A stretch of DNA of 64,000 bases, taken from assembly GCA_965247115.1 (NCBI GenBank), contig CBDFGR010000002.1, forward strand, positions 1,088,001 to 1,152,000, in the 5' to 3' direction. Shown piece by piece: positions 1-64,000 of the stretch (within the stretch, counting starts at the first letter, position 1; every line of letters begins with the position of its first letter). The position numbers and the translations under genes were made by a program. Below the pieces are notes generated by a model. It had not been told where the DNA came from. It worked only from the letters and a program-made list of their open reading frames with translations, and did not search any database. The DNA comes from Myxococcota bacterium. GTDB taxonomy: Bacteria; Myxococcota_A; UBA9160; SZUA-336.

Positions 1-46
1 TCATCCCAGCGAGGGATTCGCGCCGTTCTACCGTTCGCTGCGTCCG

Positions 47-613
47 TCATGCTCTCACTCCGCCGCTGCGATGTCTTACTGCTGGAAGCGGGGGTAGTAG
101 TTCGCGGGGCCTAGCGCGTTCGCGTCCGTGACCCAGTCTCCGTCGTAAGCCCACTCGGATTCGCGGCCGGGAAGAGGCCCTTGCCAGAACCTTGCCAGCG
201 GATGCCTCGGCTGTCGTCAACACGGCGCCGCCGAACGTGGCGGGTCCCAGCGCCGCCAGCGTGTCGGAGTGCCGCACCAGCGGCATCCCGAGCCGCTCCG
301 CGATGCGATCGGCCGACAGCCGCTTGTACGTGTGGAGCAGGTCGTCCAGGGAGGAGAACGTATAGGCCACGTGGTCGACACCGACCGACTGCTCCTCGGC
401 AGGCTTGAAGTCCGAGTTCTGGATGATGGCGAGCCGGTGGTGCTCGCTGTCGAAGGTCATGAACGCGGCGATCGGATTCTCGAACACGGCCCGCGCGCCG
501 AGCACCTTCTCGTACCAAGCCTTCAGCTTCTGGAGGTCGCGGGTGCGCAGGACGAAATGCGCCATGTACGCCGGCGGGATCGGTCTGTCCAGGCTATCTA
601 GCTCTCTCGACAT
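47..613 (-). pseudogene. VOC/glyoxalase-family gene, apparently truncated and fused to an unrelated C-terminus
   Basis: From ATG 613: MAHFVLRTRD..WYEKVLGA..FMTFDSEHHRLA..GVDHVAYTFSSLDDLLHTYKRL is typical VOC. The expected C-terminal NHGPTTS.YY.DPDGN..ELQ part is missing after about nt 315. Confidence 0.6.
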
Positions 614-902
614 GCGAGTCCTCTCTGGGAGCCGTCGCTGCGCAGTATCCTGTACACGAGCAGGGGCGCGGGTCAAGTCGCGCGCTAGTTTCTCTCCGAT
701 GGCATAAGCCTCCGGAATTCCTGCGGTATTCACGGGCTTTTGATTCCTTGCCAGCGCATGCGGCACGAACCGCCACCGTCGGCAGTCAACGCAACTCCAG
801 CGTACCAGCCGGTTCCTGTAGGGAGGCGGACAAGCGACTGCGGGCCGAGTCTCTCCGCCTGCAGTAGAATCCCAATTCTATGGCAGTGGTGATGTAGCCG
901 AG

Positions 903-1988
903 ATGGCCCTGCTCGGCCTCTACGTCGTGCTGGCCGTCGGCGTGTCGTTTCTGTGCTCCATCATGGAGGCGGTGCTGTTGAGTGTCACCCCCGCCTACAT
1001 CGGAGTGCTGGAGAAGAACGCGCCTGGTTCCGCGCGGCAGCTGCGCGCGCTAAAGGACGACATCGATCGGCCGCTCGCCGCCATTCTCAGTCTCAACACG
1101 GTGGCCCACACCGTCGGGGCGGCGGGCGCAGGCGCGCAGGCCGCGGTCGTCTTTGGAAGCGCGGCTGTGGGCGTGTTTTCTGCGCTCCTGACGCTCGCCA
1201 TCTTGGTGGTGAGCGAGGTCGTCCCAAAGACGATCGGGGCGCTCCATTGGCGCGTGCTCGCGCCCGTCGTGGCGCAGACGCTGGGGCCGATGATCTGGGT
1301 CCTCAGCCCTCTGGTGTGGCTGTGCCAGCTCATCACCGGCTTGGTCTCGCGCTGGAAGGAGGACGAGCCAGCGGTCAGCCGGGAGGAGCTCATCGCGATG
1401 GCGGACATCGGGGAGCTGGAAGGAGTGATCGAGGCCGACGAAACCCGGATCGTCAAGAATCTGATGCGCTTTCGCGCACTGACCGCTAAGGACGTGATGA
1501 CGCCCCGCACGGTGCTCCTGGCGTTCCCGGAGTCTGCGACCGTTGCACGAGTCACCAAGCGAGGCATCCCCTTCTCGCGCATTCCCATTTACGACAAGAA
1601 CCCCGACCAGGTAACCGGCTACGTCCTCAAGGACCAGGTCCTTCAGGCGGTCGCGGAGGATCGCCACGACCAGCCCCTGACCGCCCTGCGCAGAGAGATC
1701 CTCGCGGTACCAGCGCGCTTCCCCCTCCCGCGGCTGTTCGACACGCTCGTCTCCCACCGCGAACACATGGCGCTCGTCGTCGAGCACGGCGGGACCGAGG
1801 GCATTGTCACGATGGAGGACGTGATCGAGACGCTGCTCGGCCTCGAGATCATGGACGAGGTGGACGAGACGCAGAGCATGCGGCAGCTCGCGCGGCGGCG
1901 CTGGGAGGAGCGGGCGGCGCGCCTGGGCCTACTCTCCGAGGAGTTCGTGGTGCCGCCGCCCGGCTCGAACAAACCGGAGCGCGACTGA
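903..1988 (+). CDS. CNNM/DUF21 + CBS-domain membrane protein (hemolysin/CorB-like)
   Basis: SFLCSIMEAVLLS, ILSLNTVAHTVGA, SEVVPKTIG, DVMTPR, FSRIPIY, GIVTMEDVIETLLG motifs. Confidence 0.9.
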   Translation: MALLGLYVVLAVGVSFLCSIMEAVLLSVTPAYIGVLEKNAPGSARQLRALKDDIDRPLAAILSLNTVAHTVGAAGAGAQAAVVFGSAAVGVFSALLTLAILVVSEVVPKTIGALHWRVLAPVVAQTLGPMIWVLSPLVWLCQLITGLVSRWKEDEPAVSREELIAMADIGELEGVIEADETRIVKNLMRFRALTAKDVMTPRTVLLAFPESATVARVTKRGIPFSRIPIYDKNPDQVTGYVLKDQVLQAVAEDRHDQPLTALRREILAVPARFPLPRLFDTLVSHREHMALVVEHGGTEGIVTMEDVIETLLGLEIMDEVDETQSMRQLARRRWEERAARLGLLSEEFVVPPPGSNKPERD

Positions 1989-2012
1989 TCTGATGCGGCT
2001 GAGGAAAGAGGG

Positions 2013-2285
2013 TCAGTCGATGCCAGCTTCGCGGCGAAGGCGCGCCTTTCGTGACGCTGCGAGAGAGTCCCAGTGAACGTCACGAAGTGCGCCCTCCAAC
2101 GAATACAGGTAGTAGCAGACTGAGACGGTCTCTTCCGCGTGCCGTTCGCAGACGCGCCGAAAGACCCTCGCGGGACCGACGCGTTCCAGTTCGTCTCGGG
2201 TGCGTATTCCGACCGCGTGCAGACGACGGGCGATCGTCGGGCCGATGTTCCTCAGTGAGCGGATGGACTCATCGTTCTTCCTCAC
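2013..2285 (-). CDS. TfoX C-terminal domain-like protein
   Basis: LRNIGPTIARRLHAVGIRT..L..VGP, CYYLYSLEGALRDVHW; GTG start at 2285 is inferred. Confidence 0.7.
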   Translation of the reverse strand: MRKNDESIRSLRNIGPTIARRLHAVGIRTRDELERVGPARVFRRVCERHAEETVSVCYYLYSLEGALRDVHWDSLAASRKARLRREAGID

Positions 2286-2354
2286 TCGGACTCCTGCCTG
2301 CAGGGCTTCCCGCGCGGCCGACACACCTTTTCGCACCGGCCCTGCGTCAAAGTA

Positions 2355-3194
2355 TCACCGCGACGAGCTCATCTCGAACTCACCTCGTTCCTTGAGCGGA
2401 AGCGCAACCTCCGTGACGAGCTCTTCTGCCGGTACGTCTGCGGGGTCGTTGGCATAGAACTCCCAGACGGGGCCGAGCGGTTCATGGCCATGCTCCTGCA
2501 CCCAGGCCAACAGGGCGTGGTAGGCGAGGCCCAGAGCTTCGTAGGGTCCCACGTGCGTGAGGCACGCGAAGGGGCCGCCCGGAAGGCGCGCGATCTTGGC
2601 TCTATGCAGCTCGCCGGGTTCCGTCGTGAGCCCAACGCAGGCGTGCACCGCGATTCGATCCTCTCCTTCGCTGAACTCATTGATCGCCAGCACTGGTTCG
2701 CGAACTTCGAGTCCGACGCTCCGCAGTTCATCCAACAGCGCGTATACGAGCTCCGTGGTGTCCGAAACGAGGCGGTCTGAATCCGTCGTTCCACTGATCC
2801 GAGCGACTTGTCGCTCAGGATGTTCCCGGATCGCGACTTCATAAGGCGCCAGCTCACCGACTTGCGCAATACGCCGCAGGGAGAGCAAGGTTCTCTGGCG
2901 CGCGACGACCTCAACTTCGATGCGCGCAGTCTCCGCATCGATCAACTCCTTCAGATCTGCTGGCTCGGCAGCGAGCGCTCTTCGGATCACCGCCAGAGGC
3001 AGATCCAGAGAGCGCAGCATGCCGATCATCAGCGCGTCGCGCGCCTGATCCCTGCTGTAATGGCGATACTTGGACTGCGGATCCACGAAGGCAGGCTTGA
3101 GCAGCCCGAGCTCGTCGTAGTGGCGCAGCGCTTTCACGCTCAGACGACAGCTGCGAGCGAAGCGCCCGATCGGCATTAGATTGCATTGGACCAC
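2355..3194 (-). CDS. MerR-family regulator with GyrI-like effector domain
   Basis: IGRFARSCRLSVKALRHYDELGLLKPA.VDPQSKYRHY HTH; C-terminal HVGPYE..AY..L..W..WEFY..P. Confidence 0.9.
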   Translation of the reverse strand: MVQCNLMPIGRFARSCRLSVKALRHYDELGLLKPAFVDPQSKYRHYSRDQARDALMIGMLRSLDLPLAVIRRALAAEPADLKELIDAETARIEVEVVARQRTLLSLRRIAQVGELAPYEVAIREHPERQVARISGTTDSDRLVSDTTELVYALLDELRSVGLEVREPVLAINEFSEGEDRIAVHACVGLTTEPGELHRAKIARLPGGPFACLTHVGPYEALGLAYHALLAWVQEHGHEPLGPVWEFYANDPADVPAEELVTEVALPLKERGEFEMSSSR

Positions 3195-3204
3195 GAGTAG
3201 AAGC

Positions 3205-3612
3205 CTAGTCGATCTTGTAGCTGTCTGTATGGTCAGCCGCCGCGGGGATCATCTTGACGACGTCGAGCAGCAGCCCCGTCGGATCTCGGGTGATGAAGTG
3301 ACGCTGCCCCCAAGGTTCATCTCGCAGATTCAGCACGATCGGCAACTCAAGGCTGACAGCGCACGCATGGATGTGATCTACATCGTCCGATTCCAGTGTC
3401 ACGATCACTCCGTCTGGTGGATTCTGGTGCCCTTTTGGAACGCTCGGATGGGTTCGCTGCACGAAAGCGATCTCAACCGTTGGATCGCTCGGCGCTTGCA
3501 GCTGGACATACCAGTCGGTCTCGAACACTGGCTTGAGGCCAAGAAGTTGTTGGTAGAACTCACTGATTGCTGTGACGTCGTCGGTGCAGATGACCGGGAA
3601 TAAACTCTTCAT
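3205..3612 (-). CDS. VOC/glyoxalase-bleomycin resistance family protein
   Basis: FYQQLLGL..FETDWYVQL; RDEPWGQRHFITRDPTGLLLDV. Confidence 0.9.
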   Translation of the reverse strand: MKSLFPVICTDDVTAISEFYQQLLGLKPVFETDWYVQLQAPSDPTVEIAFVQRTHPSVPKGHQNPPDGVIVTLESDDVDHIHACAVSLELPIVLNLRDEPWGQRHFITRDPTGLLLDVVKMIPAAADHTDSYKID

Positions 3613-3653
3613 GAGAGACCCCCTTTATGCTCGCCTTCGTGGCGCCAGGACCT

Positions 3654-3684
3654 AGAATCGGGTCTCCCCCAACAGGAGAGTCAA
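3654..3684 (-). promoter_or_regulatory. MerR-type promoter/operator for the VOC-merR unit
   Basis: Minus strand TTGACT (3684-3679), 19-bp spacer, GATTCT (3659-3654), with a TCTCC-N7-GGAGA dyad over the spacer, upstream of the VOC gene and merR. Confidence 0.7.
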
Positions 3685-3906
3685 GGCCCAGCCCGTGAAT
3701 GACTCCACCGAGGGCCCAGCCAGAACGGGAGCAGTCGCCAGGATCGAAGAATCTGTGGCGATCGGGGAAGTCTGTCTTGCGCTCCTACCCTATGGAAGGG
3801 AGTTTAAGAGGGTTTTTCGGGGTGTTGACAATGGCCCTTCCCGTCCTATCGATTGGTCTGAGGGCCGGGGCGCGGCCCTTATCTAGCACAGCCATGCCGA
3901 GCTGGA

Positions 3907-4737
3907 CTATGCCGCGAGCTTGTTCCGCGCGCCGCGCAGGAATTTGATGGTCGACGCGATGGTTTTGTCCGGACACTCCACCAAGTCCGCGTGGCCGATG
4001 TCCTCGTAGACGATCACCTCGCAGCCCGGGACGTTGTCGACCACCCATTGCGCGCCGGCGCCGTCCGGGCCGGTGTGTATCGGGGTTAGCATGTCCTTGG
4101 CCGCGGTGATCACAAGCGTCGGATTCTTGATCTTCTTGCAGTCCTCGCGGAGGTCCATTTTCTCCATTGCGAGGCAGGCCTGTACCACCGTCTCGACCGA
4201 GTTGAGCCCGACCACCGTGCGCACCATCTCGATCAGGCCGGGCCCTTCCGGGCCATCGAGATAGTCGGCACCGACCGCCTGTGTCACGACATGATCGGCG
4301 AACTCCGGCCCGCACCCCCAGGTCTGGGCCATATGGCGCCAGGTGCGGAACATGATCCGCCGCATGGTGTCGCATTTCGCGAAAGCGCAATCGCTGACCA
4401 CGCCGATGCAGCGATCCGGATATTTCGCCGCGAATTTGAGCGCGATCATGCCGCCTGCGGAGGTGCCCATGACATGGGCCCGATCGATGTCGAGCGCATC
4501 GAGGAGTGCCGCCAGATCATCCGCCCAGAGATCGAGGTCATACTGCATGAGCGGGCGATCCGATTGACCGTAGCCCCGCTGATCGTAGCTAATCAGCTTG
4601 AACTCCTTGGCGAGCCCTTCCCAGACCAAGCCGAAATTCTGCCGCCCGAAGAGCGAGCCGCCGATCAGAGCGAGCGGCTCGCCCTCGCCCATGAACTCGT
4701 AATAGATGTTGATCCCGTTGGCCTCGACCTTGGGCAT
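3907..4737 (-). CDS. alpha/beta-fold hydrolase
   Basis: MPKVEANGINIYYE..GEP, YDQRGYGQSD, nucleophile motif GTSAGG, C-terminal GH; RBS AAGGAG before ATG 4737. Confidence 0.88.
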   Translation of the reverse strand: MPKVEANGINIYYEFMGEGEPLALIGGSLFGRQNFGLVWEGLAKEFKLISYDQRGYGQSDRPLMQYDLDLWADDLAALLDALDIDRAHVMGTSAGGMIALKFAAKYPDRCIGVVSDCAFAKCDTMRRIMFRTWRHMAQTWGCGPEFADHVVTQAVGADYLDGPEGPGLIEMVRTVVGLNSVETVVQACLAMEKMDLREDCKKIKNPTLVITAAKDMLTPIHTGPDGAGAQWVVDNVPGCEVIVYEDIGHADLVECPDKTIASTIKFLRGARNKLAA

Positions 4738-4802
4738 GATGCTCTCCTTCGTTTGGCGACACAGGGATAGGCCTCGCCGAGCGGCTCGTACTTGGGGGCT
4801 GT

Positions 4803-6248
4803 CTACTCGACAGGGATCTTGAATCGAGAACGCGAGATGATCCGACCTGAGCCCTTCTCGGCGTCGACTTCTCCTCCCTCGTAGACCACCTCGCCCCGCC
4901 GAATCGTGATCTGCGGCCACCCGGTGACCTCCGTCCCGGCGTAGATCGAGAACCCGGTCTTTGAGAGGACGTCCGAGTCGGCGATGGTTCTTCTCTCGTC
5001 CGGATCCCAAATCACGAGGTCGGCGTCGGAACCGGGCGCGATGGTGCCCTTGCGAGGGTATAGCCCGAAGAGCTTTGCCGCGTTGGTGGAGGACACCTCG
5101 ACGAAGCGTTGCAGCGAGATCTTTCCCCCGTGGACTCCTTCGGAGAAGAGCATGGGCAGCATCACCTGGAGATTGTTCACGCCGGGGCGAAATGAAGTGA
5201 TGGTCTGTTGCGGGTCGAGCTTTTCCTCGCGGGTCCAAGGAGCGTGGTCGGTGGCCAGCGTGGCGATTGCGCCGCTTGCGAGCCCCTCCCACATGGCCTC
5301 CCGATCGTCCGCTCCTCGAATCGGTGGCATTCCGACGAAGAGCGCTCCGTCGGCCCGGCGGTAGTTCGCCTCCGTGAAGTGGAGGTACAGGGGACGCGTC
5401 TCGACGAACACAGGAAACCGCGACTGCACCGCCTCGGCCGCCGCGAGGGCCCGGGCGGCCGACAGGTGGACGATGTAGATCGCCGCCCCCGTGATCTCCG
5501 CCATCGCCAGGGCACGTTCCGTCGCGACGACCTCGGAGATGATGGGGCGGCTCTCCGGGTAGTGTGCGAGCGAGGTCTTGCCGGCGTCCGTCAACTCCTG
5601 CGCCGCGAACTCGAGCGCGGCGGCGTCCTCGCAGTGGATCGCGACGAGGATTCCCGCGTCTCGCGCGCCACGCAGGAGTCGCAGGAAACCGGGCATTTCC
5701 GCGTCGAACGGCTCGAACGGCATGAAGACCTTGATCGACGGCTGGCCGGCGGCGGCGAGCTCCGGTAGCTCCCCGATCACCGCCTCCGTGGGCTCGAAGA
5801 TGGTCGTGTGGACGAAAACGTCGGCCATCGTCAGCTCTTCGATGGGAACGCTCTCCCGAGCCAGTGTCGCGAGCGGGCCCTCCCCAGGAGCTGGAAACGC
5901 CATGTGACCCACCGTGGTGATTCCCCCCGCGAGTGCCGCGCGGGTCCCGCTCTCGAAATCGTCGGCGAAGGCGAACTCCTCCGAGGACGTCAGGTGCACG
6001 TGGGGATCGACCCCTCCGGGCAGGATCAGGAGGCCGCTAGCGTCGAGGACCCGAGCATCCGTCTCAACTCGCTCGAGAGATCCGATCTCATCGATCGTTT
6101 CTCCCCGAATCCGGATGTCCGCCTTACGCTCCCCTTCGGCGGTTACAACGGTTCCACCCTGAATCAGCAGATCCGTTGCGCCCGCTGGTGGCGAGAGGGT
6201 CAAGATCGAGAGTACGGCCGTGGCTCCGGCTGTTCGGATATAGGTCAT
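4803..6248 (-). CDS. Dihydropyrimidinase/D-hydantoinase-like amidohydrolase with putative signal peptide
   Basis: PGGVDPHVH, AALAGGITT, SIKVFM (carbamylated Lys position), IHCED, VHLS, TDHAP, GLYPRKGTIAPGSDADLVIWDP. Confidence 0.85.
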   Translation of the reverse strand: MTYIRTAGATAVLSILTLSPPAGATDLLIQGGTVVTAEGERKADIRIRGETIDEIGSLERVETDARVLDASGLLILPGGVDPHVHLTSSEEFAFADDFESGTRAALAGGITTVGHMAFPAPGEGPLATLARESVPIEELTMADVFVHTTIFEPTEAVIGELPELAAAGQPSIKVFMPFEPFDAEMPGFLRLLRGARDAGILVAIHCEDAAALEFAAQELTDAGKTSLAHYPESRPIISEVVATERALAMAEITGAAIYIVHLSAARALAAAEAVQSRFPVFVETRPLYLHFTEANYRRADGALFVGMPPIRGADDREAMWEGLASGAIATLATDHAPWTREEKLDPQQTITSFRPGVNNLQVMLPMLFSEGVHGGKISLQRFVEVSSTNAAKLFGLYPRKGTIAPGSDADLVIWDPDERRTIADSDVLSKTGFSIYAGTEVTGWPQITIRRGEVVYEGGEVDAEKGSGRIISRSRFKIPVE

Positions 6249-6284
6249 TCTGCATTATCACTTCCGTGAACCCAGGATGCCAGC

Positions 6285-6509
6285 TGTAGGCCGTGAGCCG
6301 AGTTTGGACAGATGGGGTCGATGATCTAAGAGAGGGTTCCGGGCTCGCTGGAGCAAGGAGTTTCTGGAGGCGGGCAAGAAGCGCCTGCTGGGAGATACGC
6401 AGCGAGAGGCGAGCTCGAGTGAGGTCCACGATCTGCGCAAGGAGAACGCCCGGCTCAAGGAGCGGGTGGCCGAGACGGTGCTCGAGAACCGTCCGCTCAA
6501 AAAAAGCGG
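6285..6509 (+). mobile_element. IS3-family fragment, copy 1 (left end plus partial orfA)
   Basis: Starts TGTAGG..; encodes RWSKEFLEAGKKRLLGDTQREASSSEVHDLRKEN..LKKS with an A7G slippery site; near-identical to 12045-12269. Confidence 0.8.
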
Positions 6510-6669
6510 ACCAACGGTCCCAGAAGATCTGACGACGTACATATAATTCCCCAAAAAAGGACTCTCCAACGTCGGGACCAGGATATCCGGGTCGTCGTTC
6601 ACCCTGGTGCTGACGGCGCGCCGCTCGTAGGGACCGGTACAGGGTTCACCCACTGCTCGGGATCAGCTC

Positions 6670-9600
6670 TCAGAAGGTGATCGACATTCGGCCCAGCACC
6701 GCTAGATCGGCCGGACCCGTTCTGTTCTTCCGCCTCATGACTTCCAATTCCAACATCAATGGCAGCGCCAGCTGCGAGCGTAGGGGCAGGCTCCACTGGG
6801 TGCCCATGGCCAGCTCCCGTCCATATCCTGTCCACCTTAACCGACTGTAGGGCGTCAGTGCACCCGGTAAGCCCAGCACCCTTAGGCCGCCGTAGGCCAC
6901 CTCGCTTTCCATCCGGCTCTGGGAACCCATTCCCATTGCTCCCATCCCCGGCGGGCGCGTGACCGTATTAGCGTTGTTCCATAGCGTCGTTCGGCCGCCT
7001 CCATCCTGGCCCCGCGTGGAGGTCACCGACGCCCTAAACCCGCGCTGTTTCTCGCCTGGGTCCCAGCTCGCTTGCACGCCCACTCCCCAGTCCCGGTAGT
7101 CGCTTTTATGCACCACCAGCACCCGGCCGAGTATGGCCACGTCTAGTCCACTGTTCGCATCCAGATACCCCAGACGGAATCCTGTTTCTGCGCCGCTGCC
7201 CCGTTCCGCATCGCCCCCATCGAAACGCCCGCCGGCCTCCACCTTCAGGCTCAGTGACCGCCCCGCTGACAGCTGCTTGGTGTGCACCCACTCCAGCATC
7301 AACCGCGCCCGGTGGGCCTCGCCTCGCACCTTCGCGATGTCTTCGGAGACTTCGGTCCCCAGTTGCGCCGTGAAGGCATCCGCCCGCAGCCCCATCTCAT
7401 TGCTGCCCCGCTTCCATAGCACCGCCCTCACTCCTCCCGAGAACATCCGGAAGTCGGCCTCGAAGTTGTGACTCCTCCCCGGCTCGTTGACGTCCACTCG
7501 CCCTCGTCCCAAGCCTCCCATGCCCCACACGCTCACCCGCTCCGTCGGCTGCCAGTACAGATAGGGATGAAACGTGTTCATGCGACTCCCCAACGTCCCA
7601 TCGATTCCATCGTCGCTGTAATCCATGTTCCCCCAGCTGCGCATGAACGACAGCCCGGCCAACACCTCGTCGTTGGCATAGAGGTCCAGCCCCACATGGG
7701 CGGCCTCGAGACCTCCTCGATAGCTCATCTCGTACCGCGTCAGGTTCCCGTTGAAGCGCTGCAGGTCCCCCTGCCCCCACAACGCCGGTACCCAGCTCCT
7801 GCTCGTCCCCTTCTGCTGTCCTGCCAAGGGCAGCTCGAAGGACACTCCCGCAAGGTTGAGCTCGCGATTCCTCCTCCCCGAGTACTCGCCCGATCCCGAT
7901 CTCAGCGACGAGTTCCTGGTCCCCGAACCCTGGAATCGATCCTGACCGTAACCTGGCTGTCCTCCCAACCCGACAGTCGGGCCGGTCCCACTCGGCCCCA
8001 TGCCGGAGCCGGTCGAGACGCCCGCATCGCCCTGGCCGTGGCCGAACAGGCCCGTCAATCCACCCAGTGAGGCGTTCTGCAGCCACGCTCCCTGCATGCC
8101 ACTTTCCCGATCTCCCGACTCCCCACTCGATCCCATCGTTGCTGTGGCCCCGGCCTCGCCTCCAGCGCTCTGCACCACCGGACCTTCGGCTCTTCTCCTG
8201 CCGGAACCCTCAAGGCTCTCGCTGCCTATCCGCTGGGATTCTCCCGGGCTCGCAGCCGCGGCACCGTTGTCGCTTCCCGGCTGCGCTGCTCCTGCTGCCC
8301 TCAGCCGACTCCACTGCCGATACCGCTCAAAGCGACCCTGAATGACCGTCTGTGCACTCTCCCCCATCGACCGCGCCATCACCGCCAGCGCCGCCTCCAG
8401 CGTTTGCGAGAACTGCTCCGCCGTGCGCTGCTGCCTGAAGTTCACTGTTGTCTGGGAGATCTCTCCTCCACTGACCGCCTCCGGCAACTCTCCAAAGCTC
8501 AACACAATCCCCTCCCCGGGATCGTTCACTTCATCCGCCAACACCTCCACGGAAATCGTCCCCTCGCTCGCGCCTTCCTCAAACACCACCTTCGCCGGCA
8601 CTCCACTGTAGTCCTCGTCAGTGGCTCCTCCTTTCGGCGCCACCACCAGCGGTACTTCCACCCGCCGGTCCGCCGTCGGCGCCACTTTCACCTCGATGTC
8701 GGCCTGCTCGCCTTCCCCGATCTCGTACTCCGCCTTCCTGAAGCTCACCTTCAGCTCCACCAGTCCTTTGTCCTTTAGCACCACTGTCGCCACGGCCGGC
8801 TGCCCCGCCATCACTATCTCCGGCAGTTCCCCAAATCCCAGCTCCACCGTTTCGTCGTCCTCATCCCCGTCATGGTTGGCCTCTATCGTGAACGTCTGCT
8901 CCGTTTCCTCGGCTGGGAACGTCAGCCTGCCGGTGCCCTCTTGGGCATCCCACTCCTCCAAACCATCTAGGGTATAGTCGGCGACTTCCGTCGCCTCCGG
9001 CCGCGTCACCCGGATCGGGATCGCCAGCTCCTCGTCCCAGCCCTGGCTCAGCTTCACCGTCACCGCCACCATCTCCCCACCTTCCCTCGCCGTGTAGCTC
9101 TCCTCCTGATAGCTCACCAGCAGATCCAGCTCCGCCTCGATCACCAGAAGCTCCGCCGCCTGGTTGCCGTTGCCGACCCCGTACTCGACCACATTCGCCC
9201 CAACCTCCACGATCACTTCACCGTTCTTCGAGGGAGTGATCTCTGCCTTATAGGTCGTCCCCGATCCACTGAAGTCGGTCACCGAACCATTCGTCACCGC
9301 GATCTCGCTCCGCTCAAAGCCTGTCACCGGCTCCGAGAAGGTGATTGTCACCTCGAACGCGCCGTCCACCGGAGCTGACACGTCCGTTTGAATCGCGACC
9401 GTCACTACCTTTTCGTTGTCGGCCTCGGTCGCCGTGACCGGATCGACATCAATTGGGTAATAGTCCTCGTCGTTGCTTGCCGTGGAGTGGCTGAAGATCG
9501 CGACGCCATCCACCTCGTCGGCGTCGTCCTCGGCCGCCGAGACCGTCACCGTCTGCTCCGCATTCCAGTTCGAGTTCGTGAAGGTCAACGTAACCGAATC

Positions 9601-11166
9601 TGTATACGTATCCATATCCGTATCCGAGCTCACCGTCAGGTCGTCGTCACTCCCATGGTCCGAGGTCGCCTCGACCGTGACATCGTACAGTGGCTTGGTG
9701 CCAAGCCTCACCGTGTAGGTCGCCGAGCCGCCTTCCGGCACCGACAGTGTCGTCGGCGAGACCGTCACCCCGATCGAGTCGTTGTCGTCCTCTATTGCCC
9801 TGACGCGGGGGGCCCCAATGCCGTCATAGGGGCTGTCGACGGAGCTGGTCACAGAATGCGAAAAGAAGCCATTGCCATCGCTCCCGTCCTCGTCCTCGGC
9901 CGCTGAGATTCTTACCGTCTGCGGCTCCGACCAGTCCGAGTCCGTGAAGGTCAACGTTACCGGGTCTGCCGTCAGATGCGGGTCGGAGTTTTCCATTGCC
10001 ATCACCGTGATCGTGACATTTTCCCCCGGCCGGGTGTCGAGCACCACCGTGTATTGCGCCGAGCCGCCCTCTCGCACCGTCAGTATCTGCGGCAAGATCC
10101 TCACCGTGGGGACCGGCTCCACCACCGGAAAGACGATCATCACGTTGGCGGTGTTGCCGAAGTCGTCGGTGACCGTCACGGTCGCCGTATGCGTGCTGTT
10201 GTTGATTTCCGCCGGGGCGCCGGTGATGAAACCCCCCTCCTGAGTTACCGCCAGTGGCAGCGGCAGAGAGTCGCTCTCGTAGAAAAAGATATCCGTATCG
10301 TCAGTGGTCGGACTCATCGTAGAGATCGGTTTGCCCACAAACAGACGCGATGGCGCCGTGTAACTCACCATTGGCGCCACCAAATCCACCGGCAGCGTCC
10401 GCGTAACCGTCTTATCCTCATAACCGCTCAAGGTTGCCTCCACCTCAAGCGACAGGCTCGTTCCGGTAATGTAGCTCTCATTGCTTTCCACAGTCACCGA
10501 CCACCGCGCGGTCGTCTCCCCGCCCGGGATCGCGGAGGTCGTGTTCCACGTCTGCGTGCCGAGGGTCACCTTGACAGCAACGCCGTCGATTATGTCGGTC
10601 TGCCCGCTGATGGTGAAGCCGCTCTTCTTCTCCTCAATATTGATCTTGTCGTCGCCCGCGATGTCGTCGTCCACGCTCAGCGGCAGCGTCAAATTCACGT
10701 CAAAGTTTGCTGTACCCGTCTCGTTTCCCCCGACGAAATTAGCCTCCACGGTTACGGTCTGGCCATTTCCGTCAGTAATGTAGTCCTGATCGGGCGGCAC
10801 GGTCACCGACCACTCCCCGTCGCTGTCCGATGTCTCGTTCAGCGATCCCGTGCCGATGGTCACCGTGACAGGTATGCCGGCTGCATCCATTTCAACTCCA
10901 CCTACAACCTGTTTAGTGGTGCCAGCGATGACGAACCCGGCCCACTTCTCCGAGGCGTCGACCTCGCCATCGGTCGCAATCGAGGTAATGGCCACTGTTT
11001 GCTGCGCGAAGGCCGCGGTCGGACAGGCCAGCCAGACCAAACAGGCAACGACGGCGAAAACGCCTGCACGCCCCCAGCCGCCACGGCGGTGCTTGGGGGG
11101 ATCCCAACCTTCCGGGATCTGTGCCGCCCATTCAGGCAGTTCATCACTGCGCGCGAAGTAACTCAT
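6670..11166 (-). CDS. Large repetitive surface protein (Ig-like/Calx-beta-like repeats) with autotransporter-like C-terminal beta-barrel
   Basis: Signal peptide ending AAFA-Q; acidic Thr/Val-rich repeats (LTVREGGSA.YTV.L.T.P..TLTFT.S.W...QTV..SAAED); Gly-rich linker; amphipathic beta-strand C-domain ending in Phe. Confidence 0.8.
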   Translation of the reverse strand: MSYFARSDELPEWAAQIPEGWDPPKHRRGGWGRAGVFAVVACLVWLACPTAAFAQQTVAITSIATDGEVDASEKWAGFVIAGTTKQVVGGVEMDAAGIPVTVTIGTGSLNETSDSDGEWSVTVPPDQDYITDGNGQTVTVEANFVGGNETGTANFDVNLTLPLSVDDDIAGDDKINIEEKKSGFTISGQTDIIDGVAVKVTLGTQTWNTTSAIPGGETTARWSVTVESNESYITGTSLSLEVEATLSGYEDKTVTRTLPVDLVAPMVSYTAPSRLFVGKPISTMSPTTDDTDIFFYESDSLPLPLAVTQEGGFITGAPAEINNSTHTATVTVTDDFGNTANVMIVFPVVEPVPTVRILPQILTVREGGSAQYTVVLDTRPGENVTITVMAMENSDPHLTADPVTLTFTDSDWSEPQTVRISAAEDEDGSDGNGFFSHSVTSSVDSPYDGIGAPRVRAIEDDNDSIGVTVSPTTLSVPEGGSATYTVRLGTKPLYDVTVEATSDHGSDDDLTVSSDTDMDTYTDSVTLTFTNSNWNAEQTVTVSAAEDDADEVDGVAIFSHSTASNDEDYYPIDVDPVTATEADNEKVVTVAIQTDVSAPVDGAFEVTITFSEPVTGFERSEIAVTNGSVTDFSGSGTTYKAEITPSKNGEVIVEVGANVVEYGVGNGNQAAELLVIEAELDLLVSYQEESYTAREGGEMVAVTVKLSQGWDEELAIPIRVTRPEATEVADYTLDGLEEWDAQEGTGRLTFPAEETEQTFTIEANHDGDEDDETVELGFGELPEIVMAGQPAVATVVLKDKGLVELKVSFRKAEYEIGEGEQADIEVKVAPTADRRVEVPLVVAPKGGATDEDYSGVPAKVVFEEGASEGTISVEVLADEVNDPGEGIVLSFGELPEAVSGGEISQTTVNFRQQRTAEQFSQTLEAALAVMARSMGESAQTVIQGRFERYRQWSRLRAAGAAQPGSDNGAAAASPGESQRIGSESLEGSGRRRAEGPVVQSAGGEAGATATMGSSGESGDRESGMQGAWLQNASLGGLTGLFGHGQGDAGVSTGSGMGPSGTGPTVGLGGQPGYGQDRFQGSGTRNSSLRSGSGEYSGRRNRELNLAGVSFELPLAGQQKGTSRSWVPALWGQGDLQRFNGNLTRYEMSYRGGLEAAHVGLDLYANDEVLAGLSFMRSWGNMDYSDDGIDGTLGSRMNTFHPYLYWQPTERVSVWGMGGLGRGRVDVNEPGRSHNFEADFRMFSGGVRAVLWKRGSNEMGLRADAFTAQLGTEVSEDIAKVRGEAHRARLMLEWVHTKQLSAGRSLSLKVEAGGRFDGGDAERGSGAETGFRLGYLDANSGLDVAILGRVLVVHKSDYRDWGVGVQASWDPGEKQRGFRASVTSTRGQDGGGRTTLWNNANTVTRPPGMGAMGMGSQSRMESEVAYGGLRVLGLPGALTPYSRLRWTGYGRELAMGTQWSLPLRSQLALPLMLELEVMRRKNRTGPADLAVLGRMSITF

Positions 11167-11867
11167 GACAGTGGCGTCGGCCAGACCGTCACCCCGGCTT
11201 GGGTTCTGAGCTCCGGCGTGGCGTTCACGCTGGATGGCTCACTGATGTCCAGAGTGCCTTGCACCGCCACCACCGTGAAGGTGTATCCAGTGCCGTTGGT
11301 CAACCCTAGAATGGTAGTGGTCGTCTTCAGCCCCACCGTGGCCGAGATCAGCGAAGACTCAACGAACGTGTTGGGGCTGGTGACCTCAGTGTCGACCCGG
11401 TAAGTGGCAACCTCGGGATTCGTGTCCCACTCCAAGTCGACCCGGCTGAAGTTCGAGTAAGGCTTCAAATTGGTCGGCGCGGCAAACAGCGGCGTGAAGG
11501 TCTCTTCGGCTGGAGGGCTCTCTGTGTTAACGTTCACCGCACGCAACTGGAATTTGTATGTGATGCCGTAGGTCAGGCCGGTAAGGAGGAACGAGGTGGT
11601 GTTCGCGTCGCTACCGGGTATTACGGTCCAGTCCGGCTCCCACATGGCGCCGTCGTTGGTGGAGAGGCGGTATTGGTAATGCGTGATCTCGTTCTCTTCG
11701 GGCGCGAGGTTCCAGGTGAACGTTCTCGAGGCGCCCGAGTCCGCGTCGCCGTCGGTGGAGTCGAGGTTCGTGGGCGGGCCGAGCTGAACCAGTGCGATCC
11801 CGGGGAGCAGCACCAGGGTGGCGGAGAACGCCACGCTCGTCACCAATCGACTACAGCTTGAGGACAT
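11163..11867 (-). CDS. Secreted fibronectin type III repeat protein (two FN3 domains), probably truncated
   Basis: PPTNL..FTW..ITHYQYR..LTGLTYGITYKFQLRAVN; APTNL..LEW..GLTNGTGYTFTVVAV; ends at the start of a repeat unit (GVTVWPTPLS*). Confidence 0.75.
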   Translation of the reverse strand: MSSSCSRLVTSVAFSATLVLLPGIALVQLGPPTNLDSTDGDADSGASRTFTWNLAPEENEITHYQYRLSTNDGAMWEPDWTVIPGSDANTTSFLLTGLTYGITYKFQLRAVNVNTESPPAEETFTPLFAAPTNLKPYSNFSRVDLEWDTNPEVATYRVDTEVTSPNTFVESSLISATVGLKTTTTILGLTNGTGYTFTVVAVQGTLDISEPSSVNATPELRTQAGVTVWPTPLS

Positions 11868-12044
11868 TGATCAAATCTGGAGAGGGCTTTCGAGTTCGTG
11901 AAGGCAAACAGGGCCGTTCATTGAGGGGCTGCGATCTGCTGGTGTTCCCCCCGGGGAGTATTGTGCATCATTCGGGACTCCCTGTTCTCAGTTTCATTTT
12001 GCTCGGTGGGCTACCATCGGAGATCATCGTCGGCGGCCTTCACC

Positions 12045-12472
12045 TGTAGGCCGTGAGCCGAGTTTGGACAGATGGGGTCGATGATCTAAGAGAGGGTTCC
12101 GGGCTCGCTGGAGCAAGGAGTTTCTGGAGGCGGGCAAGAAGCGCCTGCTGGGAGATACGCAGCGAGAGGCGAGCTCGAGTGAGGTCCACGATCTGCGCAA
12201 GGAGAACGCCCGGCTCAAGGAGCGGGTGGCCGAGACGGTAATCGAGAACCGTCTGCTCAAAAAAAGCGGGACGGGCTCCGATTTGCCCGAGGACGAGGCG
12301 TGAGGGGGAGCGCCTCGGAGAAGCTCGAGCGGATCCGCCTGGTGGAGGGCTCTTCGCTTTCGATCCGGCGCACGCTGACCGAGATCGGGCTGCCGCACTC
12401 GACGTTTTCCGCCTGGTACAAGCGCTACCTGGAAGGCGGACCGGAGGCGCTCGAAGACCGCAAGCCACGCCT
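12045..12472 (+). mobile_element. IS3-family fragment, copy 2 (left end, partial orfA, 5' part of orfB; no DDE domain)
   Basis: Same TGTAGG end and orfA piece as 6285-6509; orfA stops at 12303; orfB from 12300 reads MRGSASEKLERIRLVEGSSLSIRRTL.EIGLP.STF.AWY.RY.EGG.EALEDRKP, then similarity ends. Confidence 0.8.
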
Positions 12473-12730
12473 CTGGAGTTCGAAGCGCGACTTCCAGTTC
12501 ATCGCCGGTCTCCCCCGCGAGGCCCAAATCGTTAGAATGGCGACCCTGAAACGTCGTGGCAGCGGAGCGGCTGACCCCTCGCAGTTCCACGGCTGGCCGC
12601 TCTCAGCTGCAGCATGGCGGCTGGCGAAAGTAGTGTGACGTATGTGTGCCAGTCGGTCGGGCGAAGGTGCGGAATGCTCGGCCCCAAACCCACACATTCG
12701 CGGCCGTTCTAAGGTGCTGATCGGATTGTG

Positions 12731-12773
12731 GTGGTTCCGGAAGTCGGGGGTTCAAATCCCCTCGCCCACCCCA
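12731..12773 (+). other. 3' fragment of tRNA-His (GUG), probable attR of an integrative element
   Basis: GTGGT-TCCGG-AAGTC-GGGGG TTCAAAT CCCCT-CGCCCAC-C-CCA: anticodon GTG, T-arm, C73 discriminator and CCA. No 5' acceptor strand or D-arm upstream. Confidence 0.8.
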
Positions 12774-12798
12774 GCATCCCCTGCGTCTCCTTGTCGAG

Positions 12799-13332
12799 CT
12801 ACCGGATTTCGAGCGACTCGAACTCCTGATCTCTCATGCTCACGTGGACAGGCGGGAGTGGCCAGTCGATTCCAAAAGCCGGGGACGCGTAGTGGTAGCC
12901 ATGGGACGCCTCGGGAACGTAGGGAGTGGACATGTGGTAGAGGACCTCGCTCTCCGGCTTCAGGGTCTGAAAGCCGTGAGCGAATCCCCGTGGGATGTAC
13001 AACTGCCGGCGATTTTCCGCAGACAACTCGGTAGCATACGACTGGAAACGCGTACTTGAGCCCGCGCGCAGATCCACGATCACATCAAAAATCCGACCCT
13101 GTGTACAGCGAACCAACCGCGCCTCTTCGTAGGGGGCACTCTGAAAGTGCATTCCCCGGAGCGTTCCGCGCTCTCGGTTGAACGAGATGCTGCTCTGCAC
13201 GACTGCCGGCTCGAGTCCGTTCTTCACGAATTCCTCGGCGCAGAAGGTTCTCGCAAGGAAGCCTCGCTCATCGGTGTGCGCCTCAACCTCGAGCACGAAG
13301 GCCCCCGACAGCGAGGTCTGTTCGAACCGCAT
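12799..13332 (-). CDS. rfbC: NDP-4-keto-6-deoxyhexose 3,5-epimerase (RmlC/RfbC family)
   Basis: DERGFLAR, GTLRGMHFQ, DVIVDLR.GS.T, LYIPRGFAHGFQTL. Confidence 0.9.
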   Translation of the reverse strand: MRFEQTSLSGAFVLEVEAHTDERGFLARTFCAEEFVKNGLEPAVVQSSISFNRERGTLRGMHFQSAPYEEARLVRCTQGRIFDVIVDLRAGSSTRFQSYATELSAENRRQLYIPRGFAHGFQTLKPESEVLYHMSTPYVPEASHGYHYASPAFGIDWPLPPVHVSMRDQEFESLEIR

Positions 13333-13403
13333 CGATCCTCCCGGCTTGACGCCGATCTGCCGGGTGAATCATAACGTCTACTCGACTACTTGAGAGGAGC
13401 TGC

Positions 13404-14174
13404 ATGAAGGTCGTTGTACTTGCAGGAGGGCTGGGGACTCGGCTGTCGGAGGAGACGGGACGCCGCCCCAAGCCCTTGGTGGAGATCGGCGGCCGTCCCT
13501 TGCTCTGGCACCTGCTGAACTACTACGCCAGCTTCGGGCATGACGAGTTCTGTGTCGCCCTCGGCTACAAGGGCTGGATGATCAAGGAGTACTTCCTGAA
13601 TTACGCACTCTTGGCTGCGCCCGAGCTCAGCGTCGAGCTGGGATCAAAGAAGGTTTCGACACGGGGAGGGCACGGCGAGGACTGGAAGGTGCACCTGATC
13701 GACACAGGCGAAGAGACGATGACCGGTGGACGCTTGCGACGCCTGCGCTCGCGGCTCGAAGGCGAGACTTTCATGCTCACATACGGTGATGGCCTCTCAA
13801 ACGTAGACCTGGACGCGCTCCTTGAGTTTCACCGCTCACACGGGAAGCTCGCCACGGTCACGGCCGTTCGTCCGCCCGCCCGTTTCGGGGATCTCCTGAT
13901 CGACGGCGATCGAGTAGTGGAATTTGTCGAAAAGCCCACCGCGGGGGAGGGTTGGATCAACGGGGGCTTCTTCGTCTTCGAGCCACCGGTCATCGACTAC
14001 GTCGAGGGCGACGGCACTTCTCTGGAACAGGAGCCATTGAGGGCCCTTGCCCGCGACGGACAGCTCCATGCTTACCATCATCCCGGCTTCTGGCAGTGTG
14101 TTGACACGCTACGCGAGCTGCGCATCCTCGAGCAGCTCTGGGAGAAGGGCTCTCCCCCCTGGTCGGGCCGGTGA
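13404..14174 (+). CDS. rfbF: Glucose-1-phosphate cytidylyltransferase
   Basis: LAGGLGTRLSEET..RPKPLVEIG, DTGEETMTGGRL, TYGDGLS, INGGFFV, GFWQCVDTLRE. Confidence 0.95.
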   Translation: MKVVVLAGGLGTRLSEETGRRPKPLVEIGGRPLLWHLLNYYASFGHDEFCVALGYKGWMIKEYFLNYALLAAPELSVELGSKKVSTRGGHGEDWKVHLIDTGEETMTGGRLRRLRSRLEGETFMLTYGDGLSNVDLDALLEFHRSHGKLATVTAVRPPARFGDLLIDGDRVVEFVEKPTAGEGWINGGFFVFEPPVIDYVEGDGTSLEQEPLRALARDGQLHAYHHPGFWQCVDTLRELRILEQLWEKGSPPWSGR

Positions 14175-14418
14175 ACTCGGACGAAAGGAGCGTTCTCGCC
14201 ACCGGGGCGACCGGCATGGTCGAGTCGTGGCTTTGCTAGTCCGAGGTGAGGACTTCAACTTCAGGCTCGTGTCGCGGTCAACAGAGATCGTGGATCAGAT
14301 CTCCTACGCGATGAAGCGCGATCTCCAGCCTGTGGTGCTCGATCAAGCGAAGCTCGAGCTCCGTAGTCAGTCGCTCAGCTCGGCCAAGGCCCCCTGGTAC
14401 CGGAACTACCTGACGTGA
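14171..14418 (+). pseudogene. rfbG: Deleted remnant of an RfbG-like NDP-glucose 4,6-dehydratase
   Basis: Frame 1 VLATGATGMVESWLC* (Rossmann N-terminus); other frame GEDFNF..EIVDQI..DLQPVVLDQAK.ELRSQSLSSAKA-WYRNYL* (C-terminus); lies between rfbF and the methyltransferase. Confidence 0.75.
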
Positions 14419-15644
14419 ATCCCATCGAGATCTGCCGCTCCTGCGGCTCCCCCGATCTAGAGATAGTGCTGGCGCTCGGTCCGATGCCTTTGGCCAACGC
14501 GCTTCTTCCACCAGATCAACTCGACAGCCCCGAGCCCCGACCCGCATTGACCTTCGCGATCTGCTCCCGGTGCTCGCTCGCGCAGATCCTGGAGAACGTC
14601 TCCCCCGAGGAGTTGTTCTCCAACTATGTCTACTTCTCGAGCTACTCGGACACCATGCGGAAGCATGCGAAGGACAGCGCCGACGAGCTGATCGCTTCCC
14701 GTCGGCTCGGCTCCCGGAGCCTGGTCATCGAGGTCGCGAGCAACGATGGGTACCAACTCAGGCACTTCAAACAGGCGGGGGTGCCCGTGCTTGGCATCGA
14801 GCCCGCCAGGAACGTTGCAGAGGTGGCCGTTGGGAATGGAATCCCGACCCGAGTCGAGTTCTTCGGCGACGTCCTCGCAGGTGAGTTGGTGAAAGAAGGG
14901 ATCCGCGCCGACGTGCTGCTCGCCTACAACGTGCTCGCCCACGTGCCCGACCTGAACGGCTTCGTCTCCGGAATCCAGCGCGTGCTCAAGCCTGATGGTG
15001 TCGCCGTGATCGAGGTGCCCGACGTCAGCAACCTGCTCGGGAGCTGTGAATTCGACACGATCTACCACGAGCACATGTGCTACTTCTCATTGACTGCACT
15101 CGGTCCGCTCTTTGCCCGTCACGACCTCGAGGTCTACCGTGTGGACCAGATCCCCCTGCACGGAGGATCATTGCGCTTCTACTCGGCGAACAAGGGACGC
15201 AAGAGTCCGGAGAGCAGCGTGGCGCGCGTCCTCGCGTCGGAGTCGACGGCGGGGCTCGCGGACCTGAGCGCGTACACAGGCTTCGCAAAGCGCGTGGAGA
15301 CCCTTCGAGTCGAGCTCGTCGGCCAGATCGATGCTCTCATCGCTGAGGGAAAGACGCTTGCGGCCTACGGAGCGGCCGCCAAGGGCGCGACTCTGCTCAA
15401 TTACTTCGGCCTCGACTCTGGACGGATCGCATTCGCAGCAGACCGGAGCCCTCACAAACAGGGACTCTACATGCCCGGTGTTCAAATCCCGATCATCGCT
15501 GCAGAGGAGCTCGCCAAAAGGCGTCCCGACTACTGCTTGCTCCTGGCGTGGAACTTCGCAGAGGAAATTCTGGAGCAGCAAGCCTCATACAGGGCAGCTG
15601 GAGGTCGCTTCATCATTCCGCTTCCCCAGCTGCGGGTCGTCTAG
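14415..15644 (+). CDS. NDP-hexose C-methyltransferase (Zn-binding, class I SAM)
   Basis: CRSCG..LGPMPLAN..CSRCSLAQ, EVASNDG, FDTIYHEH, HGGSLR, YGAAAKG, LLAWNF. Confidence 0.92.
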   Translation: MNPIEICRSCGSPDLEIVLALGPMPLANALLPPDQLDSPEPRPALTFAICSRCSLAQILENVSPEELFSNYVYFSSYSDTMRKHAKDSADELIASRRLGSRSLVIEVASNDGYQLRHFKQAGVPVLGIEPARNVAEVAVGNGIPTRVEFFGDVLAGELVKEGIRADVLLAYNVLAHVPDLNGFVSGIQRVLKPDGVAVIEVPDVSNLLGSCEFDTIYHEHMCYFSLTALGPLFARHDLEVYRVDQIPLHGGSLRFYSANKGRKSPESSVARVLASESTAGLADLSAYTGFAKRVETLRVELVGQIDALIAEGKTLAAYGAAAKGATLLNYFGLDSGRIAFAADRSPHKQGLYMPGVQIPIIAAEELAKRRPDYCLLLAWNFAEEILEQQASYRAAGGRFIIPLPQLRVV

Positions 15645-16561
15645 CTCTCGAGGCTCTTGCGGAGCCACTCGACTGTATCTGCGAGCCCCGATTCCAGGCT
15701 GTGGGAGGGCTGCCAGCCAGTGCTTCGGAGCTTGCGAGCATTGGCGACGATCATCGGTGGCTCGTTCGGGTCCGTATCGACCGCGCCGAACTCCAGGTCG
15801 CGGGGGCCCCGACCCGTGAGAGTCGCCAGGGTCTCGATGACGCGCCGCAGACGTACTGGCTCACCGGTACCAACGTTCACAGTCCCAGACAGACCCGTGT
15901 CTCCGAGCGCGACAAGGGCTGAAGCGCAGTCGGCTACGTGGACGAAGTCCCGGATCTGGTTGCCGTGGGAGCACCGGGCGCGCTCGCCACGGAGCAGAGC
16001 GAGCACGACGGAGGGAATTAGGCGCGTGCGCGGCTCGCCGGGACCAAACGGAAAGAAGAACCGAGCCCAGGTGAAATTCGTGTCGACCACCTCGCCATAG
16101 GCCAAAATGGCCTCGCGGGCCGCGTTCTTCGTCGTGCCGTAGAAGCTGCTCGGCTCGGATGGCGTGCTGTCCTCACTGAGGAAGCCGTGCTGCCACGCAT
16201 ACTCCGCGCAGGTCCCCACAGCAACGACGTGCGCACAGCCGAGGTCGGCGAGGATTCGCGCCAAGTCGAGCGTCATGCTCACACAGCTCAGGTTCTCGGG
16301 CGCAGACCAAAAGCGCTGCGGCTCAACGTACCACGCCAGGTGGAACGCACGTTCCGGCCTCAGCTCGCGCAGCTGCGATTCGTACGTCTCTGGGTGCTCG
16401 AGATCAGCCTCGATCACCTTCACGCCCCCGAGGTAGTCATCCACCTTGAGCGTAGACTCTCCGGGGCGGATGATTGCAGAGACCTCCGCGCCTCTGGATA
16501 CGAGCAGCCGGCCGAGGTGAGAGCCGACGAAGCCCGTCATCCCTGTCAGGAGTATGCGCAT
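15641..16561 (-). CDS. NAD-dependent sugar epimerase/4-reductase (extended SDR)
   Basis: LTGMTGFVG, HLAW, GTCAEY, YGTTK, RDFVHV. Confidence 0.9.
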   Translation of the reverse strand: MRILLTGMTGFVGSHLGRLLVSRGAEVSAIIRPGESTLKVDDYLGGVKVIEADLEHPETYESQLRELRPERAFHLAWYVEPQRFWSAPENLSCVSMTLDLARILADLGCAHVVAVGTCAEYAWQHGFLSEDSTPSEPSSFYGTTKNAAREAILAYGEVVDTNFTWARFFFPFGPGEPRTRLIPSVVLALLRGERARCSHGNQIRDFVHVADCASALVALGDTGLSGTVNVGTGEPVRLRRVIETLATLTGRGPRDLEFGAVDTDPNEPPMIVANARKLRSTGWQPSHSLESGLADTVEWLRKSLES

Positions 16562-16564
16562 CGC

Positions 16565-17329
16565 TCATCCAACGCGACGCAGATACCCATCAGGCCAGTA
16601 GGTCACCCGCTTCTCGACATTGCCCTCGTTGAAGCGAAACGTCGGCTCCTCGCGCGCGAACTCGGGATGTCGCGAAAGGAAGTCCTGAATGGCCTCGAGT
16701 GGATTGTTCCAGCTCCAGTCCGAGGCGCTTCTCGGGGAGCCAGCGACCTGAGCCATACAACCGTCCTGAACAACGACGTACGAGCCGCTCGTAACCATTG
16801 GAGAGTAGGCGGCCAGCTCCGCCAGAACGTGCTCGCGCGTGTGCTTTGAGTCGAGGATGACGATGACCTTCTCCGCGTCCCCGACCTCGACGCGCACCCG
16901 ATCGACAACTTCGGGATCGATCGAGGAACCCTCGATCAGCGAAATCAGCGACGATAGTCTGTGCTCCTCGATCGCCCTTCGGTTGTGTGGGCGAATCTCG
17001 ACGTCGATGCCAACGACGCGGCCTCGGCCCAAGGCCTTGCAGAGCGAGGCGTAGAACACGAGCGAGCCCCCGTGAGCGACACCGGTCTCCACGATCACGT
17101 CCGGTTCTACCTCGCAGATCACCTCCTGGACGCGGAGGATATCCTCCGGCATCTGGATCAGGGGGCGTCCAAGCCAGGTGAAGCTGTAGACGTACTTGTT
17201 GTCCCAGCCCACGCGGAGCCAGGCGTCCGAGACGACCTCGAAGGCCTCGCTGGAGTCCATCGGATACGACCTGGTTCCACCCTCGCCCTCGACGGTAACC
17301 AGGCCTTTTTCGGGGTCGATGTGGATCAC
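16565..17329 (-). CDS. CmcI/cephalosporin-hydroxylase-family (sugar O-)methyltransferase
   Basis: YSFTWLGRPLIQ.P.D, PDVIVETGVAHGGSL, ILDSKHT..HVLAEL. Confidence 0.9.
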   Translation of the reverse strand: MIHIDPEKGLVTVEGEGGTRSYPMDSSEAFEVVSDAWLRVGWDNKYVYSFTWLGRPLIQMPEDILRVQEVICEVEPDVIVETGVAHGGSLVFYASLCKALGRGRVVGIDVEIRPHNRRAIEEHRLSSLISLIEGSSIDPEVVDRVRVEVGDAEKVIVILDSKHTREHVLAELAAYSPMVTSGSYVVVQDGCMAQVAGSPRSASDWSWNNPLEAIQDFLSRHPEFAREEPTFRFNEGNVEKRVTYWPDGYLRRVG

Positions 17330-17439
17330 GGACGAGCAGTATGGGCAACTCGGGCCGTTGCGTCGAGGAGCGCCGCGCGATCACCGGGAGCTGGTAAGAT
17401 CGGCGAGGTGCTCGATCGCTCCGGTTCAACGCCTCACTC

Positions 17440-17550
17440 TCGCGAAACGAAAGTAAGGTCTCGTGCTCGAGCCTTCCCCGACTTTCACTTCATGCCACTC
17501 GCGGACGGGCTAGCGGATGTGTACGCCCGGATGTCCAACGCTTACACCTA
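17440..17550 (+). pseudogene. C-terminal remnant of an extended SDR similar to 28997-29878
   Basis: RAFPDFHFMPLADGLADVY aligns with KAFPNFFPTPLPEGLARVH at the end of ORF 28997..29878; no upstream gene body. Confidence 0.5.
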
Positions 17551-17581
17551 AGGACTGGCTTCACACCTAGGGACTGGCCTC
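17544..17581. repeat. 19-bp tandem duplication
   Basis: ACACCTAAGGACTGGCTTC / ACACCTAGGGACTGGCCTC (2 mismatches) between two converging ORF ends. Confidence 0.7.
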
Positions 17582-18782
17582 ACTCGTAGGCGCTCAGCTG
17601 ACGGATGGCGCTCTGAACATCTTCGTAGTTCAGGGTCCGGTCCTCCTGGAGAGCCGCCCCAACGATCCCCTCCGAGAGTCGGTACTTTCTGACTCGGCCA
17701 CGCGCCGTTCTGGCTCTCAGAGTGGCGCCACGCCTCTGCAGCAAGAGACTGAGCGATCCACGTAGTCGGAGGCCAGGCAGCCAGCGGTCTCGCAACCTCC
17801 GCAATCCGCGGCTTCGTCGCACCCCCTCGAGCAGGCTCGACCCGCTCGGCTCGAGACGGGGCCAGAGACCTTCCAATGTTTCGTCCTGGCTGGCTCCTCG
17901 ACTCAGCTGATCGCCTAGGTAGTCGAAGAGGTCTGGACGCAGGTACGGAGACAGGTACGACAGGTGGAGGTAGTCGATCAACTTGCTCAACTCGGGGGGA
18001 GGGAGGGAGCTTCCCCTCTCGATCACAGCATCGACGAGAAGCGCTCGGTACGTGACGTAACTCCTGAACAGATCATCCGGAGAGTCGACCAGCCACTCCA
18101 GGGGATGCCAGTGCTTGTAGCTCGCGGACGGACCGAGGCTCCGTCCGTAGTAGAGAAGAGGAAGGTGGGCGATCTTACCCTCCACGACGGTCAGGGCGCC
18201 CGAGAGCAACTCCTGGCCGAGCAAACTGTCTAGCGGCTGGACCTTCCCCAGAACCACCTGAAGGATCGAGCTCCGGTACACGCTGTAGGTAACTGCCTGG
18301 TAGTCATCAAAGAACGCCTGTAGGCGTTCGATCGTGCTGGGCTGGTCCATGGACACGCGGATCGGAAGGAGCGAAGTAATGTCGAGCTTTCGACCCTGAT
18401 GGAAGGTGAAGTACCCGCCCTGCGCGGCAGCGAAGTCGGGATGCGCCCCGAGATAGCCGACCAGACGTGGGAGGCCATCAAGAAGAACGACATCATCATC
18501 GCCGCACAGCGCGCAGAACTCGGTACGCACCTCGAGCGAGCCGCGCCAGAACTTCTCGAAAGGCGAGATCCCCCCAGGGAAGGTCAGATGCTCCACGTCC
18601 AGCTTCAAGCTGCCAACCAGATCGGCGCTTCGACTCCGGCTCCCTTCACTTCCTGAGTCCAGGACCAGGATGCGGAAGTCCACCGAGTGGAGCTCCAGGT
18701 AGGTCAGGAGTCGTCGAAGAGCGTCCGGGCGATCGCAGGTAGGGACGATCAACGTGAATTTCGCGTCTAGACCGTTCGCCAA
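17580..18782 (-). CDS. GT2-like glycosyltransferase (TIGR00180-type), paralog of 50831-52024
   Basis: FTLIVPTCDRP..L.RLL.YL, ILVLDSG, LCGDDD, YQAVTYSVYR, ELLSGAL. Confidence 0.8.
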   Translation of the reverse strand: MANGLDAKFTLIVPTCDRPDALRRLLTYLELHSVDFRILVLDSGSEGSRSRSADLVGSLKLDVEHLTFPGGISPFEKFWRGSLEVRTEFCALCGDDDVVLLDGLPRLVGYLGAHPDFAAAQGGYFTFHQGRKLDITSLLPIRVSMDQPSTIERLQAFFDDYQAVTYSVYRSSILQVVLGKVQPLDSLLGQELLSGALTVVEGKIAHLPLLYYGRSLGPSASYKHWHPLEWLVDSPDDLFRSYVTYRALLVDAVIERGSSLPPPELSKLIDYLHLSYLSPYLRPDLFDYLGDQLSRGASQDETLEGLWPRLEPSGSSLLEGVRRSRGLRRLRDRWLPGLRLRGSLSLLLQRRGATLRARTARGRVRKYRLSEGIVGAALQEDRTLNYEDVQSAIRQLSAYE

Positions 18783-18968
18783 CGCCGCCCTCTTCCTGTA
18801 CCCGCGGTGGAGCGATTACGTCCCAGGCGGTGCACCGTGCCGTCGGTATGATCGCACAAATCGACGCCCGGGGTCCGCCGTACGGCGGCCTTGCCCGGGC
18901 TCTGGGATCTTCGGTATCGTCCGTGCGATACTGACTTACGTGCTGCAGAGACGCCCGCACAGACCAGT

Positions 18969-19949
18969 ATGACGATGAGTTTGGACCACGATCAACGAAT
19001 ACACTTATTTCGGGACATGCTGCGGGTCCGCAGGGTCGAGGAGCGTATCGTCGAGCTCTATCCCGAGCAGGAAATCCGCTGCCCTACCCATCTCAGTATC
19101 GGCCAGGAGGCGGTGGCCGCAGGCGTCTGCGCTCATCTCACGCGCGAAGACTACGCAATGAGCGCCCATCGCTCTCATGCTCACTATCTGTCGAAAGGCG
19201 GCGATCTCAACGCGATGTTCGCCGAGCTCTACGGCAAGGCGACTGGCTGCGCCAAGGGCAAGGGAGGGTCGATGCACCTGATCGACCGTTCCGTGGGCTT
19301 TCTCGGTTGTGTTCCAATCGTCGGGAGCACCATCCCCATCGGCGTTGGGGCCGCATTCGGCTCGATGTTACAGAATCACGATGGCCTCACGGTGATCTTC
19401 TTCGGGGATGGCGCTGCCGAGACTGGCGTGTTCCACGAGAGTCTCAACTTTGCCGCGCTGCACAAGCTGCCCGTCCTCTTCGTCTGCGAGAACAACCTCT
19501 ACTCCGTTAATACGCCGCTGTCAGCGCGTCAGCCTGACGGGCGAAAGATCACGCAGATCGCGGAGGGTCTCGGTCTCCACGCCATCCAAGGCGACGGGCA
19601 GGATGTAGAGAGCGTATACGAGGTCGCCGGCGAGATGATCTCCGTTGCCCGCCAAGGTGGCGGACCCGCCTTCGTCGAGTACGCAACGTACCGGTGGCTG
19701 GAGCACTGCGGACCCCTTACCGACACACATCTGGACTTCCGTCCCGAGGGGGAGTACGAAGCGTGGCTCGATCGCTGCCCCGTCTCGCTAGCTCGGGACC
19801 GTCTGACCTTGGAGCGGGTGCTCGATGACAGTGCGCTCGCCGCGATAGAGCTCGAGATCGCGGAGGAGATAGAAAAGGCGGTTGACCACGCCAAGACGAG
19901 CCCCTTTCCTCAGCGTGCCGAGCTAACGGCGAACGTGTGGGCCTCCTAG
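18969..19949 (+). CDS. TPP-dependent dehydrogenase E1 alpha-like subunit
   Basis: HLSIGQEA, HRSHAH, GKGGSMH, FFGDGA..G.FHESLN, CENNLYS, TYRWLEHCGP. Confidence 0.92.
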   Translation: MTMSLDHDQRIHLFRDMLRVRRVEERIVELYPEQEIRCPTHLSIGQEAVAAGVCAHLTREDYAMSAHRSHAHYLSKGGDLNAMFAELYGKATGCAKGKGGSMHLIDRSVGFLGCVPIVGSTIPIGVGAAFGSMLQNHDGLTVIFFGDGAAETGVFHESLNFAALHKLPVLFVCENNLYSVNTPLSARQPDGRKITQIAEGLGLHAIQGDGQDVESVYEVAGEMISVARQGGGPAFVEYATYRWLEHCGPLTDTHLDFRPEGEYEAWLDRCPVSLARDRLTLERVLDDSALAAIELEIAEEIEKAVDHAKTSPFPQRAELTANVWAS

Positions 19950-19962
19950 CGGCGAGGCCAGC

Positions 19963-21024
19963 ATGAACGACCGACAGCTCAAGTTCTCCGAGGCACTCAA
20001 CGAGGCAGTTGACCTCTGTATGGACAAGGACTCCCGCGTCTATCTAATGGGGCTGGGAGCTCCTGACCCGTTGGGTGTATTCGGAACGACGAAGGGACTC
20101 GCAGAAAAATACGGGCCTCGGCGAGTCCTGGACATGCCGATATCCGAGAGTGCCATGACGGGTGTCATGCTTGGCTCGGCTCTGGTAGGGATGCGGCCAG
20201 TCATGACCCACATCAGGCAAGAGTTCGCCATGCTCGCGATCGATCAGATCGTGAACCAGGCCGCGAAGTGGCACTACATGTTCGGCGGCCAATCTCGGGT
20301 TCCCATAGTGATCCGAGTGATCGTGGGCAGAGGCTGGGGCCAGGGGCCACAACACTCCCAGAGTCTCCACAGCTGGTTCTCCCACATCCCCGGCCTGAAG
20401 GTCGTCATGCCAACGACGCCTCGCGATGCCAAGGGCTTGCTGATTGCCAGCATCGAGGACGACAGCCCTGTCGTATTCATTGAGCACCGCTGGCTACACA
20501 ACATTCACGGGCCCGTACCTGACGGAGTCTACAGAGTTCCTCTCGGCCTCCCGAACATCCTGCGCCGCGGGAAAGACGTCACGATTGTGGCGTTGTCTTA
20601 CATGACTCTGGAGGCCGCAAAGGCGGCCGACGTTCTGGCTGACGCCGGAATCGAGGCCGAGTTGATCGACCTGCGCACACTCAACCCTCTCGACGATGAG
20701 CTCATCCTCGACTCGGTCCGCAAGACAGGACGCCTCGTCGTCTGCGATCACGCGACCCCGACAGCAGGTTTCGCTGCCGAGGTCGTAGCGAGAGTCACCG
20801 AGAAGATCTTCTCTTCGCTCAGGGCGCCTCCGGTACGCATCACACTTGCAGACTGCCCTACGCCGACGACACGGGCCCTGGCAAATTATCACTACCCCAC
20901 GCCCCGACATATCGTCGCAGCCGTTCAGAGAACGCTCGGTCTTCCGGCAACCGACCCCAGCGACGATGTCGAGGCGGCAGAGTTCTTGGACGTTCCCGAC
21001 CAGGCCTTTACGGGGCCCTTCTAG
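19963..21024 (+). CDS. TPP-dependent dehydrogenase E1 beta-like subunit
   Basis: DMPISE, DQIVNQAAK, GRGWGQGPQHSQ, PGLKVVMP, IDLRTLNPLD. Confidence 0.92.
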   Translation: MNDRQLKFSEALNEAVDLCMDKDSRVYLMGLGAPDPLGVFGTTKGLAEKYGPRRVLDMPISESAMTGVMLGSALVGMRPVMTHIRQEFAMLAIDQIVNQAAKWHYMFGGQSRVPIVIRVIVGRGWGQGPQHSQSLHSWFSHIPGLKVVMPTTPRDAKGLLIASIEDDSPVVFIEHRWLHNIHGPVPDGVYRVPLGLPNILRRGKDVTIVALSYMTLEAAKAADVLADAGIEAELIDLRTLNPLDDELILDSVRKTGRLVVCDHATPTAGFAAEVVARVTEKIFSSLRAPPVRITLADCPTPTTRALANYHYPTPRHIVAAVQRTLGLPATDPSDDVEAAEFLDVPDQAFTGPF

Positions 21025-21054
21025 CGCACATCGGAGAGAGGAGGCAGGCCCAGG

Positions 21055-21660
21055 ATGAGCCCGAGTACATTCACCGAGAGATACGTCAGGGAGGCCACTG
21101 AGATCCTCGAGAAGATCGATCGAGGCGAGCTCGATCGGATCATCGGCATACTGGCGGAGTTGCGACCCACCCGCGGTCGCCTCTTCTTCCTCGGCGTGGG
21201 TGGCAGTGCGGCCAACGCTAGCCACGCAGTCAATGACTTTCGTAAGATCGCAGGGATCGAGGCATACACGCCCACCGACAACGTCGCCGAGCTCACCGCC
21301 AGAGTGAACGATGCGGGCTGGGAAACATCCTTCTCCGAATGGCTGGTGGCGAGCCATCTCGGGCCGGAAGACGTCATCTTCGTCCTCTCGGTTGGCGGCG
21401 GTAGTCTAGAGAAGAACGTCAGCCTCAACATCGTGCGCGCACTGGAACTCGCGAAGAAAGTGGGCGCCCGGATAGTCGGCGTCGTTGGTCGGGACGGAGG
21501 CTACACTGCGCGAGTGAGCGATGCTTGCGTCATCATTCCGACGGTAAACACCGAGACCGTCACCCCTCACACCGAGTCATTCCAGGCGGTCGTCTGGCAC
21601 CTCATCGTCTCACACCCGGAGCTCAAGCAGCATCAGACCAAGTGGGAGTCCGTCGTCTAG
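21055..21660 (+). CDS. gmhA: SIS-domain phosphosugar isomerase (GmhA-like)
   Basis: GVGGSAANASHAVND, LTARVND.GW, VLSVGGG, VGRDGG, PHTESFQ. Confidence 0.8.
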   Translation: MSPSTFTERYVREATEILEKIDRGELDRIIGILAELRPTRGRLFFLGVGGSAANASHAVNDFRKIAGIEAYTPTDNVAELTARVNDAGWETSFSEWLVASHLGPEDVIFVLSVGGGSLEKNVSLNIVRALELAKKVGARIVGVVGRDGGYTARVSDACVIIPTVNTETVTPHTESFQAVVWHLIVSHPELKQHQTKWESVV

Positions 21661-21670
21661 CGGATACCGC

Positions 21671-22372
21671 TCAGAGGATGGCGTAGCCCGCAGCACGGGC
21701 ATCGGAGTGGAACATCCGTACGGTCTCGAGCGAGAACTCGTCCAGGTCTTTTCCGATCACCTGGAGCTTGTTCAGCACGTCCACAGTTGCCGTGATGATA
21801 TGGCAGCCTGCCTGCTCTGCCTGCAAGACGTTCAACACTTCACGCGGACTCGCCCAGAGCAGCTCGGCCTTCGGTTTTTCCCCGATGATCTGACGTGCGC
21901 GCGCCATCATTGGAGTCGGATCTACTCCAGTGTCTGCGATTCTCCCGGCGAAAACCGAGACGATGCTGGGTGTGTCCGGATGCAGCGCCCTGGAAGCCAA
22001 CCCCACCTGCTCGAGCGTAAGAATGGCAGTCACGTTGAGAGATAGCCCCTCGCCGGAGAGCTTCTCGATCAAGGGAACCGCCGACTCGCCCTGAGTGTCG
22101 GTGATCGGGACCTTGATGTACGTATGGCCGCCCCAGCTCGCGATCTTGTGGGCCTCCTCTGCCATCGCCCCGAAGTCGTCAGAGAAAACTTCGAAAGAGA
22201 TAGGGAGGTCGGGAATCGCGGCAATCGCTTCACGGGCGAAGGACTCGTAGTCCCGAACGCCGGCCTTGCGCATCAGGGTAGGATTCGTCGTGAAACCGCC
22301 AACCAGACCTTCGCTGTACGCTTTCCTCATCCCGGCGAGGTCAGCACCATCCATGAACAGCTTGATCTTCAT
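21671..22372 (-). CDS. tal: Transaldolase family protein
   Basis: GFTTNPTLMRK, PISFEVF, YIKVP, LNVTA, SVFAGRIAD, LWASPRE; start at ATG 22372. Confidence 0.9.
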   Translation of the reverse strand: MKIKLFMDGADLAGMRKAYSEGLVGGFTTNPTLMRKAGVRDYESFAREAIAAIPDLPISFEVFSDDFGAMAEEAHKIASWGGHTYIKVPITDTQGESAVPLIEKLSGEGLSLNVTAILTLEQVGLASRALHPDTPSIVSVFAGRIADTGVDPTPMMARARQIIGEKPKAELLWASPREVLNVLQAEQAGCHIITATVDVLNKLQVIGKDLDEFSLETVRMFHSDARAAGYAIL

Positions 22373-22461
22373 CGCCCCTACCCCTTCCGACCCCTTATAG
22401 GGTAGAACTCGCGACAATAGCAACCCGAAAGTGGGCCTCGAGCGCCGGAGCGAAGGCTGAA

Positions 22462-22490
22462 TTGACAGCGTCAGGAGCTGCGTACATAGT
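22462..22490 (+). promoter_or_regulatory. Putative sigma70 promoter for the gmhB-epimerase operon
   Basis: TTGACA, 17-bp spacer, CATAGT in the divergent intergenic region. Confidence 0.55.
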
Positions 22491-22604
22491 CACCTGCGCA
22501 GCCGGACGAGCTCGTCGGCTGGGAGGACGAACCAGAGGTACTACCGGCGCTCTCTTCGCCTCTGGGCTGGCAAAGATCCTCGTCCGAGCGACTCGAGCAA
22601 CGCA

Positions 22605-23198
22605 TTGGGAAACAACGATCTTGATCAGACCGGAGTCGGTGGAGGCGTCCGGGCCGTCTTCCTGGACCGAGATGGGGTCATCAACGATGTCGTTGTACGA
22701 GACGGGAAGCCCTACCCGCCCTCGTCCTTGAACGCACTCAGCATCCTACCAGGAGTTCCAGAAACGCTGGCCGCGCTGCATGTCGCTGGGCTTCGCCTGA
22801 TCGTCGTGACAAATCAACCCGACGTCGCCTCCGGCATCCAGCAACGCCATGTGGTAGAAGAGATCCACGACTGGCTTGCGAGGACTCTACCCATCGATGA
22901 GATCAAGGTCTGCTTTCACGTCGACTCCGACGGTTGTGGCTGTCGAAAGCCGCGACCCGGCATGTTGGAGACCGCCGCCACCGAGTGGGGCCTGAACCTC
23001 GAACAGAGCTTCTTGGTGGGTGATCGCTGGCGAGACATCGAGGCCGGGCACGCGGCGGGATGTCAAACACTCTGGATTGATCGTGGCTACGGAGAGCGAA
23101 AGCCAGAGGCTCCTGATCATGTAGTGTCCTGCCTCACCGACGCTGGTCGGATCATCCTCAACGCGCTGGGTGCTGATAGACGGGGGATCTCGACATGA
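22605..23198 (+). CDS. gmhB: HAD-IIIA phosphatase (GmhB-like)
   Basis: FLDRDGVIN, VVTNQPD, CFH..DGCGCRKPRPGM, VGDRWRDIEAG. Confidence 0.88.
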   Translation: MGNNDLDQTGVGGGVRAVFLDRDGVINDVVVRDGKPYPPSSLNALSILPGVPETLAALHVAGLRLIVVTNQPDVASGIQQRHVVEEIHDWLARTLPIDEIKVCFHVDSDGCGCRKPRPGMLETAATEWGLNLEQSFLVGDRWRDIEAGHAAGCQTLWIDRGYGERKPEAPDHVVSCLTDAGRIILNALGADRRGIST

Positions 23199-24193
23199 GA
23201 AAAGTACTGGTTACGGGAGGGGCGGGCTACGTGGGCAACGTCCTCACTCCCCAGCTCCTCGAGGCCGGCTACGAGGTAACGATCTACGACATTCTCTATT
23301 TTGGTCGAGACACGCTTCCAACCCATCCGAATCTCGCGGTCGTCGAGGGCGATATCCGAGATACCGATCGACTCCGAAAGACCCTTACAGGGGTCGACGC
23401 AGTCTTGCACCTCGCCTGCATCTCGAACGATCCCAGCTTCGAGCTCGACGAGCGTCTCAGCGAGAGCATCAACTACGACTGCTTCGAGCCGATGGTAGTC
23501 GCTGCCAAGGACGCCGGAGTCAAGCGCTTCGTCTACTGCTCGACGAGTTCCGTGTACGGAGTCAGCGAAGCGCGAGATATCCGCGAAGACCATCCGCTTG
23601 TACCCCTGACGCTGTACAACAAGTTCAAGGGCATGTGCGAACCGCTCTTGTGGAAACACATCTCGGAGGACTTCACCGGCGTGATCATCCGCCCCGCTAC
23701 GCTTTGCGGATACAGTCCTCGTATGCGTCTGGATCTATCCGTGAACATCCTGACAAACCATGCGGTTACAAACGGGAAGATCACCGTTTTTGGTGGTGAT
23801 CAGCTCCGACCCAATCTTCACATCAACGACATGGCGGACGCCTATCAGCTCCTGCTGCAGGTTCCTGCAGCGAAGATTCAAGGCGAGACCTTCAACATCG
23901 GCTATCAGAACCTGTCGATCACGGAGATCGCCAAACTCGTGGGTATGGTCGTGATGGAGGAGTATCCCGAGAAGGGAAAGATCGAGATCGTAACGACCTC
24001 GAGCGATGACCGCCGTTCGTATCACATCAACTCGGACAAAGTCCGAGAAGTTCTGGGCTTCACGCCCAAGCGGTCCATCGAAGACGCGGTCCGCGACATC
24101 TGCCGGGCCATGAAAGCCGGCAAGTTGCCCGGAAGCATCAACGATGATCGCTACTTCAATGTTCGGACCATGAAGGTTCTAGCGACCGTATGA
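23195..24193 (+). CDS. NAD-dependent sugar epimerase/dehydratase
   Basis: VTGGAGYVG, HLACISNDPS, STSSVYG, YNKFK, RPATLCG.SPRMRLDL. Confidence 0.92.
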   Translation: MRKVLVTGGAGYVGNVLTPQLLEAGYEVTIYDILYFGRDTLPTHPNLAVVEGDIRDTDRLRKTLTGVDAVLHLACISNDPSFELDERLSESINYDCFEPMVVAAKDAGVKRFVYCSTSSVYGVSEARDIREDHPLVPLTLYNKFKGMCEPLLWKHISEDFTGVIIRPATLCGYSPRMRLDLSVNILTNHAVTNGKITVFGGDQLRPNLHINDMADAYQLLLQVPAAKIQGETFNIGYQNLSITEIAKLVGMVVMEEYPEKGKIEIVTTSSDDRRSYHINSDKVREVLGFTPKRSIEDAVRDICRAMKAGKLPGSINDDRYFNVRTMKVLATV

Positions 24194-25197
24194 CGGCTGA
24201 GCAGCAAACCTTACCTGGGACCGCAGTCATCACCGGGGGTGCCGGCTTTCTCGGCAGCCACATGGTGGACCTGCTCCTCTCGAGCGGATTCGAAGTTCGG
24301 GTGATCGACAACTTCGTGGGAGGCCGGGAGTCCAACCTGGCGCACCACGAGGGGAACCACAGCCTCTCTGTCGAGAACGCGGACATTCGCAGCCTCCAGG
24401 TGGACAGTCCGATCTTCCGAGGAGCGCGTTTTGTGTTCCACTTTGCCGGCATCGGGGACATCGTCCCCTCGATTCAGCGTCCAACCGAGTACATGTCGGT
24501 AAACGTGCAAGGCACCGTCAACGTCCTGGAGTGCGCCCGCCAGGCCGGCGTCGAGAAGGTGGTCTATGCTGCGTCCTCTTCCTGCTACGGGTTGGCATCC
24601 GTGCCGACCAGGGAGGACCATTCGATCTCCCCTCAGTACCCGTATGCCTTGAGTAAGTGGCAGGGAGAAGAGACGCTTCTTCATTGGCACCAAGTCTATG
24701 GCTTGCCGGTGAACTCGATTCGTATCTTCAACGCATACGGCATTCGCTCACGAACGACAGGGGCGTACGGAGCGGTGTTTGGCGTATTCTTGAAGCAAAA
24801 GCTCTCGGGGAAGCCATTCACCGTTGTGGGGAGCGGCGAACAGACTCGGGACTTCGTCTACGCCACCGACGTCGCAAGGGCCTTCCTGCTTGCTGCTGAA
24901 ACTGGACGCGATGGAGAGGTTTACAACGTCGGCGCCGGACACCCACAATCGGTCAACACGCTGATCGGACTTCTCGGTGGCGATGTCGTGCACATCGAGA
25001 AGCGTCCGGGAGAGCCGGATTGCACCTGGGCGGACATCGACAAGATCGGAAATGAGCTGGGCTGGCATCCAAGAGTCTCCTTCCCGGAGGGGGTAGCCCG
25101 CATACTCGACCGGATCGAGGACTGGCGCGATGCGCCGCTCTGGGACCCGAACTCGATCGCGGCGGCCACCCGGGACTGGTTCACGGCGCTGTCCTGA
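24190..25197 (+). CDS. NAD-dependent sugar epimerase/dehydratase
   Basis: TGGAGFLGSH, ASSSCYG, YALSK, RIFNAYG, QTRDFVY. Confidence 0.92.
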   Translation: MTAEQQTLPGTAVITGGAGFLGSHMVDLLLSSGFEVRVIDNFVGGRESNLAHHEGNHSLSVENADIRSLQVDSPIFRGARFVFHFAGIGDIVPSIQRPTEYMSVNVQGTVNVLECARQAGVEKVVYAASSSCYGLASVPTREDHSISPQYPYALSKWQGEETLLHWHQVYGLPVNSIRIFNAYGIRSRTTGAYGAVFGVFLKQKLSGKPFTVVGSGEQTRDFVYATDVARAFLLAAETGRDGEVYNVGAGHPQSVNTLIGLLGGDVVHIEKRPGEPDCTWADIDKIGNELGWHPRVSFPEGVARILDRIEDWRDAPLWDPNSIAAATRDWFTALS

Positions 25198-25210
25198 GGA
25201 GGATGAACGG

Positions 25211-26752
25211 GTGATTGAGGGCCAGTACCGTCGAAAGATCAAGACGGCAGCCGAGCTGCGTAAGATCGTCGGCCCCCCACCGCGCACGAAGAAAGTGATC
25301 ATGTGCCACGGCACCTTCGACGTCGTGCACCCGGGCCACATCCGACACCTGATATACGCGGCGAGCAAGGCCGACGTCCTGGTGGCCAGCCTCACCACCG
25401 ACGCCCACATCGAGAAAGCGCACTTTCGCCCCTTCGTTCCCGAGGAGCTGCGGGCCATGAACCTCGCCGCTCTCGAGGTGGTGGACTACGTCGTGGTCGA
25501 TCCAAATCCGACGCCGATCGACAATCTCCGACTCATTCAGCCCGACTACTTCGCGAAGGGCTACGAGTACGTAGATGGGGGACTGCACCCCAAGACGGGA
25601 GAGGAGCTCGAGGTCCTCGAGACCTACGGCGGCGAGATCATCTTCACACCGGGGGATATCGTCTACTCGTCGTCACGCCTGATCGAAACCCACCCGCCAA
25701 ACATCGCCACGGACAAGCTCGTGGCCTTGATGGACGCGGAGGAGCTGAGCTTCGCCGATCTCCACGCCGCCCTCGAGAAGTTCGAGGGAATTCGCGTGCA
25801 TGTGGTAGGCGACACGATTGTTGACCGATACACCTACTCCTCACTGATAGGAAGCAACAGCAAGACTCCCACGTTTAGCGTTCGCTACGAGAGCCAGGCC
25901 GATTACGCGGGTGGCGCTGCCGTAGTCGCCCACCACCTCCGCGCAGCCGGGGCTGAAGTACGCTTCTCGACCGTGCTGGGCGACGATCCGCTCAAGGACT
26001 TTGTGCTCGCGGACCTGGAGAGCGCACAAGTGCAGTGCGATGCGATCATAGACCCCACGAGACCCACGACGCAAAAGAACGCGTTCATCGCAGGTGGTTA
26101 CCGCCTGCTCAAAGTCGACACTCTGGACAACCGTACGATTTCTGACCGGATACTGAATGCCCTTCAACAGCGGATCGCCGAGCATCCCGTAGACGCAGTC
26201 GTCTTCAGCGACTTCCGGCACGGGATCTTCGACCGTCAGACGGTACCGAAGCTGATCGAGAGCATACCCGGAGGGACGTATAGGGTCGCCGACAGCCAGG
26301 TTGCCAGCCGCTGGGGCAACATCCTGGACTTCCGGGGCTTCAATCTCATCACGCCAAACGAGCGGGAGGCGCGCTTCGCCTTGGGGGATCAGGACTCCGT
26401 TGTACGTCCTCTCGCGCTCCAGCTCTACGAACAGGCGAAGTGCGAGACACTCGTTCTGAAGCTGGGACCCCGCGGAATTCTGGTCTACCGTCGGCGCCCG
26501 ACCGATGACGTGCGGGCGTTCTTTGTGGTTGACAGCTTCGCGTCGAACGTCGTGGATGCCATGGGCTCCGGCGATGCACTGCTTGCTTACTCCACCCTGG
26601 GGATGGTCACTACCGGCAACGAGGTGATTGCAGGCGTACTGGGGACCTTCGCTGCCGCCATCGAGTGCGAGCGGGACGGCAACATCCCAGTCTCCCCGAA
26701 GGATCTCAGGGAGAAGCTGCAGCAGGTGGAGAGGCAGGCGCACTTTTGCTGA
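25211..26752 (+). CDS. Bifunctional nucleotidyltransferase + PfkB sugar kinase (RfaE/HldE-like, reversed domain order)
   Basis: N-terminal HGTFDVVHPGH..YSSS; C-terminal VVGDTIVD, GGAAVVA, TPNEREAR, DAMGSGDA; RBS GAGGAGG before GTG 25211. Confidence 0.88.
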   Translation: MIEGQYRRKIKTAAELRKIVGPPPRTKKVIMCHGTFDVVHPGHIRHLIYAASKADVLVASLTTDAHIEKAHFRPFVPEELRAMNLAALEVVDYVVVDPNPTPIDNLRLIQPDYFAKGYEYVDGGLHPKTGEELEVLETYGGEIIFTPGDIVYSSSRLIETHPPNIATDKLVALMDAEELSFADLHAALEKFEGIRVHVVGDTIVDRYTYSSLIGSNSKTPTFSVRYESQADYAGGAAVVAHHLRAAGAEVRFSTVLGDDPLKDFVLADLESAQVQCDAIIDPTRPTTQKNAFIAGGYRLLKVDTLDNRTISDRILNALQQRIAEHPVDAVVFSDFRHGIFDRQTVPKLIESIPGGTYRVADSQVASRWGNILDFRGFNLITPNEREARFALGDQDSVVRPLALQLYEQAKCETLVLKLGPRGILVYRRRPTDDVRAFFVVDSFASNVVDAMGSGDALLAYSTLGMVTTGNEVIAGVLGTFAAAIECERDGNIPVSPKDLREKLQQVERQAHFC

Positions 26753-26773
26753 GCTGGGGAAATTGAGCGAGTC

Positions 26774-27703
26774 GTGAGAGCGGTCGTAGTCGGCCTCGGT
26801 GTACAGGGGCAAAAACGCCTGCAGGTAGCCGGGCGAGATGTCGTGGCAACGGTAGATTCGGTCAGGGACGGGGTAGACTACCGCACGCTCAAGGACGTGC
26901 CGCTCGATCAGTACGATGCCGCGTTCGTGTGCGTGCCAGAGGCAGCGAAGATCGATCTGCTCGCCTACCTGCTCGGCCAGGGTAAGCACGCCCTCGTCGA
27001 GAAGCCCCTGATTTCAGAAGACGACAGCGAGCTGGTGCACTTGGATACGCTCGCTCGATCCCAGGGGGCGGTGTGCTATACGGCATACAATCATCGCTTC
27101 GAGCCTCACGTTCGACGGATGAAAGAGCTCCTCGAGTCCGGGCGGCTTGGGCGTGTGTACTTCGCTCGTCTGTTCTACGGAAACGGCACGGCACGCGACG
27201 TGCGAAACTCGCCATGGCGGGATCAAGGTTCGGGAGTACTGAGGGACCTCGGCTCGCATCTTCTCGACATCGTCCTAATGTGGTTTGGGCCTCCGAGTGC
27301 GCAGTTCCACGTTCGAGCCGCACACCGTTTCGAGAATCGCGCCCTGGATCACGTCATCGTGGGGATGGAAGGGGAGCCCGCCGTCGAGATCGAGGCCACT
27401 CTGCTCTCGTGGCGCAACCACTTCAGCGCCGACATCTACGCGGAGCGAGGAAGTGCACACATCGACTCGCTTTGTAAGTGGGGTCCGAGCACCCTTACCG
27501 TACGCACCCGGGTCCTGCCCAGCGGTCGACCCTCTGAAGAGGCCGTCGTGCTGACAGAGCCCGATCCCACCTGGGACCTCGAGTACGGCTACTTCAAGCA
27601 GCTGTGCCGGGAGGCAGAACCTGGGACGCTGGGAAGGGACGTCTCCCTCAACCGGATCTTGCGTCAGCTGAGCGAAGAAACTCTTGCGGAGGCGCGAGCG
27701 TGA
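26774..27703 (+). CDS. Gfo/Idh/MocA oxidoreductase
   Basis: VVGLGVQG, HALVEKP, YNHRFEP, GVLRDLGSHLLD. Confidence 0.9.
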   Translation: MRAVVVGLGVQGQKRLQVAGRDVVATVDSVRDGVDYRTLKDVPLDQYDAAFVCVPEAAKIDLLAYLLGQGKHALVEKPLISEDDSELVHLDTLARSQGAVCYTAYNHRFEPHVRRMKELLESGRLGRVYFARLFYGNGTARDVRNSPWRDQGSGVLRDLGSHLLDIVLMWFGPPSAQFHVRAAHRFENRALDHVIVGMEGEPAVEIEATLLSWRNHFSADIYAERGSAHIDSLCKWGPSTLTVRTRVLPSGRPSEEAVVLTEPDPTWDLEYGYFKQLCREAEPGTLGRDVSLNRILRQLSEETLAEARA

Positions 27704-29019
27704 GCACTCCGCTCGTAGGCTTCGCCGGCATGACCCATCTGGGGCTCTGCTCCGCGGTGGCCGCCGCTGAGAGAGGCTTTCAGGTCGTCTGCTTCGACCC
27801 CGACGAGACTCGTATCGAAGAGCTAGAGGCAGGGAAGCTCCCCGTGGTCGAGCCCGATCTGGAGACGCTCCTGCAGGCAAACAGGAGGCGCGTGCGCTTT
27901 ACGGCCAAGGCGAGTGATCTCGCTGAATGCCCGTTGGTCTACGTGGCGCCCGACGTCCCGACCGATCAGACCGGAGAGAGCGACCTCAGCGCGATCGAAG
28001 GCTTGCTCTCCCTCGTGGAGAGGGAGCGCTCCGACGACTCCGTGGAAGTGATCCTGAGCCAGGTGCCTCCTGGCTTCACGCGGTGTCACCGTTCCTCGGG
28101 GGGAGAGCTCTACTACCAGGTCGAGACGCTCGTTTTCGGGCAGGCAATGCACAGAGCTCTCCATCCGGAGCGCTTCATTGTCGGCTCGCTCGACCCCGCT
28201 GGCCCCTTGCCTCAACCCTACACGTCGTTTCTCGAGGCCTTCGGCTGCCCGATTCTGATCATGCGCTACGAGAGCGCAGAGCTGTGCAAGATCGCAATCA
28301 ACGCCTGCCTGGTTGCCTCGATCAGCGCTGCGAACACTCTGGCCGAGCTCTGCGAAGGGATCGGAGCCGACTGGTCCGAGATAGCACCCGCTCTCCGTCT
28401 CGATCGCCGGATTGGGCCCCACGCCTATCTCACGCCAGGGTTGGGCATCGCTGGAGGTAATCTCGAACGCGACCTCGCCACGATCCAACGGCTCGCGGCT
28501 GAGTTCGGTAGCGACGCAGGAGTAGTACGTGCCTGGGTCGGTCGCAGCCGGCGCAGTCGGGACTGGGTCCTCCGAGTACTCCACCGAGAGGTATTGAGCC
28601 ACCAGCGCCAGCCTCGCATAGCAGTGTTGGGACTCGCCTACAAAGAGGACACCGCTTCGACGAAGAACTCGCCCGCCGTGGCCTTGATCGATCAGCTCGA
28701 GCCCTTCGAGCTCCGCGTCTATGACCCCGTTGTCCCGGCGGCCACACTCGGGCATCCGCGTGTCCAGGCAATGAAGTCAGCCCTCGACGCATGTGCCGGC
28801 GCCGACGTCGTGCTGATCATGACGCCCTGGCGAGAGTTCCGCGAGCTCGAGCCCGCGCTCATCGCGCAGAAACTCTCCGGCCACCAGATCGTCGACCCCT
28901 ACGGAGTCCTCGATAGCAACCGCTGTACAGCTGCAGGACTCGATTACTTCAGGCTGGGGTCGCCCCCAGCGCGAGCCCAGAAAGCCAGGAGAACGCATGC
29001 TCGAGCATCTGAGGACTGA
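27700..29019 (+). CDS. UDP-glucose/GDP-mannose dehydrogenase-family protein lacking the catalytic Cys
   Basis: SAELCKIAINA, LDRRIG..YL.PGLGIAGGNLERD, LGLAYKEDT.STKNSPA, YDP, TPWREF. Confidence 0.85.
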   Translation: MSTPLVGFAGMTHLGLCSAVAAAERGFQVVCFDPDETRIEELEAGKLPVVEPDLETLLQANRRRVRFTAKASDLAECPLVYVAPDVPTDQTGESDLSAIEGLLSLVERERSDDSVEVILSQVPPGFTRCHRSSGGELYYQVETLVFGQAMHRALHPERFIVGSLDPAGPLPQPYTSFLEAFGCPILIMRYESAELCKIAINACLVASISAANTLAELCEGIGADWSEIAPALRLDRRIGPHAYLTPGLGIAGGNLERDLATIQRLAAEFGSDAGVVRAWVGRSRRSRDWVLRVLHREVLSHQRQPRIAVLGLAYKEDTASTKNSPAVALIDQLEPFELRVYDPVVPAATLGHPRVQAMKSALDACAGADVVLIMTPWREFRELEPALIAQKLSGHQIVDPYGVLDSNRCTAAGLDYFRLGSPPARAQKARRTHARASED

Positions 29020-29878
29020 GCCCGCTGTGCCAAAGCGCTGCGTGATCCTGGGAGCGGGCGGATTCGTGGGCGGAGCGATCGTCCAACGGCTGCAGAGCGC
29101 GGAGGCTCCACTGCTCGCCTTGACGCGGAAGCAGGTGGACCTGCTGGCGCCCGACGCCGCAGCCAGCCTGGCCGACCAGCTTCTTCCGGGTGACGCCCTC
29201 GTCCTGGTGTCAGCACTCGCCCCATGCAGGGACATTGAAACCCTGCTGAAGAACCTACGCATGGTCGAGGCCGTGTGTACCGTGCTCGAGAGCATCGATC
29301 TCGATCAGGTCGTCTACATCAGCTCCGACGCGGTCTACGCAGACATAGCCGATCCCATCACGGAGAGCTCCTGCCGCGACCCGGCGAGTCTGCACGGCAT
29401 GATGCACAGCGTCCGCGAGCTGATGTTGCAGACCGCGGCTCGTTCTGCACTCGCAATTCTGCGCCCCAGCATCCTCTATGGAGCAACGGATCCCCACAAC
29501 GGCTATGGCCCCAACCGCTTTCGCCGTACTGCGGCCGCAGAATCGAAGATCACGCTTTTCGGCAACGGAGAGGAGCAGAGAGACCATGTCGCTGTAGGGG
29601 ACCTCGCGGAGCTGGTGTCTCTGTGCCTGGCGCATCGGGCCCAGGGAGCCCTCAATGTCGCCACTGGCCAGTCCATCTCCTTCCTAGAAGTGGCGGAACT
29701 CGTCGCCGCGCAATTCGACAGAGACATCGAGATCATCCCTACGCCGAGGCAGAACCCCATCACCCATCGGCACTTCGACGCCACAGCGACGCTGAAGGCC
29801 TTTCCCAACTTCTTCCCCACGCCGCTCCCAGAGGGCCTCGCTCGCGTCCACCAAGAGGCAACGGCGAATGATGCATGA
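28997..29878 (+). CDS. Atypical NAD-dependent epimerase/reductase (extended SDR)
   Basis: LGAGGFVG, YISSDAVY, SLHGMMH in place of YxxxK, RPSILYG, GEEQRDHV. Confidence 0.82.
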   Translation: MLEHLRTEPAVPKRCVILGAGGFVGGAIVQRLQSAEAPLLALTRKQVDLLAPDAAASLADQLLPGDALVLVSALAPCRDIETLLKNLRMVEAVCTVLESIDLDQVVYISSDAVYADIADPITESSCRDPASLHGMMHSVRELMLQTAARSALAILRPSILYGATDPHNGYGPNRFRRTAAAESKITLFGNGEEQRDHVAVGDLAELVSLCLAHRAQGALNVATGQSISFLEVAELVAAQFDRDIEIIPTPRQNPITHRHFDATATLKAFPNFFPTPLPEGLARVHQEATANDA

Positions 29879-30527
29879 GCTTGACCTCATGCAGAGCCTG
29901 CCCAGGACACGGCGCGACATCGGCGAACGAAGCGGTGCAAAGTCCCCAGAAGTCGTCGAGATAGCACGCCGTTTCGGCAGAGAGTACTTCGATGGGTCGC
30001 GCGACACGGGCTTTGGGGGTTACTACTACGACGGTCGGTGGATTCCGGTGGCGAAGGATATCGTCGACCACTTCGGCTTGAGCGCCGGAAGCCGCTTGCT
30101 CGACGTGGGCTGCGCAAAGGGTTTTCTGGTCAAGGACCTGATGCAGGTGTGCCCAGGCCTCGAAGCCTTCGGCTTCGATATCTCGCGCTACGCAGTGACC
30201 AGCTGCGAGCCCGAGTGTGTCGGTCGCCTCCATGTGGGGAGCTGCGACTCCGTGCCCTTTCCAGACAAGAGCTTCGACGTCGTCATTGCAAAAGACGTGA
30301 TTCACAACCTGGATCGAGAGGGGTGCCTTCGAGCAGTAAAGGAAGTAGAGCGCCTCGCGCCCGGACGCGGCTTCATACAGGTCGATTCCTACCGCACTCC
30401 TCGAGAGCGTGAGGCGTTTCTACGCTGGGTACTGACCGCTCAAACGCACTGTGATCCGGCCGGATGGCGGGCACTCTTCGAAGAGGCGGGCTATACGGGC
30501 GCCTACTGCTGGACGATCATCGAATAG
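29868..30527 (+). CDS. Class I SAM-dependent methyltransferase
   Basis: EYFDG.R..GFGGYYYDGRW, LDVGCAKGFL, PFPDKSFD. Confidence 0.9.
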   Translation: MMHELDLMQSLPRTRRDIGERSGAKSPEVVEIARRFGREYFDGSRDTGFGGYYYDGRWIPVAKDIVDHFGLSAGSRLLDVGCAKGFLVKDLMQVCPGLEAFGFDISRYAVTSCEPECVGRLHVGSCDSVPFPDKSFDVVIAKDVIHNLDREGCLRAVKEVERLAPGRGFIQVDSYRTPREREAFLRWVLTAQTHCDPAGWRALFEEAGYTGAYCWTIIE

Positions 30528-30548
30528 GCCAGGCGCGCCTGAGGACTC

Positions 30549-31484
30549 ATGACTCCATCCGTCTCGATCGCGATCATCACACTTGATCGCCACGCCCAAC
30601 TCGAGCAGACACTAGATGCACTGCTCGGGATCGATCTCCAGCTCGTCTCAGAAGTCGTGGTCATCGACCAAACCGAACATCCGTTCGAAATAGAGCCTTG
30701 GCGAGCGCGCTTCCCTGTCCCGGTCCGATTTACTCACCTGCAGCAGAGAGGTCTCGGCCCAGCTCGCAACGAGGCCTTGAGGCACACCGAGGCCGAGATC
30801 GTGCTGTTCATCGACGACGACGTAGTTCCCGATCACGAACTCGCAAATGAGCACCTCCGCACCTATGCCGATCACCCGATGGCTGTCGGAGTGGCCGGAC
30901 ATGAGCGCCTGCCCACCGCCCGTGGGGTCGCGCGTCTACGCAAGTGGATCAGGCGCATCCTCATCGAGCTGCATCGACCGTACTTCCGCGCCAGCGAGCA
31001 CTATCGGCGGTTCCTTGATCCGCGGGGCTACCCGGTCGCCGTCATCACCAGGACGGGACTCTTCTTGTGCGAGTTCGCCAGTCCGGATGCCTGTCGTGTG
31101 AATACGGTGCGTGGGTGCAACATGTCGTTCCGTCGCAAGGCGTTACTCGCGATTGGCGGGTTTGATGAGGACTTCGTCGGGCCGCGGCGGGACGAGTCGG
31201 ATGTCAGTCTAAGCCTGCTAGCTCACTCGCCCGACGATGAGCTCTGGTTCAACCCGCGCGCGAAGCTCCTGCACCTGATGACTCCGACCGGCGGGTGTCG
31301 AAGTGACGGGACCCGTGAGCGGTGCGCGAAGCTACTCCGATGCGAGCTCCTCTTCGCACGCAAACACGTCACGCGCCTCGGCTACCTGCTGTGTCAGGCG
31401 CGCCTTACCGTGAGCCAGTTCGTGACCCTGGTGCGGTACCCCTCGTTGCTGAGGATTCTCCTCGAACCCGGAGTCTCAAAGTAG
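30549..31484 (+). CDS. Glycosyltransferase family 2
   Basis: VVIDQ, GPARN, LFIDDD, GCNMSFRR, GGFDE. Confidence 0.88.
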   Translation: MTPSVSIAIITLDRHAQLEQTLDALLGIDLQLVSEVVVIDQTEHPFEIEPWRARFPVPVRFTHLQQRGLGPARNEALRHTEAEIVLFIDDDVVPDHELANEHLRTYADHPMAVGVAGHERLPTARGVARLRKWIRRILIELHRPYFRASEHYRRFLDPRGYPVAVITRTGLFLCEFASPDACRVNTVRGCNMSFRRKALLAIGGFDEDFVGPRRDESDVSLSLLAHSPDDELWFNPRAKLLHLMTPTGGCRSDGTRERCAKLLRCELLFARKHVTRLGYLLCQARLTVSQFVTLVRYPSLLRILLEPGVSK

Positions 31485-31497
31485 GAGGATCAGACCC

Positions 31498-32454
31498 TCA
31501 GCCGGACGTCCGCCAGCGGTACCGTAGATCCCAGAACGCTCTGCGGATCGGCATGGGGCCAACCCGGATCAGCAGGTTCTTCACCTCGCGCCACAGGATG
31601 CGCCAATACGGCAGGATACGAAGAGCGGGATGGTGATCAAGGACAGCTGCGCGCACTATCTGAAAGCCGAAGTTCGACAGCACACGCGAGGCATAGAAGG
31701 CGTGGGCCACGTCCGCCAGCTCGAGTGAGCGAAGGCGTGTCAAGAGCTCGTCCAGCACTTTGCGCTGCTCTCGCCAGCTCCGCGCTCCGTCCGAGTACGA
31801 CTTTGCCCGAATTCGAAAGGCGGTGAGAGGCTTCGGCACGTAGCACGCTCCGTAGCGAAACGCGATGACAAGCGTGAGGAACCAGTCGCTGTGCCAGCGG
31901 AGCTCATCGGGAAAGCAGCCAATCTCCATGAGTGTCTTGCGGTGGATCAAGGTGCCCGAGCTCCCGATGCTGTCCCCAATCCTGCGAAGGCTCTCGACCA
32001 GCCCTTCCGGTGACACGTAATCCGGCCGAGGACTGATCGCAACGTGCTTTGGGGTCATGATCCCGGTGCGATCATCGATGAAGTTCTGGTCGGTGAACGA
32101 GATCCGCGCATCTGGAAACCGAGCCAGAAGCTGCAACGAGTGCTCAAAGAAACCCGGGAGGACCAGATCGTCCGCTGAACCAAAGTACAGGAACTCGCTC
32201 GTGGCGCTCTGAATACCTCGGTTGATCGCCGCGACCACTCCCCGGTTGCGATCGTTGCGCAGAAGGCGAACGCTCGGGTACTGCGTCGCGAACTTCTCGA
32301 TTACCTGCACACTGTCGTCGGTGGACCCGTCATCAATGACGATGATCTCCCGGGCCGGCATCGACTGATCTACCAAGGCCTGCAGCGCGCTCTCAACGTA
32401 CTGGGCGTGGTTGTAGTTCGGGAGAATCACGGAGAGCGTCGAAAGCTCACTCAT
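31498..32454 (-). CDS. Glycosyltransferase family 2
   Basis: SVILPNYNHA, IDDGSTDDS, GSADD, ELRWHSDWF. Confidence 0.9.
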   Translation of the reverse strand: MSELSTLSVILPNYNHAQYVESALQALVDQSMPAREIIVIDDGSTDDSVQVIEKFATQYPSVRLLRNDRNRGVVAAINRGIQSATSEFLYFGSADDLVLPGFFEHSLQLLARFPDARISFTDQNFIDDRTGIMTPKHVAISPRPDYVSPEGLVESLRRIGDSIGSSGTLIHRKTLMEIGCFPDELRWHSDWFLTLVIAFRYGACYVPKPLTAFRIRAKSYSDGARSWREQRKVLDELLTRLRSLELADVAHAFYASRVLSNFGFQIVRAAVLDHHPALRILPYWRILWREVKNLLIRVGPMPIRRAFWDLRYRWRTSG

Positions 32455-32484
32455 TGACGATCCACCATTGAGGGCTAGAGGCGC

Positions 32485-33474
32485 TCAGGCGCGAAGCACG
32501 TAGTCCGTCGGCCAGCTTCCGAGGACGTCGATGTACTTCTGCCCCCACTCGACCATCTCTCGGATACCCGCTTCGAGATCAATCTCGGGCTCCCAACCAA
32601 CGTCCCGGCGGATCGCACTGCTATCCAGCCAGTACTGAGCATCCTGACCAAGTCGATCCCCTGTCACCTCGCAGAGATCGTCGAAGGGAATCTGCATCAC
32701 CTGCGCAACCGTCGCCACGAGGTCTCGAATCGAGATGGGTTCGGGCGGCCCAGCGTTGTAGACCGTCCCCAGCGGTGCTTTTTGCGACGTGAGGTAAATC
32801 GCACGGCCCAGGTCCCGCGCATGGATGTAGGACTTGCGCGCGCGCCCTCCCCCGTGGAGGGGCAGCTTCTGGCCTGTGAGACCCGCGACGACTGCCTTGG
32901 GAATGACGCGATGCAGGAGCTGTCCGGGCGCGTACGCATTGGAGGGTCGGATGATGTTCATCGGGAAGTCGAGCACCTGCGAGATCGAGAGCAAGTGCAT
33001 GTCCCCGGCGGCCTTTGAGGCCGCATACGGGCTGGTCGGCTTCAGGGGGGTGTCCTCCTTCGCGGCGAAGTCCACGGCTCCATAAAGCTCGGAGGTTCCG
33101 ATCTGGATCCAGCGTTCGAGGTAGTCGCGGTCCATCAGCTCCTCGGTGACCCTCGCCAGGGCCATGGCGTTGGTCTCGAAGAACCGCCAGGACTTTTTCC
33201 AGGAAACGGCGCCCTCGCCCTGAGCGGCGAAGTTGATGATGACGCCCGGCCTCTCTTCATCGAGCAAGTCGAGGAGTCGGTCGAGCTCGTATGTAATGTG
33301 GATCGCGTGGTACGCGTAGCGCGGATCTCCTTTTCCAACGTTCAAGGAGAACGGCTCCGCCTTTTCGGGGTTCCGACCGACGCTGATCACCTTCTCGGGA
33401 TCCGCCCGCTCAAGCAAGTAGAATGCCGTTTGGATCCCGAATACTCCGCCTCCGCCAAGAATCACATACTTCAT
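32485..33474 (-). CDS. NDP-hexose 4,6-dehydratase-like SDR
   Basis: GGGGVFG, NFAAQG, GTSELYG, PTSPYAASK, RPSNAYAPGQ. Confidence 0.85.
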   Translation of the reverse strand: MKYVILGGGGVFGIQTAFYLLERADPEKVISVGRNPEKAEPFSLNVGKGDPRYAYHAIHITYELDRLLDLLDEERPGVIINFAAQGEGAVSWKKSWRFFETNAMALARVTEELMDRDYLERWIQIGTSELYGAVDFAAKEDTPLKPTSPYAASKAAGDMHLLSISQVLDFPMNIIRPSNAYAPGQLLHRVIPKAVVAGLTGQKLPLHGGGRARKSYIHARDLGRAIYLTSQKAPLGTVYNAGPPEPISIRDLVATVAQVMQIPFDDLCEVTGDRLGQDAQYWLDSSAIRRDVGWEPEIDLEAGIREMVEWGQKYIDVLGSWPTDYVLRA

Positions 33475-33624
33475 CGTCTAACTCTCTCAGTCATGTACCA
33501 AACCAACGAACCCCGCGGATTATAGCCTATGAGAGGTCCCGCCCACATGCTCGGAGCGTGCAGCGTGCCAGGATGCGCGCCCGAGTGATATGATGCACCC
33601 TGACGAGTTCCACCAATCGCGCGC

Positions 33625-34542
33625 ATGAGTTCACCCAACAACGCACTGCCTGCACGATCCTCCGACGCAGCGCGGGATAGCGGGATCGAGTACGGCACGG
33701 CCGCTCTGTCAGGACGTCTCGCTCGTCTACCTGCGAAGCTCATCAAGAATCTGTGGGCTATGTTTCAGCTGATTCTCTCGAACCGTGGGTTGATCTGGCA
33801 ACTCACGGTCCATGAGCTGCGTTCGCGGTATGCCGCGACCCTGATCGGGTCGGTTTGGGCGGTCATCAACCCCGTCGTTGTGATCGTTGTCTTCTGGTTC
33901 GTGTGCTCCTATGGGCTTCGCATCACCTTCGAGAGCGGGCCACCGTACTTCCTTGTCCTGTTCTGCGGCCTCATCCCGTGGATGACCTTCAACGAAGCGC
34001 TCACCGGGGCGGCCGGAGCAGTTCTCCAGCACCAGTACCTTGTAAAGAGGGTCTCCTTTCCTCTCGAGATCCTGCCTATCGTGAACATCGTTTCCGCCGC
34101 GGTTGTGCACTTCTTTCTCGTAGCGCTGCTGATGATCATCCTGCTGCTGTCCGGGATCCGCATCACACCACACTCTTTTCAGGCAATCTACTTCCTGATA
34201 GCCATGGTGTCGCTGACGATCGGACTGAGCTGGGCCTTCGCTGCGCTGCAGGTATTCCATCGAGACCTCGGGCATGCACTCGCTGCGATCTTGACGATCT
34301 GGTTCTGGATCACCCCAATCGTATGGCCAGTACGCGACCTCTCCGATCGAGCGATGTGGTTGATCCAACTGAATCCACTCTTCTACGTGGTCCAGGGGTA
34401 CCGGAACGCCTTCCTCTATGAGGCACCCCTCTTCGCGATGTGGCCCCTCGACGTCTACTTCTGGGGGTTGACGGTCACGCTGCTTGTTCTCGGGGCAACC
34501 GTATTTCGACAGCTTCGGCCCCACCTTGCAGACGTCCTATGA
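33625..34542 (+). CDS. wzm: Polysaccharide ABC exporter permease
   Basis: ELRSRYA..IGSVWAVINP, GLIPW..F.E, LVKRVSFPLEILP, FWITPIVW, NPL; start uncertain (alternative ATG 33760). Confidence 0.9.
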   Translation: MSSPNNALPARSSDAARDSGIEYGTAALSGRLARLPAKLIKNLWAMFQLILSNRGLIWQLTVHELRSRYAATLIGSVWAVINPVVVIVVFWFVCSYGLRITFESGPPYFLVLFCGLIPWMTFNEALTGAAGAVLQHQYLVKRVSFPLEILPIVNIVSAAVVHFFLVALLMIILLLSGIRITPHSFQAIYFLIAMVSLTIGLSWAFAALQVFHRDLGHALAAILTIWFWITPIVWPVRDLSDRAMWLIQLNPLFYVVQGYRNAFLYEAPLFAMWPLDVYFWGLTVTLLVLGATVFRQLRPHLADVL

Positions 34543-34554
34543 GGGGTCGTTGCG

Positions 34555-35907
34555 ATGGCAACTGACGCAGCGATTAGAGTCACTCACCTTTCGAAGAAGT
34601 ATCAGCTCTTTGATTCCAAGGCCCATCGAGTCCGCGAGGCTCTCCATCCTCTCCGCCGCACCTATCACCGAGAATTCTGGGCCTTGAAGGACATCAACCT
34701 CGAGATCCCGAAAGGCCTCACCGTAGGCATCCTGGGTCTCAACGGCTCGGGGAAATCAACTCTTCTTCAGATCATTGCTTCGGTTCTCGAACCGACGGCC
34801 GGTACGGTCCAGGTCGACGGAAAGGTCGCTGCGCTTCTCGATCTCGGAGCCGGACTCAACCCGGATCTGACCGGACGTGAGAACGTAGTCCTGAGCGGAA
34901 CGATCATGGGGCTCAGCCGCGAGCAGATTCTCGAGCGCATGGACGAGATCGAGTCCTTTGCCGACATTGGGCAGTTCTTCGACCAGCCTATGAGGACCTA
35001 CTCGTCTGGCATGTTCATGCGCGTCGCCTTCTCGACCACGATCTACGTGGACCCCGAGATCCTACTGATCGACGAGGTCCTCTCCGTCGGAGACATCAAG
35101 TTTCAAGAGAAGTGTTTCCGCCGACTCAGAGGTCTGCAGGAAGCTGGGAAGACCATCCTCATTGCCACTCATGATCGCTCGATGGTGCCGCGAATCTGCG
35201 AGCTCGGCTTAGTGTTGCATCAGGGTGAGCTCGTCGAGCTAGGAGAGCCCGCTCGAATCATCGACCTGTACGGCCAACTGCTAGCCTTCGGTCAGGTTCA
35301 GGACGAGACCGCTGTTCCAGGAGTGAACCTGACTTCCGTTGAGAGTGTAGACGCCTGCACGCAACCGACTCGAGAAGTCGTCGACCCGATCAAGGCCTTT
35401 CTCGAGAATCCCTCAGTTGAGGATCGGTGTAATCTGAACCCCACGTATAACAAGTATGAGCAGCGAAGCGGCGACGGGCATTGCGAGATCATCGACTTCC
35501 TGATCCAGGAAGGATCCAACCTCAACCCGAGTAGTATCTACGCAGGTGGTCACGTGGACATCTATGCAAAAGTGCGCTTCCACTCAGAAGTCGAGAGTCC
35601 CATCTTCGGTCTCGAGTTCATGAACAAGGAAGGCGTCATCCTCTATGGAATCAATACCGAGATGATGATGAAGAGCCTCGAGTCCGGGAGGCCCGGCTCT
35701 ATTCGCTGCTATCGCTTCAGAGTACGGGCGGCACTCTCACCCGGTGATTGGTTCATCTACTTCTGCATTGCCCGATCCTCGACCGAACTCTGCGACTACC
35801 GCTGCGCCCTCTCGCATCTCCATGTCATGGAGCAGCATCGATACACCGGACTCACGAGGTTCGAGACGGAGTTTCGAGAGCTCGAGGCGACGGATCCCTT
35901 TCCCTGA
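34555..35907 (+). CDS. wzt: Polysaccharide ABC exporter ATPase with C-terminal Wzt_C-like domain
   Basis: FWALKDIN, GLNGSGKST, YSSGM, LLIDEVLSVGD; ~150 aa beta-rich C-terminal extension. Confidence 0.92.
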   Translation: MATDAAIRVTHLSKKYQLFDSKAHRVREALHPLRRTYHREFWALKDINLEIPKGLTVGILGLNGSGKSTLLQIIASVLEPTAGTVQVDGKVAALLDLGAGLNPDLTGRENVVLSGTIMGLSREQILERMDEIESFADIGQFFDQPMRTYSSGMFMRVAFSTTIYVDPEILLIDEVLSVGDIKFQEKCFRRLRGLQEAGKTILIATHDRSMVPRICELGLVLHQGELVELGEPARIIDLYGQLLAFGQVQDETAVPGVNLTSVESVDACTQPTREVVDPIKAFLENPSVEDRCNLNPTYNKYEQRSGDGHCEIIDFLIQEGSNLNPSSIYAGGHVDIYAKVRFHSEVESPIFGLEFMNKEGVILYGINTEMMMKSLESGRPGSIRCYRFRVRAALSPGDWFIYFCIARSSTELCDYRCALSHLHVMEQHRYTGLTRFETEFRELEATDPFP

Positions 35908-35913
35908 ACGGAG

Positions 35914-37596
35914 TCAATCAGCAGTCGGACTCTCGGGATGCGGGACCCTCGATACTGCAGGAAAGTCAGGCCACCAGCCATGGTAGGCAGCGACAAGTGA
36001 GATGTCCGGTAGCATCTCGTAGTCTTCTCCGTCGATGCAGCCGAGAATCACCCGGAAGGTGTTGACAGGAGAAATTCGGTCATAGAGTCGAGATCTGCAG
36101 GCGCCGGGCAGGCGAATACTGTTCAGAATCCCGAACACTTCCAGGACATCGTCAGAAGTCCATTCGGCCGCTGGACGCTCTCGCATCTTGTTGATCATCG
36201 TAGTCCCGTGATCTCCTTGAACGACGATGATCGCCTTCGGGTCGACCTCGATTATGGCGTCAATCGCATCACGAAGCTGAGCTTCCATGCACGGGACCTG
36301 CTCACGATAGGCGATCTCCAGGGCGGACCGAGTCGGTTTTGGAGTGCGCCCGTATATGCGTAGCGGGTGCTGATAGTCGCATTGGCTATCGAATGCCAGG
36401 TTGTGGACACCCATGAAGTGGACGAACCAAAAGAAGGGCCACTCGTCCTCACCCGGGATGTCCCCCACAACATCGCGAGGCTGATAGGAATGAAAGAACG
36501 CGATCGTTCCATCCCGCAAATCAGGCAAATGGTCATCGGGTCCCGTTTCTGTCCAATCGGGCTCGAACCGATCTAGAAGCCAGAGAATCGGAGTCGCCTT
36601 GACCAATCCGAGCTCCTGCATCGTTACGAGGCGGCTTCGCTTGCGGATACATCTATCCTCGTACCCGCCGCACTCAGTTGCGGGCAGAAACCCGTTGGTG
36701 GTGTGCAGGATTTTGTAGCCTCGGGCTCGAAAGGCGGCTGTCACCGGGCTGTTTCCTCTGAGCAGGGCCCCGCCATCTGCCGTGGTGTTGTATATGGCTT
36801 CGGGGCCCTCCTCTACGATGAAGTCCATGTTGAGTGTGCTGGAAATCGAGTAGGCCGTGACCGGGAAGTTGGAGTAGCTCTCATCAGCGACGAAGAAGCC
36901 ATTTGACTCGAGATAGTCGATGAACTCGGAGTAGTCTGACTCGTAGAACTTCTGAAAGGCGTCGTTGCGCACGAGCGAGTCAACAGTCAGATGGTAAACG
37001 TTAGGCCTTGATTCGGGGAGATTGCTGGGCTGGATGAGGGGCTGGCCGCGCCATGGCTTGTAGGTTCCCCTGGCCAAATGCCCTGGCATCTCTGGCAGCT
37101 CAGGGCCGGCGCGCTGAGCCACCGCGGAGGCAACGACAGATACACTCATAAGCAGGAGAACCGCCGGAAGGATTCTACGAATCATCGCGAACCGGGGCAC
37201 GAAGTAGAACGCGATGCAGAGGACGAGCGTGACCACACCCCAGGAGACGATCTTGCCGTGGTCCCACTCCTGCGGAAGCACACCGACCAGGCTGTGGTAG
37301 TTGAAGAACATCAGCGCAAGCGCTGCGGTCGCGTATAGGCACTTCACTGTCGACCGGAACAGCGTAAGTGCGAGGATGGCAACGTAGAGCGGAAGCGAAG
37401 CGAAGAGGCTGAAGACGAAAGCGGCGAGGAAACGCGGATTGTCTATGTACTCGGCGTCTGCATAGTTAAACGCCCAGAGATTGCAGAAGGGCCATGCGAG
37501 GGCCAGCACCAGGACAGCCACTCCGCCGAGGATCTGGCTTCCGCGTCCAGGTCTGCCGCCTGGGACACCTGGCTGTCCTCCTTCTGCTATCGTCAT
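35914..37596 (-). CDS. Membrane-anchored alkaline-phosphatase-superfamily (sulfatase/LtaS-like) protein
   Basis: About 5 N-terminal TM helices; RPNVYHLTVDS, SNFPVTAYSISS (Thr nucleophile position, no CxPxR), VHFMGVH, QGDHG. Confidence 0.78.
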   Translation of the reverse strand: MTIAEGGQPGVPGGRPGRGSQILGGVAVLVLALAWPFCNLWAFNYADAEYIDNPRFLAAFVFSLFASLPLYVAILALTLFRSTVKCLYATAALALMFFNYHSLVGVLPQEWDHGKIVSWGVVTLVLCIAFYFVPRFAMIRRILPAVLLLMSVSVVASAVAQRAGPELPEMPGHLARGTYKPWRGQPLIQPSNLPESRPNVYHLTVDSLVRNDAFQKFYESDYSEFIDYLESNGFFVADESYSNFPVTAYSISSTLNMDFIVEEGPEAIYNTTADGGALLRGNSPVTAAFRARGYKILHTTNGFLPATECGGYEDRCIRKRSRLVTMQELGLVKATPILWLLDRFEPDWTETGPDDHLPDLRDGTIAFFHSYQPRDVVGDIPGEDEWPFFWFVHFMGVHNLAFDSQCDYQHPLRIYGRTPKPTRSALEIAYREQVPCMEAQLRDAIDAIIEVDPKAIIVVQGDHGTTMINKMRERPAAEWTSDDVLEVFGILNSIRLPGACRSRLYDRISPVNTFRVILGCIDGEDYEMLPDISLVAAYHGWWPDFPAVSRVPHPESPTAD

Positions 37597-37718
37597 CTCC
37601 TACTCAGCCGTCGGTTCGCTCAAGCAGGCCCCCTCGTATCGATTCAGCGACTAGGCGCTACCGTAGTGTATCATGATCACGAGCACTGGCTGCGTTCGTG
37701 CGCCAAGGAGACGTTTCG

Positions 37719-38054
37719 ATGACAAAGTATGTTGTTCTTGTCGGCCTCGTGTATTTCGCCTTGTTCCTGGTCCCCAGCGCGAACGCTGGGCTGCTGGTTC
37801 AGGACGGCCAGGTCACCATGGTGTCGAACACCACCGGAAACCAGTCCCAGTACAAGGTCGATGTCGTCGGAGGGACTGGCTTGTGCGCGGATACCACTCT
37901 CATCTTCAATGAGGCAAGGGCCGGAGATCATGAGGTCTTCAAGCGCGGTTTCGCCGTCGCTCTCACGGCGCTGGCAACGCGATTGCCGGTGACGGTCTAT
38001 TCCTATGACGACGATAACTGTTACAGCTCCGCCTACATTCACATCCGGGACTGA
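37719..38054 (+). CDS. Small secreted protein (recalls DUF5992-like proteins)
   Basis: RBS AAGGAG, signal peptide ending SANA-G, two Cys. Confidence 0.6.
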   Translation: MTKYVVLVGLVYFALFLVPSANAGLLVQDGQVTMVSNTTGNQSQYKVDVVGGTGLCADTTLIFNEARAGDHEVFKRGFAVALTALATRLPVTVYSYDDDNCYSSAYIHIRD

Positions 38055-38122
38055 GTCGGCGCTCCTAGGGCACCTCTCGCAGAGAGTCTGACGCCCTGAA
38101 GGCCTTCCTCGGCTCCAGAGGA

Positions 38123-39481
38123 ATGGGGATCACCGGGCCAGCAACCTACGCTCAGTGGCAGAGCCGGATCTTCGCGGTCTCTTGGGCAACATACTTCGCC
38201 TACTACCTGTGCCGACTGAACATGACGGTGGCGAGCACTCCTCTTCGAGAGACCTTCTCGTGGAGTGCTGCGGACCTCGGAAAGGTCTTCTCATCGCTGA
38301 CCCTCTTCTACGCCATCGGTCAATTCGTGAACGGTCAGCTCGGAGACCGATTCGGCGCTCGTATCATCACTTCCCTTGGAATTCTCGGTTCCATCGGGAT
38401 GAACTGCGCCGTCTTCGTCCTCAGCAGGTACGCGCCTCCAGACGTAGGCCCAGGAGGAGCGAGTTTGACCCTGCTCATCTGCTTCTGGGGTGCCAACGGG
38501 TTCTTTCAAGCGATGGGGTGGGCACCACTCGTAAAGGTGATGGCGAACTGGTTCCCGCTCCTCGGTCGCGGGAGGGTAATGGGATGGTTTGGTACCTCCT
38601 ATCAGCTTGGAGCGGCGGCCGCCGTGGCGCTCGCAACGTTTCTCACTGGCTACTACGCCCATGAGCTCAGTGGCGATTGGCGAATGGTCTTCCTTGTTCC
38701 TTCCGGCATCTTTGCGCTCGTCGGAGTGCTGTTCTTCTTGTTTGTAAGGGATTCTCCCGCTGACCTTGGAGTCGTAGATCCGAGCAGCACCGCCGCGAGC
38801 GAGATGCGAATCGAGCCACGGCCCATACTTCACAACATCCTTGCGACGGTCCGGGATCCGAAGCTGCTGATCATTGCGAGTGCGTTCTTTCTGCTCGACG
38901 TCAATCGCTACGGGTTCGTAAACTGGATGCCGGCGTTCCTCGATGATTCATCGCCCAGCAATTCCAGCCCATTGCTTGCAAACGTCGAGAAGGCCATCAA
39001 GCTTGTCATCCATCCTCTCGCCGGTTCCGTCGGAGCTATCGTCGCAGGCTGGGCCACGGATCGGTTCTTCGGGGGACGACGCGCGCCCGTCGTCGCGATC
39101 CTGCTGGTTGGACTGGGGATCTTCTCCTTCGCGTTCGTCTCCGTCGATCCCAACGACACGTTCTGGGTCGTCAGCATCGTTGCCATGGTGGGATTCTGTA
39201 CCTACGGGCCACACATCCTCATGGTCGGACATGCAGCGCAAGACTTTGGTCGTGAGCAGGGATCTGCTAGCGCGGCGGGGTTCATCGACTGCATGGGATA
39301 TATCGGGGCGACGCTCGCTGGCTGGGGCGCGGGGATCCTCATCGAGCGCGTGGGGTACGCCGTGACCTTTCAGACGTTCGGCTACGCTGCAATTGCCGGG
39401 GCCGCCCTGATCAGTTTGCTGTGGCGTACCAGGCCGGTCGCAACACGGCCCCACCAATCGATACGAGTTGGTGTCCGCTGA
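38123..39481 (+). CDS. MFS transporter, GlpT/UhpT organophosphate:Pi antiporter family
   Basis: YFAYYLCRLN, YAIGQFVNGQLGDRFGAR, NGFFQAMGW, NRYGFVNWMP, SAAGFID..GYIG. Confidence 0.85.
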   Translation: MGITGPATYAQWQSRIFAVSWATYFAYYLCRLNMTVASTPLRETFSWSAADLGKVFSSLTLFYAIGQFVNGQLGDRFGARIITSLGILGSIGMNCAVFVLSRYAPPDVGPGGASLTLLICFWGANGFFQAMGWAPLVKVMANWFPLLGRGRVMGWFGTSYQLGAAAAVALATFLTGYYAHELSGDWRMVFLVPSGIFALVGVLFFLFVRDSPADLGVVDPSSTAASEMRIEPRPILHNILATVRDPKLLIIASAFFLLDVNRYGFVNWMPAFLDDSSPSNSSPLLANVEKAIKLVIHPLAGSVGAIVAGWATDRFFGGRRAPVVAILLVGLGIFSFAFVSVDPNDTFWVVSIVAMVGFCTYGPHILMVGHAAQDFGREQGSASAAGFIDCMGYIGATLAGWGAGILIERVGYAVTFQTFGYAAIAGAALISLLWRTRPVATRPHQSIRVGVR

Positions 39482-39488
39482 GCACGAC

Positions 39489-40640
39489 TCAAGCTCGTGG
39501 CGGAGCCAAGTTTTCAAAGGCCTCGATCAGTAGCTGACGCGCTCCGGCTTCGTCGATCGTCGCGAGATTGTTCCCTGCCCGCTCCGGTGCGATAAGCCGC
39601 CCCTTGAGTCCAGCAAGAGCGCCTCGGTCGGGAACGTGAGCTCTTACCAGCCCTGCGAGATCGGCTATCTGGAAGAGTCCGTCCAAGCGCTCGAGCGCCC
39701 GCTCCAGGCTCTCGCAGCCAAGGGACTCGATGACGAGACAGGTACGTTCGGCCGCGACGGAGTGGTTCAGGCGGAGGACCTGCGGCAGTGTGAAGCTGAC
39801 GGCCAGCCCGTGCGGCAAACCGAGCTCGGAAGTAATCGGATAGGAGATCGAGTGCGCGAGGGCGGTGCGGGTGTTGCTGATGGCCACTCCCGCAAAGTGA
39901 CTGGCGAGCTGGAGGGTCTCCCGGACCTCGAGGTTGCCCGGAGTCTGGAGCACGAGCTCCAATGCGTCCGGGATCCGGCTGATGGCATTTACGGCGAACA
40001 GGTCGGACACGGAGCTGGCATTCCGATTCCAGATTGACTCCATGGCGTGCGAGAGCGCGTCGAGAGCGCTCGCGATCGTGGCCTCTCTGGGGAGCGAGAC
40101 CGTCAGCTCGGGGTCCAGGATAGCCAGGTCGGGGAATAGTCCGGGATGAGTGAGGGAACACTTAGCCCCCGTATGTTCGTCCCAGAGCGTCGCAAAGGGT
40201 GTAACTTCGCTGCCCGTCCCCGCCGTGGTCGGGACCGCGATGAGCGGGCCCAGATCCAGTCCCTCAGCAAGTGGTCGACCGTCGCGAAGGTGGGCCTCGA
40301 AGTCCTCCTCGGAAACCTCGGGGGCCCTCAGAACTGTCACCGCCTTAGCCGTATCAATCGCGCTTCCGCCACCCACTGCGAGCAGAACGGGTCCCGGCCT
40401 TTCCTTCTCCAGCTCCCGCGCGGCGGCGAGACAGTCGTGAATGGTCGGGTTGGGTGATACTCCGGTGTACACATTTCGCAGCCGGGTCCCGAGTAGACGC
40501 TCGACCCGTTCCAACGTACCGCGGCGCAGCGCCCCTGCCGTCATCACAGCTACGGCGTCCCGTCCACCGAGCAGCTCCGGCAGCGCTCTCAGTGACGAGC
40601 GGCCGGTAACCAGCCTAACCGGATTTCGAAACTCTCTCAC
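39489..40640 (-). CDS. Iron-containing alcohol dehydrogenase; phosphonoacetaldehyde reductase (makes 2-hydroxyethylphosphonate)
   Basis: VGGGSAIDTAK, PTTAGTGSEVT, DALSHAMES, AHSISYP, PHG; co-transcribed with pepM/ppd/mpnS. Confidence 0.85.
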   Translation of the reverse strand: MREFRNPVRLVTGRSSLRALPELLGGRDAVAVMTAGALRRGTLERVERLLGTRLRNVYTGVSPNPTIHDCLAAARELEKERPGPVLLAVGGGSAIDTAKAVTVLRAPEVSEEDFEAHLRDGRPLAEGLDLGPLIAVPTTAGTGSEVTPFATLWDEHTGAKCSLTHPGLFPDLAILDPELTVSLPREATIASALDALSHAMESIWNRNASSVSDLFAVNAISRIPDALELVLQTPGNLEVRETLQLASHFAGVAISNTRTALAHSISYPITSELGLPHGLAVSFTLPQVLRLNHSVAAERTCLVIESLGCESLERALERLDGLFQIADLAGLVRAHVPDRGALAGLKGRLIAPERAGNNLATIDEAGARQLLIEAFENLAPPRA

Positions 40641-42004
40641 GGCTCATCGATGCGATTGCGTCCTGCGGGATCGAACCACTGGACCGTTTCCGCGGCAACG
40701 CGTTCACGGCCCGCGGCATCGATCCGCGAGAGCTCTCGCATGGGGTCCCCAGCCATCCGACCTCCGACTCGCAGCGTGAGAACGGTCGCGCCATCGCCCG
40801 CGAAGGCGTGAGGGACGAACGGCTTCATGCAGAATGAGTCCCCGGGATGAAGCCGCTCGGAGAAGGCCTGGCTCTCGATTGTCCAATGCACTTCCAGCGG
40901 CCGATCGCCAACTACATAGCCGTATTGGTGCAGGCCGGCTCTCAGATCGAGCTCACGGAGTTCTGAGTCCAGAACGTTGACCTCCAGCGACTTCGAGTGA
41001 GCAAGGTGATGCGTGGAGGCTAGCTCGACCATCCGATATCGAGAGATTCCGTCGGGATAGGTCCAGGACGGGCATTCAGCATAGTGGCGGACTACCACGG
41101 GCTCCTCGACCTCGTTCGGCGGATGGAGCTCTCGCGAGTCCACGCCCAGAGCAGCCGCGAGGGCGTTCAGCTCTGCCCGGGTGGCAGCGCGAACGCCGGC
41201 GCGCAACTCTCCGAGACGTGTCGCAGAAATGGCAGAGCGCCGCTGCAGCTCCTCATGACTCATGGACAACGCCTCTCGGTGAAACTCCAGCAGGCGGGCG
41301 GCCGCCCGCTCGGGGGCGCTGAGATCGAGGACGTACGCCTCACGCTGCTCGACTCCGAGAGTTGAGAGCTCTTGGCGAGCATCCCCGGCGAGCTTGTCCC
41401 CGTAGGTCAGGGCCAGTATGCAGCCGGGCTCGCGAGCCTTGGTTGAGCGCACAGCGAAGCTGTGAGGAACGAAGGGCGTGATGTACATCGAATCGCCCGT
41501 GTTCATCACCGCCACCTGTTTCTGGCCATCCCGCCCCCGATGGTAGAAATTGACCGGGCCCACGAAGTAGGTGAACTGGTGCATGAAGTGGCCGTTATTC
41601 CACTGGATTGCTTGGTCCTCTGGGTCATCAGTCGTGACCTCGCAGAGCTCCTTGATCCACTCTGGCCGGAACGGGGCTACCGCGCTCATGGCTGTGTCAC
41701 GATATTCGTAGTAGGGCTTCCCGGCACGATCCATCACCCGGGCCGACTCGACCGACTCCGAAGCGCGCATGACGCGTAGGCCTTTCGGATTGTCGTCTAG
41801 CATCGGGAGGAAGTCCCGTAGGCTCATCGGCCAGATCTCCACTGCCCGCAAAACCAATTCGAAGGGGATCTCAACCCGCTCTTCAAGTAGGTCCTGCATC
41901 TCGGCCTCGGAGACTCCGAGCTCCAGGGCCGCGTCGGCCGGTCGACGCTTGAGGTCGTTCAGAATGCCTCGCAGGTGGTGTCCGGTCATGATCCGCTCAG
42001 ACAT
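40637..42004 (-). CDS. mpnS: Methylphosphonate synthase
   Basis: ILNDLKRRP, PYYEYRDTAMS..APFRPEWI.ELC, QWNNGHFMHQFTYF.G.VNF..MNTGDSMYITPF.PH (His-x3-Gln..His triad with Phe and Ile at MPnS spacing), duplicated HTH-cupin, ET.QWFDP; RBS GGAGGAG. Confidence 0.9.
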   Translation of the reverse strand: MSERIMTGHHLRGILNDLKRRPADAALELGVSEAEMQDLLEERVEIPFELVLRAVEIWPMSLRDFLPMLDDNPKGLRVMRASESVESARVMDRAGKPYYEYRDTAMSAVAPFRPEWIKELCEVTTDDPEDQAIQWNNGHFMHQFTYFVGPVNFYHRGRDGQKQVAVMNTGDSMYITPFVPHSFAVRSTKAREPGCILALTYGDKLAGDARQELSTLGVEQREAYVLDLSAPERAAARLLEFHREALSMSHEELQRRSAISATRLGELRAGVRAATRAELNALAAALGVDSRELHPPNEVEEPVVVRHYAECPSWTYPDGISRYRMVELASTHHLAHSKSLEVNVLDSELRELDLRAGLHQYGYVVGDRPLEVHWTIESQAFSERLHPGDSFCMKPFVPHAFAGDGATVLTLRVGGRMAGDPMRELSRIDAAGRERVAAETVQWFDPAGRNRIDEP

Positions 42005-42740
42005 CGTCTCCTCCAGCGTTTCGGTAGTCCTCCAGCGTGTCGATCTCGGCCCACCCACCCCTTATGGGAAAGGTTCGAACGACTTGCCCAGAATCGATGA
42101 GCTCCTGGAACATGTCGGTCAAGTACGCCTTCCGGAACGTCGCCGCTTGCTGGAAGGGTCGATCCAACCCCTGGGCCTCGATCTCGTGGAAGGTCCGAAC
42201 GAGAACCTCTAGCCCTGCGCGCTCGATCTTGCAAAGCCCGATGAACTCGGAGTCTGATTCTGCCGGACTGAGGTGCTTGCCTATGCGCACGACGCAACCG
42301 TTCTCGCTAACGATGTTCTCAGCCTCCTCGACAGGGTGGTCGAGGCGACCGACATAGCCAGAGCGCCAGTCGAAGTCTGCGACGACACAGAAGGGTCCGT
42401 CGTTGCGCACCAGGCCCTGAGCAACCTCTGGCTCATAGACGATATCGGAGTAGCTGACCACCAAGTCATCATCGAACTCGGACTCCGCGTAGAACAGGGA
42501 GTGAAGGATATTGTTGTTCAGATAGTCCGGGTTCAGATAGGACCGAGTTCCAGGAACATGTAGCTTCTCAGCGCGATGTCCCTTGACGATAGCGATCTCC
42601 TCGATGCCGGCTGCACGCAGCGCGCGGATCTGATACTCGATGATGGCCTTCCCACGGACGCGCAGCGTACACTTTGGTCGCTCCAGCGTGAGTGGCGCCA
42701 GCCGACTCCCTGGCCCGGCCGCGACGATGATTCCCTTCAC
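41997..42740 (-). CDS. Phosphonate/phosphocholine cytidylyltransferase (PntC/LicC-like)
   Basis: IIVAAGPGSRL.PLT.ERPKC, NPDY..NNILHSL, SYSDIVY, WAEIDT.EDY. Confidence 0.85.
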   Translation of the reverse strand: MKGIIVAAGPGSRLAPLTLERPKCTLRVRGKAIIEYQIRALRAAGIEEIAIVKGHRAEKLHVPGTRSYLNPDYLNNNILHSLFYAESEFDDDLVVSYSDIVYEPEVAQGLVRNDGPFCVVADFDWRSGYVGRLDHPVEEAENIVSENGCVVRIGKHLSPAESDSEFIGLCKIERAGLEVLVRTFHEIEAQGLDRPFQQAATFRKAYLTDMFQELIDSGQVVRTFPIRGGWAEIDTLEDYRNAGGDDV

Positions 42741-43900
42741 GTCTCTGCCAGCCAGCTCATGAAGAGCTCCTTGACCTGCGGCGGAGCGAGCTTTGGTCGG
42801 CCGAGGTTAGGAATCGAGCCGGGTGCGACTTTGACATGGATCAGGTTTGGACCGGACATCTCACGGGCTTCGCGGACGTGGAGTGCGAGCGAGCCTATGG
42901 AGTCCACGCGCCAGACATGTCGATAGCCGCAACCCGCCGCGACCGTGGCAAAGTCGACGGTCGGGGAAACTGTGGGCTGCCCACCGGTGGAGTCGTGGAC
43001 CTCGTTGTCAATCACGACGTGCGTCAGGCCCGAGGGCCCATAGTGCCCGATGGTTCCTAGCACTCCCAGCTTCATGAGAGAGGCACCATCACCGTCCAGG
43101 ACGACGACGCGGCGTAGTCGTCCCACTCGCCGGCTCGCCTCGTGCAGGCCGAGACCAATCGCCGACGCGCAGCCCATGGACCCGACCACGTAGAGCTGAT
43201 TCGGTCGATGCCCAAGCGTGAAGAGTTCGCGGCCTATTTTGCCGGTTGTAGCAATCAACGCCTCATCGCCCTCCAGCGCACCACGAATCGTCCTGATCGC
43301 TTCGATTCTGGGCATCCGTTCCGGACCCGCGAGCTCAAACACGCCTACGGGGATGGCCTGGGCTCCCACCGACACGGGGGTAGCGGGAAGTGCGCGAGCG
43401 TCATGCAACGCCCCGTGCTTCACGATGAACGCGAACGGCCGACTAGAGGCATCGATCGCCTTCTCTGCCCGCTCCAGCGCTGGCTCAATCTCAGAGACCT
43501 GATCCGGGAACACCTCCCAGGGGACGTGGACGACCTCCAGCAACCGCTCGATGATTCTCCCCATAAGCTCGTGCTGCGGCTCATCGTCCAAACCGGGAGC
43601 GCCACGGTGGCTCACGAGAAGCAACGTAGGGATCCGGAACGGGTACTGAAGCGACGTCAGCGGATTGACCATGTTCCCCAGGCCGGAGTTCTGACACAAC
43701 GCGACGGACTTGCGTCCTGCGAGGTGCGCACCTGCAGCAATGCCAAGAGCCTCACCTTCGCTCGCAGCGCCGATATAGTCGAGGTCCACACCGCCACAAA
43801 CGCGGTTGATTAGCGGCGTCAGGAACGAGCACGGAACGCCAGACCAGAACGAGTACCCACGACGAAGGACTCGAACCACGAAGTCGTCGGCCTCGATCAT
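42737..43900 (-). CDS. ppd: Phosphonopyruvate decarboxylase
   Basis: [67 protein letters not shown]. Confidence 0.95.
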
Positions 43901-45555
43901 CGCTCCGGCCTCTGCCCGGGCCCCCTGTAGCGATCCGCTGCGATGACATCCTGCCACTCATCGATGTCGAACCAGTGCCCAACGGTGTAGAGGCCATCGA
44001 TGGAGACGCCTGAATCGAGCAAGAGGTTGAAGAGCTCGGGCATGCGCATCTCGTCGACCCGATCTCTCACGCTAGGCTCCTCGAGCGCTTGTCGGATCCG
44101 ATGAAGACCCTCGGTGGAGAGTTTCATCATCCCGATCCACTCACCGTGAATCGGCTCCTCCACCTTTCCGTCGATCGCCGCCACCACTCTCTGGAGCGAG
44201 GTTGTTAGATCGAAGTCCTCTCGCCGATAAGGGTGCGCGCAGCGAACGAACTCGCCATATCGTCGGCGGTTCTGCGATTGCTCCCAGCTCGGATCGACGG
44301 CAAGACAGATGTCCGCCTCAGACTCGAGCAAATGCATGGGGATGAACTTCTGGAATAACACGTCCCCATAGCTAACCAGCACCGGCCCTTGAATGCTCTC
44401 CAGACCGGCGCGGAGAGAGTAGACAACCTGTGCGGTGTCGTAACGATCGTTGTCGACGTATCTCAAGTCGGGGAGATCGATAGCCTCCTTCTTGTACCCA
44501 CGAACCACAGTAATATCTTCGAGTCCCAGCTCCCGGAACGTATCGACCTGTTGTGAGAGGAGAGGCTGACCGCTGATTGAGACCATCGCCTTCGGGCGAT
44601 CCTGCGTCAGCTCTCCAAGCTCGGAGCCGCGAGAGGCAGCCAGCACGAGGGCCTGAGCTGAGGTCTTCCGAGGGAGGTAGCGCTTCTCTGCCTCCCTCAG
44701 CTCCTCTGCGCCCTGGAGGCGGAAGACCTCGGAGACAGGGACGATGCGCTCCTCGATGTCGAGAAGCGTCTCCTCATCGTGGAGCTGCAGTGCAACTCGC
44801 TGCATGCTCGTCATGCTCGCGCGCATCAGGTGGTTTGCCCAGATCACCACCCGGAAGCCCGCTTTTCGGAAGACATCAGTCGGAGTGCTGTAGTACATCG
44901 TCGGAACGATGATCACCGGGGAGCGTTCGCCCCACTCGCCCTTGAAGGCCAGAACCTCATCCGGGCGACGCAGCTTGGAGTGGATCAAGATAGCGTCGGC
45001 ACCCGCACGACGATACGCCTCCGCCCGCTTGAGCGCCTCCGCGAGTCCGAGTCCGGAGATGAGAGCTTCCACTCGAGCCACGATGCAGAAGTCGTCGTTG
45101 AGCTGCGCGTCCTTTCCAGCCTTGATCTTGCCTGCGAACTCGTCGATGTCCGCGAGGGGCTGCGTTCCGCCTTCGATGAACGAGTTGGTCTTCGGATACA
45201 GCTTGTCTTCGATGCAAACACCAGCCACGTCACGCGCCTCGAGTTTGCCAACGAGCCTCCGCATGTTGTTGAAATTCCCGTACCCCGTGTCGCCGTCCAA
45301 GAGCAACGGGATCGTCGTTGCGTCCGTGATGTACTCGAGGATGTCCAGGACCTGGGTCCAGCTGAGCTCGTTGTTGTCGCGTACTCCGCAGGCTGCGGAT
45401 ATAGACAGGCCGCTCCCCCAAAGGCCCTTGAACCCAGCCTCTTCGGCGATCTTGGCGCTCAGCCCGTTATGCGCCTCCATCAGGAAGCTCAGCGAGGGGC
45501 TGGCAATGAGCTCGCGCAGTCGTGTCGCCCTCGATGCAGCGGCCAGGTCAACCAT
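43897..45555 (-). CDS. pepM: Phosphoenolpyruvate mutase fused to a C-terminal nucleotidyltransferase
   Basis: [17 protein letters not shown], diagnostic [18 protein letters not shown]-terminal [31 protein letters not shown]. Confidence 0.95.
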
Positions 45556-46723
45556 CTCCGCCTCGCTCTGCCCTCTCCGCAGCCTCGAGGATGCTCCGCG
45601 CGCCGACACTTCCACTCGTTCCGAGGTTGTAGACGCAGCGATCGCGAATCGCGCGCAGCCTCTCACGCTGACGCTCGGGAGTCGCACAGAGCTCGGCGAT
45701 CCGCTTGCGCGCCTCCGCAACATCGTCGGGAGCAACCACCGACCCGATTTCCGCTCGAATCCCGGCCTCTAGCGGCTCCATCCCCAGTTTCTCCCACCTC
45801 GGGTTGTTCACCTTCCGCGGAGTATCGACGAACAGCACGGGTCGTTCCAGCCCGAACGCGTACTCAAGGGCCGCTCCCGACCAGTCGCTGATCATGATGT
45901 CCGAGGTGTGTAGGGATTCCTGGCCGCTCACATCAGTTTCGACTGTGAGAGATCCGCCTCCTCCAAAGCGTGACCGCAGGCTCGCGGGCAGCTCAGGAAA
46001 CCGGCGAGTTGTCATCGGGTGAAGTCTCACAGTCAGCCTCAGACCCTCTTCCAGGAGTCCCGCGATCCAGTCGTCCGCCCACTCGGACTCGATGAGCGAG
46101 CCTCCTCCCCACGAAGGCGCCATGAGGACGTGAAGTCCTGAGCGGTCGGTTGGATCAGAAGCGGACCGTTTCGCGGCCTGCGCCCGAATCTCGTCGAGCC
46201 GCCCGTACCCGTGCTCGATGAGGCGCCGCTCAGGCAGCCCGTACACGTCCTCGGCTCTCCTGAGCTCCTCGACATGGTGAGGTCCGGCGCAGAGGAGCGT
46301 ATCATAATGATCAAACGCTCCTTCCCTGTAGATCATGTGCGTACTCACGAGCGAATGGAAGACGTATATGTAGTGGACGGGGTGAGAAGAGCGTTTCAGA
46401 TGAAAGCGGTCGAGATCGGGGAGCGTCATCACGAGCACCGAAGCCTTGAGCCCGCGAAACAGGATCGTCCGGATCGACCCTGAACCGATGCAGAAGGCCC
46501 GGACGTTCGGATGCCCGGCCCGGAAGATGGGATCGTCGGCCTCCGAGGTCAGATAGCAGATGGCATGGCCGCGCTGGCAGAGCTCGGAGATGATCGGTTG
46601 AAAGTGTGGCCAGTCGTGAAGACCTTCGGCATAGAACACGATGCGTCGCGCGTCCCTGGGCAGGGCCGAGAAGCGCCGCAGCTCGGACCATTCCGCACCA
46701 AGTCGCTTGAGCGCCGTGAACAT
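45548..46723 (-). CDS. CDP-glycerol glycerophosphotransferase (TagF/TagB)-like protein
   Basis: [56 protein letters not shown]. Confidence 0.8.
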
Positions 46724-46778
46724 CCAGTCGCTTGTGCCCCGTCGGATCAGGTTTGATCACCGGACGTACCTGAGAAAC

Positions 46779-47030
46779 CTAGTCTGAGTCGTTGGCCGGG
46801 TGAACTTCTCGTCGGGCGTCGTCGCCTGCGGCCTTGCCGCCAAAGACTGCCTTGAGGCGACGCCAGTAGGCCTTTGCCAGGAACGCGGCTGCAGTGATGC
46901 TCGCGATTGCCGCCTGAAGGAGCATGCTGGTAGTTCCAGCATCGATATAGGCGAGCGCATCACGCGGGAAGGCTACGACCAAGACGGCCAGGGGAACGCC
47001 GCTCCAACGAGCAAATCGACGGAGGCTCAC
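46779..47030 (-). CDS. Small membrane protein with AYID(A/P)GT.S motif
   Basis: LAVLVVAFPRDALA-YIDAGTTSMLLQAAIASITAAAFLAKAYWRRLK: signal-like segment, TM helix, basic tail; start uncertain. Confidence 0.65.
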   Translation of the reverse strand: MSLRRFARWSGVPLAVLVVAFPRDALAYIDAGTTSMLLQAAIASITAAAFLAKAYWRRLKAVFGGKAAGDDARREVHPANDSD

Positions 47031-47107
47031 CGGGGTGGGCGGGGGGGATGCGCGCACGAGCCCCATCGTATAGATGCTCCCGAATCGGATCAACTTCGAG
47101 CCTTGCA

Positions 47108-48202
47108 TCAGCTCTTCCAGGCCGGAGGAGTCAGAAGATCGAGCACCCTTGCTCCAGCCAAGCCCGCGATCGCCAGGAGCCTGAGGCCCAGCCTGCGTCC
47201 ACTGCTTGCGACGGCGGCTCGAGAGGCAAACACCTCCGCGCGGTGGCCCAGCATCCATTGCAGGTAGCGCCAACCCAGGCCCCAGTGGACGGGGTTCGTC
47301 ACCAGGACGGTGAGCATCTGACGGCCAAACGGCGAAAAGAGACCTGGGCGGGCTCTGAAGATCGGAGCCACATCTCGGTTTCGAGGCTCCTTTACCGCAC
47401 TCACAAGTGCCTTCAGCACTCGTCTTTGACGCACCGAATCGGACATCCCGGATCCGGAGTAGGTCCCGGGAGTCTCGCGCATCAGCGCTAGCGTCTCGGG
47501 TACCACACACGCTCCGTGACGCAGAGCGAGGATGTAGAAGACGAACCACTCCGAGTGCCATTGGAGCTCTGGGCGAAACGCACCTGCCTCGAGGAGGGCG
47601 CCCCGGCGAGCGAGCACGGTATTCCCCGACATCCACAAATAGCTGGTGGCAAGCCTGCGCTTCAGGGCAGCTGGAGGCAGAAAGCGAGCTTCCTTACCGA
47701 GGTCGAATGCCAGCCCGAGGTCGAATGCCAGCCCTGTGGCCGAGTCGCCCAGATACTCCCGAATGCGCTCCGTTCCATCCTCGAAGACAGCCAGCCGAGA
47801 GAAGCACACTCCCGCCTCCGGATGAGAGCGGAGGATCCTCATGTTGCGCTCCAGGAAGCGGGGGAGAAGCCGGTCGTCAGCAGATGCCCACACCACGAAG
47901 TCCATCGACGCCAGGGTCAGGGCGCGCTCGATGGAGGTCATGAGCCCTCGGTTCCTCTTGTTGCGGACAAGGGTGACGAAGGGAAATCGGCGCACGAATC
48001 CCTCGATCACAGCCACGCTGTCATCGGTGGAGCCGTCGTCCACCACGATGACCTCGTCCGGCTGGAGCGTCTGGCCACAGATCGCTCCCAGGGAGTCGGG
48101 GAGATATCTGGCGTGGTTGTAGTTGCACAAGAGGATCGACACCGTCGGTCGGCCTCGTGGCTCTCTGTGCGCTTCCACGGCCGACCGACTCAGCGGGCCC
48201 AT
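47108..48202 (-). CDS. Glycosyltransferase family 2 (paralog of 31498-32454)
   Basis: SILLCNYNHA, VDDGSTDDS, WASADD, ELQWHSEWF; true start probably slightly downstream. Confidence 0.88.
   Translation of the reverse strand: MGPLSRSAVEAHREPRGRPTVSILLCNYNHARYLPDSLGAICGQTLQPDEVIVVDDGSTDDSVAVIEGFVRRFPFVTLVRNKRNRGLMTSIERALTLASMDFVVWASADDRLLPRFLERNMRILRSHPEAGVCFSRLAVFEDGTERIREYLGDSATGLAFDLGLAFDLGKEARFLPPAALKRRLATSYLWMSGNTVLARRGALLEAGAFRPELQWHSEWFVFYILALRHGACVVPETLALMRETPGTYSGSGMSDSVRQRRVLKALVSAVKEPRNRDVAPIFRARPGLFSPFGRQMLTVLVTNPVHWGLGWRYLQWMLGHRAEVFASRAAVASSGRRLGLRLLAIAGLAGARVLDLLTPPAWKS
47697..47734. repeat. Perfect 18-bp in-frame tandem duplication inside the GT2 gene
   Basis: CCGAGGTCGAATGCCAGC x2, giving GLAFDL-GLAFDL. 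Confidence 0.85.
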
Positions 48203-50805
48203 GCTCGCTCGAAGAAGCCCGGGTTGAGGGCGTCAGATCGCCGCATGACTACCCGCCACGGGGCCGGCAGCTTGTATGCCGAGCGCCTGATCAGCAACCC
48301 GTCGTGAGGGTTCACGTAGCGCCTGCGCTGCTTGATGTAGATCACGCTGCGAGTCTTCGCCGCCATGAGGCCCAGGTAATGGGCAATTTGCTCCCGCCGC
48401 ATCTCGTGCAGGGAGCTGACCGTAGCGCAGGCGTCGAAGTAGCCGTCCGGAAACATCTCGAGCTGGTTGGGGGTGAGAAACGCCAGATCCGCCTGCTCGA
48501 GCTCTTCTGCAACTTCAGCGTAGCTCGAGAACGCGCGAAACTTGAAGATACGACGGTCGCTAAAGAGCCTCGAGAGGTACCACTGCGACACATAGAGCGC
48601 CGGTGGAATGTCGAAGACGACGTATCGGCAGGGGGAGGTCGCAAGGAGCACGTGTCCGAGACGGCCGTACCCTGCCCCCAATTCGGCTATCAAGGTGGGT
48701 CGATCTCGTCCTGGCTCTGACTGAGTGTAGGAAACGTCCAGCGCGTCGACGATGGCGTTCCGCTCTCGCACCGAGTTCGCGAGATCCTGGGAGATCATCC
48801 GCCCATCGCGACGAACGCGGATCGGATTCCCTAACTCAGGCTCCTCCAACTGCGCGAGCACGCCCTCGCGATCGCTCCTGAGCACGTACTCATGAAGCGA
48901 GGCAACGTAGAGTTTGTACAGCTTCAGCCGACGCTCCCGATCGTCCTTGAAGATGTAGTAGTCCTCTACCCACGATAACCACAGCCGCGGGTCGCAATCG
49001 GGATCGTCGATCTCGTAGCGCACGAGTGCGGGCATCCCGCGCCTCAGCCAGAGCCTTACCAGGTTGACGATCTTTGGATCCCAAAGCGACGAAGGAACGA
49101 AGTTGAAATAGGCCTGATTGACCGTTCGCTTGAAGTGGGGCTCGCCACCAAAACCCAGCAGTGTGGTGTGGTCTCGATTCATCACTTCCCAGAACTTCGA
49201 AGGTCGGTAGATCTCGGGCGCCGACTCGAGCTCGCCCCGCATCCGTTCGATCTCCACTCGACCTTCCGCACTCAGTAGGTTCCGCTCCACGCCCCTTCTG
49301 TGCAGATAACGAACGACATCTCCGTGATGACCAGCACTAGCCAAGGAGAGGGCCTCTCCGCCTCGTGCAGCCGCATCCGCCCCGTTCTCATGCAGGTACC
49401 TCACCAGATCCAGGTGCCCAGCGTTCGCGGCTGCGCGTAGCGGTTCATCTTCCGCTTCTCGGATGTCGGCCCCGTGCTGGTACAGCGTCCGCACCGCCTC
49501 CAGGTACCCGCCGCTCGCCGCTGCCCGCAGCGCCGCGCCATGCCCTGCGTTGGCGTCGGCACCGATCTCGAGGAGCTTCCGAAGGCTGTCGAGATCCCCT
49601 GCGCCTGCCGTTCTAATGACAGCGCCCTCGTCGAACGCGCGAGGGTCTCCGCCTCCGAGCCGGATGTATCTGGCGACCTGCGGGTGGCCGCGCGCCTCGA
49701 CTTGACGGAGCAGCTCCGCACCACACGCGCTCAGGTTGGCCCCATTTTCATGGAGATACCGCACGACGCCCATGTGTCCGCCGAGTGCAGCTCCCCGAAG
49801 TGCGGCTTCCCCTCCGGCCCGCAGGTCGCCACCGCTCGCGTGCAGGTACCTCACTACCTCCTGGTGCCCGCTTGCTGCGGCAGCCTGAAGCGCTGCGTCC
49901 GATCCTGCCCGGATGTCCGCGCCGGCCGCGTGCAGATACTCCACTGCTCCCAGGTGGCCGTTCGATGCGGCCGCGCGCAGGGCGCGGCCATCCCCCGCGT
50001 TGGCATCGGCACCGATCTGTACGAGCTGCGCCAGACCCTCCAAGTCTCCCGACCGGGCCAGGGCAACGAGGGCGTCCTCATCGAACGCACGCGGATCGCC
50101 ACCTCCGCGGCTGATGTAGCGCGCTGTCTGGCGATGCCCGTGCTCTTCGATTTGACACAGCAGCTCTGCGTCGCACGCGCCCAGGTCCGCCCCGTTCTCG
50201 TGGAGATATCGCACAACGCCCAAGTGTCCGCCGAGTGCCGCTCCCTGAAGTGCGGCTTCCTCTCCGGCTCGCAGGTCGCCACCGCTCGCGTGCAGATACT
50301 CCACTACCCCCAGGTGGCCGTTCGACGCGGCCGCGCGCAGCGCCTCGTCCCCGCCGGCGTGGATGTCGACTCCGTTCGTGTGCAGATACATCACGACGCT
50401 CACGTGGCCATTGCACGCTGCGCCCTGGAGGGCAGGCTGCCCAGCAGCTCGGATGTTGACTCCGTTTTGATGCAGGTACTCGACCACCTCAAGATGCCCG
50501 CTGGCCGCCCCACCGCGCAGCGCAGAGTCGCCTCCTGCCCGAATGTCCCCGCCAGCACCGTGCACGTATCGCATCACCTCCAGGTGACCTCGGGAAGCCG
50601 CCTCGATGAGCGCAGCGTTATCTCCGGCTTCGACTGCGGCGCCTCGTTGAACCAGGGAGGTGGCGATCTCCAGATTGCCTGCAGCGGCTGCCGCTAGCAG
50701 CGCGTCATTCAGGTCGAGCTGGGAGCAAGTCCCGCTGCTGAGCATGCGATCCACACCAGGGAGATCCCCGGTCGAGGCAGCGGCACACAGCTCGTCGTGT
50801 GTCAT
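48190..50805 (-). CDS. Ankyrin-repeat protein fused to a putative sugar O-methyltransferase (TIGR04371-like)
   Basis: ~500 aa of 30-aa repeats (AL..AA..GHL.VV.YLH..GAD); C-terminal YRPSKFWE, IAELGAGYGRL, VFDIPPALYVSQWYL, SLHEM. Confidence 0.85.
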   Translation of the reverse strand: MTHDELCAAASTGDLPGVDRMLSSGTCSQLDLNDALLAAAAAGNLEIATSLVQRGAAVEAGDNAALIEAASRGHLEVMRYVHGAGGDIRAGGDSALRGGAASGHLEVVEYLHQNGVNIRAAGQPALQGAACNGHVSVVMYLHTNGVDIHAGGDEALRAAASNGHLGVVEYLHASGGDLRAGEEAALQGAALGGHLGVVRYLHENGADLGACDAELLCQIEEHGHRQTARYISRGGGDPRAFDEDALVALARSGDLEGLAQLVQIGADANAGDGRALRAAASNGHLGAVEYLHAAGADIRAGSDAALQAAAASGHQEVVRYLHASGGDLRAGGEAALRGAALGGHMGVVRYLHENGANLSACGAELLRQVEARGHPQVARYIRLGGGDPRAFDEGAVIRTAGAGDLDSLRKLLEIGADANAGHGAALRAAASGGYLEAVRTLYQHGADIREAEDEPLRAAANAGHLDLVRYLHENGADAAARGGEALSLASAGHHGDVVRYLHRRGVERNLLSAEGRVEIERMRGELESAPEIYRPSKFWEVMNRDHTTLLGFGGEPHFKRTVNQAYFNFVPSSLWDPKIVNLVRLWLRRGMPALVRYEIDDPDCDPRLWLSWVEDYYIFKDDRERRLKLYKLYVASLHEYVLRSDREGVLAQLEEPELGNPIRVRRDGRMISQDLANSVRERNAIVDALDVSYTQSEPGRDRPTLIAELGAGYGRLGHVLLATSPCRYVVFDIPPALYVSQWYLSRLFSDRRIFKFRAFSSYAEVAEELEQADLAFLTPNQLEMFPDGYFDACATVSSLHEMRREQIAHYLGLMAAKTRSVIYIKQRRRYVNPHDGLLIRRSAYKLPAPWRVVMRRSDALNPGFFERAWAR

Positions 50806-50830
50806 GAACGCGCTACTAGGCTGCCAGACG

Positions 50831-52024
50831 TCATTCGTAGGCGTTCAGAGTCTGGATGAGCCGATCGATCGTATTGGCCGGCAGCTCAGCGTGGGGCTGG
50901 CTCAGCGACGCAAGGAACTCTTTGTACAGGCGGTATTCTCGTCGTCGGCCACTCGTGGTCGCGGTGGAGACGGTCCGATCTCCTGCCAGTCGAAATCGTC
51001 GAACAAGCTCGTGCATCCGTGTCCCAGGGACGACGCGAGCTCGAGCTGCTCGTACGAGCCGAGCCAGGTGGCTGTTGCTGGGTTGCGAGGCGGCCGCGGC
51101 GAGGCGCGGCCAGTATCCTCGCATGATCTCTCCCCGTTCCTCATCCTTCATCAAGGCACTGACCAGGTAGTTCATGATCTCCGGGGTGATGTACTCGGAC
51201 AGGTACTTCAGGTGGATGAGATCGATCAGCTTCAGAAGCGCTGTCGGGGTAGTCTGATCGGATCCGTACTTGCCGAACGCCCGAAGTAGGATTGCACGAT
51301 ATCTCCCGTAGTCCGCAACCAGCTCCTCTGGCGAGGAGATCATGAATTCGACGGGGTGCCAGTGCTGATACGGCTCCGATGAACCGAGAGAACGCCCGTA
51401 GTAGAGGAGTGGCAACCTCGCGACCTTCCCCGCAACGGCCGTCAACGCACCTGCGAGAAGCTCCCGACCAAGCAGGCTTTGCACTCGTTGTACTTCGCGA
51501 AGAACCTCACGCGCCACATCAGTCCGATAGAGACCGTACGTTACGGCCTCGTATCCATTCATCGTTTCTCGCAGCCGCAGCAGCGGCTCGTCCTGATCAA
51601 AGGAGGGTCTCGAGTACACAATCGAAGTGATGCCGAAGTGAACGTTGTCGTAGAACGAGAAGTACCAACCGTGAGCTGCGCTATAGTCAGGACGGGCGTG
51701 GAGAAACTCAAGTAGAGGAGGGAGAGCGTCCAACACGACGACATCGTCGTCTGCGCATATCGAGCAGAACTCCGTCTTGACCTCCTGACATCCGCTCCAG
51801 AACTTCTCCCACGGCATGACCGAGGAGCCGTACGATACGAAACGAACATCCAGATCGATTCTGTCAGCCAGGCTGGAATTCGCCGTCTTGCTCTCATCGC
51901 TTCCCGAATCGAGCACGAGAATTGGGAAGTCGGCCGACTGACGGGCGAGATATTCGAGTAGTCGCGCCAGCTGGGACGTGCGATTGTAAGTGGGGATGAG
52001 GAGGGTGAAGTCCTTCGAGTTCAT
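50831..52024 (-). CDS. GT2-like glycosyltransferase (TIGR00180-type)
   Basis: FTLLIPTYNR, ILVLDSG, ICADDD, YEAVTYGLYR; paralog of 17580-18782. Confidence 0.82.
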   Translation of the reverse strand: MNSKDFTLLIPTYNRTSQLARLLEYLARQSADFPILVLDSGSDESKTANSSLADRIDLDVRFVSYGSSVMPWEKFWSGCQEVKTEFCSICADDDVVVLDALPPLLEFLHARPDYSAAHGWYFSFYDNVHFGITSIVYSRPSFDQDEPLLRLRETMNGYEAVTYGLYRTDVAREVLREVQRVQSLLGRELLAGALTAVAGKVARLPLLYYGRSLGSSEPYQHWHPVEFMISSPEELVADYGRYRAILLRAFGKYGSDQTTPTALLKLIDLIHLKYLSEYITPEIMNYLVSALMKDEERGEIMRGYWPRLAAAASQPSNSHLARLVRAARARVVPGTRMHELVRRFRLAGDRTVSTATTSGRRREYRLYKEFLASLSQPHAELPANTIDRLIQTLNAYE

Positions 52025-52181
52025 CTAGCGCAGTTTATCGCGCGCAAGGGGATTGTAGCTCAGATGAGCCTAAGTAGTTGAAAACAAGGAACTCCCCGGC
52101 GGGGACCCGGGATCTCAGGTTCGCGATATACTCCGACCACGAGCTCATCGCAAGTCCCAGCTCGGCCCCCAGTAGATCCCA

Positions 52182-53807
52182 ATGAACCGACTCATCAGGT
52201 CCGCAGCATTAACGCTCCCTCCTATCCGCCGCCTCGTCGACGGACTAGACGAGGTCTCGCAGGAGCGCGATGTCCTGGCGCAGCATCGGGACATCGTTGC
52301 GCGGAACCTGGAGGCAGCCCTCCGCGAGCGTGACAGGCTCGCACTGGAGTTTGAGGCGCTACGCTCCTGCCTGCCTTCTGCGCCGGAGCTCGACCGGGTT
52401 GCGTGGGACTCCCTTCCAAAGGCGAACTTCGACGAGCTGGGACGGCTCGTAATGGTCGCCGAGAGCTGCGTGGATCGTGAGCGTAGGGACTTCCTGGAGA
52501 GACTCGACATACTCGGAGCGCAGTACGCGGCCGCGAGAGGGCCGTTGTCGATCGACGAGAAAATCAGACTGATCAAGGTCCTGAATCTCCTCGCGATCAA
52601 GTATGAGTACGTGAATCGATTTTCTTATGTCACAGCCCGACCGCTTGGATTTCTCCTGGATGCCAATAACTCGTGCCAGCTGGGATGTGAGGCGTGCATA
52701 CACACTTTTGACTCGGAGTTCGCAAAGAAGTTCTTCAACGTTCCCCGAAAAGGCGTAATGAAGCGCGACGTACACGACCGCATCATGGATGAGGCCGGGA
52801 TCTACAGCTTCCTCGCGTCCTACTACAACAAGAGCGAGTCCCTCCTCAACAAGAACATTCACGAATTCCTACGGGCCGCGAGCAAGCGCCGGATCTACAC
52901 GCGAATCAGCAGCAACCTCTCGTTTCCAAAGCTGGACGCGGACTCCATTGTCCTGTCAGGCTTGAATATGCTGGATGTATCCGTCGACGGGGCGACCCAG
53001 TCGACCTACGAGCAGTATCGCCGCGGCGGAAACATCGACTGGGTTTTCGAGAACGTCCGGCAGCTGGTGGCTGCAAGGAAGCGTCACTCGAGAACGACAC
53101 CTGTAATTCGCTGGAAATTCCTCACGTTTGAACACAATATCCACGAGGCAGAAGAGGCGTTCCGAAGGGCCGTAGATCTCGAGTTCGACGAGATCTCCTT
53201 CAGCATGCCCTACCCGGGACCGACAGTCGTTCCCGCGCCTCATCCAGCCTATACCCCTGACGGCACAGCCACGATTCACACGCTCAACAGGTCTCTTCAA
53301 GAGAGTTGGGTCTTTGAAACAGAGAACGGCGACATCTCCGAGGCGGTCGACGCCGCGCTCTCCGGGAAGTTCGTAGAGAGGTATGACCGGCTCAGGTCGG
53401 CGCACGGGAGCGGATTCGACGAGAGGGCTCCGGGACGAGACCATTGCGACTGGCTGCACTACAACACCGCCTTCGATGCTCATGGCGTCATTCGTCCATG
53501 CTGCGAAGGGGACTACAAGGACCGGGGAGGGTTTGACTTCAGCGATCTTCGCCGCGATGAGGACTTTCTCAATACACCGAGATACGTAGTCGCTCGAAAG
53601 TTCGCCATGGGGGAGCGAGCACTCAGTGGTGGGGCGGACCAGCTCGGCTGTTTCGGGTGCAAATACCGCCCGGGACCGGAGGCGAACCTGGGAGGCGTCG
53701 ATGGGTGGCTTCAGTTCTTTGGAAACAGGATCAGCGAAGATCTGTTGACCAACGATCCCCTCGTTGCCCTGTCCCAGTGGTCCAAGCACAACCATGAAGG
53801 GGTCTAG
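52182..53807 (+). CDS. Radical SAM protein with SPASM-like C-terminus and N-terminal coiled coil
   Basis: CQLGCEAC, SVDGATQSTYEQYRRGG, KFLTFEHN, C..L...G.IRPCC, CFGC. Confidence 0.8.
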   Translation: MNRLIRSAALTLPPIRRLVDGLDEVSQERDVLAQHRDIVARNLEAALRERDRLALEFEALRSCLPSAPELDRVAWDSLPKANFDELGRLVMVAESCVDRERRDFLERLDILGAQYAAARGPLSIDEKIRLIKVLNLLAIKYEYVNRFSYVTARPLGFLLDANNSCQLGCEACIHTFDSEFAKKFFNVPRKGVMKRDVHDRIMDEAGIYSFLASYYNKSESLLNKNIHEFLRAASKRRIYTRISSNLSFPKLDADSIVLSGLNMLDVSVDGATQSTYEQYRRGGNIDWVFENVRQLVAARKRHSRTTPVIRWKFLTFEHNIHEAEEAFRRAVDLEFDEISFSMPYPGPTVVPAPHPAYTPDGTATIHTLNRSLQESWVFETENGDISEAVDAALSGKFVERYDRLRSAHGSGFDERAPGRDHCDWLHYNTAFDAHGVIRPCCEGDYKDRGGFDFSDLRRDEDFLNTPRYVVARKFAMGERALSGGADQLGCFGCKYRPGPEANLGGVDGWLQFFGNRISEDLLTNDPLVALSQWSKHNHEGV

Positions 53808-53834
53808 GGATGAGCTGGCTCACGAAGGGAAGTC

Positions 53835-54536
53835 ATGAACGGACGCTGGGATAAGCTGCAAGTCGACGCCGACGAGATGCTCGCGTACACGACCGTCCCC
53901 CCTGGCGATGGTCCGTTCCCCGGGGTCCTCGTGTGCATACACGCGCCCGGAGTGGACGGGTTCATTCAAGGCATCGCGAGCCGGCTCGCGGATGCTGGGT
54001 TCGCGAGCATCGCGCCCGATCTCTACCACCGCCAGACGGAACCAGAGGAAGATCCACTCAAGCGAATGGCCAAGCTGTGCGACTCCGAGGTGCTCCGCGA
54101 TCTGGACACCGCGAGTGCCTTGCTGCGCAGCCTTCCGCGGGTAAGCTCAGACCGCACTGGAGTGATCGGCTTCTGCATGGGGGGTCGCCTCGCATACCTG
54201 ACCGCCGCGCGGGACGCCGCGCTACGCGCATCCGTGGTCTTCTACGGGGGCAACATCCAGGTCCCCTGGGGGGAGGGAGCGGCGCCCTTTGATCTGACCG
54301 AGCGGATCGCGTGCCCCGTGCTCGGCCTGTTTGGCGAGGACGACACGAATCCCAGTCCGGACGACGTCGCCAAGCTCGACAGTGAGCTCAACCGCTTCGG
54401 GAAGACCCACGAGTTCAAGAGCTATCCTGGCGCGGGTCACGCGTTCATGAACGCGGACCGTCCGAGCTATGTGGCGAAAGCTGCAGAGGACGCCTGGCAG
54501 CGCTGCACGGCCTGGCTGACGCAGTACCTCTCATAG
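53835..54536 (+). CDS. Dienelactone hydrolase family protein
   Basis: APDLYHR, GFCMGG, FYGG, GAGHAF. Confidence 0.92.
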   Translation: MNGRWDKLQVDADEMLAYTTVPPGDGPFPGVLVCIHAPGVDGFIQGIASRLADAGFASIAPDLYHRQTEPEEDPLKRMAKLCDSEVLRDLDTASALLRSLPRVSSDRTGVIGFCMGGRLAYLTAARDAALRASVVFYGGNIQVPWGEGAAPFDLTERIACPVLGLFGEDDTNPSPDDVAKLDSELNRFGKTHEFKSYPGAGHAFMNADRPSYVAKAAEDAWQRCTAWLTQYLS

Positions 54537-54539
54537 CGC

Positions 54540-54971
54540 CTACGTGAGCGAGAGACGCATCAGCGTCGCCGTCTCCGGACGCAGCTCTCGATACTCGCGG
54601 CTGTCCTGCATCTGGGCCGGTGCCCTGTCCAGGGGCACGCTTGCGAAGCCCAGCCTGTTGAAAAAGCCCTCGGCATCGACGGTCAGGAGAAAGAGCTCCT
54701 TCAGACCGAGCTCGTAGGCGCGGGCAAGCAGGCTGCGAAACAGCTCCCGGCCCAGGCCCTTGGCGCGCCGATCCGGAGCTACGACCATCGAACGCACCAA
54801 GCCCGAGCGCCCGTACGCCTCCAGTCCCACACACGCCACGACCTGGGAGTCGTCAAGCGCGACGATCAGGTTCGCGAGAACCGGGCTCACCTCCAGCGGG
54901 GGGAGCTCGGCCTCGGAGAGGAGCGACGAGACCTCTCCAAGCTCGTCCTCAGTGACTGCTCGAAATTTCAT
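54540..54971 (-). CDS. GNAT N-acetyltransferase (ArsN2-like)
   Basis: CVGLEAYGRSGLVRSMVV.PDRRAKGLG, LFLLT.DAEGFF.RLGF; start at ATG 54971. Confidence 0.8.
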   Translation of the reverse strand: MKFRAVTEDELGEVSSLLSEAELPPLEVSPVLANLIVALDDSQVVACVGLEAYGRSGLVRSMVVAPDRRAKGLGRELFRSLLARAYELGLKELFLLTVDAEGFFNRLGFASVPLDRAPAQMQDSREYRELRPETATLMRLSLT

Positions 54972-55107
54972 GCGTAGCAGATGTCCCCGACCGCGAGAGG
55001 CTGTGCGGCGACAGTATAGCTGGGGAGAGCTGCTCCCCCCGCACTCCCGGTTCTTCGCAGCGGGGCGGTCAGATTCGCGGGAGCGGCCCAGTGTAAAATC
55101 GCGGCCC

Positions 55108-55854
55108 ATGGATGAGCTCAAGGGAAAGGTCGCCCTCGTGACGGGGGGCTCGCGAGGGATCGGTCGGGGGATCGCCAGGCGCTTCATCGAGGCCGGGGCC
55201 AGCGTGATGATCGTCTCGCGCGGCGCGGAGGGCTGCGAGGCGGCGGCCAAGGAGATCGGCGGCGACATCGCCTGGAAGGCCGGTGATGTGGGCCGGCCGG
55301 AGGATGCGGAGGCCTGCCTGGACGCGACTCTGGAGCGGTTCGGGGCGATCGACATCCTGGTCAACAATGCGGCCGCGAACCCCTGTGCGGGACCGGTAAT
55401 CGACATCGACCTGTCGAGCTGGGAGAAGACGCTCCAGGTCAACATCACCGGAGCGCTCGTGTGGACGCAGCTGGCCTGGAGCAAGCACATGCAGGAGCAT
55501 GGCGGGAGCGTGATCAACGTCTCATCCAATGGCGCCTACATGACGAGCCCGATCCTCGGCGCCTACAACATCACGAAGATCGCGCTGATCCATCTGACCA
55601 AGCAGCTCGCGTCCGAGCTCGGACCCGGCGTCCGGGTGAACGCCATCGCGCCAGGCGTGGTCCGCACTGACTTCTCTCGGATCCTCTGGGAGGACGGCCG
55701 CGGCGAGCAGGTCGCGGCGCGCCTCCCATTAAAGCGGCTCGGCGAGCCGGAAGACATCGGCGACGCCGCCCTCTTCCTGGCATCGGATGCGAGCTCCTGG
55801 ATCACGGGCCAGACGCTGGTCGCGGACGGCGGCGCGCTCGTGGTCGACGCGTAG
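55108..55854 (+). CDS. Classical SDR oxidoreductase
   Basis: TGGSRGIG, LVNNAA.NP, YNITK, VRVNAIAPG. Confidence 0.92.
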   Translation: MDELKGKVALVTGGSRGIGRGIARRFIEAGASVMIVSRGAEGCEAAAKEIGGDIAWKAGDVGRPEDAEACLDATLERFGAIDILVNNAAANPCAGPVIDIDLSSWEKTLQVNITGALVWTQLAWSKHMQEHGGSVINVSSNGAYMTSPILGAYNITKIALIHLTKQLASELGPGVRVNAIAPGVVRTDFSRILWEDGRGEQVAARLPLKRLGEPEDIGDAALFLASDASSWITGQTLVADGGALVVDA

Positions 55855-55869
55855 AAGACTCGGAGCGCC

Positions 55870-56640
55870 TCAGGCGTCGATCAGACCGAAGCGGGTCCCA
55901 CAGACGTTCACGAGGTCGTCGGAGACCCGACGTCCACGCTTCTCCGCGGCTTCGAGCAGACGCTTGCGGTCCACCACCGCGAGATCGACGCCGCCAAGGC
56001 CCTCGCCGCGTCCGTCCGTCGCCTCGACAAAGCGGAGACGCGCGTTCTCGAGCGGCAGCTCCAGCCGCCCCTGCGCGTCGCGCCCGAGCTCGATCTGCGC
56101 GATTCCGCTCCAGCGCTCTGCGAGCGTCTTCGGGTCGGGACTCTGGAGCTCGGCCGCGAGGATCCTGCTCACCACGTCGGTGCGCACCGCCGGCTTCCAG
56201 TCCGGACCCGCGGGCGACCACGGACCTGCCGGGTCCTCGCCACCCTCGTGCCAGTCGATCTCGAAGAAGGCGCCGCCGGTGTCTTTCGGGTGCAGCTGCA
56301 TGCCGCGATGGTGGGTGGACTCTAGCGGCTGAGCGATCCGGACGCCGAGCTCCGCAACGCGTTGCTTGCGCGGCTCGACGTCGTCGCACTGCGTGATGAC
56401 CATGTAGCCACCGTCACCGCCGCGCCTGTCGAGATAGCGGCCGCCTGCGGTGTTCTCCTGGAAAGGCGCCACGACCTCGAGGAACTGGCTCCCGATCGGA
56501 AGTAGCGAGTTCTTGAGTCCAAACCGCTCGAGGCCAGGGTCGACGTAGCACACCTCTAGCCCGAAGATCGCCTTCAGCTCGTCGACGCTACTCGCGAGAT
56601 TGCGCGCAACCAAACAGATCTGTCGCAGTCGTAGCCACAT
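55870..56640 (-). CDS. VOC/glyoxalase-like protein
   Basis: LRLRQICLVA, FGLKN, FLEVVAP, RRGGDGGYMVI, QLHPKDTGG. Confidence 0.8.
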   Translation of the reverse strand: MWLRLRQICLVARNLASSVDELKAIFGLEVCYVDPGLERFGLKNSLLPIGSQFLEVVAPFQENTAGGRYLDRRGGDGGYMVITQCDDVEPRKQRVAELGVRIAQPLESTHHRGMQLHPKDTGGAFFEIDWHEGGEDPAGPWSPAGPDWKPAVRTDVVSRILAAELQSPDPKTLAERWSGIAQIELGRDAQGRLELPLENARLRFVEATDGRGEGLGGVDLAVVDRKRLLEAAEKRGRRVSDDLVNVCGTRFGLIDA

Positions 56641-56688
56641 GTCGGTACCTCAGCGCGGCACACGGCCGCAACCCGACCATTAGAATGC

Positions 56689-58104
56689 ATGGGCCCGATG
56701 TCGGTCAATCCGTCGCGATTCCTCGAGCGCTACTTCGAGCTCCACGAGCGAGGCAGCGATGTCCGCACCGAGCTCGCCGCCGGGACGACGACGTTCCTGA
56801 CCATGGCCTACATCATCTTCGTGCAGCCGGCCGTGCTCTCGGGACGCATGTTCGGCATCGAGACGGGCCTCGACTTTGGCGCGGTGATGACGGCGACCTG
56901 CCTGGCGGCCGCGCTGGCCACCGTCATCATGGGTCTCTACGCGCGCGCTCCGATCGCACAGGCCCCGGGCATGGGCGCGAACTTCTTCCTCGTGTTGACC
57001 TTGATCCCCGCGGCAAGTGCAGCCGGGTACGCGAACGCGGGGCCGGTGGCACTGGGAGTGGTCTTCGTGGCTGGCGTGCTGTTCCTGCTGGTCACGCTCT
57101 CCGGGCTGCGCCGCGTCGTGGTGGACGCGATCAGCCCGAGCCTGCGGGGCGGAATTGCCGTCGGGATCGGGCTCTTCATCGCGTTCATCGGACTGCAGAA
57201 CGCCGGGCTCGTCGTCGTGGATCCTGTCACGGCAGTGCGGCTCAATCCGCTCTGGCTGTCGCCGGACCTGCTCGTGTTCTTCGCGGGGCTCTTTGCCTCC
57301 GCGGGGCTGCACGCGCGCGGGATCAGGGGCTCGATACTCGGTGGCATCGTCATCGCTGCCGTCGTCGCGCTGGTCCTGCGCTTCGCCCTGTCTCCGTTCG
57401 AGGTCGGAGGCGAGCGGCTTGCCGAGCTCTCGCTCCCCGGGTCAATCCTATCCATGCCTCCCGACCTGTCTCCGACGCTCTTCGTCTTCGACATCGCGGG
57501 TGCCCTGTCGCTGGCGATGCTGCCCTTCGTGCTCATCTTCCTGATCATGGACCTCTTCGACACCGTTGGAACACTTATCGGTGTCAGTTCCGCAGCTGAC
57601 CAGCCCGAGTCGAATATCCTGCCCGTTCCGGAGCGCGCCTACCTCTCTGATGCCGTCGGGACCGTTGCTGGGGCCGCGCTTGGAACCAGCACGGTCACGA
57701 GCTTCATCGAGAGCGCCACCGGTGTCGAGCAGGGCGGTCGCACGGGCTTGACCAGCGCAACCACGGCACTGCTCTTCCTGCTTGCGCTCTTCGCGAGCCC
57801 AGTCGTGGCCATGATCGGTAGCTACCCGCCGATCACCGCGCCGGCGCTGGTCCTCGTGGGCTCTCTGATGCTGCGCAACGCAGCCCGCGTCGAGTGGTCG
57901 GACGCCAGCGAGGCGATTCCCGGCTTTTTGATCGCGCTCGGCATCCCGCTTTTCTACTCGATCAGCGACGGTCTCGCGCTCGGCTTCATCTCCTACCCGG
58001 TGATCAAGGTTCTCGGTGGCCGGACCCGCGAGCTCCGCTGGCCCATGGTCGTCACTCCCGCTGTGATGCTCGCCTACGTACTGCTGCTGCGCGGCGGACT
58101 CTGA
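56689..58104 (+). CDS. NCS2/AzgA-family purine permease
   Basis: AGTTTFLTMAYII.V.P, APGMG.N, DLFDTVGTL, TSTVTSFIESA.GV.QGGRTGLT, YSISDGLA.GFISY. Confidence 0.92.
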   Translation: MGPMSVNPSRFLERYFELHERGSDVRTELAAGTTTFLTMAYIIFVQPAVLSGRMFGIETGLDFGAVMTATCLAAALATVIMGLYARAPIAQAPGMGANFFLVLTLIPAASAAGYANAGPVALGVVFVAGVLFLLVTLSGLRRVVVDAISPSLRGGIAVGIGLFIAFIGLQNAGLVVVDPVTAVRLNPLWLSPDLLVFFAGLFASAGLHARGIRGSILGGIVIAAVVALVLRFALSPFEVGGERLAELSLPGSILSMPPDLSPTLFVFDIAGALSLAMLPFVLIFLIMDLFDTVGTLIGVSSAADQPESNILPVPERAYLSDAVGTVAGAALGTSTVTSFIESATGVEQGGRTGLTSATTALLFLLALFASPVVAMIGSYPPITAPALVLVGSLMLRNAARVEWSDASEAIPGFLIALGIPLFYSISDGLALGFISYPVIKVLGGRTRELRWPMVVTPAVMLAYVLLLRGGL

Positions 58105-58144
58105 GGCTACGCCGGCGCTCGACACGCGTACTAAGCTTCTGAGC

Positions 58145-59236
58145 ATGGAGCAGCTTCGCGCCATCTATCGCGCGCGGGTCCACGCGCACCATGTGGAGGA
58201 GCGGGCCGAGGCGCTGCTTCTCGAGCAAACGGTCGAGCTGCCGCGCTCTGCGGTCCGGGACCCGTTCGTGAAGCGCGAGATCCTGCCGACGGTGGAGACG
58301 ATCGATCCGGATCCGGAGGGGGGCTTTCGGATCGCGCTCGGCGTTCCGGTCGCCACAACTGCGCTCGATCCGGCCCAGCTCCTGAACGTGCTGTTCGGGA
58401 ACTCGTCCCTGCAGCCCGATCTCGAGCTGCTCGACGTCGAGCTTCCGGAGGCGCTACTCGGGATCCTCGGGGGACCGCGCTTCGGGCTGGCGGGTTTCCG
58501 CTCGGCAGCGGACGTTGCGACGGGACCCCTCACGTGCACGGCCCTCAAACCCATGGGGCTCTCCGCGGAGGCACTCGGCGAGCTGTGCGAGACCTTTGCT
58601 CGGGCCGGGATCGACGTGATCAAGGACGACCACGGGCTCGCGGACCACTCCTTCTGCCGCTTCGAGGATCGAGTGACGGCCTGCCAGGCCGCTGTCGAGA
58701 GGGCCGCCGATGCCACGGGCCGGCGCGCGCTCTACGTGCCGACCCTCACGGGCACCCCGGGGTCGATCCGCCGCCAGCTCGGCTTTGCCCGGGGCCGTGG
58801 GGTGGGCGGAATCCTCGTCTCCCCCATGCTGGTGGGGTTGCCGGTTCTCTCCGAGCTCGTCCGAGACGGCGCGGGGCTGCCGATCCTGGCCCACCCGGCA
58901 TTCGGCGGGGCCCTGCGGATTGCCCCTGAGACGCTGCTGGGCAAGCTGTTTCGCGCGTTTGGCGCGGACGCGGTCATCTACCCCAACTGGGGCGGACGCT
59001 TCAGCTACAGCGCCGAGACCTGCCGGCGACTTGCGGCGGCGCTCAGGGACCCGTGGCAGCCGCTGCTACCGGCCCTGCCCGTTCCCGCCGGCGGAATGGC
59101 ACTCGAGCGCATACCCGAGCTGGTGGATTTCTACGGGCCAGACGCGATGCTGTTAGTCGGCGGCAGCCTGTACGAGGCCGGCGACGCGCTGCTCGAGCGA
59201 AGCCGCAGCTTTGTCGAGAGGGTACGCGACGCATGA
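58145..59236 (+). CDS. RuBisCO-like protein (form IV), probable methylthioribulose-1-phosphate isomerase
   Basis: EQTVE, NVLFGNSS, GPRFG, TALKPMGLS, DVIKDDHGL, AHPAFGG, PVPAGGM, LVGGSL. Confidence 0.88.
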   Translation: MEQLRAIYRARVHAHHVEERAEALLLEQTVELPRSAVRDPFVKREILPTVETIDPDPEGGFRIALGVPVATTALDPAQLLNVLFGNSSLQPDLELLDVELPEALLGILGGPRFGLAGFRSAADVATGPLTCTALKPMGLSAEALGELCETFARAGIDVIKDDHGLADHSFCRFEDRVTACQAAVERAADATGRRALYVPTLTGTPGSIRRQLGFARGRGVGGILVSPMLVGLPVLSELVRDGAGLPILAHPAFGGALRIAPETLLGKLFRAFGADAVIYPNWGGRFSYSAETCRRLAAALRDPWQPLLPALPVPAGGMALERIPELVDFYGPDAMLLVGGSLYEAGDALLERSRSFVERVRDA

Positions 59237-59676
59237 AGCCCGTGACCAGGTACCGCGGCGGCTTCCGCTGGGACGGCGTCCCCGTCCAGCCCTACAAGCC
59301 GGAGGGGACGCACTTCCGCGACATCACGCGGCAGCTGCTGGTCGGGCCGGACGCGGGCCTGGGCTGCGAGCTGCGCTACTTCGAGCTCGAGCCCGCTGGC
59401 CACTCCAGCCTGGAGCGGCACGAGCACCCCCACGCCGTCGTGGTCGTGCGCGGAGAGGGTGGCGTGCTCGTCGGAAGCGAGGTCTTCACGATTCGACCCT
59501 TCGACCTGGTCCGGGTGCCCCCCGGAAGCTGGCACCAGTTCCGGGCCTCGGACGCGGTCGAGCTCGGCTTCCTGTGTCTGGTCGACGCCGAGCGCGATCG
59601 GCCGGCCCGACCGACGGAGGCCGAGCTCGTGGCGCTGCGCACAGACCCGGAGGTCGCGGCTTTCGTCCGGACCTGA
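59233..59676 (+). CDS. Cupin, probable methylthioxylulose-5-phosphate methylsulfurylase
   Basis: W.GV..YK, ITRQ.L, ELRYFE..P.G.SSLERHEHPH, WHQFRA, GFLC.V..ERDRP; ATGA overlap with the RLP gene. Confidence 0.8.
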   Translation: MKPVTRYRGGFRWDGVPVQPYKPEGTHFRDITRQLLVGPDAGLGCELRYFELEPAGHSSLERHEHPHAVVVVRGEGGVLVGSEVFTIRPFDLVRVPPGSWHQFRASDAVELGFLCLVDAERDRPARPTEAELVALRTDPEVAAFVRT

Positions 59677-59703
59677 GAAACTCCTCGGAACGAGGAGGAC
59701 ACG

Positions 59704-60537
59704 ATGGCCTACGACTACGAGCTGGTTCGGGTGTCGGTACAAGACGGTGTGGCGGTCGCCACGATCGACAACCCGCCCATCAACCTGATGACGACCGCCC
59801 TCTTCGGCGACCTGCGGCACCTGGCCGAGGAGATCGAGGCCGACGAGGCGGTCCGGGTGGTGCTGCTGCGCAGCGCGAACCCGGATTTCTTCATCGCTCA
59901 CTTCGACGTAGAGGCGCTCATCGCCACTCCCATCGACACCCAGCCGCGGCGGGAGGAGCAGCTCAACGCGTTTCACCGCATGTGCGAGCGCTTCCGCTGC
60001 ATGCCAAAGGCGACGATCGCGCAGATCGAGGGACGCGTCGGGGGAGGGGGCAGCGAGCTCGCCTCTTCCTGCGACATGCGCTTCGGCGTCCGGGGCAAGA
60101 CCGTGGTCAACCAGATGGAGGTCCCGCTCGGGATCCTGCCGGGCGGGACCGGCACGCAGCGGCTGCCCCGTCTGCTCGGCCGCGGGCGCGCGCTCGAGGT
60201 CATCCTGGCCGGCGACGATCTGGACGCCGAGACCGCGGAGCGCTGGGGCTACCTGAACCGCGCCTTTCCGGCGGACGAGATCGGGCCGTTCGTGGACCGC
60301 CTGGCGCGCCGGATCGCCTCGTTTCCCGCAGACGCCGTCGGCGCCGCGAAGGCCTGCGTGGCCGCTGCGGAGAAGCCGCTCGAGGAGGGCCTGCTCGACG
60401 AGTCCTACCTGTTCCAGACCGTGCTGCGCAGCCCGGGCGCGCAGGAGAACATGCGACGCTTTCTCAAGCTCGGCGGCCAGACCGCCGAGGGGGAGCTTCG
60501 CATGGGGGACTTGTGCGAGGAGCTCGGACGGGGATGA
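59704..60537 (+). CDS. Enoyl-CoA hydratase/isomerase family protein
   Basis: DNPPINL, FFIAHFD, GGGSELA..CDMRF, E..LGILPGGTGTQRLPRL. Confidence 0.92.
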   Translation: MAYDYELVRVSVQDGVAVATIDNPPINLMTTALFGDLRHLAEEIEADEAVRVVLLRSANPDFFIAHFDVEALIATPIDTQPRREEQLNAFHRMCERFRCMPKATIAQIEGRVGGGGSELASSCDMRFGVRGKTVVNQMEVPLGILPGGTGTQRLPRLLGRGRALEVILAGDDLDAETAERWGYLNRAFPADEIGPFVDRLARRIASFPADAVGAAKACVAAAEKPLEEGLLDESYLFQTVLRSPGAQENMRRFLKLGGQTAEGELRMGDLCEELGRG

Positions 60538-61457
60538 CTCGACCGGTCCGCAGACCCCCCGCGGGTCGGCCGAGGGCACCGCGACCACGCGGCGCTCTCG
60601 CGCGCAAGCCGACGGCCCTCGATCGGCTCGTCGGCCGGGCGCTGGAGGCCCTGTACAACTGCCTCTACCCGCGCCTGGTGGGGCGCTGGCTCCGGCAGCG
60701 CCTGGAGCGTCAGCTGCGCCTCGAGCAGAGCTCCGTGGAGCTCGACCGCTGTGCGGGCGCGCTCGCGGATCTCCGGATCGCGCACCTCTCGGATCTGCAC
60801 GCCGGCCACTTCATGAGCGAGGCGGACCTGTCCCGGATCTTCGAGCAGGTCGCCAGCGAGGAGCCCGACCTCGTGCTCCTGGGTGGGGATCTGATCGAGC
60901 GCAACGCGGCTGAGATCCTGCTGCTCGGCAAGGCGCTCGCCCAGCTTCGCCCGCCACTCGGGATCTTCGCCGTGCCGGGCAACCACGAGTACAGCGCGGA
61001 GGCCGACCTCATGCTCTGGCGCAGCTTCCTGCAGGAGCACGGCGTCGAGCTCCTGCTGAATCGTGGGCTGCGCCTGGAGCGCAACGGCAAGAGCCTGTGG
61101 CTGGCAGGCGTCGACGACCTGACACACGGAGAGCCCGATCTCGCCGCGGCCCTCGCCGGAGCCAGGGAAGACGAGCCCATCGTGCTGCTCTCCCACCACC
61201 CGGACATGTTCCGCGAGGCCGCCTGGGTGGGTGTCGATCTGACGCTCTCCGGGCACACGCACGGTGGACAGATCACGTTCTACGGCAAGACGCCGCTACG
61301 ACAGACGCGCCTCGGCTACTGGCGCGGGCACTTCGACGTGGACGGCGCCCGACTCTACGTGAGCCGGGGGGCGGGAACGACCCATCTCCCGCTGCGGATT
61401 CAGGCGCCGGGCGAGGTTTCCCTGATCCGTCTGCGTCCTACGCGTCGAACTGAATGA
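60534..61457 (+). CDS. Metallophosphoesterase (YkuE/YaeI-like)
   Basis: SDLH, GGD, PGNHE, LSHHPD, SGHTHGGQ, VSRGAG. Confidence 0.9.
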   Translation: MTRPVRRPPAGRPRAPRPRGALARKPTALDRLVGRALEALYNCLYPRLVGRWLRQRLERQLRLEQSSVELDRCAGALADLRIAHLSDLHAGHFMSEADLSRIFEQVASEEPDLVLLGGDLIERNAAEILLLGKALAQLRPPLGIFAVPGNHEYSAEADLMLWRSFLQEHGVELLLNRGLRLERNGKSLWLAGVDDLTHGEPDLAAALAGAREDEPIVLLSHHPDMFREAAWVGVDLTLSGHTHGGQITFYGKTPLRQTRLGYWRGHFDVDGARLYVSRGAGTTHLPLRIQAPGEVSLIRLRPTRRTE

Positions 61458-62532
61458 CGCTGCGGGCCACCTCGCCCCGAGCCAGCTGCTCGAAGCCCCG
61501 ATTGATGTCCTCGAGCTTCAGATGCTGGGAGATCAGGTCGTCGAGGTTGAGCTTGCCGGAGAGGTAGAAGTCCACATACTTCGGCATGTCGCTGCGGAAG
61601 CGGTTCGACCCCATGTTGGAGCCCTGGATCTTCTTCTCGGCCAGAAACTCGACGCCGTCGAGCTCGACCTTGGTACCGATCGGGATCATCCCGATCACCG
61701 TCGCCGTGCCGCCCCGCTTCAGCATGCGGAAGGCCTGCTCTGCGGCGATCTTGAGGCCGATCGCCTCGAATGCGTAGTCGACACCCCCCTGTGTCAGGTC
61801 GAGCACGGCCTCAACGGGGTCCGCGGAGCTCGCGTTCACCACGTCGGTCGCGCCGAACTTGCGGGACAGCTCGAGCTTCGGCTCGAGCGTGTCGACAGCG
61901 ATAATTCGCCCGGCGCCAGCGATGTGCGCGCCCTGGATCGCACTCAGCCCGACACCGCCGCAGCCGATCACCGCCACCGTGCTCCCGACCTCGATCTTCG
62001 CGGTGATGAACACGGCGCCCATTCCCGTCGTCACCCCGCAGCCGATCAGCGCGGCCTTGTCGAGCGGCATGTCCTTGCGGATCTTCACGATGGCGTGCTC
62101 GTGCACGAGCATCTGCTCGGCGAAGGACGACAGGTCCAGGAACTGGTTCACGACCTCGTCGCCCTTCGAGAGGCGCGGCGCCTGGTCAGGGGCGCGCCGG
62201 GTCTCTTGCTTGCTGCACAGCGAGGGGCGCCCGCCAAGGCAGTACTCGCAGTGTCCGCAGAAGACGGAGAGGCACGTGATGACGTGGTCTCCCTTCTCCA
62301 CGTAGCGAACTTCGGAGCCGACTTCCTCGACGATCCCCGCCGACTCGTGGCCCAGCACCGCGGGCATGGGGTACTGGTAGGCGCCGCTGTGAAAGTGGAG
62401 ATCGCTGTGGCAGATACCGGCGTGAGCGGTGCGGATGAGCACCTCGTGGGGGCTGGGCTTGGCGATGTCGATGGTCTCTATCTCGAGGGGCACGTTGATG
62501 CCCCGAAGGACTGCAGCTCTCATGACGGGCAT
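61438..62532 (-). CDS. Zn-dependent alcohol dehydrogenase
   Basis: GICHSD, GHESAG, CGHCEYC, GCGVTTG, GCGGVG. Confidence 0.93.
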   Translation of the reverse strand: MPVMRAAVLRGINVPLEIETIDIAKPSPHEVLIRTAHAGICHSDLHFHSGAYQYPMPAVLGHESAGIVEEVGSEVRYVEKGDHVITCLSVFCGHCEYCLGGRPSLCSKQETRRAPDQAPRLSKGDEVVNQFLDLSSFAEQMLVHEHAIVKIRKDMPLDKAALIGCGVTTGMGAVFITAKIEVGSTVAVIGCGGVGLSAIQGAHIAGAGRIIAVDTLEPKLELSRKFGATDVVNASSADPVEAVLDLTQGGVDYAFEAIGLKIAAEQAFRMLKRGGTATVIGMIPIGTKVELDGVEFLAEKKIQGSNMGSNRFRSDMPKYVDFYLSGKLNLDDLISQHLKLEDINRGFEQLARGEVARSVIQFDA

Positions 62533-62577
62533 TCTACCCGACGTGTACAATCGCGGAGTGGGTGAGGGAGGCGCTCG

Positions 62578-63183
62578 GTGAACCAGGACGTGCTGGCGAC
62601 GCTGCAAGACGAGATGCGCGAGTGCCGACGCTGCAGCGACGCCGGCTTTCCGATCGTGCCCGGCGCGATCCTGTCAGGGGAGGCGAGCGCGAAGATCCTG
62701 CTGGTGGGCCAGGCACCTGGCGCCACAGAGGTGGCGACGAACCGTCCGTTCGACGGTCCAGCCGGTCGGCGACTCTTTCGCTGGCTCGAGCGCGCCGGCT
62801 TCGCGGAGGACGAGTTTCGCAAGCGCCACTACATCGCCGCGGTCACGCGCTGCTATCCCGGCAGACGCGAATCCGGCCGCGGGGACCGATCCCCCAGCCG
62901 CGAAGAGCAGGCTCTGTGCAGACCCTATCTCGACAGGGAGCTGGAGCTCATCGCCCCCGAACTCATCATCCCGGTCGGTCGGCTGGCCATTCGCGCGTTC
63001 CTCGGGGCGAAGGCGCTGAACGAGGTCGTCGGCAGCGTGACCCAGGATCCCGAGGGGTGCTGGATCGTGCCCCTTCCCCACCCGTCCGGCGCGAGTCGCT
63101 GGTTCAATGCCCCGGAGAACGCTGCGCACGTGGACCGCGCGCTCCGCCATCTGGCGCGGCTGCGACGGCAACTCGGCCTCTAG
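62578..63183 (+). CDS. Uracil-DNA glycosylase family protein
   Basis: CRRC, VGQAPG, PFDGPAG, TRCYPG, LPHPSG. Confidence 0.88.
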   Translation: MNQDVLATLQDEMRECRRCSDAGFPIVPGAILSGEASAKILLVGQAPGATEVATNRPFDGPAGRRLFRWLERAGFAEDEFRKRHYIAAVTRCYPGRRESGRGDRSPSREEQALCRPYLDRELELIAPELIIPVGRLAIRAFLGAKALNEVVGSVTQDPEGCWIVPLPHPSGASRWFNAPENAAHVDRALRHLARLRRQLGL

Positions 63184-63196
63184 TACACTCGCGCGC

Positions 63197-64000
63197 GTGC
63201 AGCTGGACGTGGTGCGGAGCCGGGTAGAGCTCCCCGAGCGGGGCGTGGAGCTCGGCATTCTGGACTTTGGCGGTGACGGCCCCCTGGCCCTGTTCGCCCA
63301 CGCGAACGGATTCTGCGCCGGCATCTACGGGCTTCTGGCCGAGTCGCTCCGCGAGCAGTTCCGGGTCGTCGCCTTCGACGCGCGCGGACACGGCGACTCC
63401 TCCAAGCCGCCGCTCGACGCGTACGACTGGGGCGAGTTCGCCCTGGATCTGCTCGCGCTGGTGGAACGCCTCTGTAAAGAGCTGGGCTACGCGCGCGCGG
63501 ACTACGGCATCGGCCACTCCTTCGGGGGTACCGCCACGCTGACGGCGGCGGCGGAGCGACCGGACCTGTTCGGACGCGTCGCTCTGCTGGACCCGGTCGT
63601 CATGCCACCGGTAGAGGAGCGTCCCCCGAACCTGTCAGAACGCCGCAACATCATGGCGGACATCGCCCGGAACCGGCGACGGGTCTGGTCGTCACGAGAC
63701 GAGCTGCGTGAGAGCTGGGGCGCACGTGAGGCCTTCGCGGAGTGGGATCGCCGCGTCCTCGACTTGTACATCGACGAGGGATTCCGCGATCGGGAGGACG
63801 GTCAGGTGGAGCTCAAGTGTTCCGGTGAGATCGAGGCCACGATCTTCGAGGCGAGCCCCCATTTCGACCTGTTCGCGCGCACAAAGAGAGAGGTGCCTAC
63901 TCCCGGACTCCTGCTGAGCGGCGGTGAGGGACATCTGCCGGCAGCGCTGCACAAACGCCTGGCCGAGAGCATCCCGAGCCTGGAGATCGAGACGATTCCC
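63197..64000 (+). CDS. alpha/beta hydrolase (runs off the window end)
   Basis: Not in the ORF track because it has no stop: FAHANGF, FDARGHGDS, GHSFGG, LLDPV. Confidence 0.85.
   Translation, partial: MQLDVVRSRVELPERGVELGILDFGGDGPLALFAHANGFCAGIYGLLAESLREQFRVVAFDARGHGDSSKPPLDAYDWGEFALDLLALVERLCKELGYARADYGIGHSFGGTATLTAAAERPDLFGRVALLDPVVMPPVEERPPNLSERRNIMADIARNRRRVWSSRDELRESWGAREAFAEWDRRVLDLYIDEGFRDREDGQVELKCSGEIEATIFEASPHFDLFARTKREVPTPGLLLSGGEGHLPAALHKRLAESIPSLEIETIP

Follow-up and report, generated by a model that had tools for sequence, protein, structure and literature searches.

The locus occupies positions 12799-53807 of the window (the whole 64,000-nucleotide stretch of DNA analysed), in an uncultured, high-GC, diderm bacterium, and comprises 37 genes with 11 strand switches. 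Its boundaries were correctly placed in the original prediction, at the end of an rmlC-like gene (12799) and the end of a radical SAM gene (53807). Profile searches recovered the inventory given there, namely five glycosyltransferases, four methyltransferases, a radical SAM protein, wzm/wzt, an operon for methylphosphonate (MPn) synthesis and rare-sugar pathways, and found neither the wzx nor the wzy family among the locus proteins scanned. The mosaic assembly suggested earlier is supported by base composition: the locus is a low-GC island, with GC at 0.57-0.63 in its modules, below the genome median of 0.66, and with its four 10-kb bins in the lowest 1-7% among 516 genome bins. The features that had prompted that suggestion are likewise present: frequent strand switches, paralogue pairs (two TIGR04440 proteins, 48.5% over 303 aa; two GT2 proteins, 35%; two nucleotidyltransferase domains, 27%) and a gene remnant (14174-14415). 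We propose that mobile modules were assembled into this mosaic, which is restricted to the lineage. At the left edge a 3' fragment of tRNA-His (12722..12773, plus strand) forms an att-like scar; its 52 nt are 92% identical to a tRNA-His that is intact on C3. IS scars also adjoin the locus. A single contig from run X2 covers the segment 33500-53400 and differs from it nowhere; this run represents the same sample, and possibly the source of the assembly, so that the match checks the assembly only.

The phosphonate genes constitute an intact minus-strand operon, pepM-ppd-NTase-mpnS-pdh, in which every gene is full-length and overlaps are 4-8 bp. It encodes a PEP mutase (PepM) fused to a PF12804 nucleotidyltransferase (NTase) domain (43897..45555; TIGR02320 over cut-off; EDK-X5-NS motif), a phosphonopyruvate decarboxylase, Ppd (42737..43900; TIGR03297 over cut-off), a stand-alone LicC/PntC-like cytidylyltransferase (41997..42740; PF12804; PDB 1jyk, E 1e-12; 6pd1, E 3e-8), methylphosphonate synthase, MpnS (40637..42004), and a Pdh/PhpC-like Fe-ADH, phosphonoacetaldehyde reductase (39489..40640). 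For the last, TIGR03405 is the best family by far, at 338 bits against a cut-off of 423.7; its position supports its identity as Pdh, and 38 of the 49 other mpnS loci carry a homologue close to mpnS. PF12804 domains occur both fused to PepM and alone, as expected of PntC, and by sequence LicC (1jyk) scores above Tde1415 against the stand-alone protein. MpnS aligns over its full length with the two-cupin Nitrosopumilus maritimus MpnS (6b9s, residues 14-456; E 2.6e-143), and less strongly with class II HEPD (6b9r; E 2.7e-88) and PhpD (E 3e-4). Alignment to 6b9s and 6b9r shows equivalents of the iron ligands H148/Q152/H190 (2-His-1-Gln) and of F162/I184, rather than Tyr/Gly, in agreement with N. 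maritimus MpnS and not HEPD; positions of this type reportedly decide between the MpnS and HEPD products (a finding of Born et al. in 2017). These residues support the prediction that the protein is a true MpnS, which would convert 2-HEP to MPn, a compound that other microbes convert to methane in oxygenated water. PhnJ was not found.

The operon belongs to a run of ten genes on one strand, from a glycosyltransferase at 52024 through pdh at 39489, separated by gaps of -13 to 83 bp in which no terminator-like site was found on the operon strand; two glycosyltransferases and an O-methyltransferase are tightly packed with it in the same orientation. Genes for a DUF5992 protein (PF19454) and a GlpT/PgtP-type organophosphate MFS antiporter (TIGR00881, 192 bits, under cut-off) lie at 37698..39481 on the plus strand; the MFS gene faces pdh, and no homologue of it appeared in the 49 other mpnS loci.

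Adjacent to pepM, and not considered in the original prediction, is a gene for a TagF/TarL-like GT-B protein (45548..46723, minus strand; PF04464; model pLDDT 94.7), which we regard as a candidate CMP-methylphosphonate transferase. Its model superimposes on TagF (3l7i) with Z 21.4 and rmsd 5.3 over 347 aligned residues, and it has invariant H123 and H235; both the GT-B fold and the conserved histidines of TagF/TarL polymerases, which are catalytic in those enzymes, are in place. With TagF/TarL and Cps3D/Bcs3-type polymerases as a group it shares the GT-B fold with an N-terminal helix (Z 19.7-21.4, rmsd 4.6-5.6) and HP and D-x-S motifs, whereas identity is 11-16%, and no TagD/TarI-type gene for CDP-glycerol or CDP-ribitol supply occurs among the 37 genes of the locus. 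UDP-GlcNAc 2-epimerases reach equal Z scores, so that the fold by itself gives no function. We propose that the protein works like TagF without being classed as a TagF/TarL polymerase. Across 225 genomes of the class, pepM is present in 33, and all nine TagF-like copies lie within 3.5 kb of it; in 38 metagenome loci of at least 6 kb, each with a TagF-like gene, an NTase gene is present in 31 and wzm in none. A small hydrophobic protein with a YIDAG motif is encoded next to it (46779..47024, minus strand), and its homologues are fused to, or encoded upstream of, TagF-like genes in three loci (L023, L029 and L087).

The remaining genes are largely devoted to sugars. On the left lie an RmlC-type 3,5-epimerase (12799..13332, minus; PF00908, TIGR01221 just under cut-off), the glucose-1-phosphate cytidylyltransferase RfbF (13404..14174, plus; TIGR02623 over cut-off), what is left, after an internal deletion, of a gene resembling NDP-sugar 4,6-dehydratases (14174..14415, plus; 53 aa of its C-terminal part are 43% identical to an SDR that is intact on C3), a sugar 3-C-methyltransferase (14415..15644, plus; D-mycarose 3-C-MT TcaB9, PDB 4rv9, E 4e-89), an extended SDR that is likely a 4-ketoreductase (15641..16561, minus; PF01370), a CmcI/rhamnosyl O-methyltransferase (16565..17329, minus; PF04989, E 1e-72) and, by profile, the first TIGR04440 glycosyltransferase (17580..18782, minus). 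A TPP-dependent E1 alpha/beta pair (18891..21024, plus; PF00676, PF02779/02780) is likely a two-carbon branching enzyme, a role that we assume from yersiniose/eurekanate chemistry. An SIS isomerase (21055-21660, plus; PF13580) and a transaldolase (21671-22423, minus; TIGR02134 over cut-off) precede a higher-carbon-sugar block identified by profile matches (22605..30527, plus), encoding a GmhB-like HAD protein, two SDRs, a domain-swapped HldE-like NTase/kinase, Gfo/Idh/MocA and UDP-glucose-dehydrogenase-like proteins, another SDR and a methyltransferase starting at 29868. Further profile matches identify two GT2 glycosyltransferases (30549-31484, plus; 31498-32454, minus) and a 4,6-dehydratase-like SDR (32485-33474, minus), and, at the head of the operon strand (47108..52024, minus), a GT2 protein (47108), a fusion of ankyrin repeats with a TIGR04371 sugar O-methyltransferase (48190) and the second TIGR04440 glycosyltransferase (50831). 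The radical SAM protein (52182..53807, plus; CxxxCxxC) has a heptad-like N-terminal region, and its homologues carry fused methyltransferase, DUF4214 or TPR domains. A second rare-sugar locus lies on C3 at ~2.454-2.494 Mb; the ORFs scanned there include no exporter.

Export is represented by Wzm and Wzt (33625..35907, plus; PF01061, PF00005+PF14524). Wzt bears a C-terminal carbohydrate-binding module (CBM; PDB 2r5o, E 4.6e-11), as in CBM-dependent ABC O-antigen systems, which implies a capped chain. No second wzm was found in the genome with that of the locus as query; Wzx PF01943 had no genome match and PF13440 a single weak one. LpxC is present, and one short OPX gene lies outside the locus, while the group 2/3 ABC capsule proteins KpsS/KpsC (PF05159) had no match in the genome. 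The O-antigen ligase family PF04932, from which divergent ligases can escape, matched none of 16 candidates in this 98% complete genome. Possible candidates for a coiled-coil terminator are the radical SAM protein, with its heptad-like N-terminus, and the ankyrin-O-methyltransferase. Beside wzt is encoded a membrane-anchored protein of the alkaline-phosphatase superfamily (35914..37596, minus), which may act in the periplasm either as a phospho(no)transferase or as a hydrolase. Its D177, T218 (the putative nucleophile), H369 and D433 are invariant across 43 sequences, its profile matches sulfatases and, weakly, LtaS (2w5q, E 3e-4), and its model (N-terminal helices and an alpha/beta domain; pLDDT 85) is, like these residues, compatible with the LtaS/EptA type.

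The combination of phosphonate and glycan genes is not conserved in relatives. None of the 49 other mpnS loci (34 of them at least 12 kb) contains wzm or wzt at 30% identity or above, five weak ABC matches of 23-27% having been dropped. The closest operon (L010) has the same gene order at 47-65% identity, with no glycosyltransferase, wzm or other glycan gene recognised in its 21 kb. Conversely, the sugar block recurs at 49-76% identity in four of 224 other genomes of the class (G065, G005, G003, G013); three of these have pepM on a different contig, and in the remaining one no pepM was found. In G065 the block, with wzm/wzt, is separate from a pepM cluster of AEP type with Wzx/Wzy. The phosphonate module is usually away from glycan clusters (L010, G051, G052, G005, G039, G173). 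Co-occurrence in relatives, named in the original prediction as a refuting test, thus speaks against a coherent, conserved phosphonate-glycan system. The evidence does support a genuine MpnS pathway, pathways for rare sugars, ABC export of the CBM type and mosaic assembly, as well as a plausible MPn route onto glycan, by way of two cytidylyltransferase-type domains and a TagF-like transferase co-oriented with two glycosyltransferases.

We propose, with a probability of roughly 0.45, that the island makes MPn, which the TagF-like enzyme, after activation with CTP, passes to a rare-sugar glycan that is linked to lipid and exported by Wzm/Wzt. From family knowledge of the identified genes, PepM would convert PEP to phosphonopyruvate, Ppd this to phosphonoacetaldehyde, Pdh the latter to 2-HEP, and MpnS, using Fe(II) and O2, 2-HEP to MPn. 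CMP-MPn would be formed by one or other of the PF12804 domains through PntC/LicC chemistry; the related literature consulted contains no demonstration of this synthesis for MPn. The TagF-like protein, which we consider likely to attach MPn to the exported surface glycan, would work at the cytoplasmic face, esterifying a sugar hydroxyl with the phosphonate and setting CMP free. The glycan may contain a 3-C-methyl, O-methyl 6-deoxyhexose from CDP-glucose (the dehydratase would have to be the SDR at 32485 or be encoded at the C3 locus). The transaldolase-SIS-HldE-like block would supply a C7/C8 sugar, and a sugar with a two-carbon branch is possible as well. Priming would occur in trans by the genome's single WcaJ-type gene, and the final carrier could be LPS, capsule or protein. 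Counting for this reading are the MpnS residues, the ten-gene strand run, the fold and histidines of the TagF-like protein, its adjacency to pepM and the NTase genes in most TagF-like loci, the sole wzm found, the near absence of Wzx matches, the lack of PhnJ and the N. maritimus precedent. Counting against it are the missing wzm in the other mpnS loci and in the TagF-like loci (most of which have a sulfatase-like membrane protein), the L010 locus without recognised glycan genes, the separate loci of G065, the Prochlorococcus SB precedent described below, the remnant state of the dehydratase beside rfbF and the lack of PF04932 and PF05159 matches.

Transfer might instead follow export, the TagF-like enzyme loading MPn onto a lipid carrier, the YIDAG protein (YidC in relatives) aiding its crossing, and the 35914-37596 protein passing it to the glycan in the periplasm. 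NTases aside, TagF-like genes most often have a sulfatase-like membrane protein as neighbor (28/38, three being query self-matches), YidC occurs in 9/38 and is fused to TagF in G051 and G052, and homologues of the 35914-37596 protein, with its invariant Asp/Thr/His/Asp set and weak LtaS match, adjoin an MpnS-family gene in L023 and L029. Its best profile relatives, however, are hydrolytic sulfatases, a 26% paralogue lies at the C3 locus where there are no phosphonate genes, the L010 locus has no homologue, and to our knowledge characterised TagF/TarL enzymes use glycan acceptors, never bare lipids; we regard this two-step route as doubtful.

It is unlikely, in our view, that the operon travels as a passenger within an island of variable content and decorates another envelope acceptor (a protein-linked glycan, the LPS core, a periplasmic glucan or the C3-locus product) in place of the Wzm/Wzt substrate. 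Its self-contained organization and usual remoteness from glycan clusters would suit such a role, as would the second rare-sugar locus and the precedent of Prochlorococcus SB, where similar neighborhood reasoning predicted a polysaccharide but the protein fraction proved to contain the phosphonate; yet the operon is packed behind two glycosyltransferases and an O-methyltransferase, and the C3 locus offers no exporter among its scanned ORFs. We think it very unlikely that the attached group is 2-HEP (with MPn as a by-product or as a free compound leaving via the MFS antiporter) or that a partly decayed glycan pathway has low output: each of the two NTase domains might handle a different phosphonate, the MFS gene faces pdh, and a remnant and IS scars lie in or beside the locus, but the phosphonate genes are all intact and the antiporter, itself putative, has no counterpart in other mpnS loci.

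Returning to MPn transfer before export by Wzm/Wzt, the general idea of an MPn-decorated surface glycan is already published, as an exopolysaccharide proposed for N. maritimus (PMC9381506), and the gene arrangement here is a variant. The described N. maritimus and SAR11 clusters (6b9s/6b9t) share PepM-Ppd-Pdh-MpnS and a nucleotidyltransferase near glycan and sulfatase-like genes; here, in contrast, the host is a high-GC diderm, pepM is fused to an NTase and translationally coupled with the TagF-like gene, and the operon is embedded together with wzm/wzt and rare-sugar blocks, which were not seen near the 49 other mpnS genes. Pnt pathways likewise have PF12804 domains fused to Ppm and alone, with PntC shown for AEP and LicD-like transferases or glycosyltransferases noted nearby (PMC6697681), whereas the substrate here would be MPn and the transferase TagF-like. 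The CBM-dependent systems of E. coli O9a and K. pneumoniae O4/O7/O12, as outlined in PMC11231755, share Wzm/Wzt-CBM and a locus lacking Wzx/Wzy, but no WbdD-type methyltransferase-kinase-coiled-coil terminator was identified here and the genome has no WaaL match. It seems quite improbable that MPn is a non-reducing-end cap, with the TagF-like enzyme as chain terminator and the Wzt CBM reading the cap as export signal; at the same long odds, its C-P group would imitate the methyl-phosphate that caps the E. coli O9a and Klebsiella O7 chains. Compared by annotation, the sugar genes represent the same classes as the lincosamide GDP-octose pathway (LmbR, N, K, O, L, Z, M; PMC12945683), namely transaldolase, SIS isomerase, phosphatase, NTase/kinase, UGD-like, Gfo and epimerases, and share phosphoheptose isomerase, two epimerases, HldE-like cbu0678, 3-C-methyltransferase and wzm/wzt with the Coxiella burnetii O-antigen region cbu0664-0704. 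Entry here is from CDP-glucose, the locus has no aminotransferase, and phosphonate genes are part of neither system as described. We take the corresponding lincosamide pathway kinase to be LmbP.

The locus combines a complete MPn gene set with a patchwork rare-sugar and sugar-export island, and its value lies in naming a testable candidate transferase for MPn. The proposal resembles O-methyl phosphoramidate addition in Campylobacter jejuni (Cj1415-1418; transferases Cj1421/1422), where, as described in PMC11800397, a CMP/CDP-activated phosphorus head group is placed on an exported glycan; the locus here lacks the PPDK-like kinase-NTase and C26 amidotransferase set. The TagF-like family, with 1443 matches among 7999 candidates scored, is somewhat favored as the missing general transferase for CMP-activated MPn, aminoethylphosphonate and phosphoramidate on microbial surfaces, marine Thaumarchaeota included. 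The phosphoramidate-type set of PPDK-like kinase-NTase, C26 amidotransferase and NTase occurs in 19 of the 38 TagF-like loci, where, from Pfam architecture, we presume these neighbors to be comparable to Cj1416-1418.

Scans for ORFs and for Pfam and NCBIfam families placed 37 genes with 11 strand switches at 12799-53807, agreeing with the original prediction in counting five glycosyltransferases, four methyltransferases, one radical SAM protein and the transporter genes wzm/wzt (33625-35907), with no wzx or wzy family in the locus. The window occupies 1088001-1152000 of contig C2 in G000, a genome of 5.17 Mb that is 98% complete; the GC of the modules is 0.57-0.63 versus a genome median of 0.66, the tetranucleotide deviation of the locus lies at the 89th-98th percentile, and its left edge bears a 52-nt 3' fragment of tRNA-His and an IS remnant. 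One uninterrupted contig of sequencing run X2, with 0 differences, excludes an assembly chimera over 33500-53400, the interval covered by this check; the four runs represent one sample, possibly the source. Insertion of an island at tRNA-His was rejected, given stretches of the sister species G002 around tRNA-His and the right flank that carry no locus gene. At 12630-12773 the tRNA-His fragment follows a 17-nt sequence that also occurs immediately after the intact tRNA-His of contig C3, an arrangement that resembles one terminus of a rearranged integrative element.

Within the operon pepM-ppd-NTase-mpnS-pdh (39489-45555, minus strand), PepM and Ppd score above their NCBIfam cut-offs; Pdh is below its cut-off, yet this is its best family. 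Over its full length the 455-aa cupin can be aligned with solved MpnS (E 2.6e-143). It carries the His/Gln/His ligand set, and Phe and Ile replace the Tyr and Gly of solved class II HEPD at positions that presumably decide the product of MpnS/HEPD enzymes; identity as HEPD or HppE was rejected. Elsewhere, a Thaumarchaeote copy (L023) has the Tyr/Gly pair of class II HEPD and three SAR202 copies (L030, L031, L035) a mixed Tyr/Ile pair, so that the products of these copies are uncertain. There are two PF12804 domains, one fused to PepM; fused and stand-alone domains of this kind activate aminoethylphosphonate (AEP) with CTP, according to the available part of PMC6697681. From a TagF-like gene (45548-46723) through pdh, genes overlap by 4-8 bp; preceding these on that strand, at spacings of no more than 83 bp, are genes for a small YIDAG protein, a GT2, an ankyrin-O-methyltransferase and a TIGR04440 glycosyltransferase. 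A sigma-70 promoter scan, uninformative at the GC of this locus, gave 0 sites, and a search for the C-P lyase protein PhnJ found none.

MpnS occurs in two of 225 class genomes, G000 included, and pepM in 33; none of 40 sampled relatives had MpnS, nothing in G002 (95% complete) matched mpnS, pepM over cut-off or the sugar block of the locus, and the plasmids searched yielded no MpnS and one weak HldE-like match. In a tree built from a quick search only (47 rows, three short loci excluded) the window protein falls outside every well-supported clade, and no donor can therefore be named. Complete MpnS operons were also seen in records titled Nanoarchaeota, Woesearchaeota and Methanosarcinales (L002-L006, L016, L019, L021, L026, L032), the last surprising because MpnS requires oxygen.

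The 391-aa product of the TagF-like gene matches PF04464 weakly, and phmmer found no match to it in the PDB. Its predicted structure (GT-B, pLDDT 94.7, built from 88 sequences) aligns with TagF (Z 21.4, rmsd 5.3, 347 residues), with TarL (Z 20.9) and with capsule polymerases, and UDP-GlcNAc 2-epimerases tie with TagF (Z 21.6); independently, a profile search reaches TarL (E 2.8e-4) by way of the HP and D-x-S motifs, and H123 and H235 are invariant. For a role as transferase, gene context outweighs the other evidence. The gene is present in nine of 225 class genomes, all nine copies, including one partial copy with a stop and kin that are not independent, lying within 3.5 kb of pepM. Among the 38 loci of at least 6 kb in the best 80 of 486 metagenome loci (some near-duplicates, one the query source), 19 combine an NTase with a PPDK-like kinase-NTase fusion, a C26 amidotransferase or both; phosphonate genes are found in 9, an NTase by itself in 5 and none of these in 5. 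A membrane sulfatase-like gene occurs in 28 of the 38 (3 self-hits) and YidC in 9. The 19 neighbour sets resemble in architecture the Campylobacter jejuni phosphoramidate genes, as far as the available text of PMC11800397 describes them. The family thus accompanies varied pathways ending in a CMP-activated phosphorus head group, and its distribution is as expected if it supplied their transferase.

In widespread phosphoramidate-type cassettes of this kind (L115, L123, L151, L173, L127 and others), an NTase-PPDK-like kinase fusion, C26 amidotransferase and NTase are paired with the TagF-like gene, often with YidC, and the TagF-like gene takes the place of Campylobacter-type MeOPN transferases. 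In the AEP-type pepM operons of three genomes (G051, G052, G005; loci L085, L088, L087), a DUF3413-sulfatase, a TagF-like-YidC fusion or tandem and a PhyH dioxygenase come in that order; speculatively, YidC might be a lipid scramblase there. The small hydrophobic protein at 46779-47024, with the motif Y[IL]D[APL]GT[GTS]S and no Pfam family, has relatives at L091:16541-16795 and in L018, L023, L029 and L087, which are fused to or upstream of TagF-like genes or, on C3, ahead of a methyltransferase-like/sulfatase-like pair that we take to be NoeA/NoeB-like.

The membrane protein at 35914-37596 retains invariant Asp, Thr, His and Asp residues and has a bundle of helices at its N-terminus, a layout common to LtaS and EptA. 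The C-terminus of Wzt is a carbohydrate-binding module like PDB 2r5o; in characterised systems such modules pass only capped chains (PMC11231755, available part). The genome encodes LpxC, a single WcaJ-type priming enzyme and a single short OPX protein; PF04932, PF05159 and PF01943 gave no match, and PF13440 matched once, weakly.

The co-occurrence of phosphonate and glycan-export genes anticipated for relatives did not emerge, and no conserved glycan system with methylphosphonate (MPn) was found in them: near 49 other mpnS-like genes, 15 in loci under 12 kb, we found pepM in 42, ppd in 39, pdh in 38, an NTase in 29 and the TagF-like gene in 9, with no wzm and no wzt at 30% identity or more (five ABC matches at 23-27% were dropped). 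As the queries were mostly window-locus proteins, unrelated glycosyltransferases are undercounted. The closest operon, L010 in an Acidobacteriota record, repeats the six genes and their order (47-65% identity) between unrelated flanks (8 of 20 ORFs scanned), in a genome without an HldE-like orthologue; in G065 the sugar block and an AEP-type pepM lie in separate clusters. Three of four other genomes have both sugar block and pepM, on different contigs and in kin that are not independent, and were not counted as support. Mosaic assembly, as proposed, is borne out by this separation, and we regard the locus as a mosaic of independently mobile modules. The evidence that MPn ends up on the Wzm/Wzt substrate is confined to the operon layout here and to how few other exporters there are. 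Similar neighbourhood reasoning in Prochlorococcus SB predicted a polysaccharide where phosphonate was found in the protein fraction (PMC8931226, available part), a warning for the present case. The locus is real and intact, and plausible as read, and we put the probability that MPn decorates the ABC-exported glycan at up to about 0.6, counting together transfer by the TagF-like enzyme to a lipid-linked glycan in the cytoplasm and transfer by the LtaS/EptA-like protein after export; the cytoplasmic route taken singly falls somewhat short of an even chance.

As for the glycan, a C- and O-methylated 6-deoxyhexose is indicated by genes for RfbF, RmlC, a 3-C-methyltransferase (MtmC/TcaB9 type, E 4e-89), a CmcI O-methyltransferase and an SDR. 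In the place of the dehydratase there is a remnant left by a deletion; its intact relative (43% over 53 aa) belongs to a second, low-GC rare-sugar locus on C3 (~2454000-2494000; L091, L092), which may complement or feed the pathway; it holds RfbF, three C-methyltransferase-like genes, an E1 pair, a GHMP kinase with NTase, glycosyltransferases and WecG, and no exporter was seen there. The block at 21055-30527 shares enzyme classes with the lincosamide GDP-octose route, compared by description (PMC12945683, in part), and resembles by annotation the Coxiella cbu0674-0678/cbu0691/wzm-wzt region (available parts of PMC5843353, PMC13552124, PMC3539893, PMC3204966 and PMC13252051). The block is common (6519 HldE-like matches at E<=1e-100 among 8000 candidates); it occurs in 4 of 224 other class genomes, twice adjoining wzm/wzt and a radical SAM gene. 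At 48190-50805 a sugar O-methyltransferase (TIGR04371) is joined to ankyrin repeats, which could be a chain-length ruler; ~720 bp of the repeats are missing from a variant contig of 93-97% identity (run X3, record 23, depth 2.2), so repeat number may differ between strains.

Methane in oxygenated seawater is proposed to be fuelled mainly by MPn esters of dissolved polysaccharides. The literature examined, as far as available, named no enzyme attaching MPn to a glycan, and the locus brings together NTases, a TagF-like transferase, an LtaS-like partner and glycosyltransferases, compactly and in a coupled arrangement open to expression and assay; its most useful outcome is a specific, testable candidate for this missing step. 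The gene mixture itself, one mosaic serotype-like island, is less remarkable. The novelty claimed for the glycan stands in part: a search largely outside subscription papers gave none on an MPn-bearing ABC-exported glycan, but an MPn-modified exopolysaccharide and mpnS neighbourhoods rich in glycosyltransferases, phosphotransferases and sulfatases are already described (available parts of PMC9381506, bioRxiv 2020.11.04.368217 and PMC8942020). Neither a TagF-like phosphonate transferase nor mpnS of Myxococcota was the subject of any paper found in that search, and the available part of PMC12619172 had no match for residue terms. G000 adds a rare MpnS carrier outside the taxa list of PMC9381506, of which 12 of 51 supplements were covered and the rest may include Myxococcota mpnS. 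Were the organism animal-associated, its mpnS would bear on the absence of mpnS reported from sponge data (PMC9999580, available part).

Outside the locus, a 1498-aa Big_12/Calx-beta autotransporter-like adhesin and an fn3 protein (6258-12590) are flanked by two 98% identical IS remnants, and a portion of this region is duplicated on C3 near 2364700. A RuBisCO-like protein and small genes at 58145-60534, preceded by a xanthine/uracil-type permease, are possibly a methionine-salvage-like cluster. G000 also carries ~28 near-identical copies of a 1.3-kb element, a recent IS expansion; the element is present in G002 at ~83% identity.

Follow-up and report, generated by a model that had tools for sequence, protein, structure and literature searches.

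Among described systems, the pepM-ppd-pdh-mpnS cluster of Nitrosopumilus maritimus, which encodes the methylphosphonate (MPn) synthase MPnS (6B9S/6B9T), resembles the locus reported here in the same five signature residues and the same four-step pathway, with a nucleotidyltransferase (NTase) gene beside mpnS and glycan genes nearby (PMC9381506, accessible part). A four-enzyme cascade from PEP to MPn works in vitro, according to the accessible text of PMC12619172. The NTase PntC (Tde1415, Ari1348) has the PF12804 fold and the motif GXG(T/S)RX4-8PK, in which a role is assigned to Arg15, and occurs PepM-fused and PepM-adjacent in a glycan context, all as in the locus described here; characterised PntCs, however, activate AEP, and the accessible portion of PMC6697681, from which these data are taken, contains no assay of an NTase with MPn ('methylphosphon', 0 occurrences). 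The TagF and TarL polymerases (3L7I, 8VA1) combine PF04464 with a GT-B fold. A literature search found, within the searchable papers, no description of the step that links MPn to a carrier.

The window, i.e., the whole stretch of 64,000 nucleotides that was analysed, comes from an uncultured member of the Myxococcota, a bacterium of 66% GC. On its minus strand lie pepM (43897..45555, 552 aa, PEP mutase with a C-terminal PntC-like domain), ppd (42737..43900, 387 aa, phosphonopyruvate decarboxylase), a stand-alone PntC/LicC-like NTase gene (41997..42740, 247 aa), mpnS (40637..42004, 455 aa, methylphosphonate synthase) and an Fe-ADH gene (39489..40640, 383 aa, predicted phosphonoacetaldehyde reductase, PhpC-like), successive genes overlapping by 4, 4, 8 and 4 nt. 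The original prediction of five intact, co-oriented, overlapping genes at 39489-45555 was thus borne out, all five being stop-free, but it had missed that a second NTase domain is fused to PepM and that the co-oriented run extends upstream to 52024. The added genes, all on the minus strand, encode a TIGR04440 glycosyltransferase (50831..52024), a fusion of ankyrin repeats with a NanM-type sugar O-methyltransferase (48190..50805), a GT2 glycosyltransferase (47108..48202; these three by Pfam/NCBIfam), a small hydrophobic protein (46779..47108) and a TagF-like protein (45548..46723). From 52024 to 46723 they are separated by a gap of 25 nt, an overlap of 13 nt, an overlap of 1 nt (GT2 with the small-protein gene) and a gap of 55 nt, and the TagF-like gene overlaps pepM by 8 nt. 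All genes of this ten-gene run are full length and tightly overlapping. Contigs from runs X1 and X2 cross the whole operon with zero differences; both come from one sample, possibly the assembly source, and are therefore not independent. A scan for promoters and terminators gave no signal above chance.

The run lies within a surface-glycan locus (12799..53807, both strands) of nucleotide-sugar, heptose, methyl- and glycosyltransferase genes (Pfam). It includes, on the plus strand, a Wzm/Wzt ABC polysaccharide exporter (33625..35907; PF01061, PF00005 and, C-terminal on Wzt, PF14524, Wzt_C) and a GlpT/UhpC/PgtP-like MFS transporter (38123..39481; Pfam/NCBIfam, below equivalog cut-offs) whose gene is convergent on the operon across a 7-nt gap. 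The transporter was rejected as a conserved core part, since neither the 49 mpnS loci nor the 77 TagF-like loci contain a homologue. The GC content of the glycan locus is 0.613 against a genome mean of 0.657, and the part from ~17400 to 53800 is not common to the congener G002, which has a different glycan cassette there.

From the observed genes, motifs, folds, gene order and distribution we infer every reaction of the following route. The locus is an intact and probably acquired cassette that is likely to lead from PEP to MPn, on to CMP-MPn and finally to an ester on a surface glycan. PepM would form the C-P bond from PEP, and Ppd, with TPP, would strip CO2 and so pull the unfavourable mutase step forward; Fe-ADH would then convert phosphonoacetaldehyde to 2-HEP. 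MPnS would turn 2-HEP and O2 into MPn at an Fe(II) held by H139/Q143/H181, with F153 and I175 as the published markers of the MPn outcome. The stand-alone NTase would add CMP to MPn to give CMP-MPn, from which the TagF-fold protein would transfer MPn to a sugar hydroxyl of a polysaccharide that the neighbouring glycosyltransferases may build and Wzm/Wzt may export.

PepM carries the EDK-X5-NS motif read by the original prediction, located at residue 116, and exceeds the TIGR02320 cut-off (372 bits vs 319.55); its C-terminal domain belongs to PF12804. Ppd exceeds the TIGR03297 cut-off (395 bits vs 312.5) and has the TPP motif GDG...N. Fe-ADH is over the cut-offs of PF00465 and PF25137; it falls below that of TIGR03405 (338 vs 423.7 bits), which is still its best NCBIfam match (next family, 181). 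Although not filed as a TIGR03405 member, it likely works like PhpC. The genome holds two genes for haem-copper oxidase subunit I (COX1), which makes the use of O2 by the organism plausible. The C-P lyase gene product PhnJ was not found in the 98% complete genome, so that methane, if released, would be the work of other microbes that break down the coat. One match to a phosphonate-binding protein lies elsewhere in the genome.

The original prediction listed the five enzymes, an assignment that the analysis supports, and omitted the candidate attachment genes, namely those for the TagF-like, small membrane and sulfatase-fold proteins and Wzm/Wzt. The TagF-like protein is a candidate phosphonyl transferase of GT-B fold. 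It exceeds the PF04464 cut-off (31 bits vs 22.1), its family profile matches TarL (8va1), and the ten best fold matches of its structure model are all TagF chains (TM about 0.6); a phmmer search against the PDB gave no match, the likeness having come from profile and fold searches. It differs from TagF/TarL in its ~15% identity, short stand-alone form, diderm host and linkage to a phosphonate cluster. A TagF-like gene neighbours mpnS in 9 of the 49 mpnS loci and is absent from the other 40; it occurs in 4/60 relatives, each time within a pepM cluster, and 12 of 22 TagF-like metagenome loci (flank at least 5 kb) have no pepM, ppd or mpnS. In the relatives the head-group pathway paired with it is that for AEP in three cases and for HEP in one, which suggests swappable head groups. 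Gene context points to a CMP-phosphonate as the donor, and that the protein is the MPn transferase is the reading towards which we lean. The small protein (109 aa, AYIDAGT core) is, from its translation, a candidate membrane protein with no match in Pfam and none near cut-off in NCBIfam; its gene stands directly upstream of the TagF-like gene in 43/76 TagF-like loci, a count drawn from a partly circular profile.

A membrane-anchored protein of the sulfatase/alkaline-phosphatase fold (35914..37596, minus strand) may be a second, extramembrane transferase. It has four hydrophobic segments and the residues D206, T247, H398 and D462-H463, and is placed by Atlas at 0.98 to sulfatase clusters (Pfam E 0.003, below cut-off). 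Enzymes of the LtaS/EptA type transfer through a Thr-linked intermediate. It is conceivable, if rather unlikely, that MPn is made and CMP-activated as proposed, with the TagF-like protein loading a carrier, such as a lipid, and the sulfatase-fold protein finishing the transfer outside the membrane through such an intermediate, or with a glycoprotein or lipid as the acceptor in place of the Wzm/Wzt glycan. Proteins related to the sulfatase-fold protein are encoded in 32/76 TagF-like metagenome loci, the two genes lying within 1 kb of each other in 28 of the 34 loci that have both, and among 29 relatives position 247 is always Thr or Ser and D206, H398 and D462 never vary. The accessible part of PMC9381506 also records genes of the arylsulfatase-like and choline phosphotransferase types near mpnS, and according to the available text of a preprint (10.1101/2020.11.04.368217) the phosphonates of Prochlorococcus are carried on glycoproteins. 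Against this, the sulfatase-fold gene sits 1.9 kb past the operon end, behind the convergent MFS gene, and is found in only 3/49 mpnS genome loci; a second copy in the genome stands beside a methyltransferase-like gene with no TagF-like or phosphonate gene there, and the matches to the PDB are weak and mostly to true sulfatases. In the preferred reading the TagF-like protein would itself pass MPn on to the glycan.

The identity of the oxygenase was assessed by alignment, modelling and phylogeny. The 455-aa protein matches 6b9s with an E-value of 2.6e-143 (HMMER), which, with PepM and Ppd above curated cut-offs, excludes chance; its score is 482 bits against 6b9s and 300 bits against 6b9r (S. 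albus HEPD). The alignment to 6b9s is gap-free across the signature region, with the query numbering 9 residues behind, and equates H139/Q143/H181 with the iron triad H148/Q152/H190, F153 with F162 and I175 with I184 of the N. maritimus enzyme (codons, minus strand: H139, 41588-41590; Q143, 41576-41578; F153, 41546-41548; I175, 41480-41482; H181, 41462-41464). All five residues thus stand at the spacing foreseen by the original prediction. The structure model (pLDDT 91.8) has a two-module HTH-cupin fold of about 450 aa and superposes best on MPnS (6b9t: TM 0.95, rmsd 1.9, 49% identity; 6b9r: TM 0.90, 39% identity). Gln at position 143 and an identity to PhpD of only 19-20% (23 bits) speak against class I HEPD (PhpD), which has a 2-His-1-Glu site. 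Class II HEPD of the S. albus type reads H/Q/Y/G/H at the same five columns; the Phe/Ile pair, found where Tyr/Gly would have spoken for HEPD, speaks against this class. Few assayed enzymes stand behind the Phe/Ile rule. The triad together with Phe and Ile is the stated requirement for MPn synthesis in PMC11978286, as far as its accessible text goes.

The tree of the family qualifies this picture. HQYGH (HEPD-type) sequences make up 9 of the 120 top matches, at ~50% identity and nested among Nitrosopumilaceae sequences, and overall identity was therefore dropped as a discriminator between MPnS and HEPD. In a quick, unrooted tree, from which no donor is claimed, HEPD-type and MPnS-type signatures interleave, and the clade of the Myxococcota protein has H-Q-F-I-H in 14/14 members. 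It is very improbable that the oxygenase is an HEPD or a mixed-product enzyme and that the cassette yields hydroxymethylphosphonate: the triad and fold shared with S. albus HEPD, the interleaved signatures and the only 49% identity to an assayed MPnS would allow it, but F153 and I175 are both MPnS-type, the clade is uniform, and the likeness to class I HEPD/PhpD is slight. With diagnostic Phe/Ile, MPnS as best fold match and all 2-HEP supply genes intact, the predicted enzyme assignment and PEP-to-MPn pathway are supported, and the product of the cassette is very probably MPn.

The two NTase domains differ in their motifs. In the stand-alone NTase GXG(T/S)RX4-8PK is intact (GPGSRLAPLTLERPK); in the PepM-fused domain it is degenerate (ASRGSEL...PK), with the Lys kept and the Arg absent at the position of Tde-PntC Arg15. 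The best PDB match of the stand-alone NTase is LicC (1jyk), and the PntC-aminotransferase 6pd1 is also matched. Of 119 homologues, 23 have its orthologue and MPnS joined in one protein, a fusion that points to CMP-MPn as the product; the fused domains have a median identity of 52% to the stand-alone NTase vs 30% to the PepM-fused domain, and 25/49 mpnS loci have an NTase nearer the former than the latter. Since the locus is without an AEP transaminase, either MPn or HEP would serve as the substrate. Given that MPn is made, its activation to CMP-MPn by the stand-alone NTase is quite probable. Least probable of all is that the cassette is cargo that is silent or in decay, or that 2-HEP is the main attached group with little flux through MPnS, as a patchy mpnS distribution, two NTase domains that could serve two phosphonates and a relative (G046) with TagF-like, pepM, ppd and Fe-ADH genes but no mpnS might suggest, given that all ten run genes are full length with tight overlaps, that the PepM-fused NTase lacks the motif Arg and that the link to MPnS belongs to the NTase with the intact motif.

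The gene mpnS was found in neither of two congeners, in 0/31 genomes of the family, in 0/60 relatives and in 1/400 genomes of the phylum sample, which marks the mpnS operon as patchily distributed cargo within a variable glycan locus. The notion of an unrecognised producer lineage was accordingly not upheld by the survey of the clade; Myxococcota are indeed absent from the MPn producers that the accessible part of PMC9381506 lists, but mpnS is not lineage-wide. Nor is high GC a distinguishing mark, as had been supposed, since 3/49 other mpnS loci have a gene GC of 0.64-0.69. In a study of sponges (PMC9999580) no mpnS is reported. In most of the Nitrosopumilaceae loci analysed (N. maritimus not included) mpnS and NTase-ppd-pepM lie on opposite strands and Ppd is split in two, whereas the Myxococcota locus is one co-oriented operon with a single-chain Ppd and a PepM-PntC fusion, and its PepM shares only about 37-42% identity with those of Nitrosopumilaceae. 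The closest operon (L009) belongs to another phylum, the Acidobacteriota, and has the same order of TagF-like, pepM-PntC, ppd, NTase, mpnS and Fe-ADH genes, with identities of 53, 65, 60, 55, 57 and 47%, respectively; its PepM is sister to the Myxococcota PepM (SH-aLRT 98). It differs in that no counterpart of the small membrane gene was detected ahead of its TagF-like gene and that mpnS is frameshifted near residue 350 in that assembly; the near-identical P0003 is whole. GC is weak as proof of transfer (operon 0.622 vs 0.657 +/- 0.021, with 7% of 861 genome windows as low), and transfer was judged from gene content and trees instead. On these grounds the cassette was likely acquired horizontally and is unlikely to be a lineage trait.

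The enzymes are all of known kinds, and, with the trait rare in the phylum and the horizontal movement of phosphonate genes within surface-modification islands already described (10.1101/2020.11.04.368217, available text), the climate weight of the finding is probably small. The operon brings MPn synthesis together with its predicted activation and a candidate transferase, so that the attachment step becomes testable with three proteins. With it the Myxococcota join the candidate MPn producers. We tentatively propose an undescribed module, consisting of a small membrane protein, a TagF-fold transferase and often a sulfatase-fold enzyme, that may install CMP-MPn, supplied by a dedicated cytidylyltransferase, on surface glycans and move between phyla. 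If this is true, head groups would be interchangeable, with MPn in the Myxococcota cassette beside the AEP and HEP of its relatives, and MPn esters, which feed aerobic methane release, would come from many scattered high-GC bacteria, beyond marine archaea and SAR11.

The operon lies on the minus strand (39489-45555) and comprises a pepM-PntC fusion (43897-45555), ppd (42737-43900), a stand-alone nucleotidyltransferase (NTase) gene (41997-42740), mpnS (40637-42004) and an iron alcohol dehydrogenase (Fe-ADH) gene (39489-40640). As the original prediction had described, the five genes are co-oriented and overlapping (successive overlaps of 4, 4, 8 and 4 nt); they contain no internal stops, and the genome holds one copy of each. 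With 372 bits, PepM passes the TIGR02320 cut-off of 319.55; it contains [10 protein letters not shown] and ends in a fused PF12804 domain that the prediction had not mentioned. Ppd scores 395 bits on TIGR03297 (cut-off 312.5), and the dehydrogenase has as its best family the phosphonate-cluster model TIGR03405, at 338 bits and under the cut-off. Contigs of sequencing runs X1 and X2 span the operon and show zero differences from it (all four runs come from a single sample, possibly the one behind the assembly). This is a real and complete methylphosphonate (MPn) cassette, and probably a functional one.

The host genome measures 5.17 Mb, with 66% GC and 98% completeness. Its 16S rRNA gene shows 87% identity to the one in a Myxococcota genome vs. 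75-82% to those in four genomes from other phyla. Of the best 120 matches to its L4 protein, six carry an organism name: Myxococcota four times (up to 85%), Deltaproteobacteria once and 'bacterium' once; the class is presumably UBA9160. The L4 protein, at 190 aa, is short like its closest homologues, and the S10 operon has no rplC (L3) between rpsJ and rplD, the gene sitting on another contig (G000:C1 near 66666-67570, L077:2703-3896, and G000:C3:2134279-2134572). Two COX1 genes score above cut-off and PhnJ was not found in the 98% complete genome; an O2-dependent enzyme could thus work in this cell, which shows no C-P lyase.

Most likely, the whole route leads from PEP to a surface glycan that is exported and carries MPn as an ester. 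PEP would be converted to phosphonopyruvate, phosphonoacetaldehyde, 2-hydroxyethylphosphonate (2-HEP) and MPn, four steps that follow characterised families (PMC12619172, in part); MPn would then be activated to CMP-MPn and transferred to the glycan, two steps that we infer from motif, fusion, fold and context.

The candidate for transfer is a 391-aa protein encoded upstream of pepM with an 8-nt overlap (45548-46723, minus strand), which matches PF04464 above cut-off and whose model has TagF as best fold match. The TagF-like gene occurs in 4 of 60 relatives, each time inside a pepM cluster; three of these clusters hold a transaminase of the AEP pathway, an alternative head group (two score above the cut-off of TIGR03301 and one falls 0.5 bit below it), and the fourth holds an Fe-ADH without mpnS. 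Two counts speak against a strict link to phosphonates: of the 22 metagenome loci with flanks of 5 kb or more, only 10 carry pepM, ppd or mpnS (9 without a motif-less match), and the TagF-like gene stands at only 9 of 49 mpnS loci. Over all metagenome loci, most of them on short contigs, 12 of 77 carry pepM, ppd or mpnS. A small hydrophobic ORF (46779-47108) stands ahead of the TagF-like gene at 43 of 76 loci, a count from a profile seeded on the same loci and with one gene possibly counted twice. A literature search for PntC with TagF or glycerophosphotransferase returned no report.

A two-step transfer through the membrane sulfatase-fold protein (35914-37596), or another acceptor, is unlikely. 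Relatives of this protein occur at 32 of 76 TagF-like metagenome loci (77 less the shortest). Second copies of the small ORF and the sulfatase-fold gene (G000:C3:2467638-2470828; L173:7635-10830) flank a methyltransferase-like gene where the TagF-like gene would stand.

The surroundings of the cassette hold GT2, Wzm/Wzt and nucleotide-sugar genes (Pfam); glycan-tailoring genes near mpnS have been noted in parts of PMC9381506. Paralogous TIGR04440-type glycosyltransferases (17580-18782 and 50831-52024, 43% identical) stand near either end of the variable region within the glycan locus. An ankyrin-repeat protein carries a fused NanM-type sugar O-methyltransferase domain (48190-50805); in run X3 a divergent variant has 52 letters in place of 49416-50189. 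A GlpT/UhpC-like MFS transporter gene (38123-39481) converges on the operon, is not conserved beside mpnS elsewhere, and could encode a phosphonate mover.

For activation, the stand-alone NTase has an intact GXG(T/S)RX4-8PK motif, and the PepM-fused domain is without the motif Arg; loss of the equivalent residue leaves Tde-PntC activity below 10%, and PepM-PntC fusions are common, with about 60% of PepM fused (both from portions of PMC6697681). In 23 of 119 homologues (P0011, P0015, P0017 and 20 more, about 700 aa) MPnS bears an N-terminal NTase domain, whose median identity is 52% to the stand-alone NTase vs. 30% to the PepM-fused domain; 25 of 49 mpnS loci hold an NTase nearer the former. 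Since MPnS binds free 2-HEP (title of 6b9t), the stand-alone NTase is predicted to act after MPnS, giving CMP-MPn.

The 455-aa oxygenase (P0001) scores 482 bits against N. maritimus MPnS (6b9s), 300 against S. albus HEPD (6b9r) and 23 against class I PhpD. Its AlphaFold model (pLDDT 91.8, 70 sequences) matches 6b9t with TM 0.95 and 49% identity and 6b9r with TM 0.90 and 39%. Aligned to 6b9s, its H139/Q143/F153/I175/H181 correspond to H148/Q152/F162/I184/H190, which bears out the predicted MPnS signature: the two variable positions are Phe and Ile, whereas 6b9r has Tyr and Gly. Mutating these residues reportedly converts HEPD to MPnS. HEPD activity is very improbable in view of both residues, even though HQYGH homologues of about 50% identity to P0001 lie among MPnS sequences. 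Among the best 120 matches (self included) 111 read HQFIH and nine HQYGH; the nine are nested among Nitrosopumilaceae sequences, so the MPnS call rests on two residues, not on overall likeness. The triad plus Phe and Ile are given as required for MPn synthesis in parts of PMC11978286, citing Born et al. The HEPD-type (H-Q-Y-G-H) clade inside thaumarchaeal MPnS includes locus L022 and proteins P0026, P0027, P0033, P0043 and P0044; the last is labelled 'methylphosphonate synthase' by its source, and database counts of mpnS may thus be inflated. Three Chloroflexota/SAR202 loci (L029, L030, L034) read H-Q-Y-I-H, half MPnS and half HEPD, a mixed signature that points to neither product. As a reading of the cassette, silent cargo or HEP decoration is likewise very improbable.

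The 'unrecognised producer lineage' of the original prediction did not hold: mpnS turned up in none of 60 relatives, 31 of which belong to the family, and, with at most four candidates scored per genome, in 1 of 400 genomes sampled evenly across the phylum (G421, 49% identical), and PepM exceeds its cut-off in 11 of the 60. The congener genome G002 (95% complete) matches the window at the left anchor of the glycan locus (rmlC, rfbF, C-methyltransferase, epimerase, cmcI; 75-91% identical at the protein level) and along the right flank (88-89% identical at the DNA level). It has no match to 24001 to ~53800, its Wzm/Wzt is a different one (31% and 42%), and the 60 kb inspected hold no phosphonate genes. 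A RuBisCO-large-chain-like gene (58145-59236) adjoining a xanthine/uracil permease is 88% conserved there, and short stretches (~6280-6540, 12040-12105, 12320-12480) with many copies in G002 are probably interspersed repeats or IS ends.

The closest operon, with identical six-gene order, is an Acidobacteriota locus (L009), whose PepM is sister to that of the window (SH-aLRT 98; quick tree, 55 rows). In a quick, unrooted MPnS tree (92 rows: 44 of 119 protein matches, 47 of 49 loci and the query), P0001 groups with L009 and NTase-MPnS fusions, one labelled soil metagenome (support 96), and L026, a named Myxococcota locus, has an MPnS that clusters with gammaproteobacterial sequences. The 49 loci (HQFIH 44, HQYIH 3, HQYGH 1, cut off 1) belong to Thaumarchaeota, SAR11, Woesearchaeota/Nanoarchaeota, SAR202, Gammaproteobacteria, Elusimicrobiota, Acidobacteriota and Myxococcota, and gene GC is 0.64-0.69 at three. 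At L047, L048 and L009 the mpnS homologues are cut short, split or frameshifted in their assemblies.

Reported MPn candidates include Pelagibacterales, Rhodospirillales, Rickettsiales, Oceanospirillales, Flavobacteriales, Synechococcales, Thaumarchaeota and Crenarchaeota, and the rows listed from the genome table of the same source (30 of 36 text places) give mpnS in 0 of 18 Myxococcales (PMC9381506). The literature search on mpnS and Myxococcota yielded a soil paper (PMC12874732) and no report of an MPn cassette in the phylum. In partial texts, mpnS is reported from wetlands and groundwater (PMC8692437, PMC11978286) and given as not found in one lake (PMC10734540), and phosphonate genes are described as exchanged horizontally in surface islands (bioRxiv 2020.11.04.368217). 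The attachment module is the part of the cassette worth bench time. The MPn trait is a property of a mobile glycan cassette and not of a lineage, and the original prediction therefore gave the finding too much weight.
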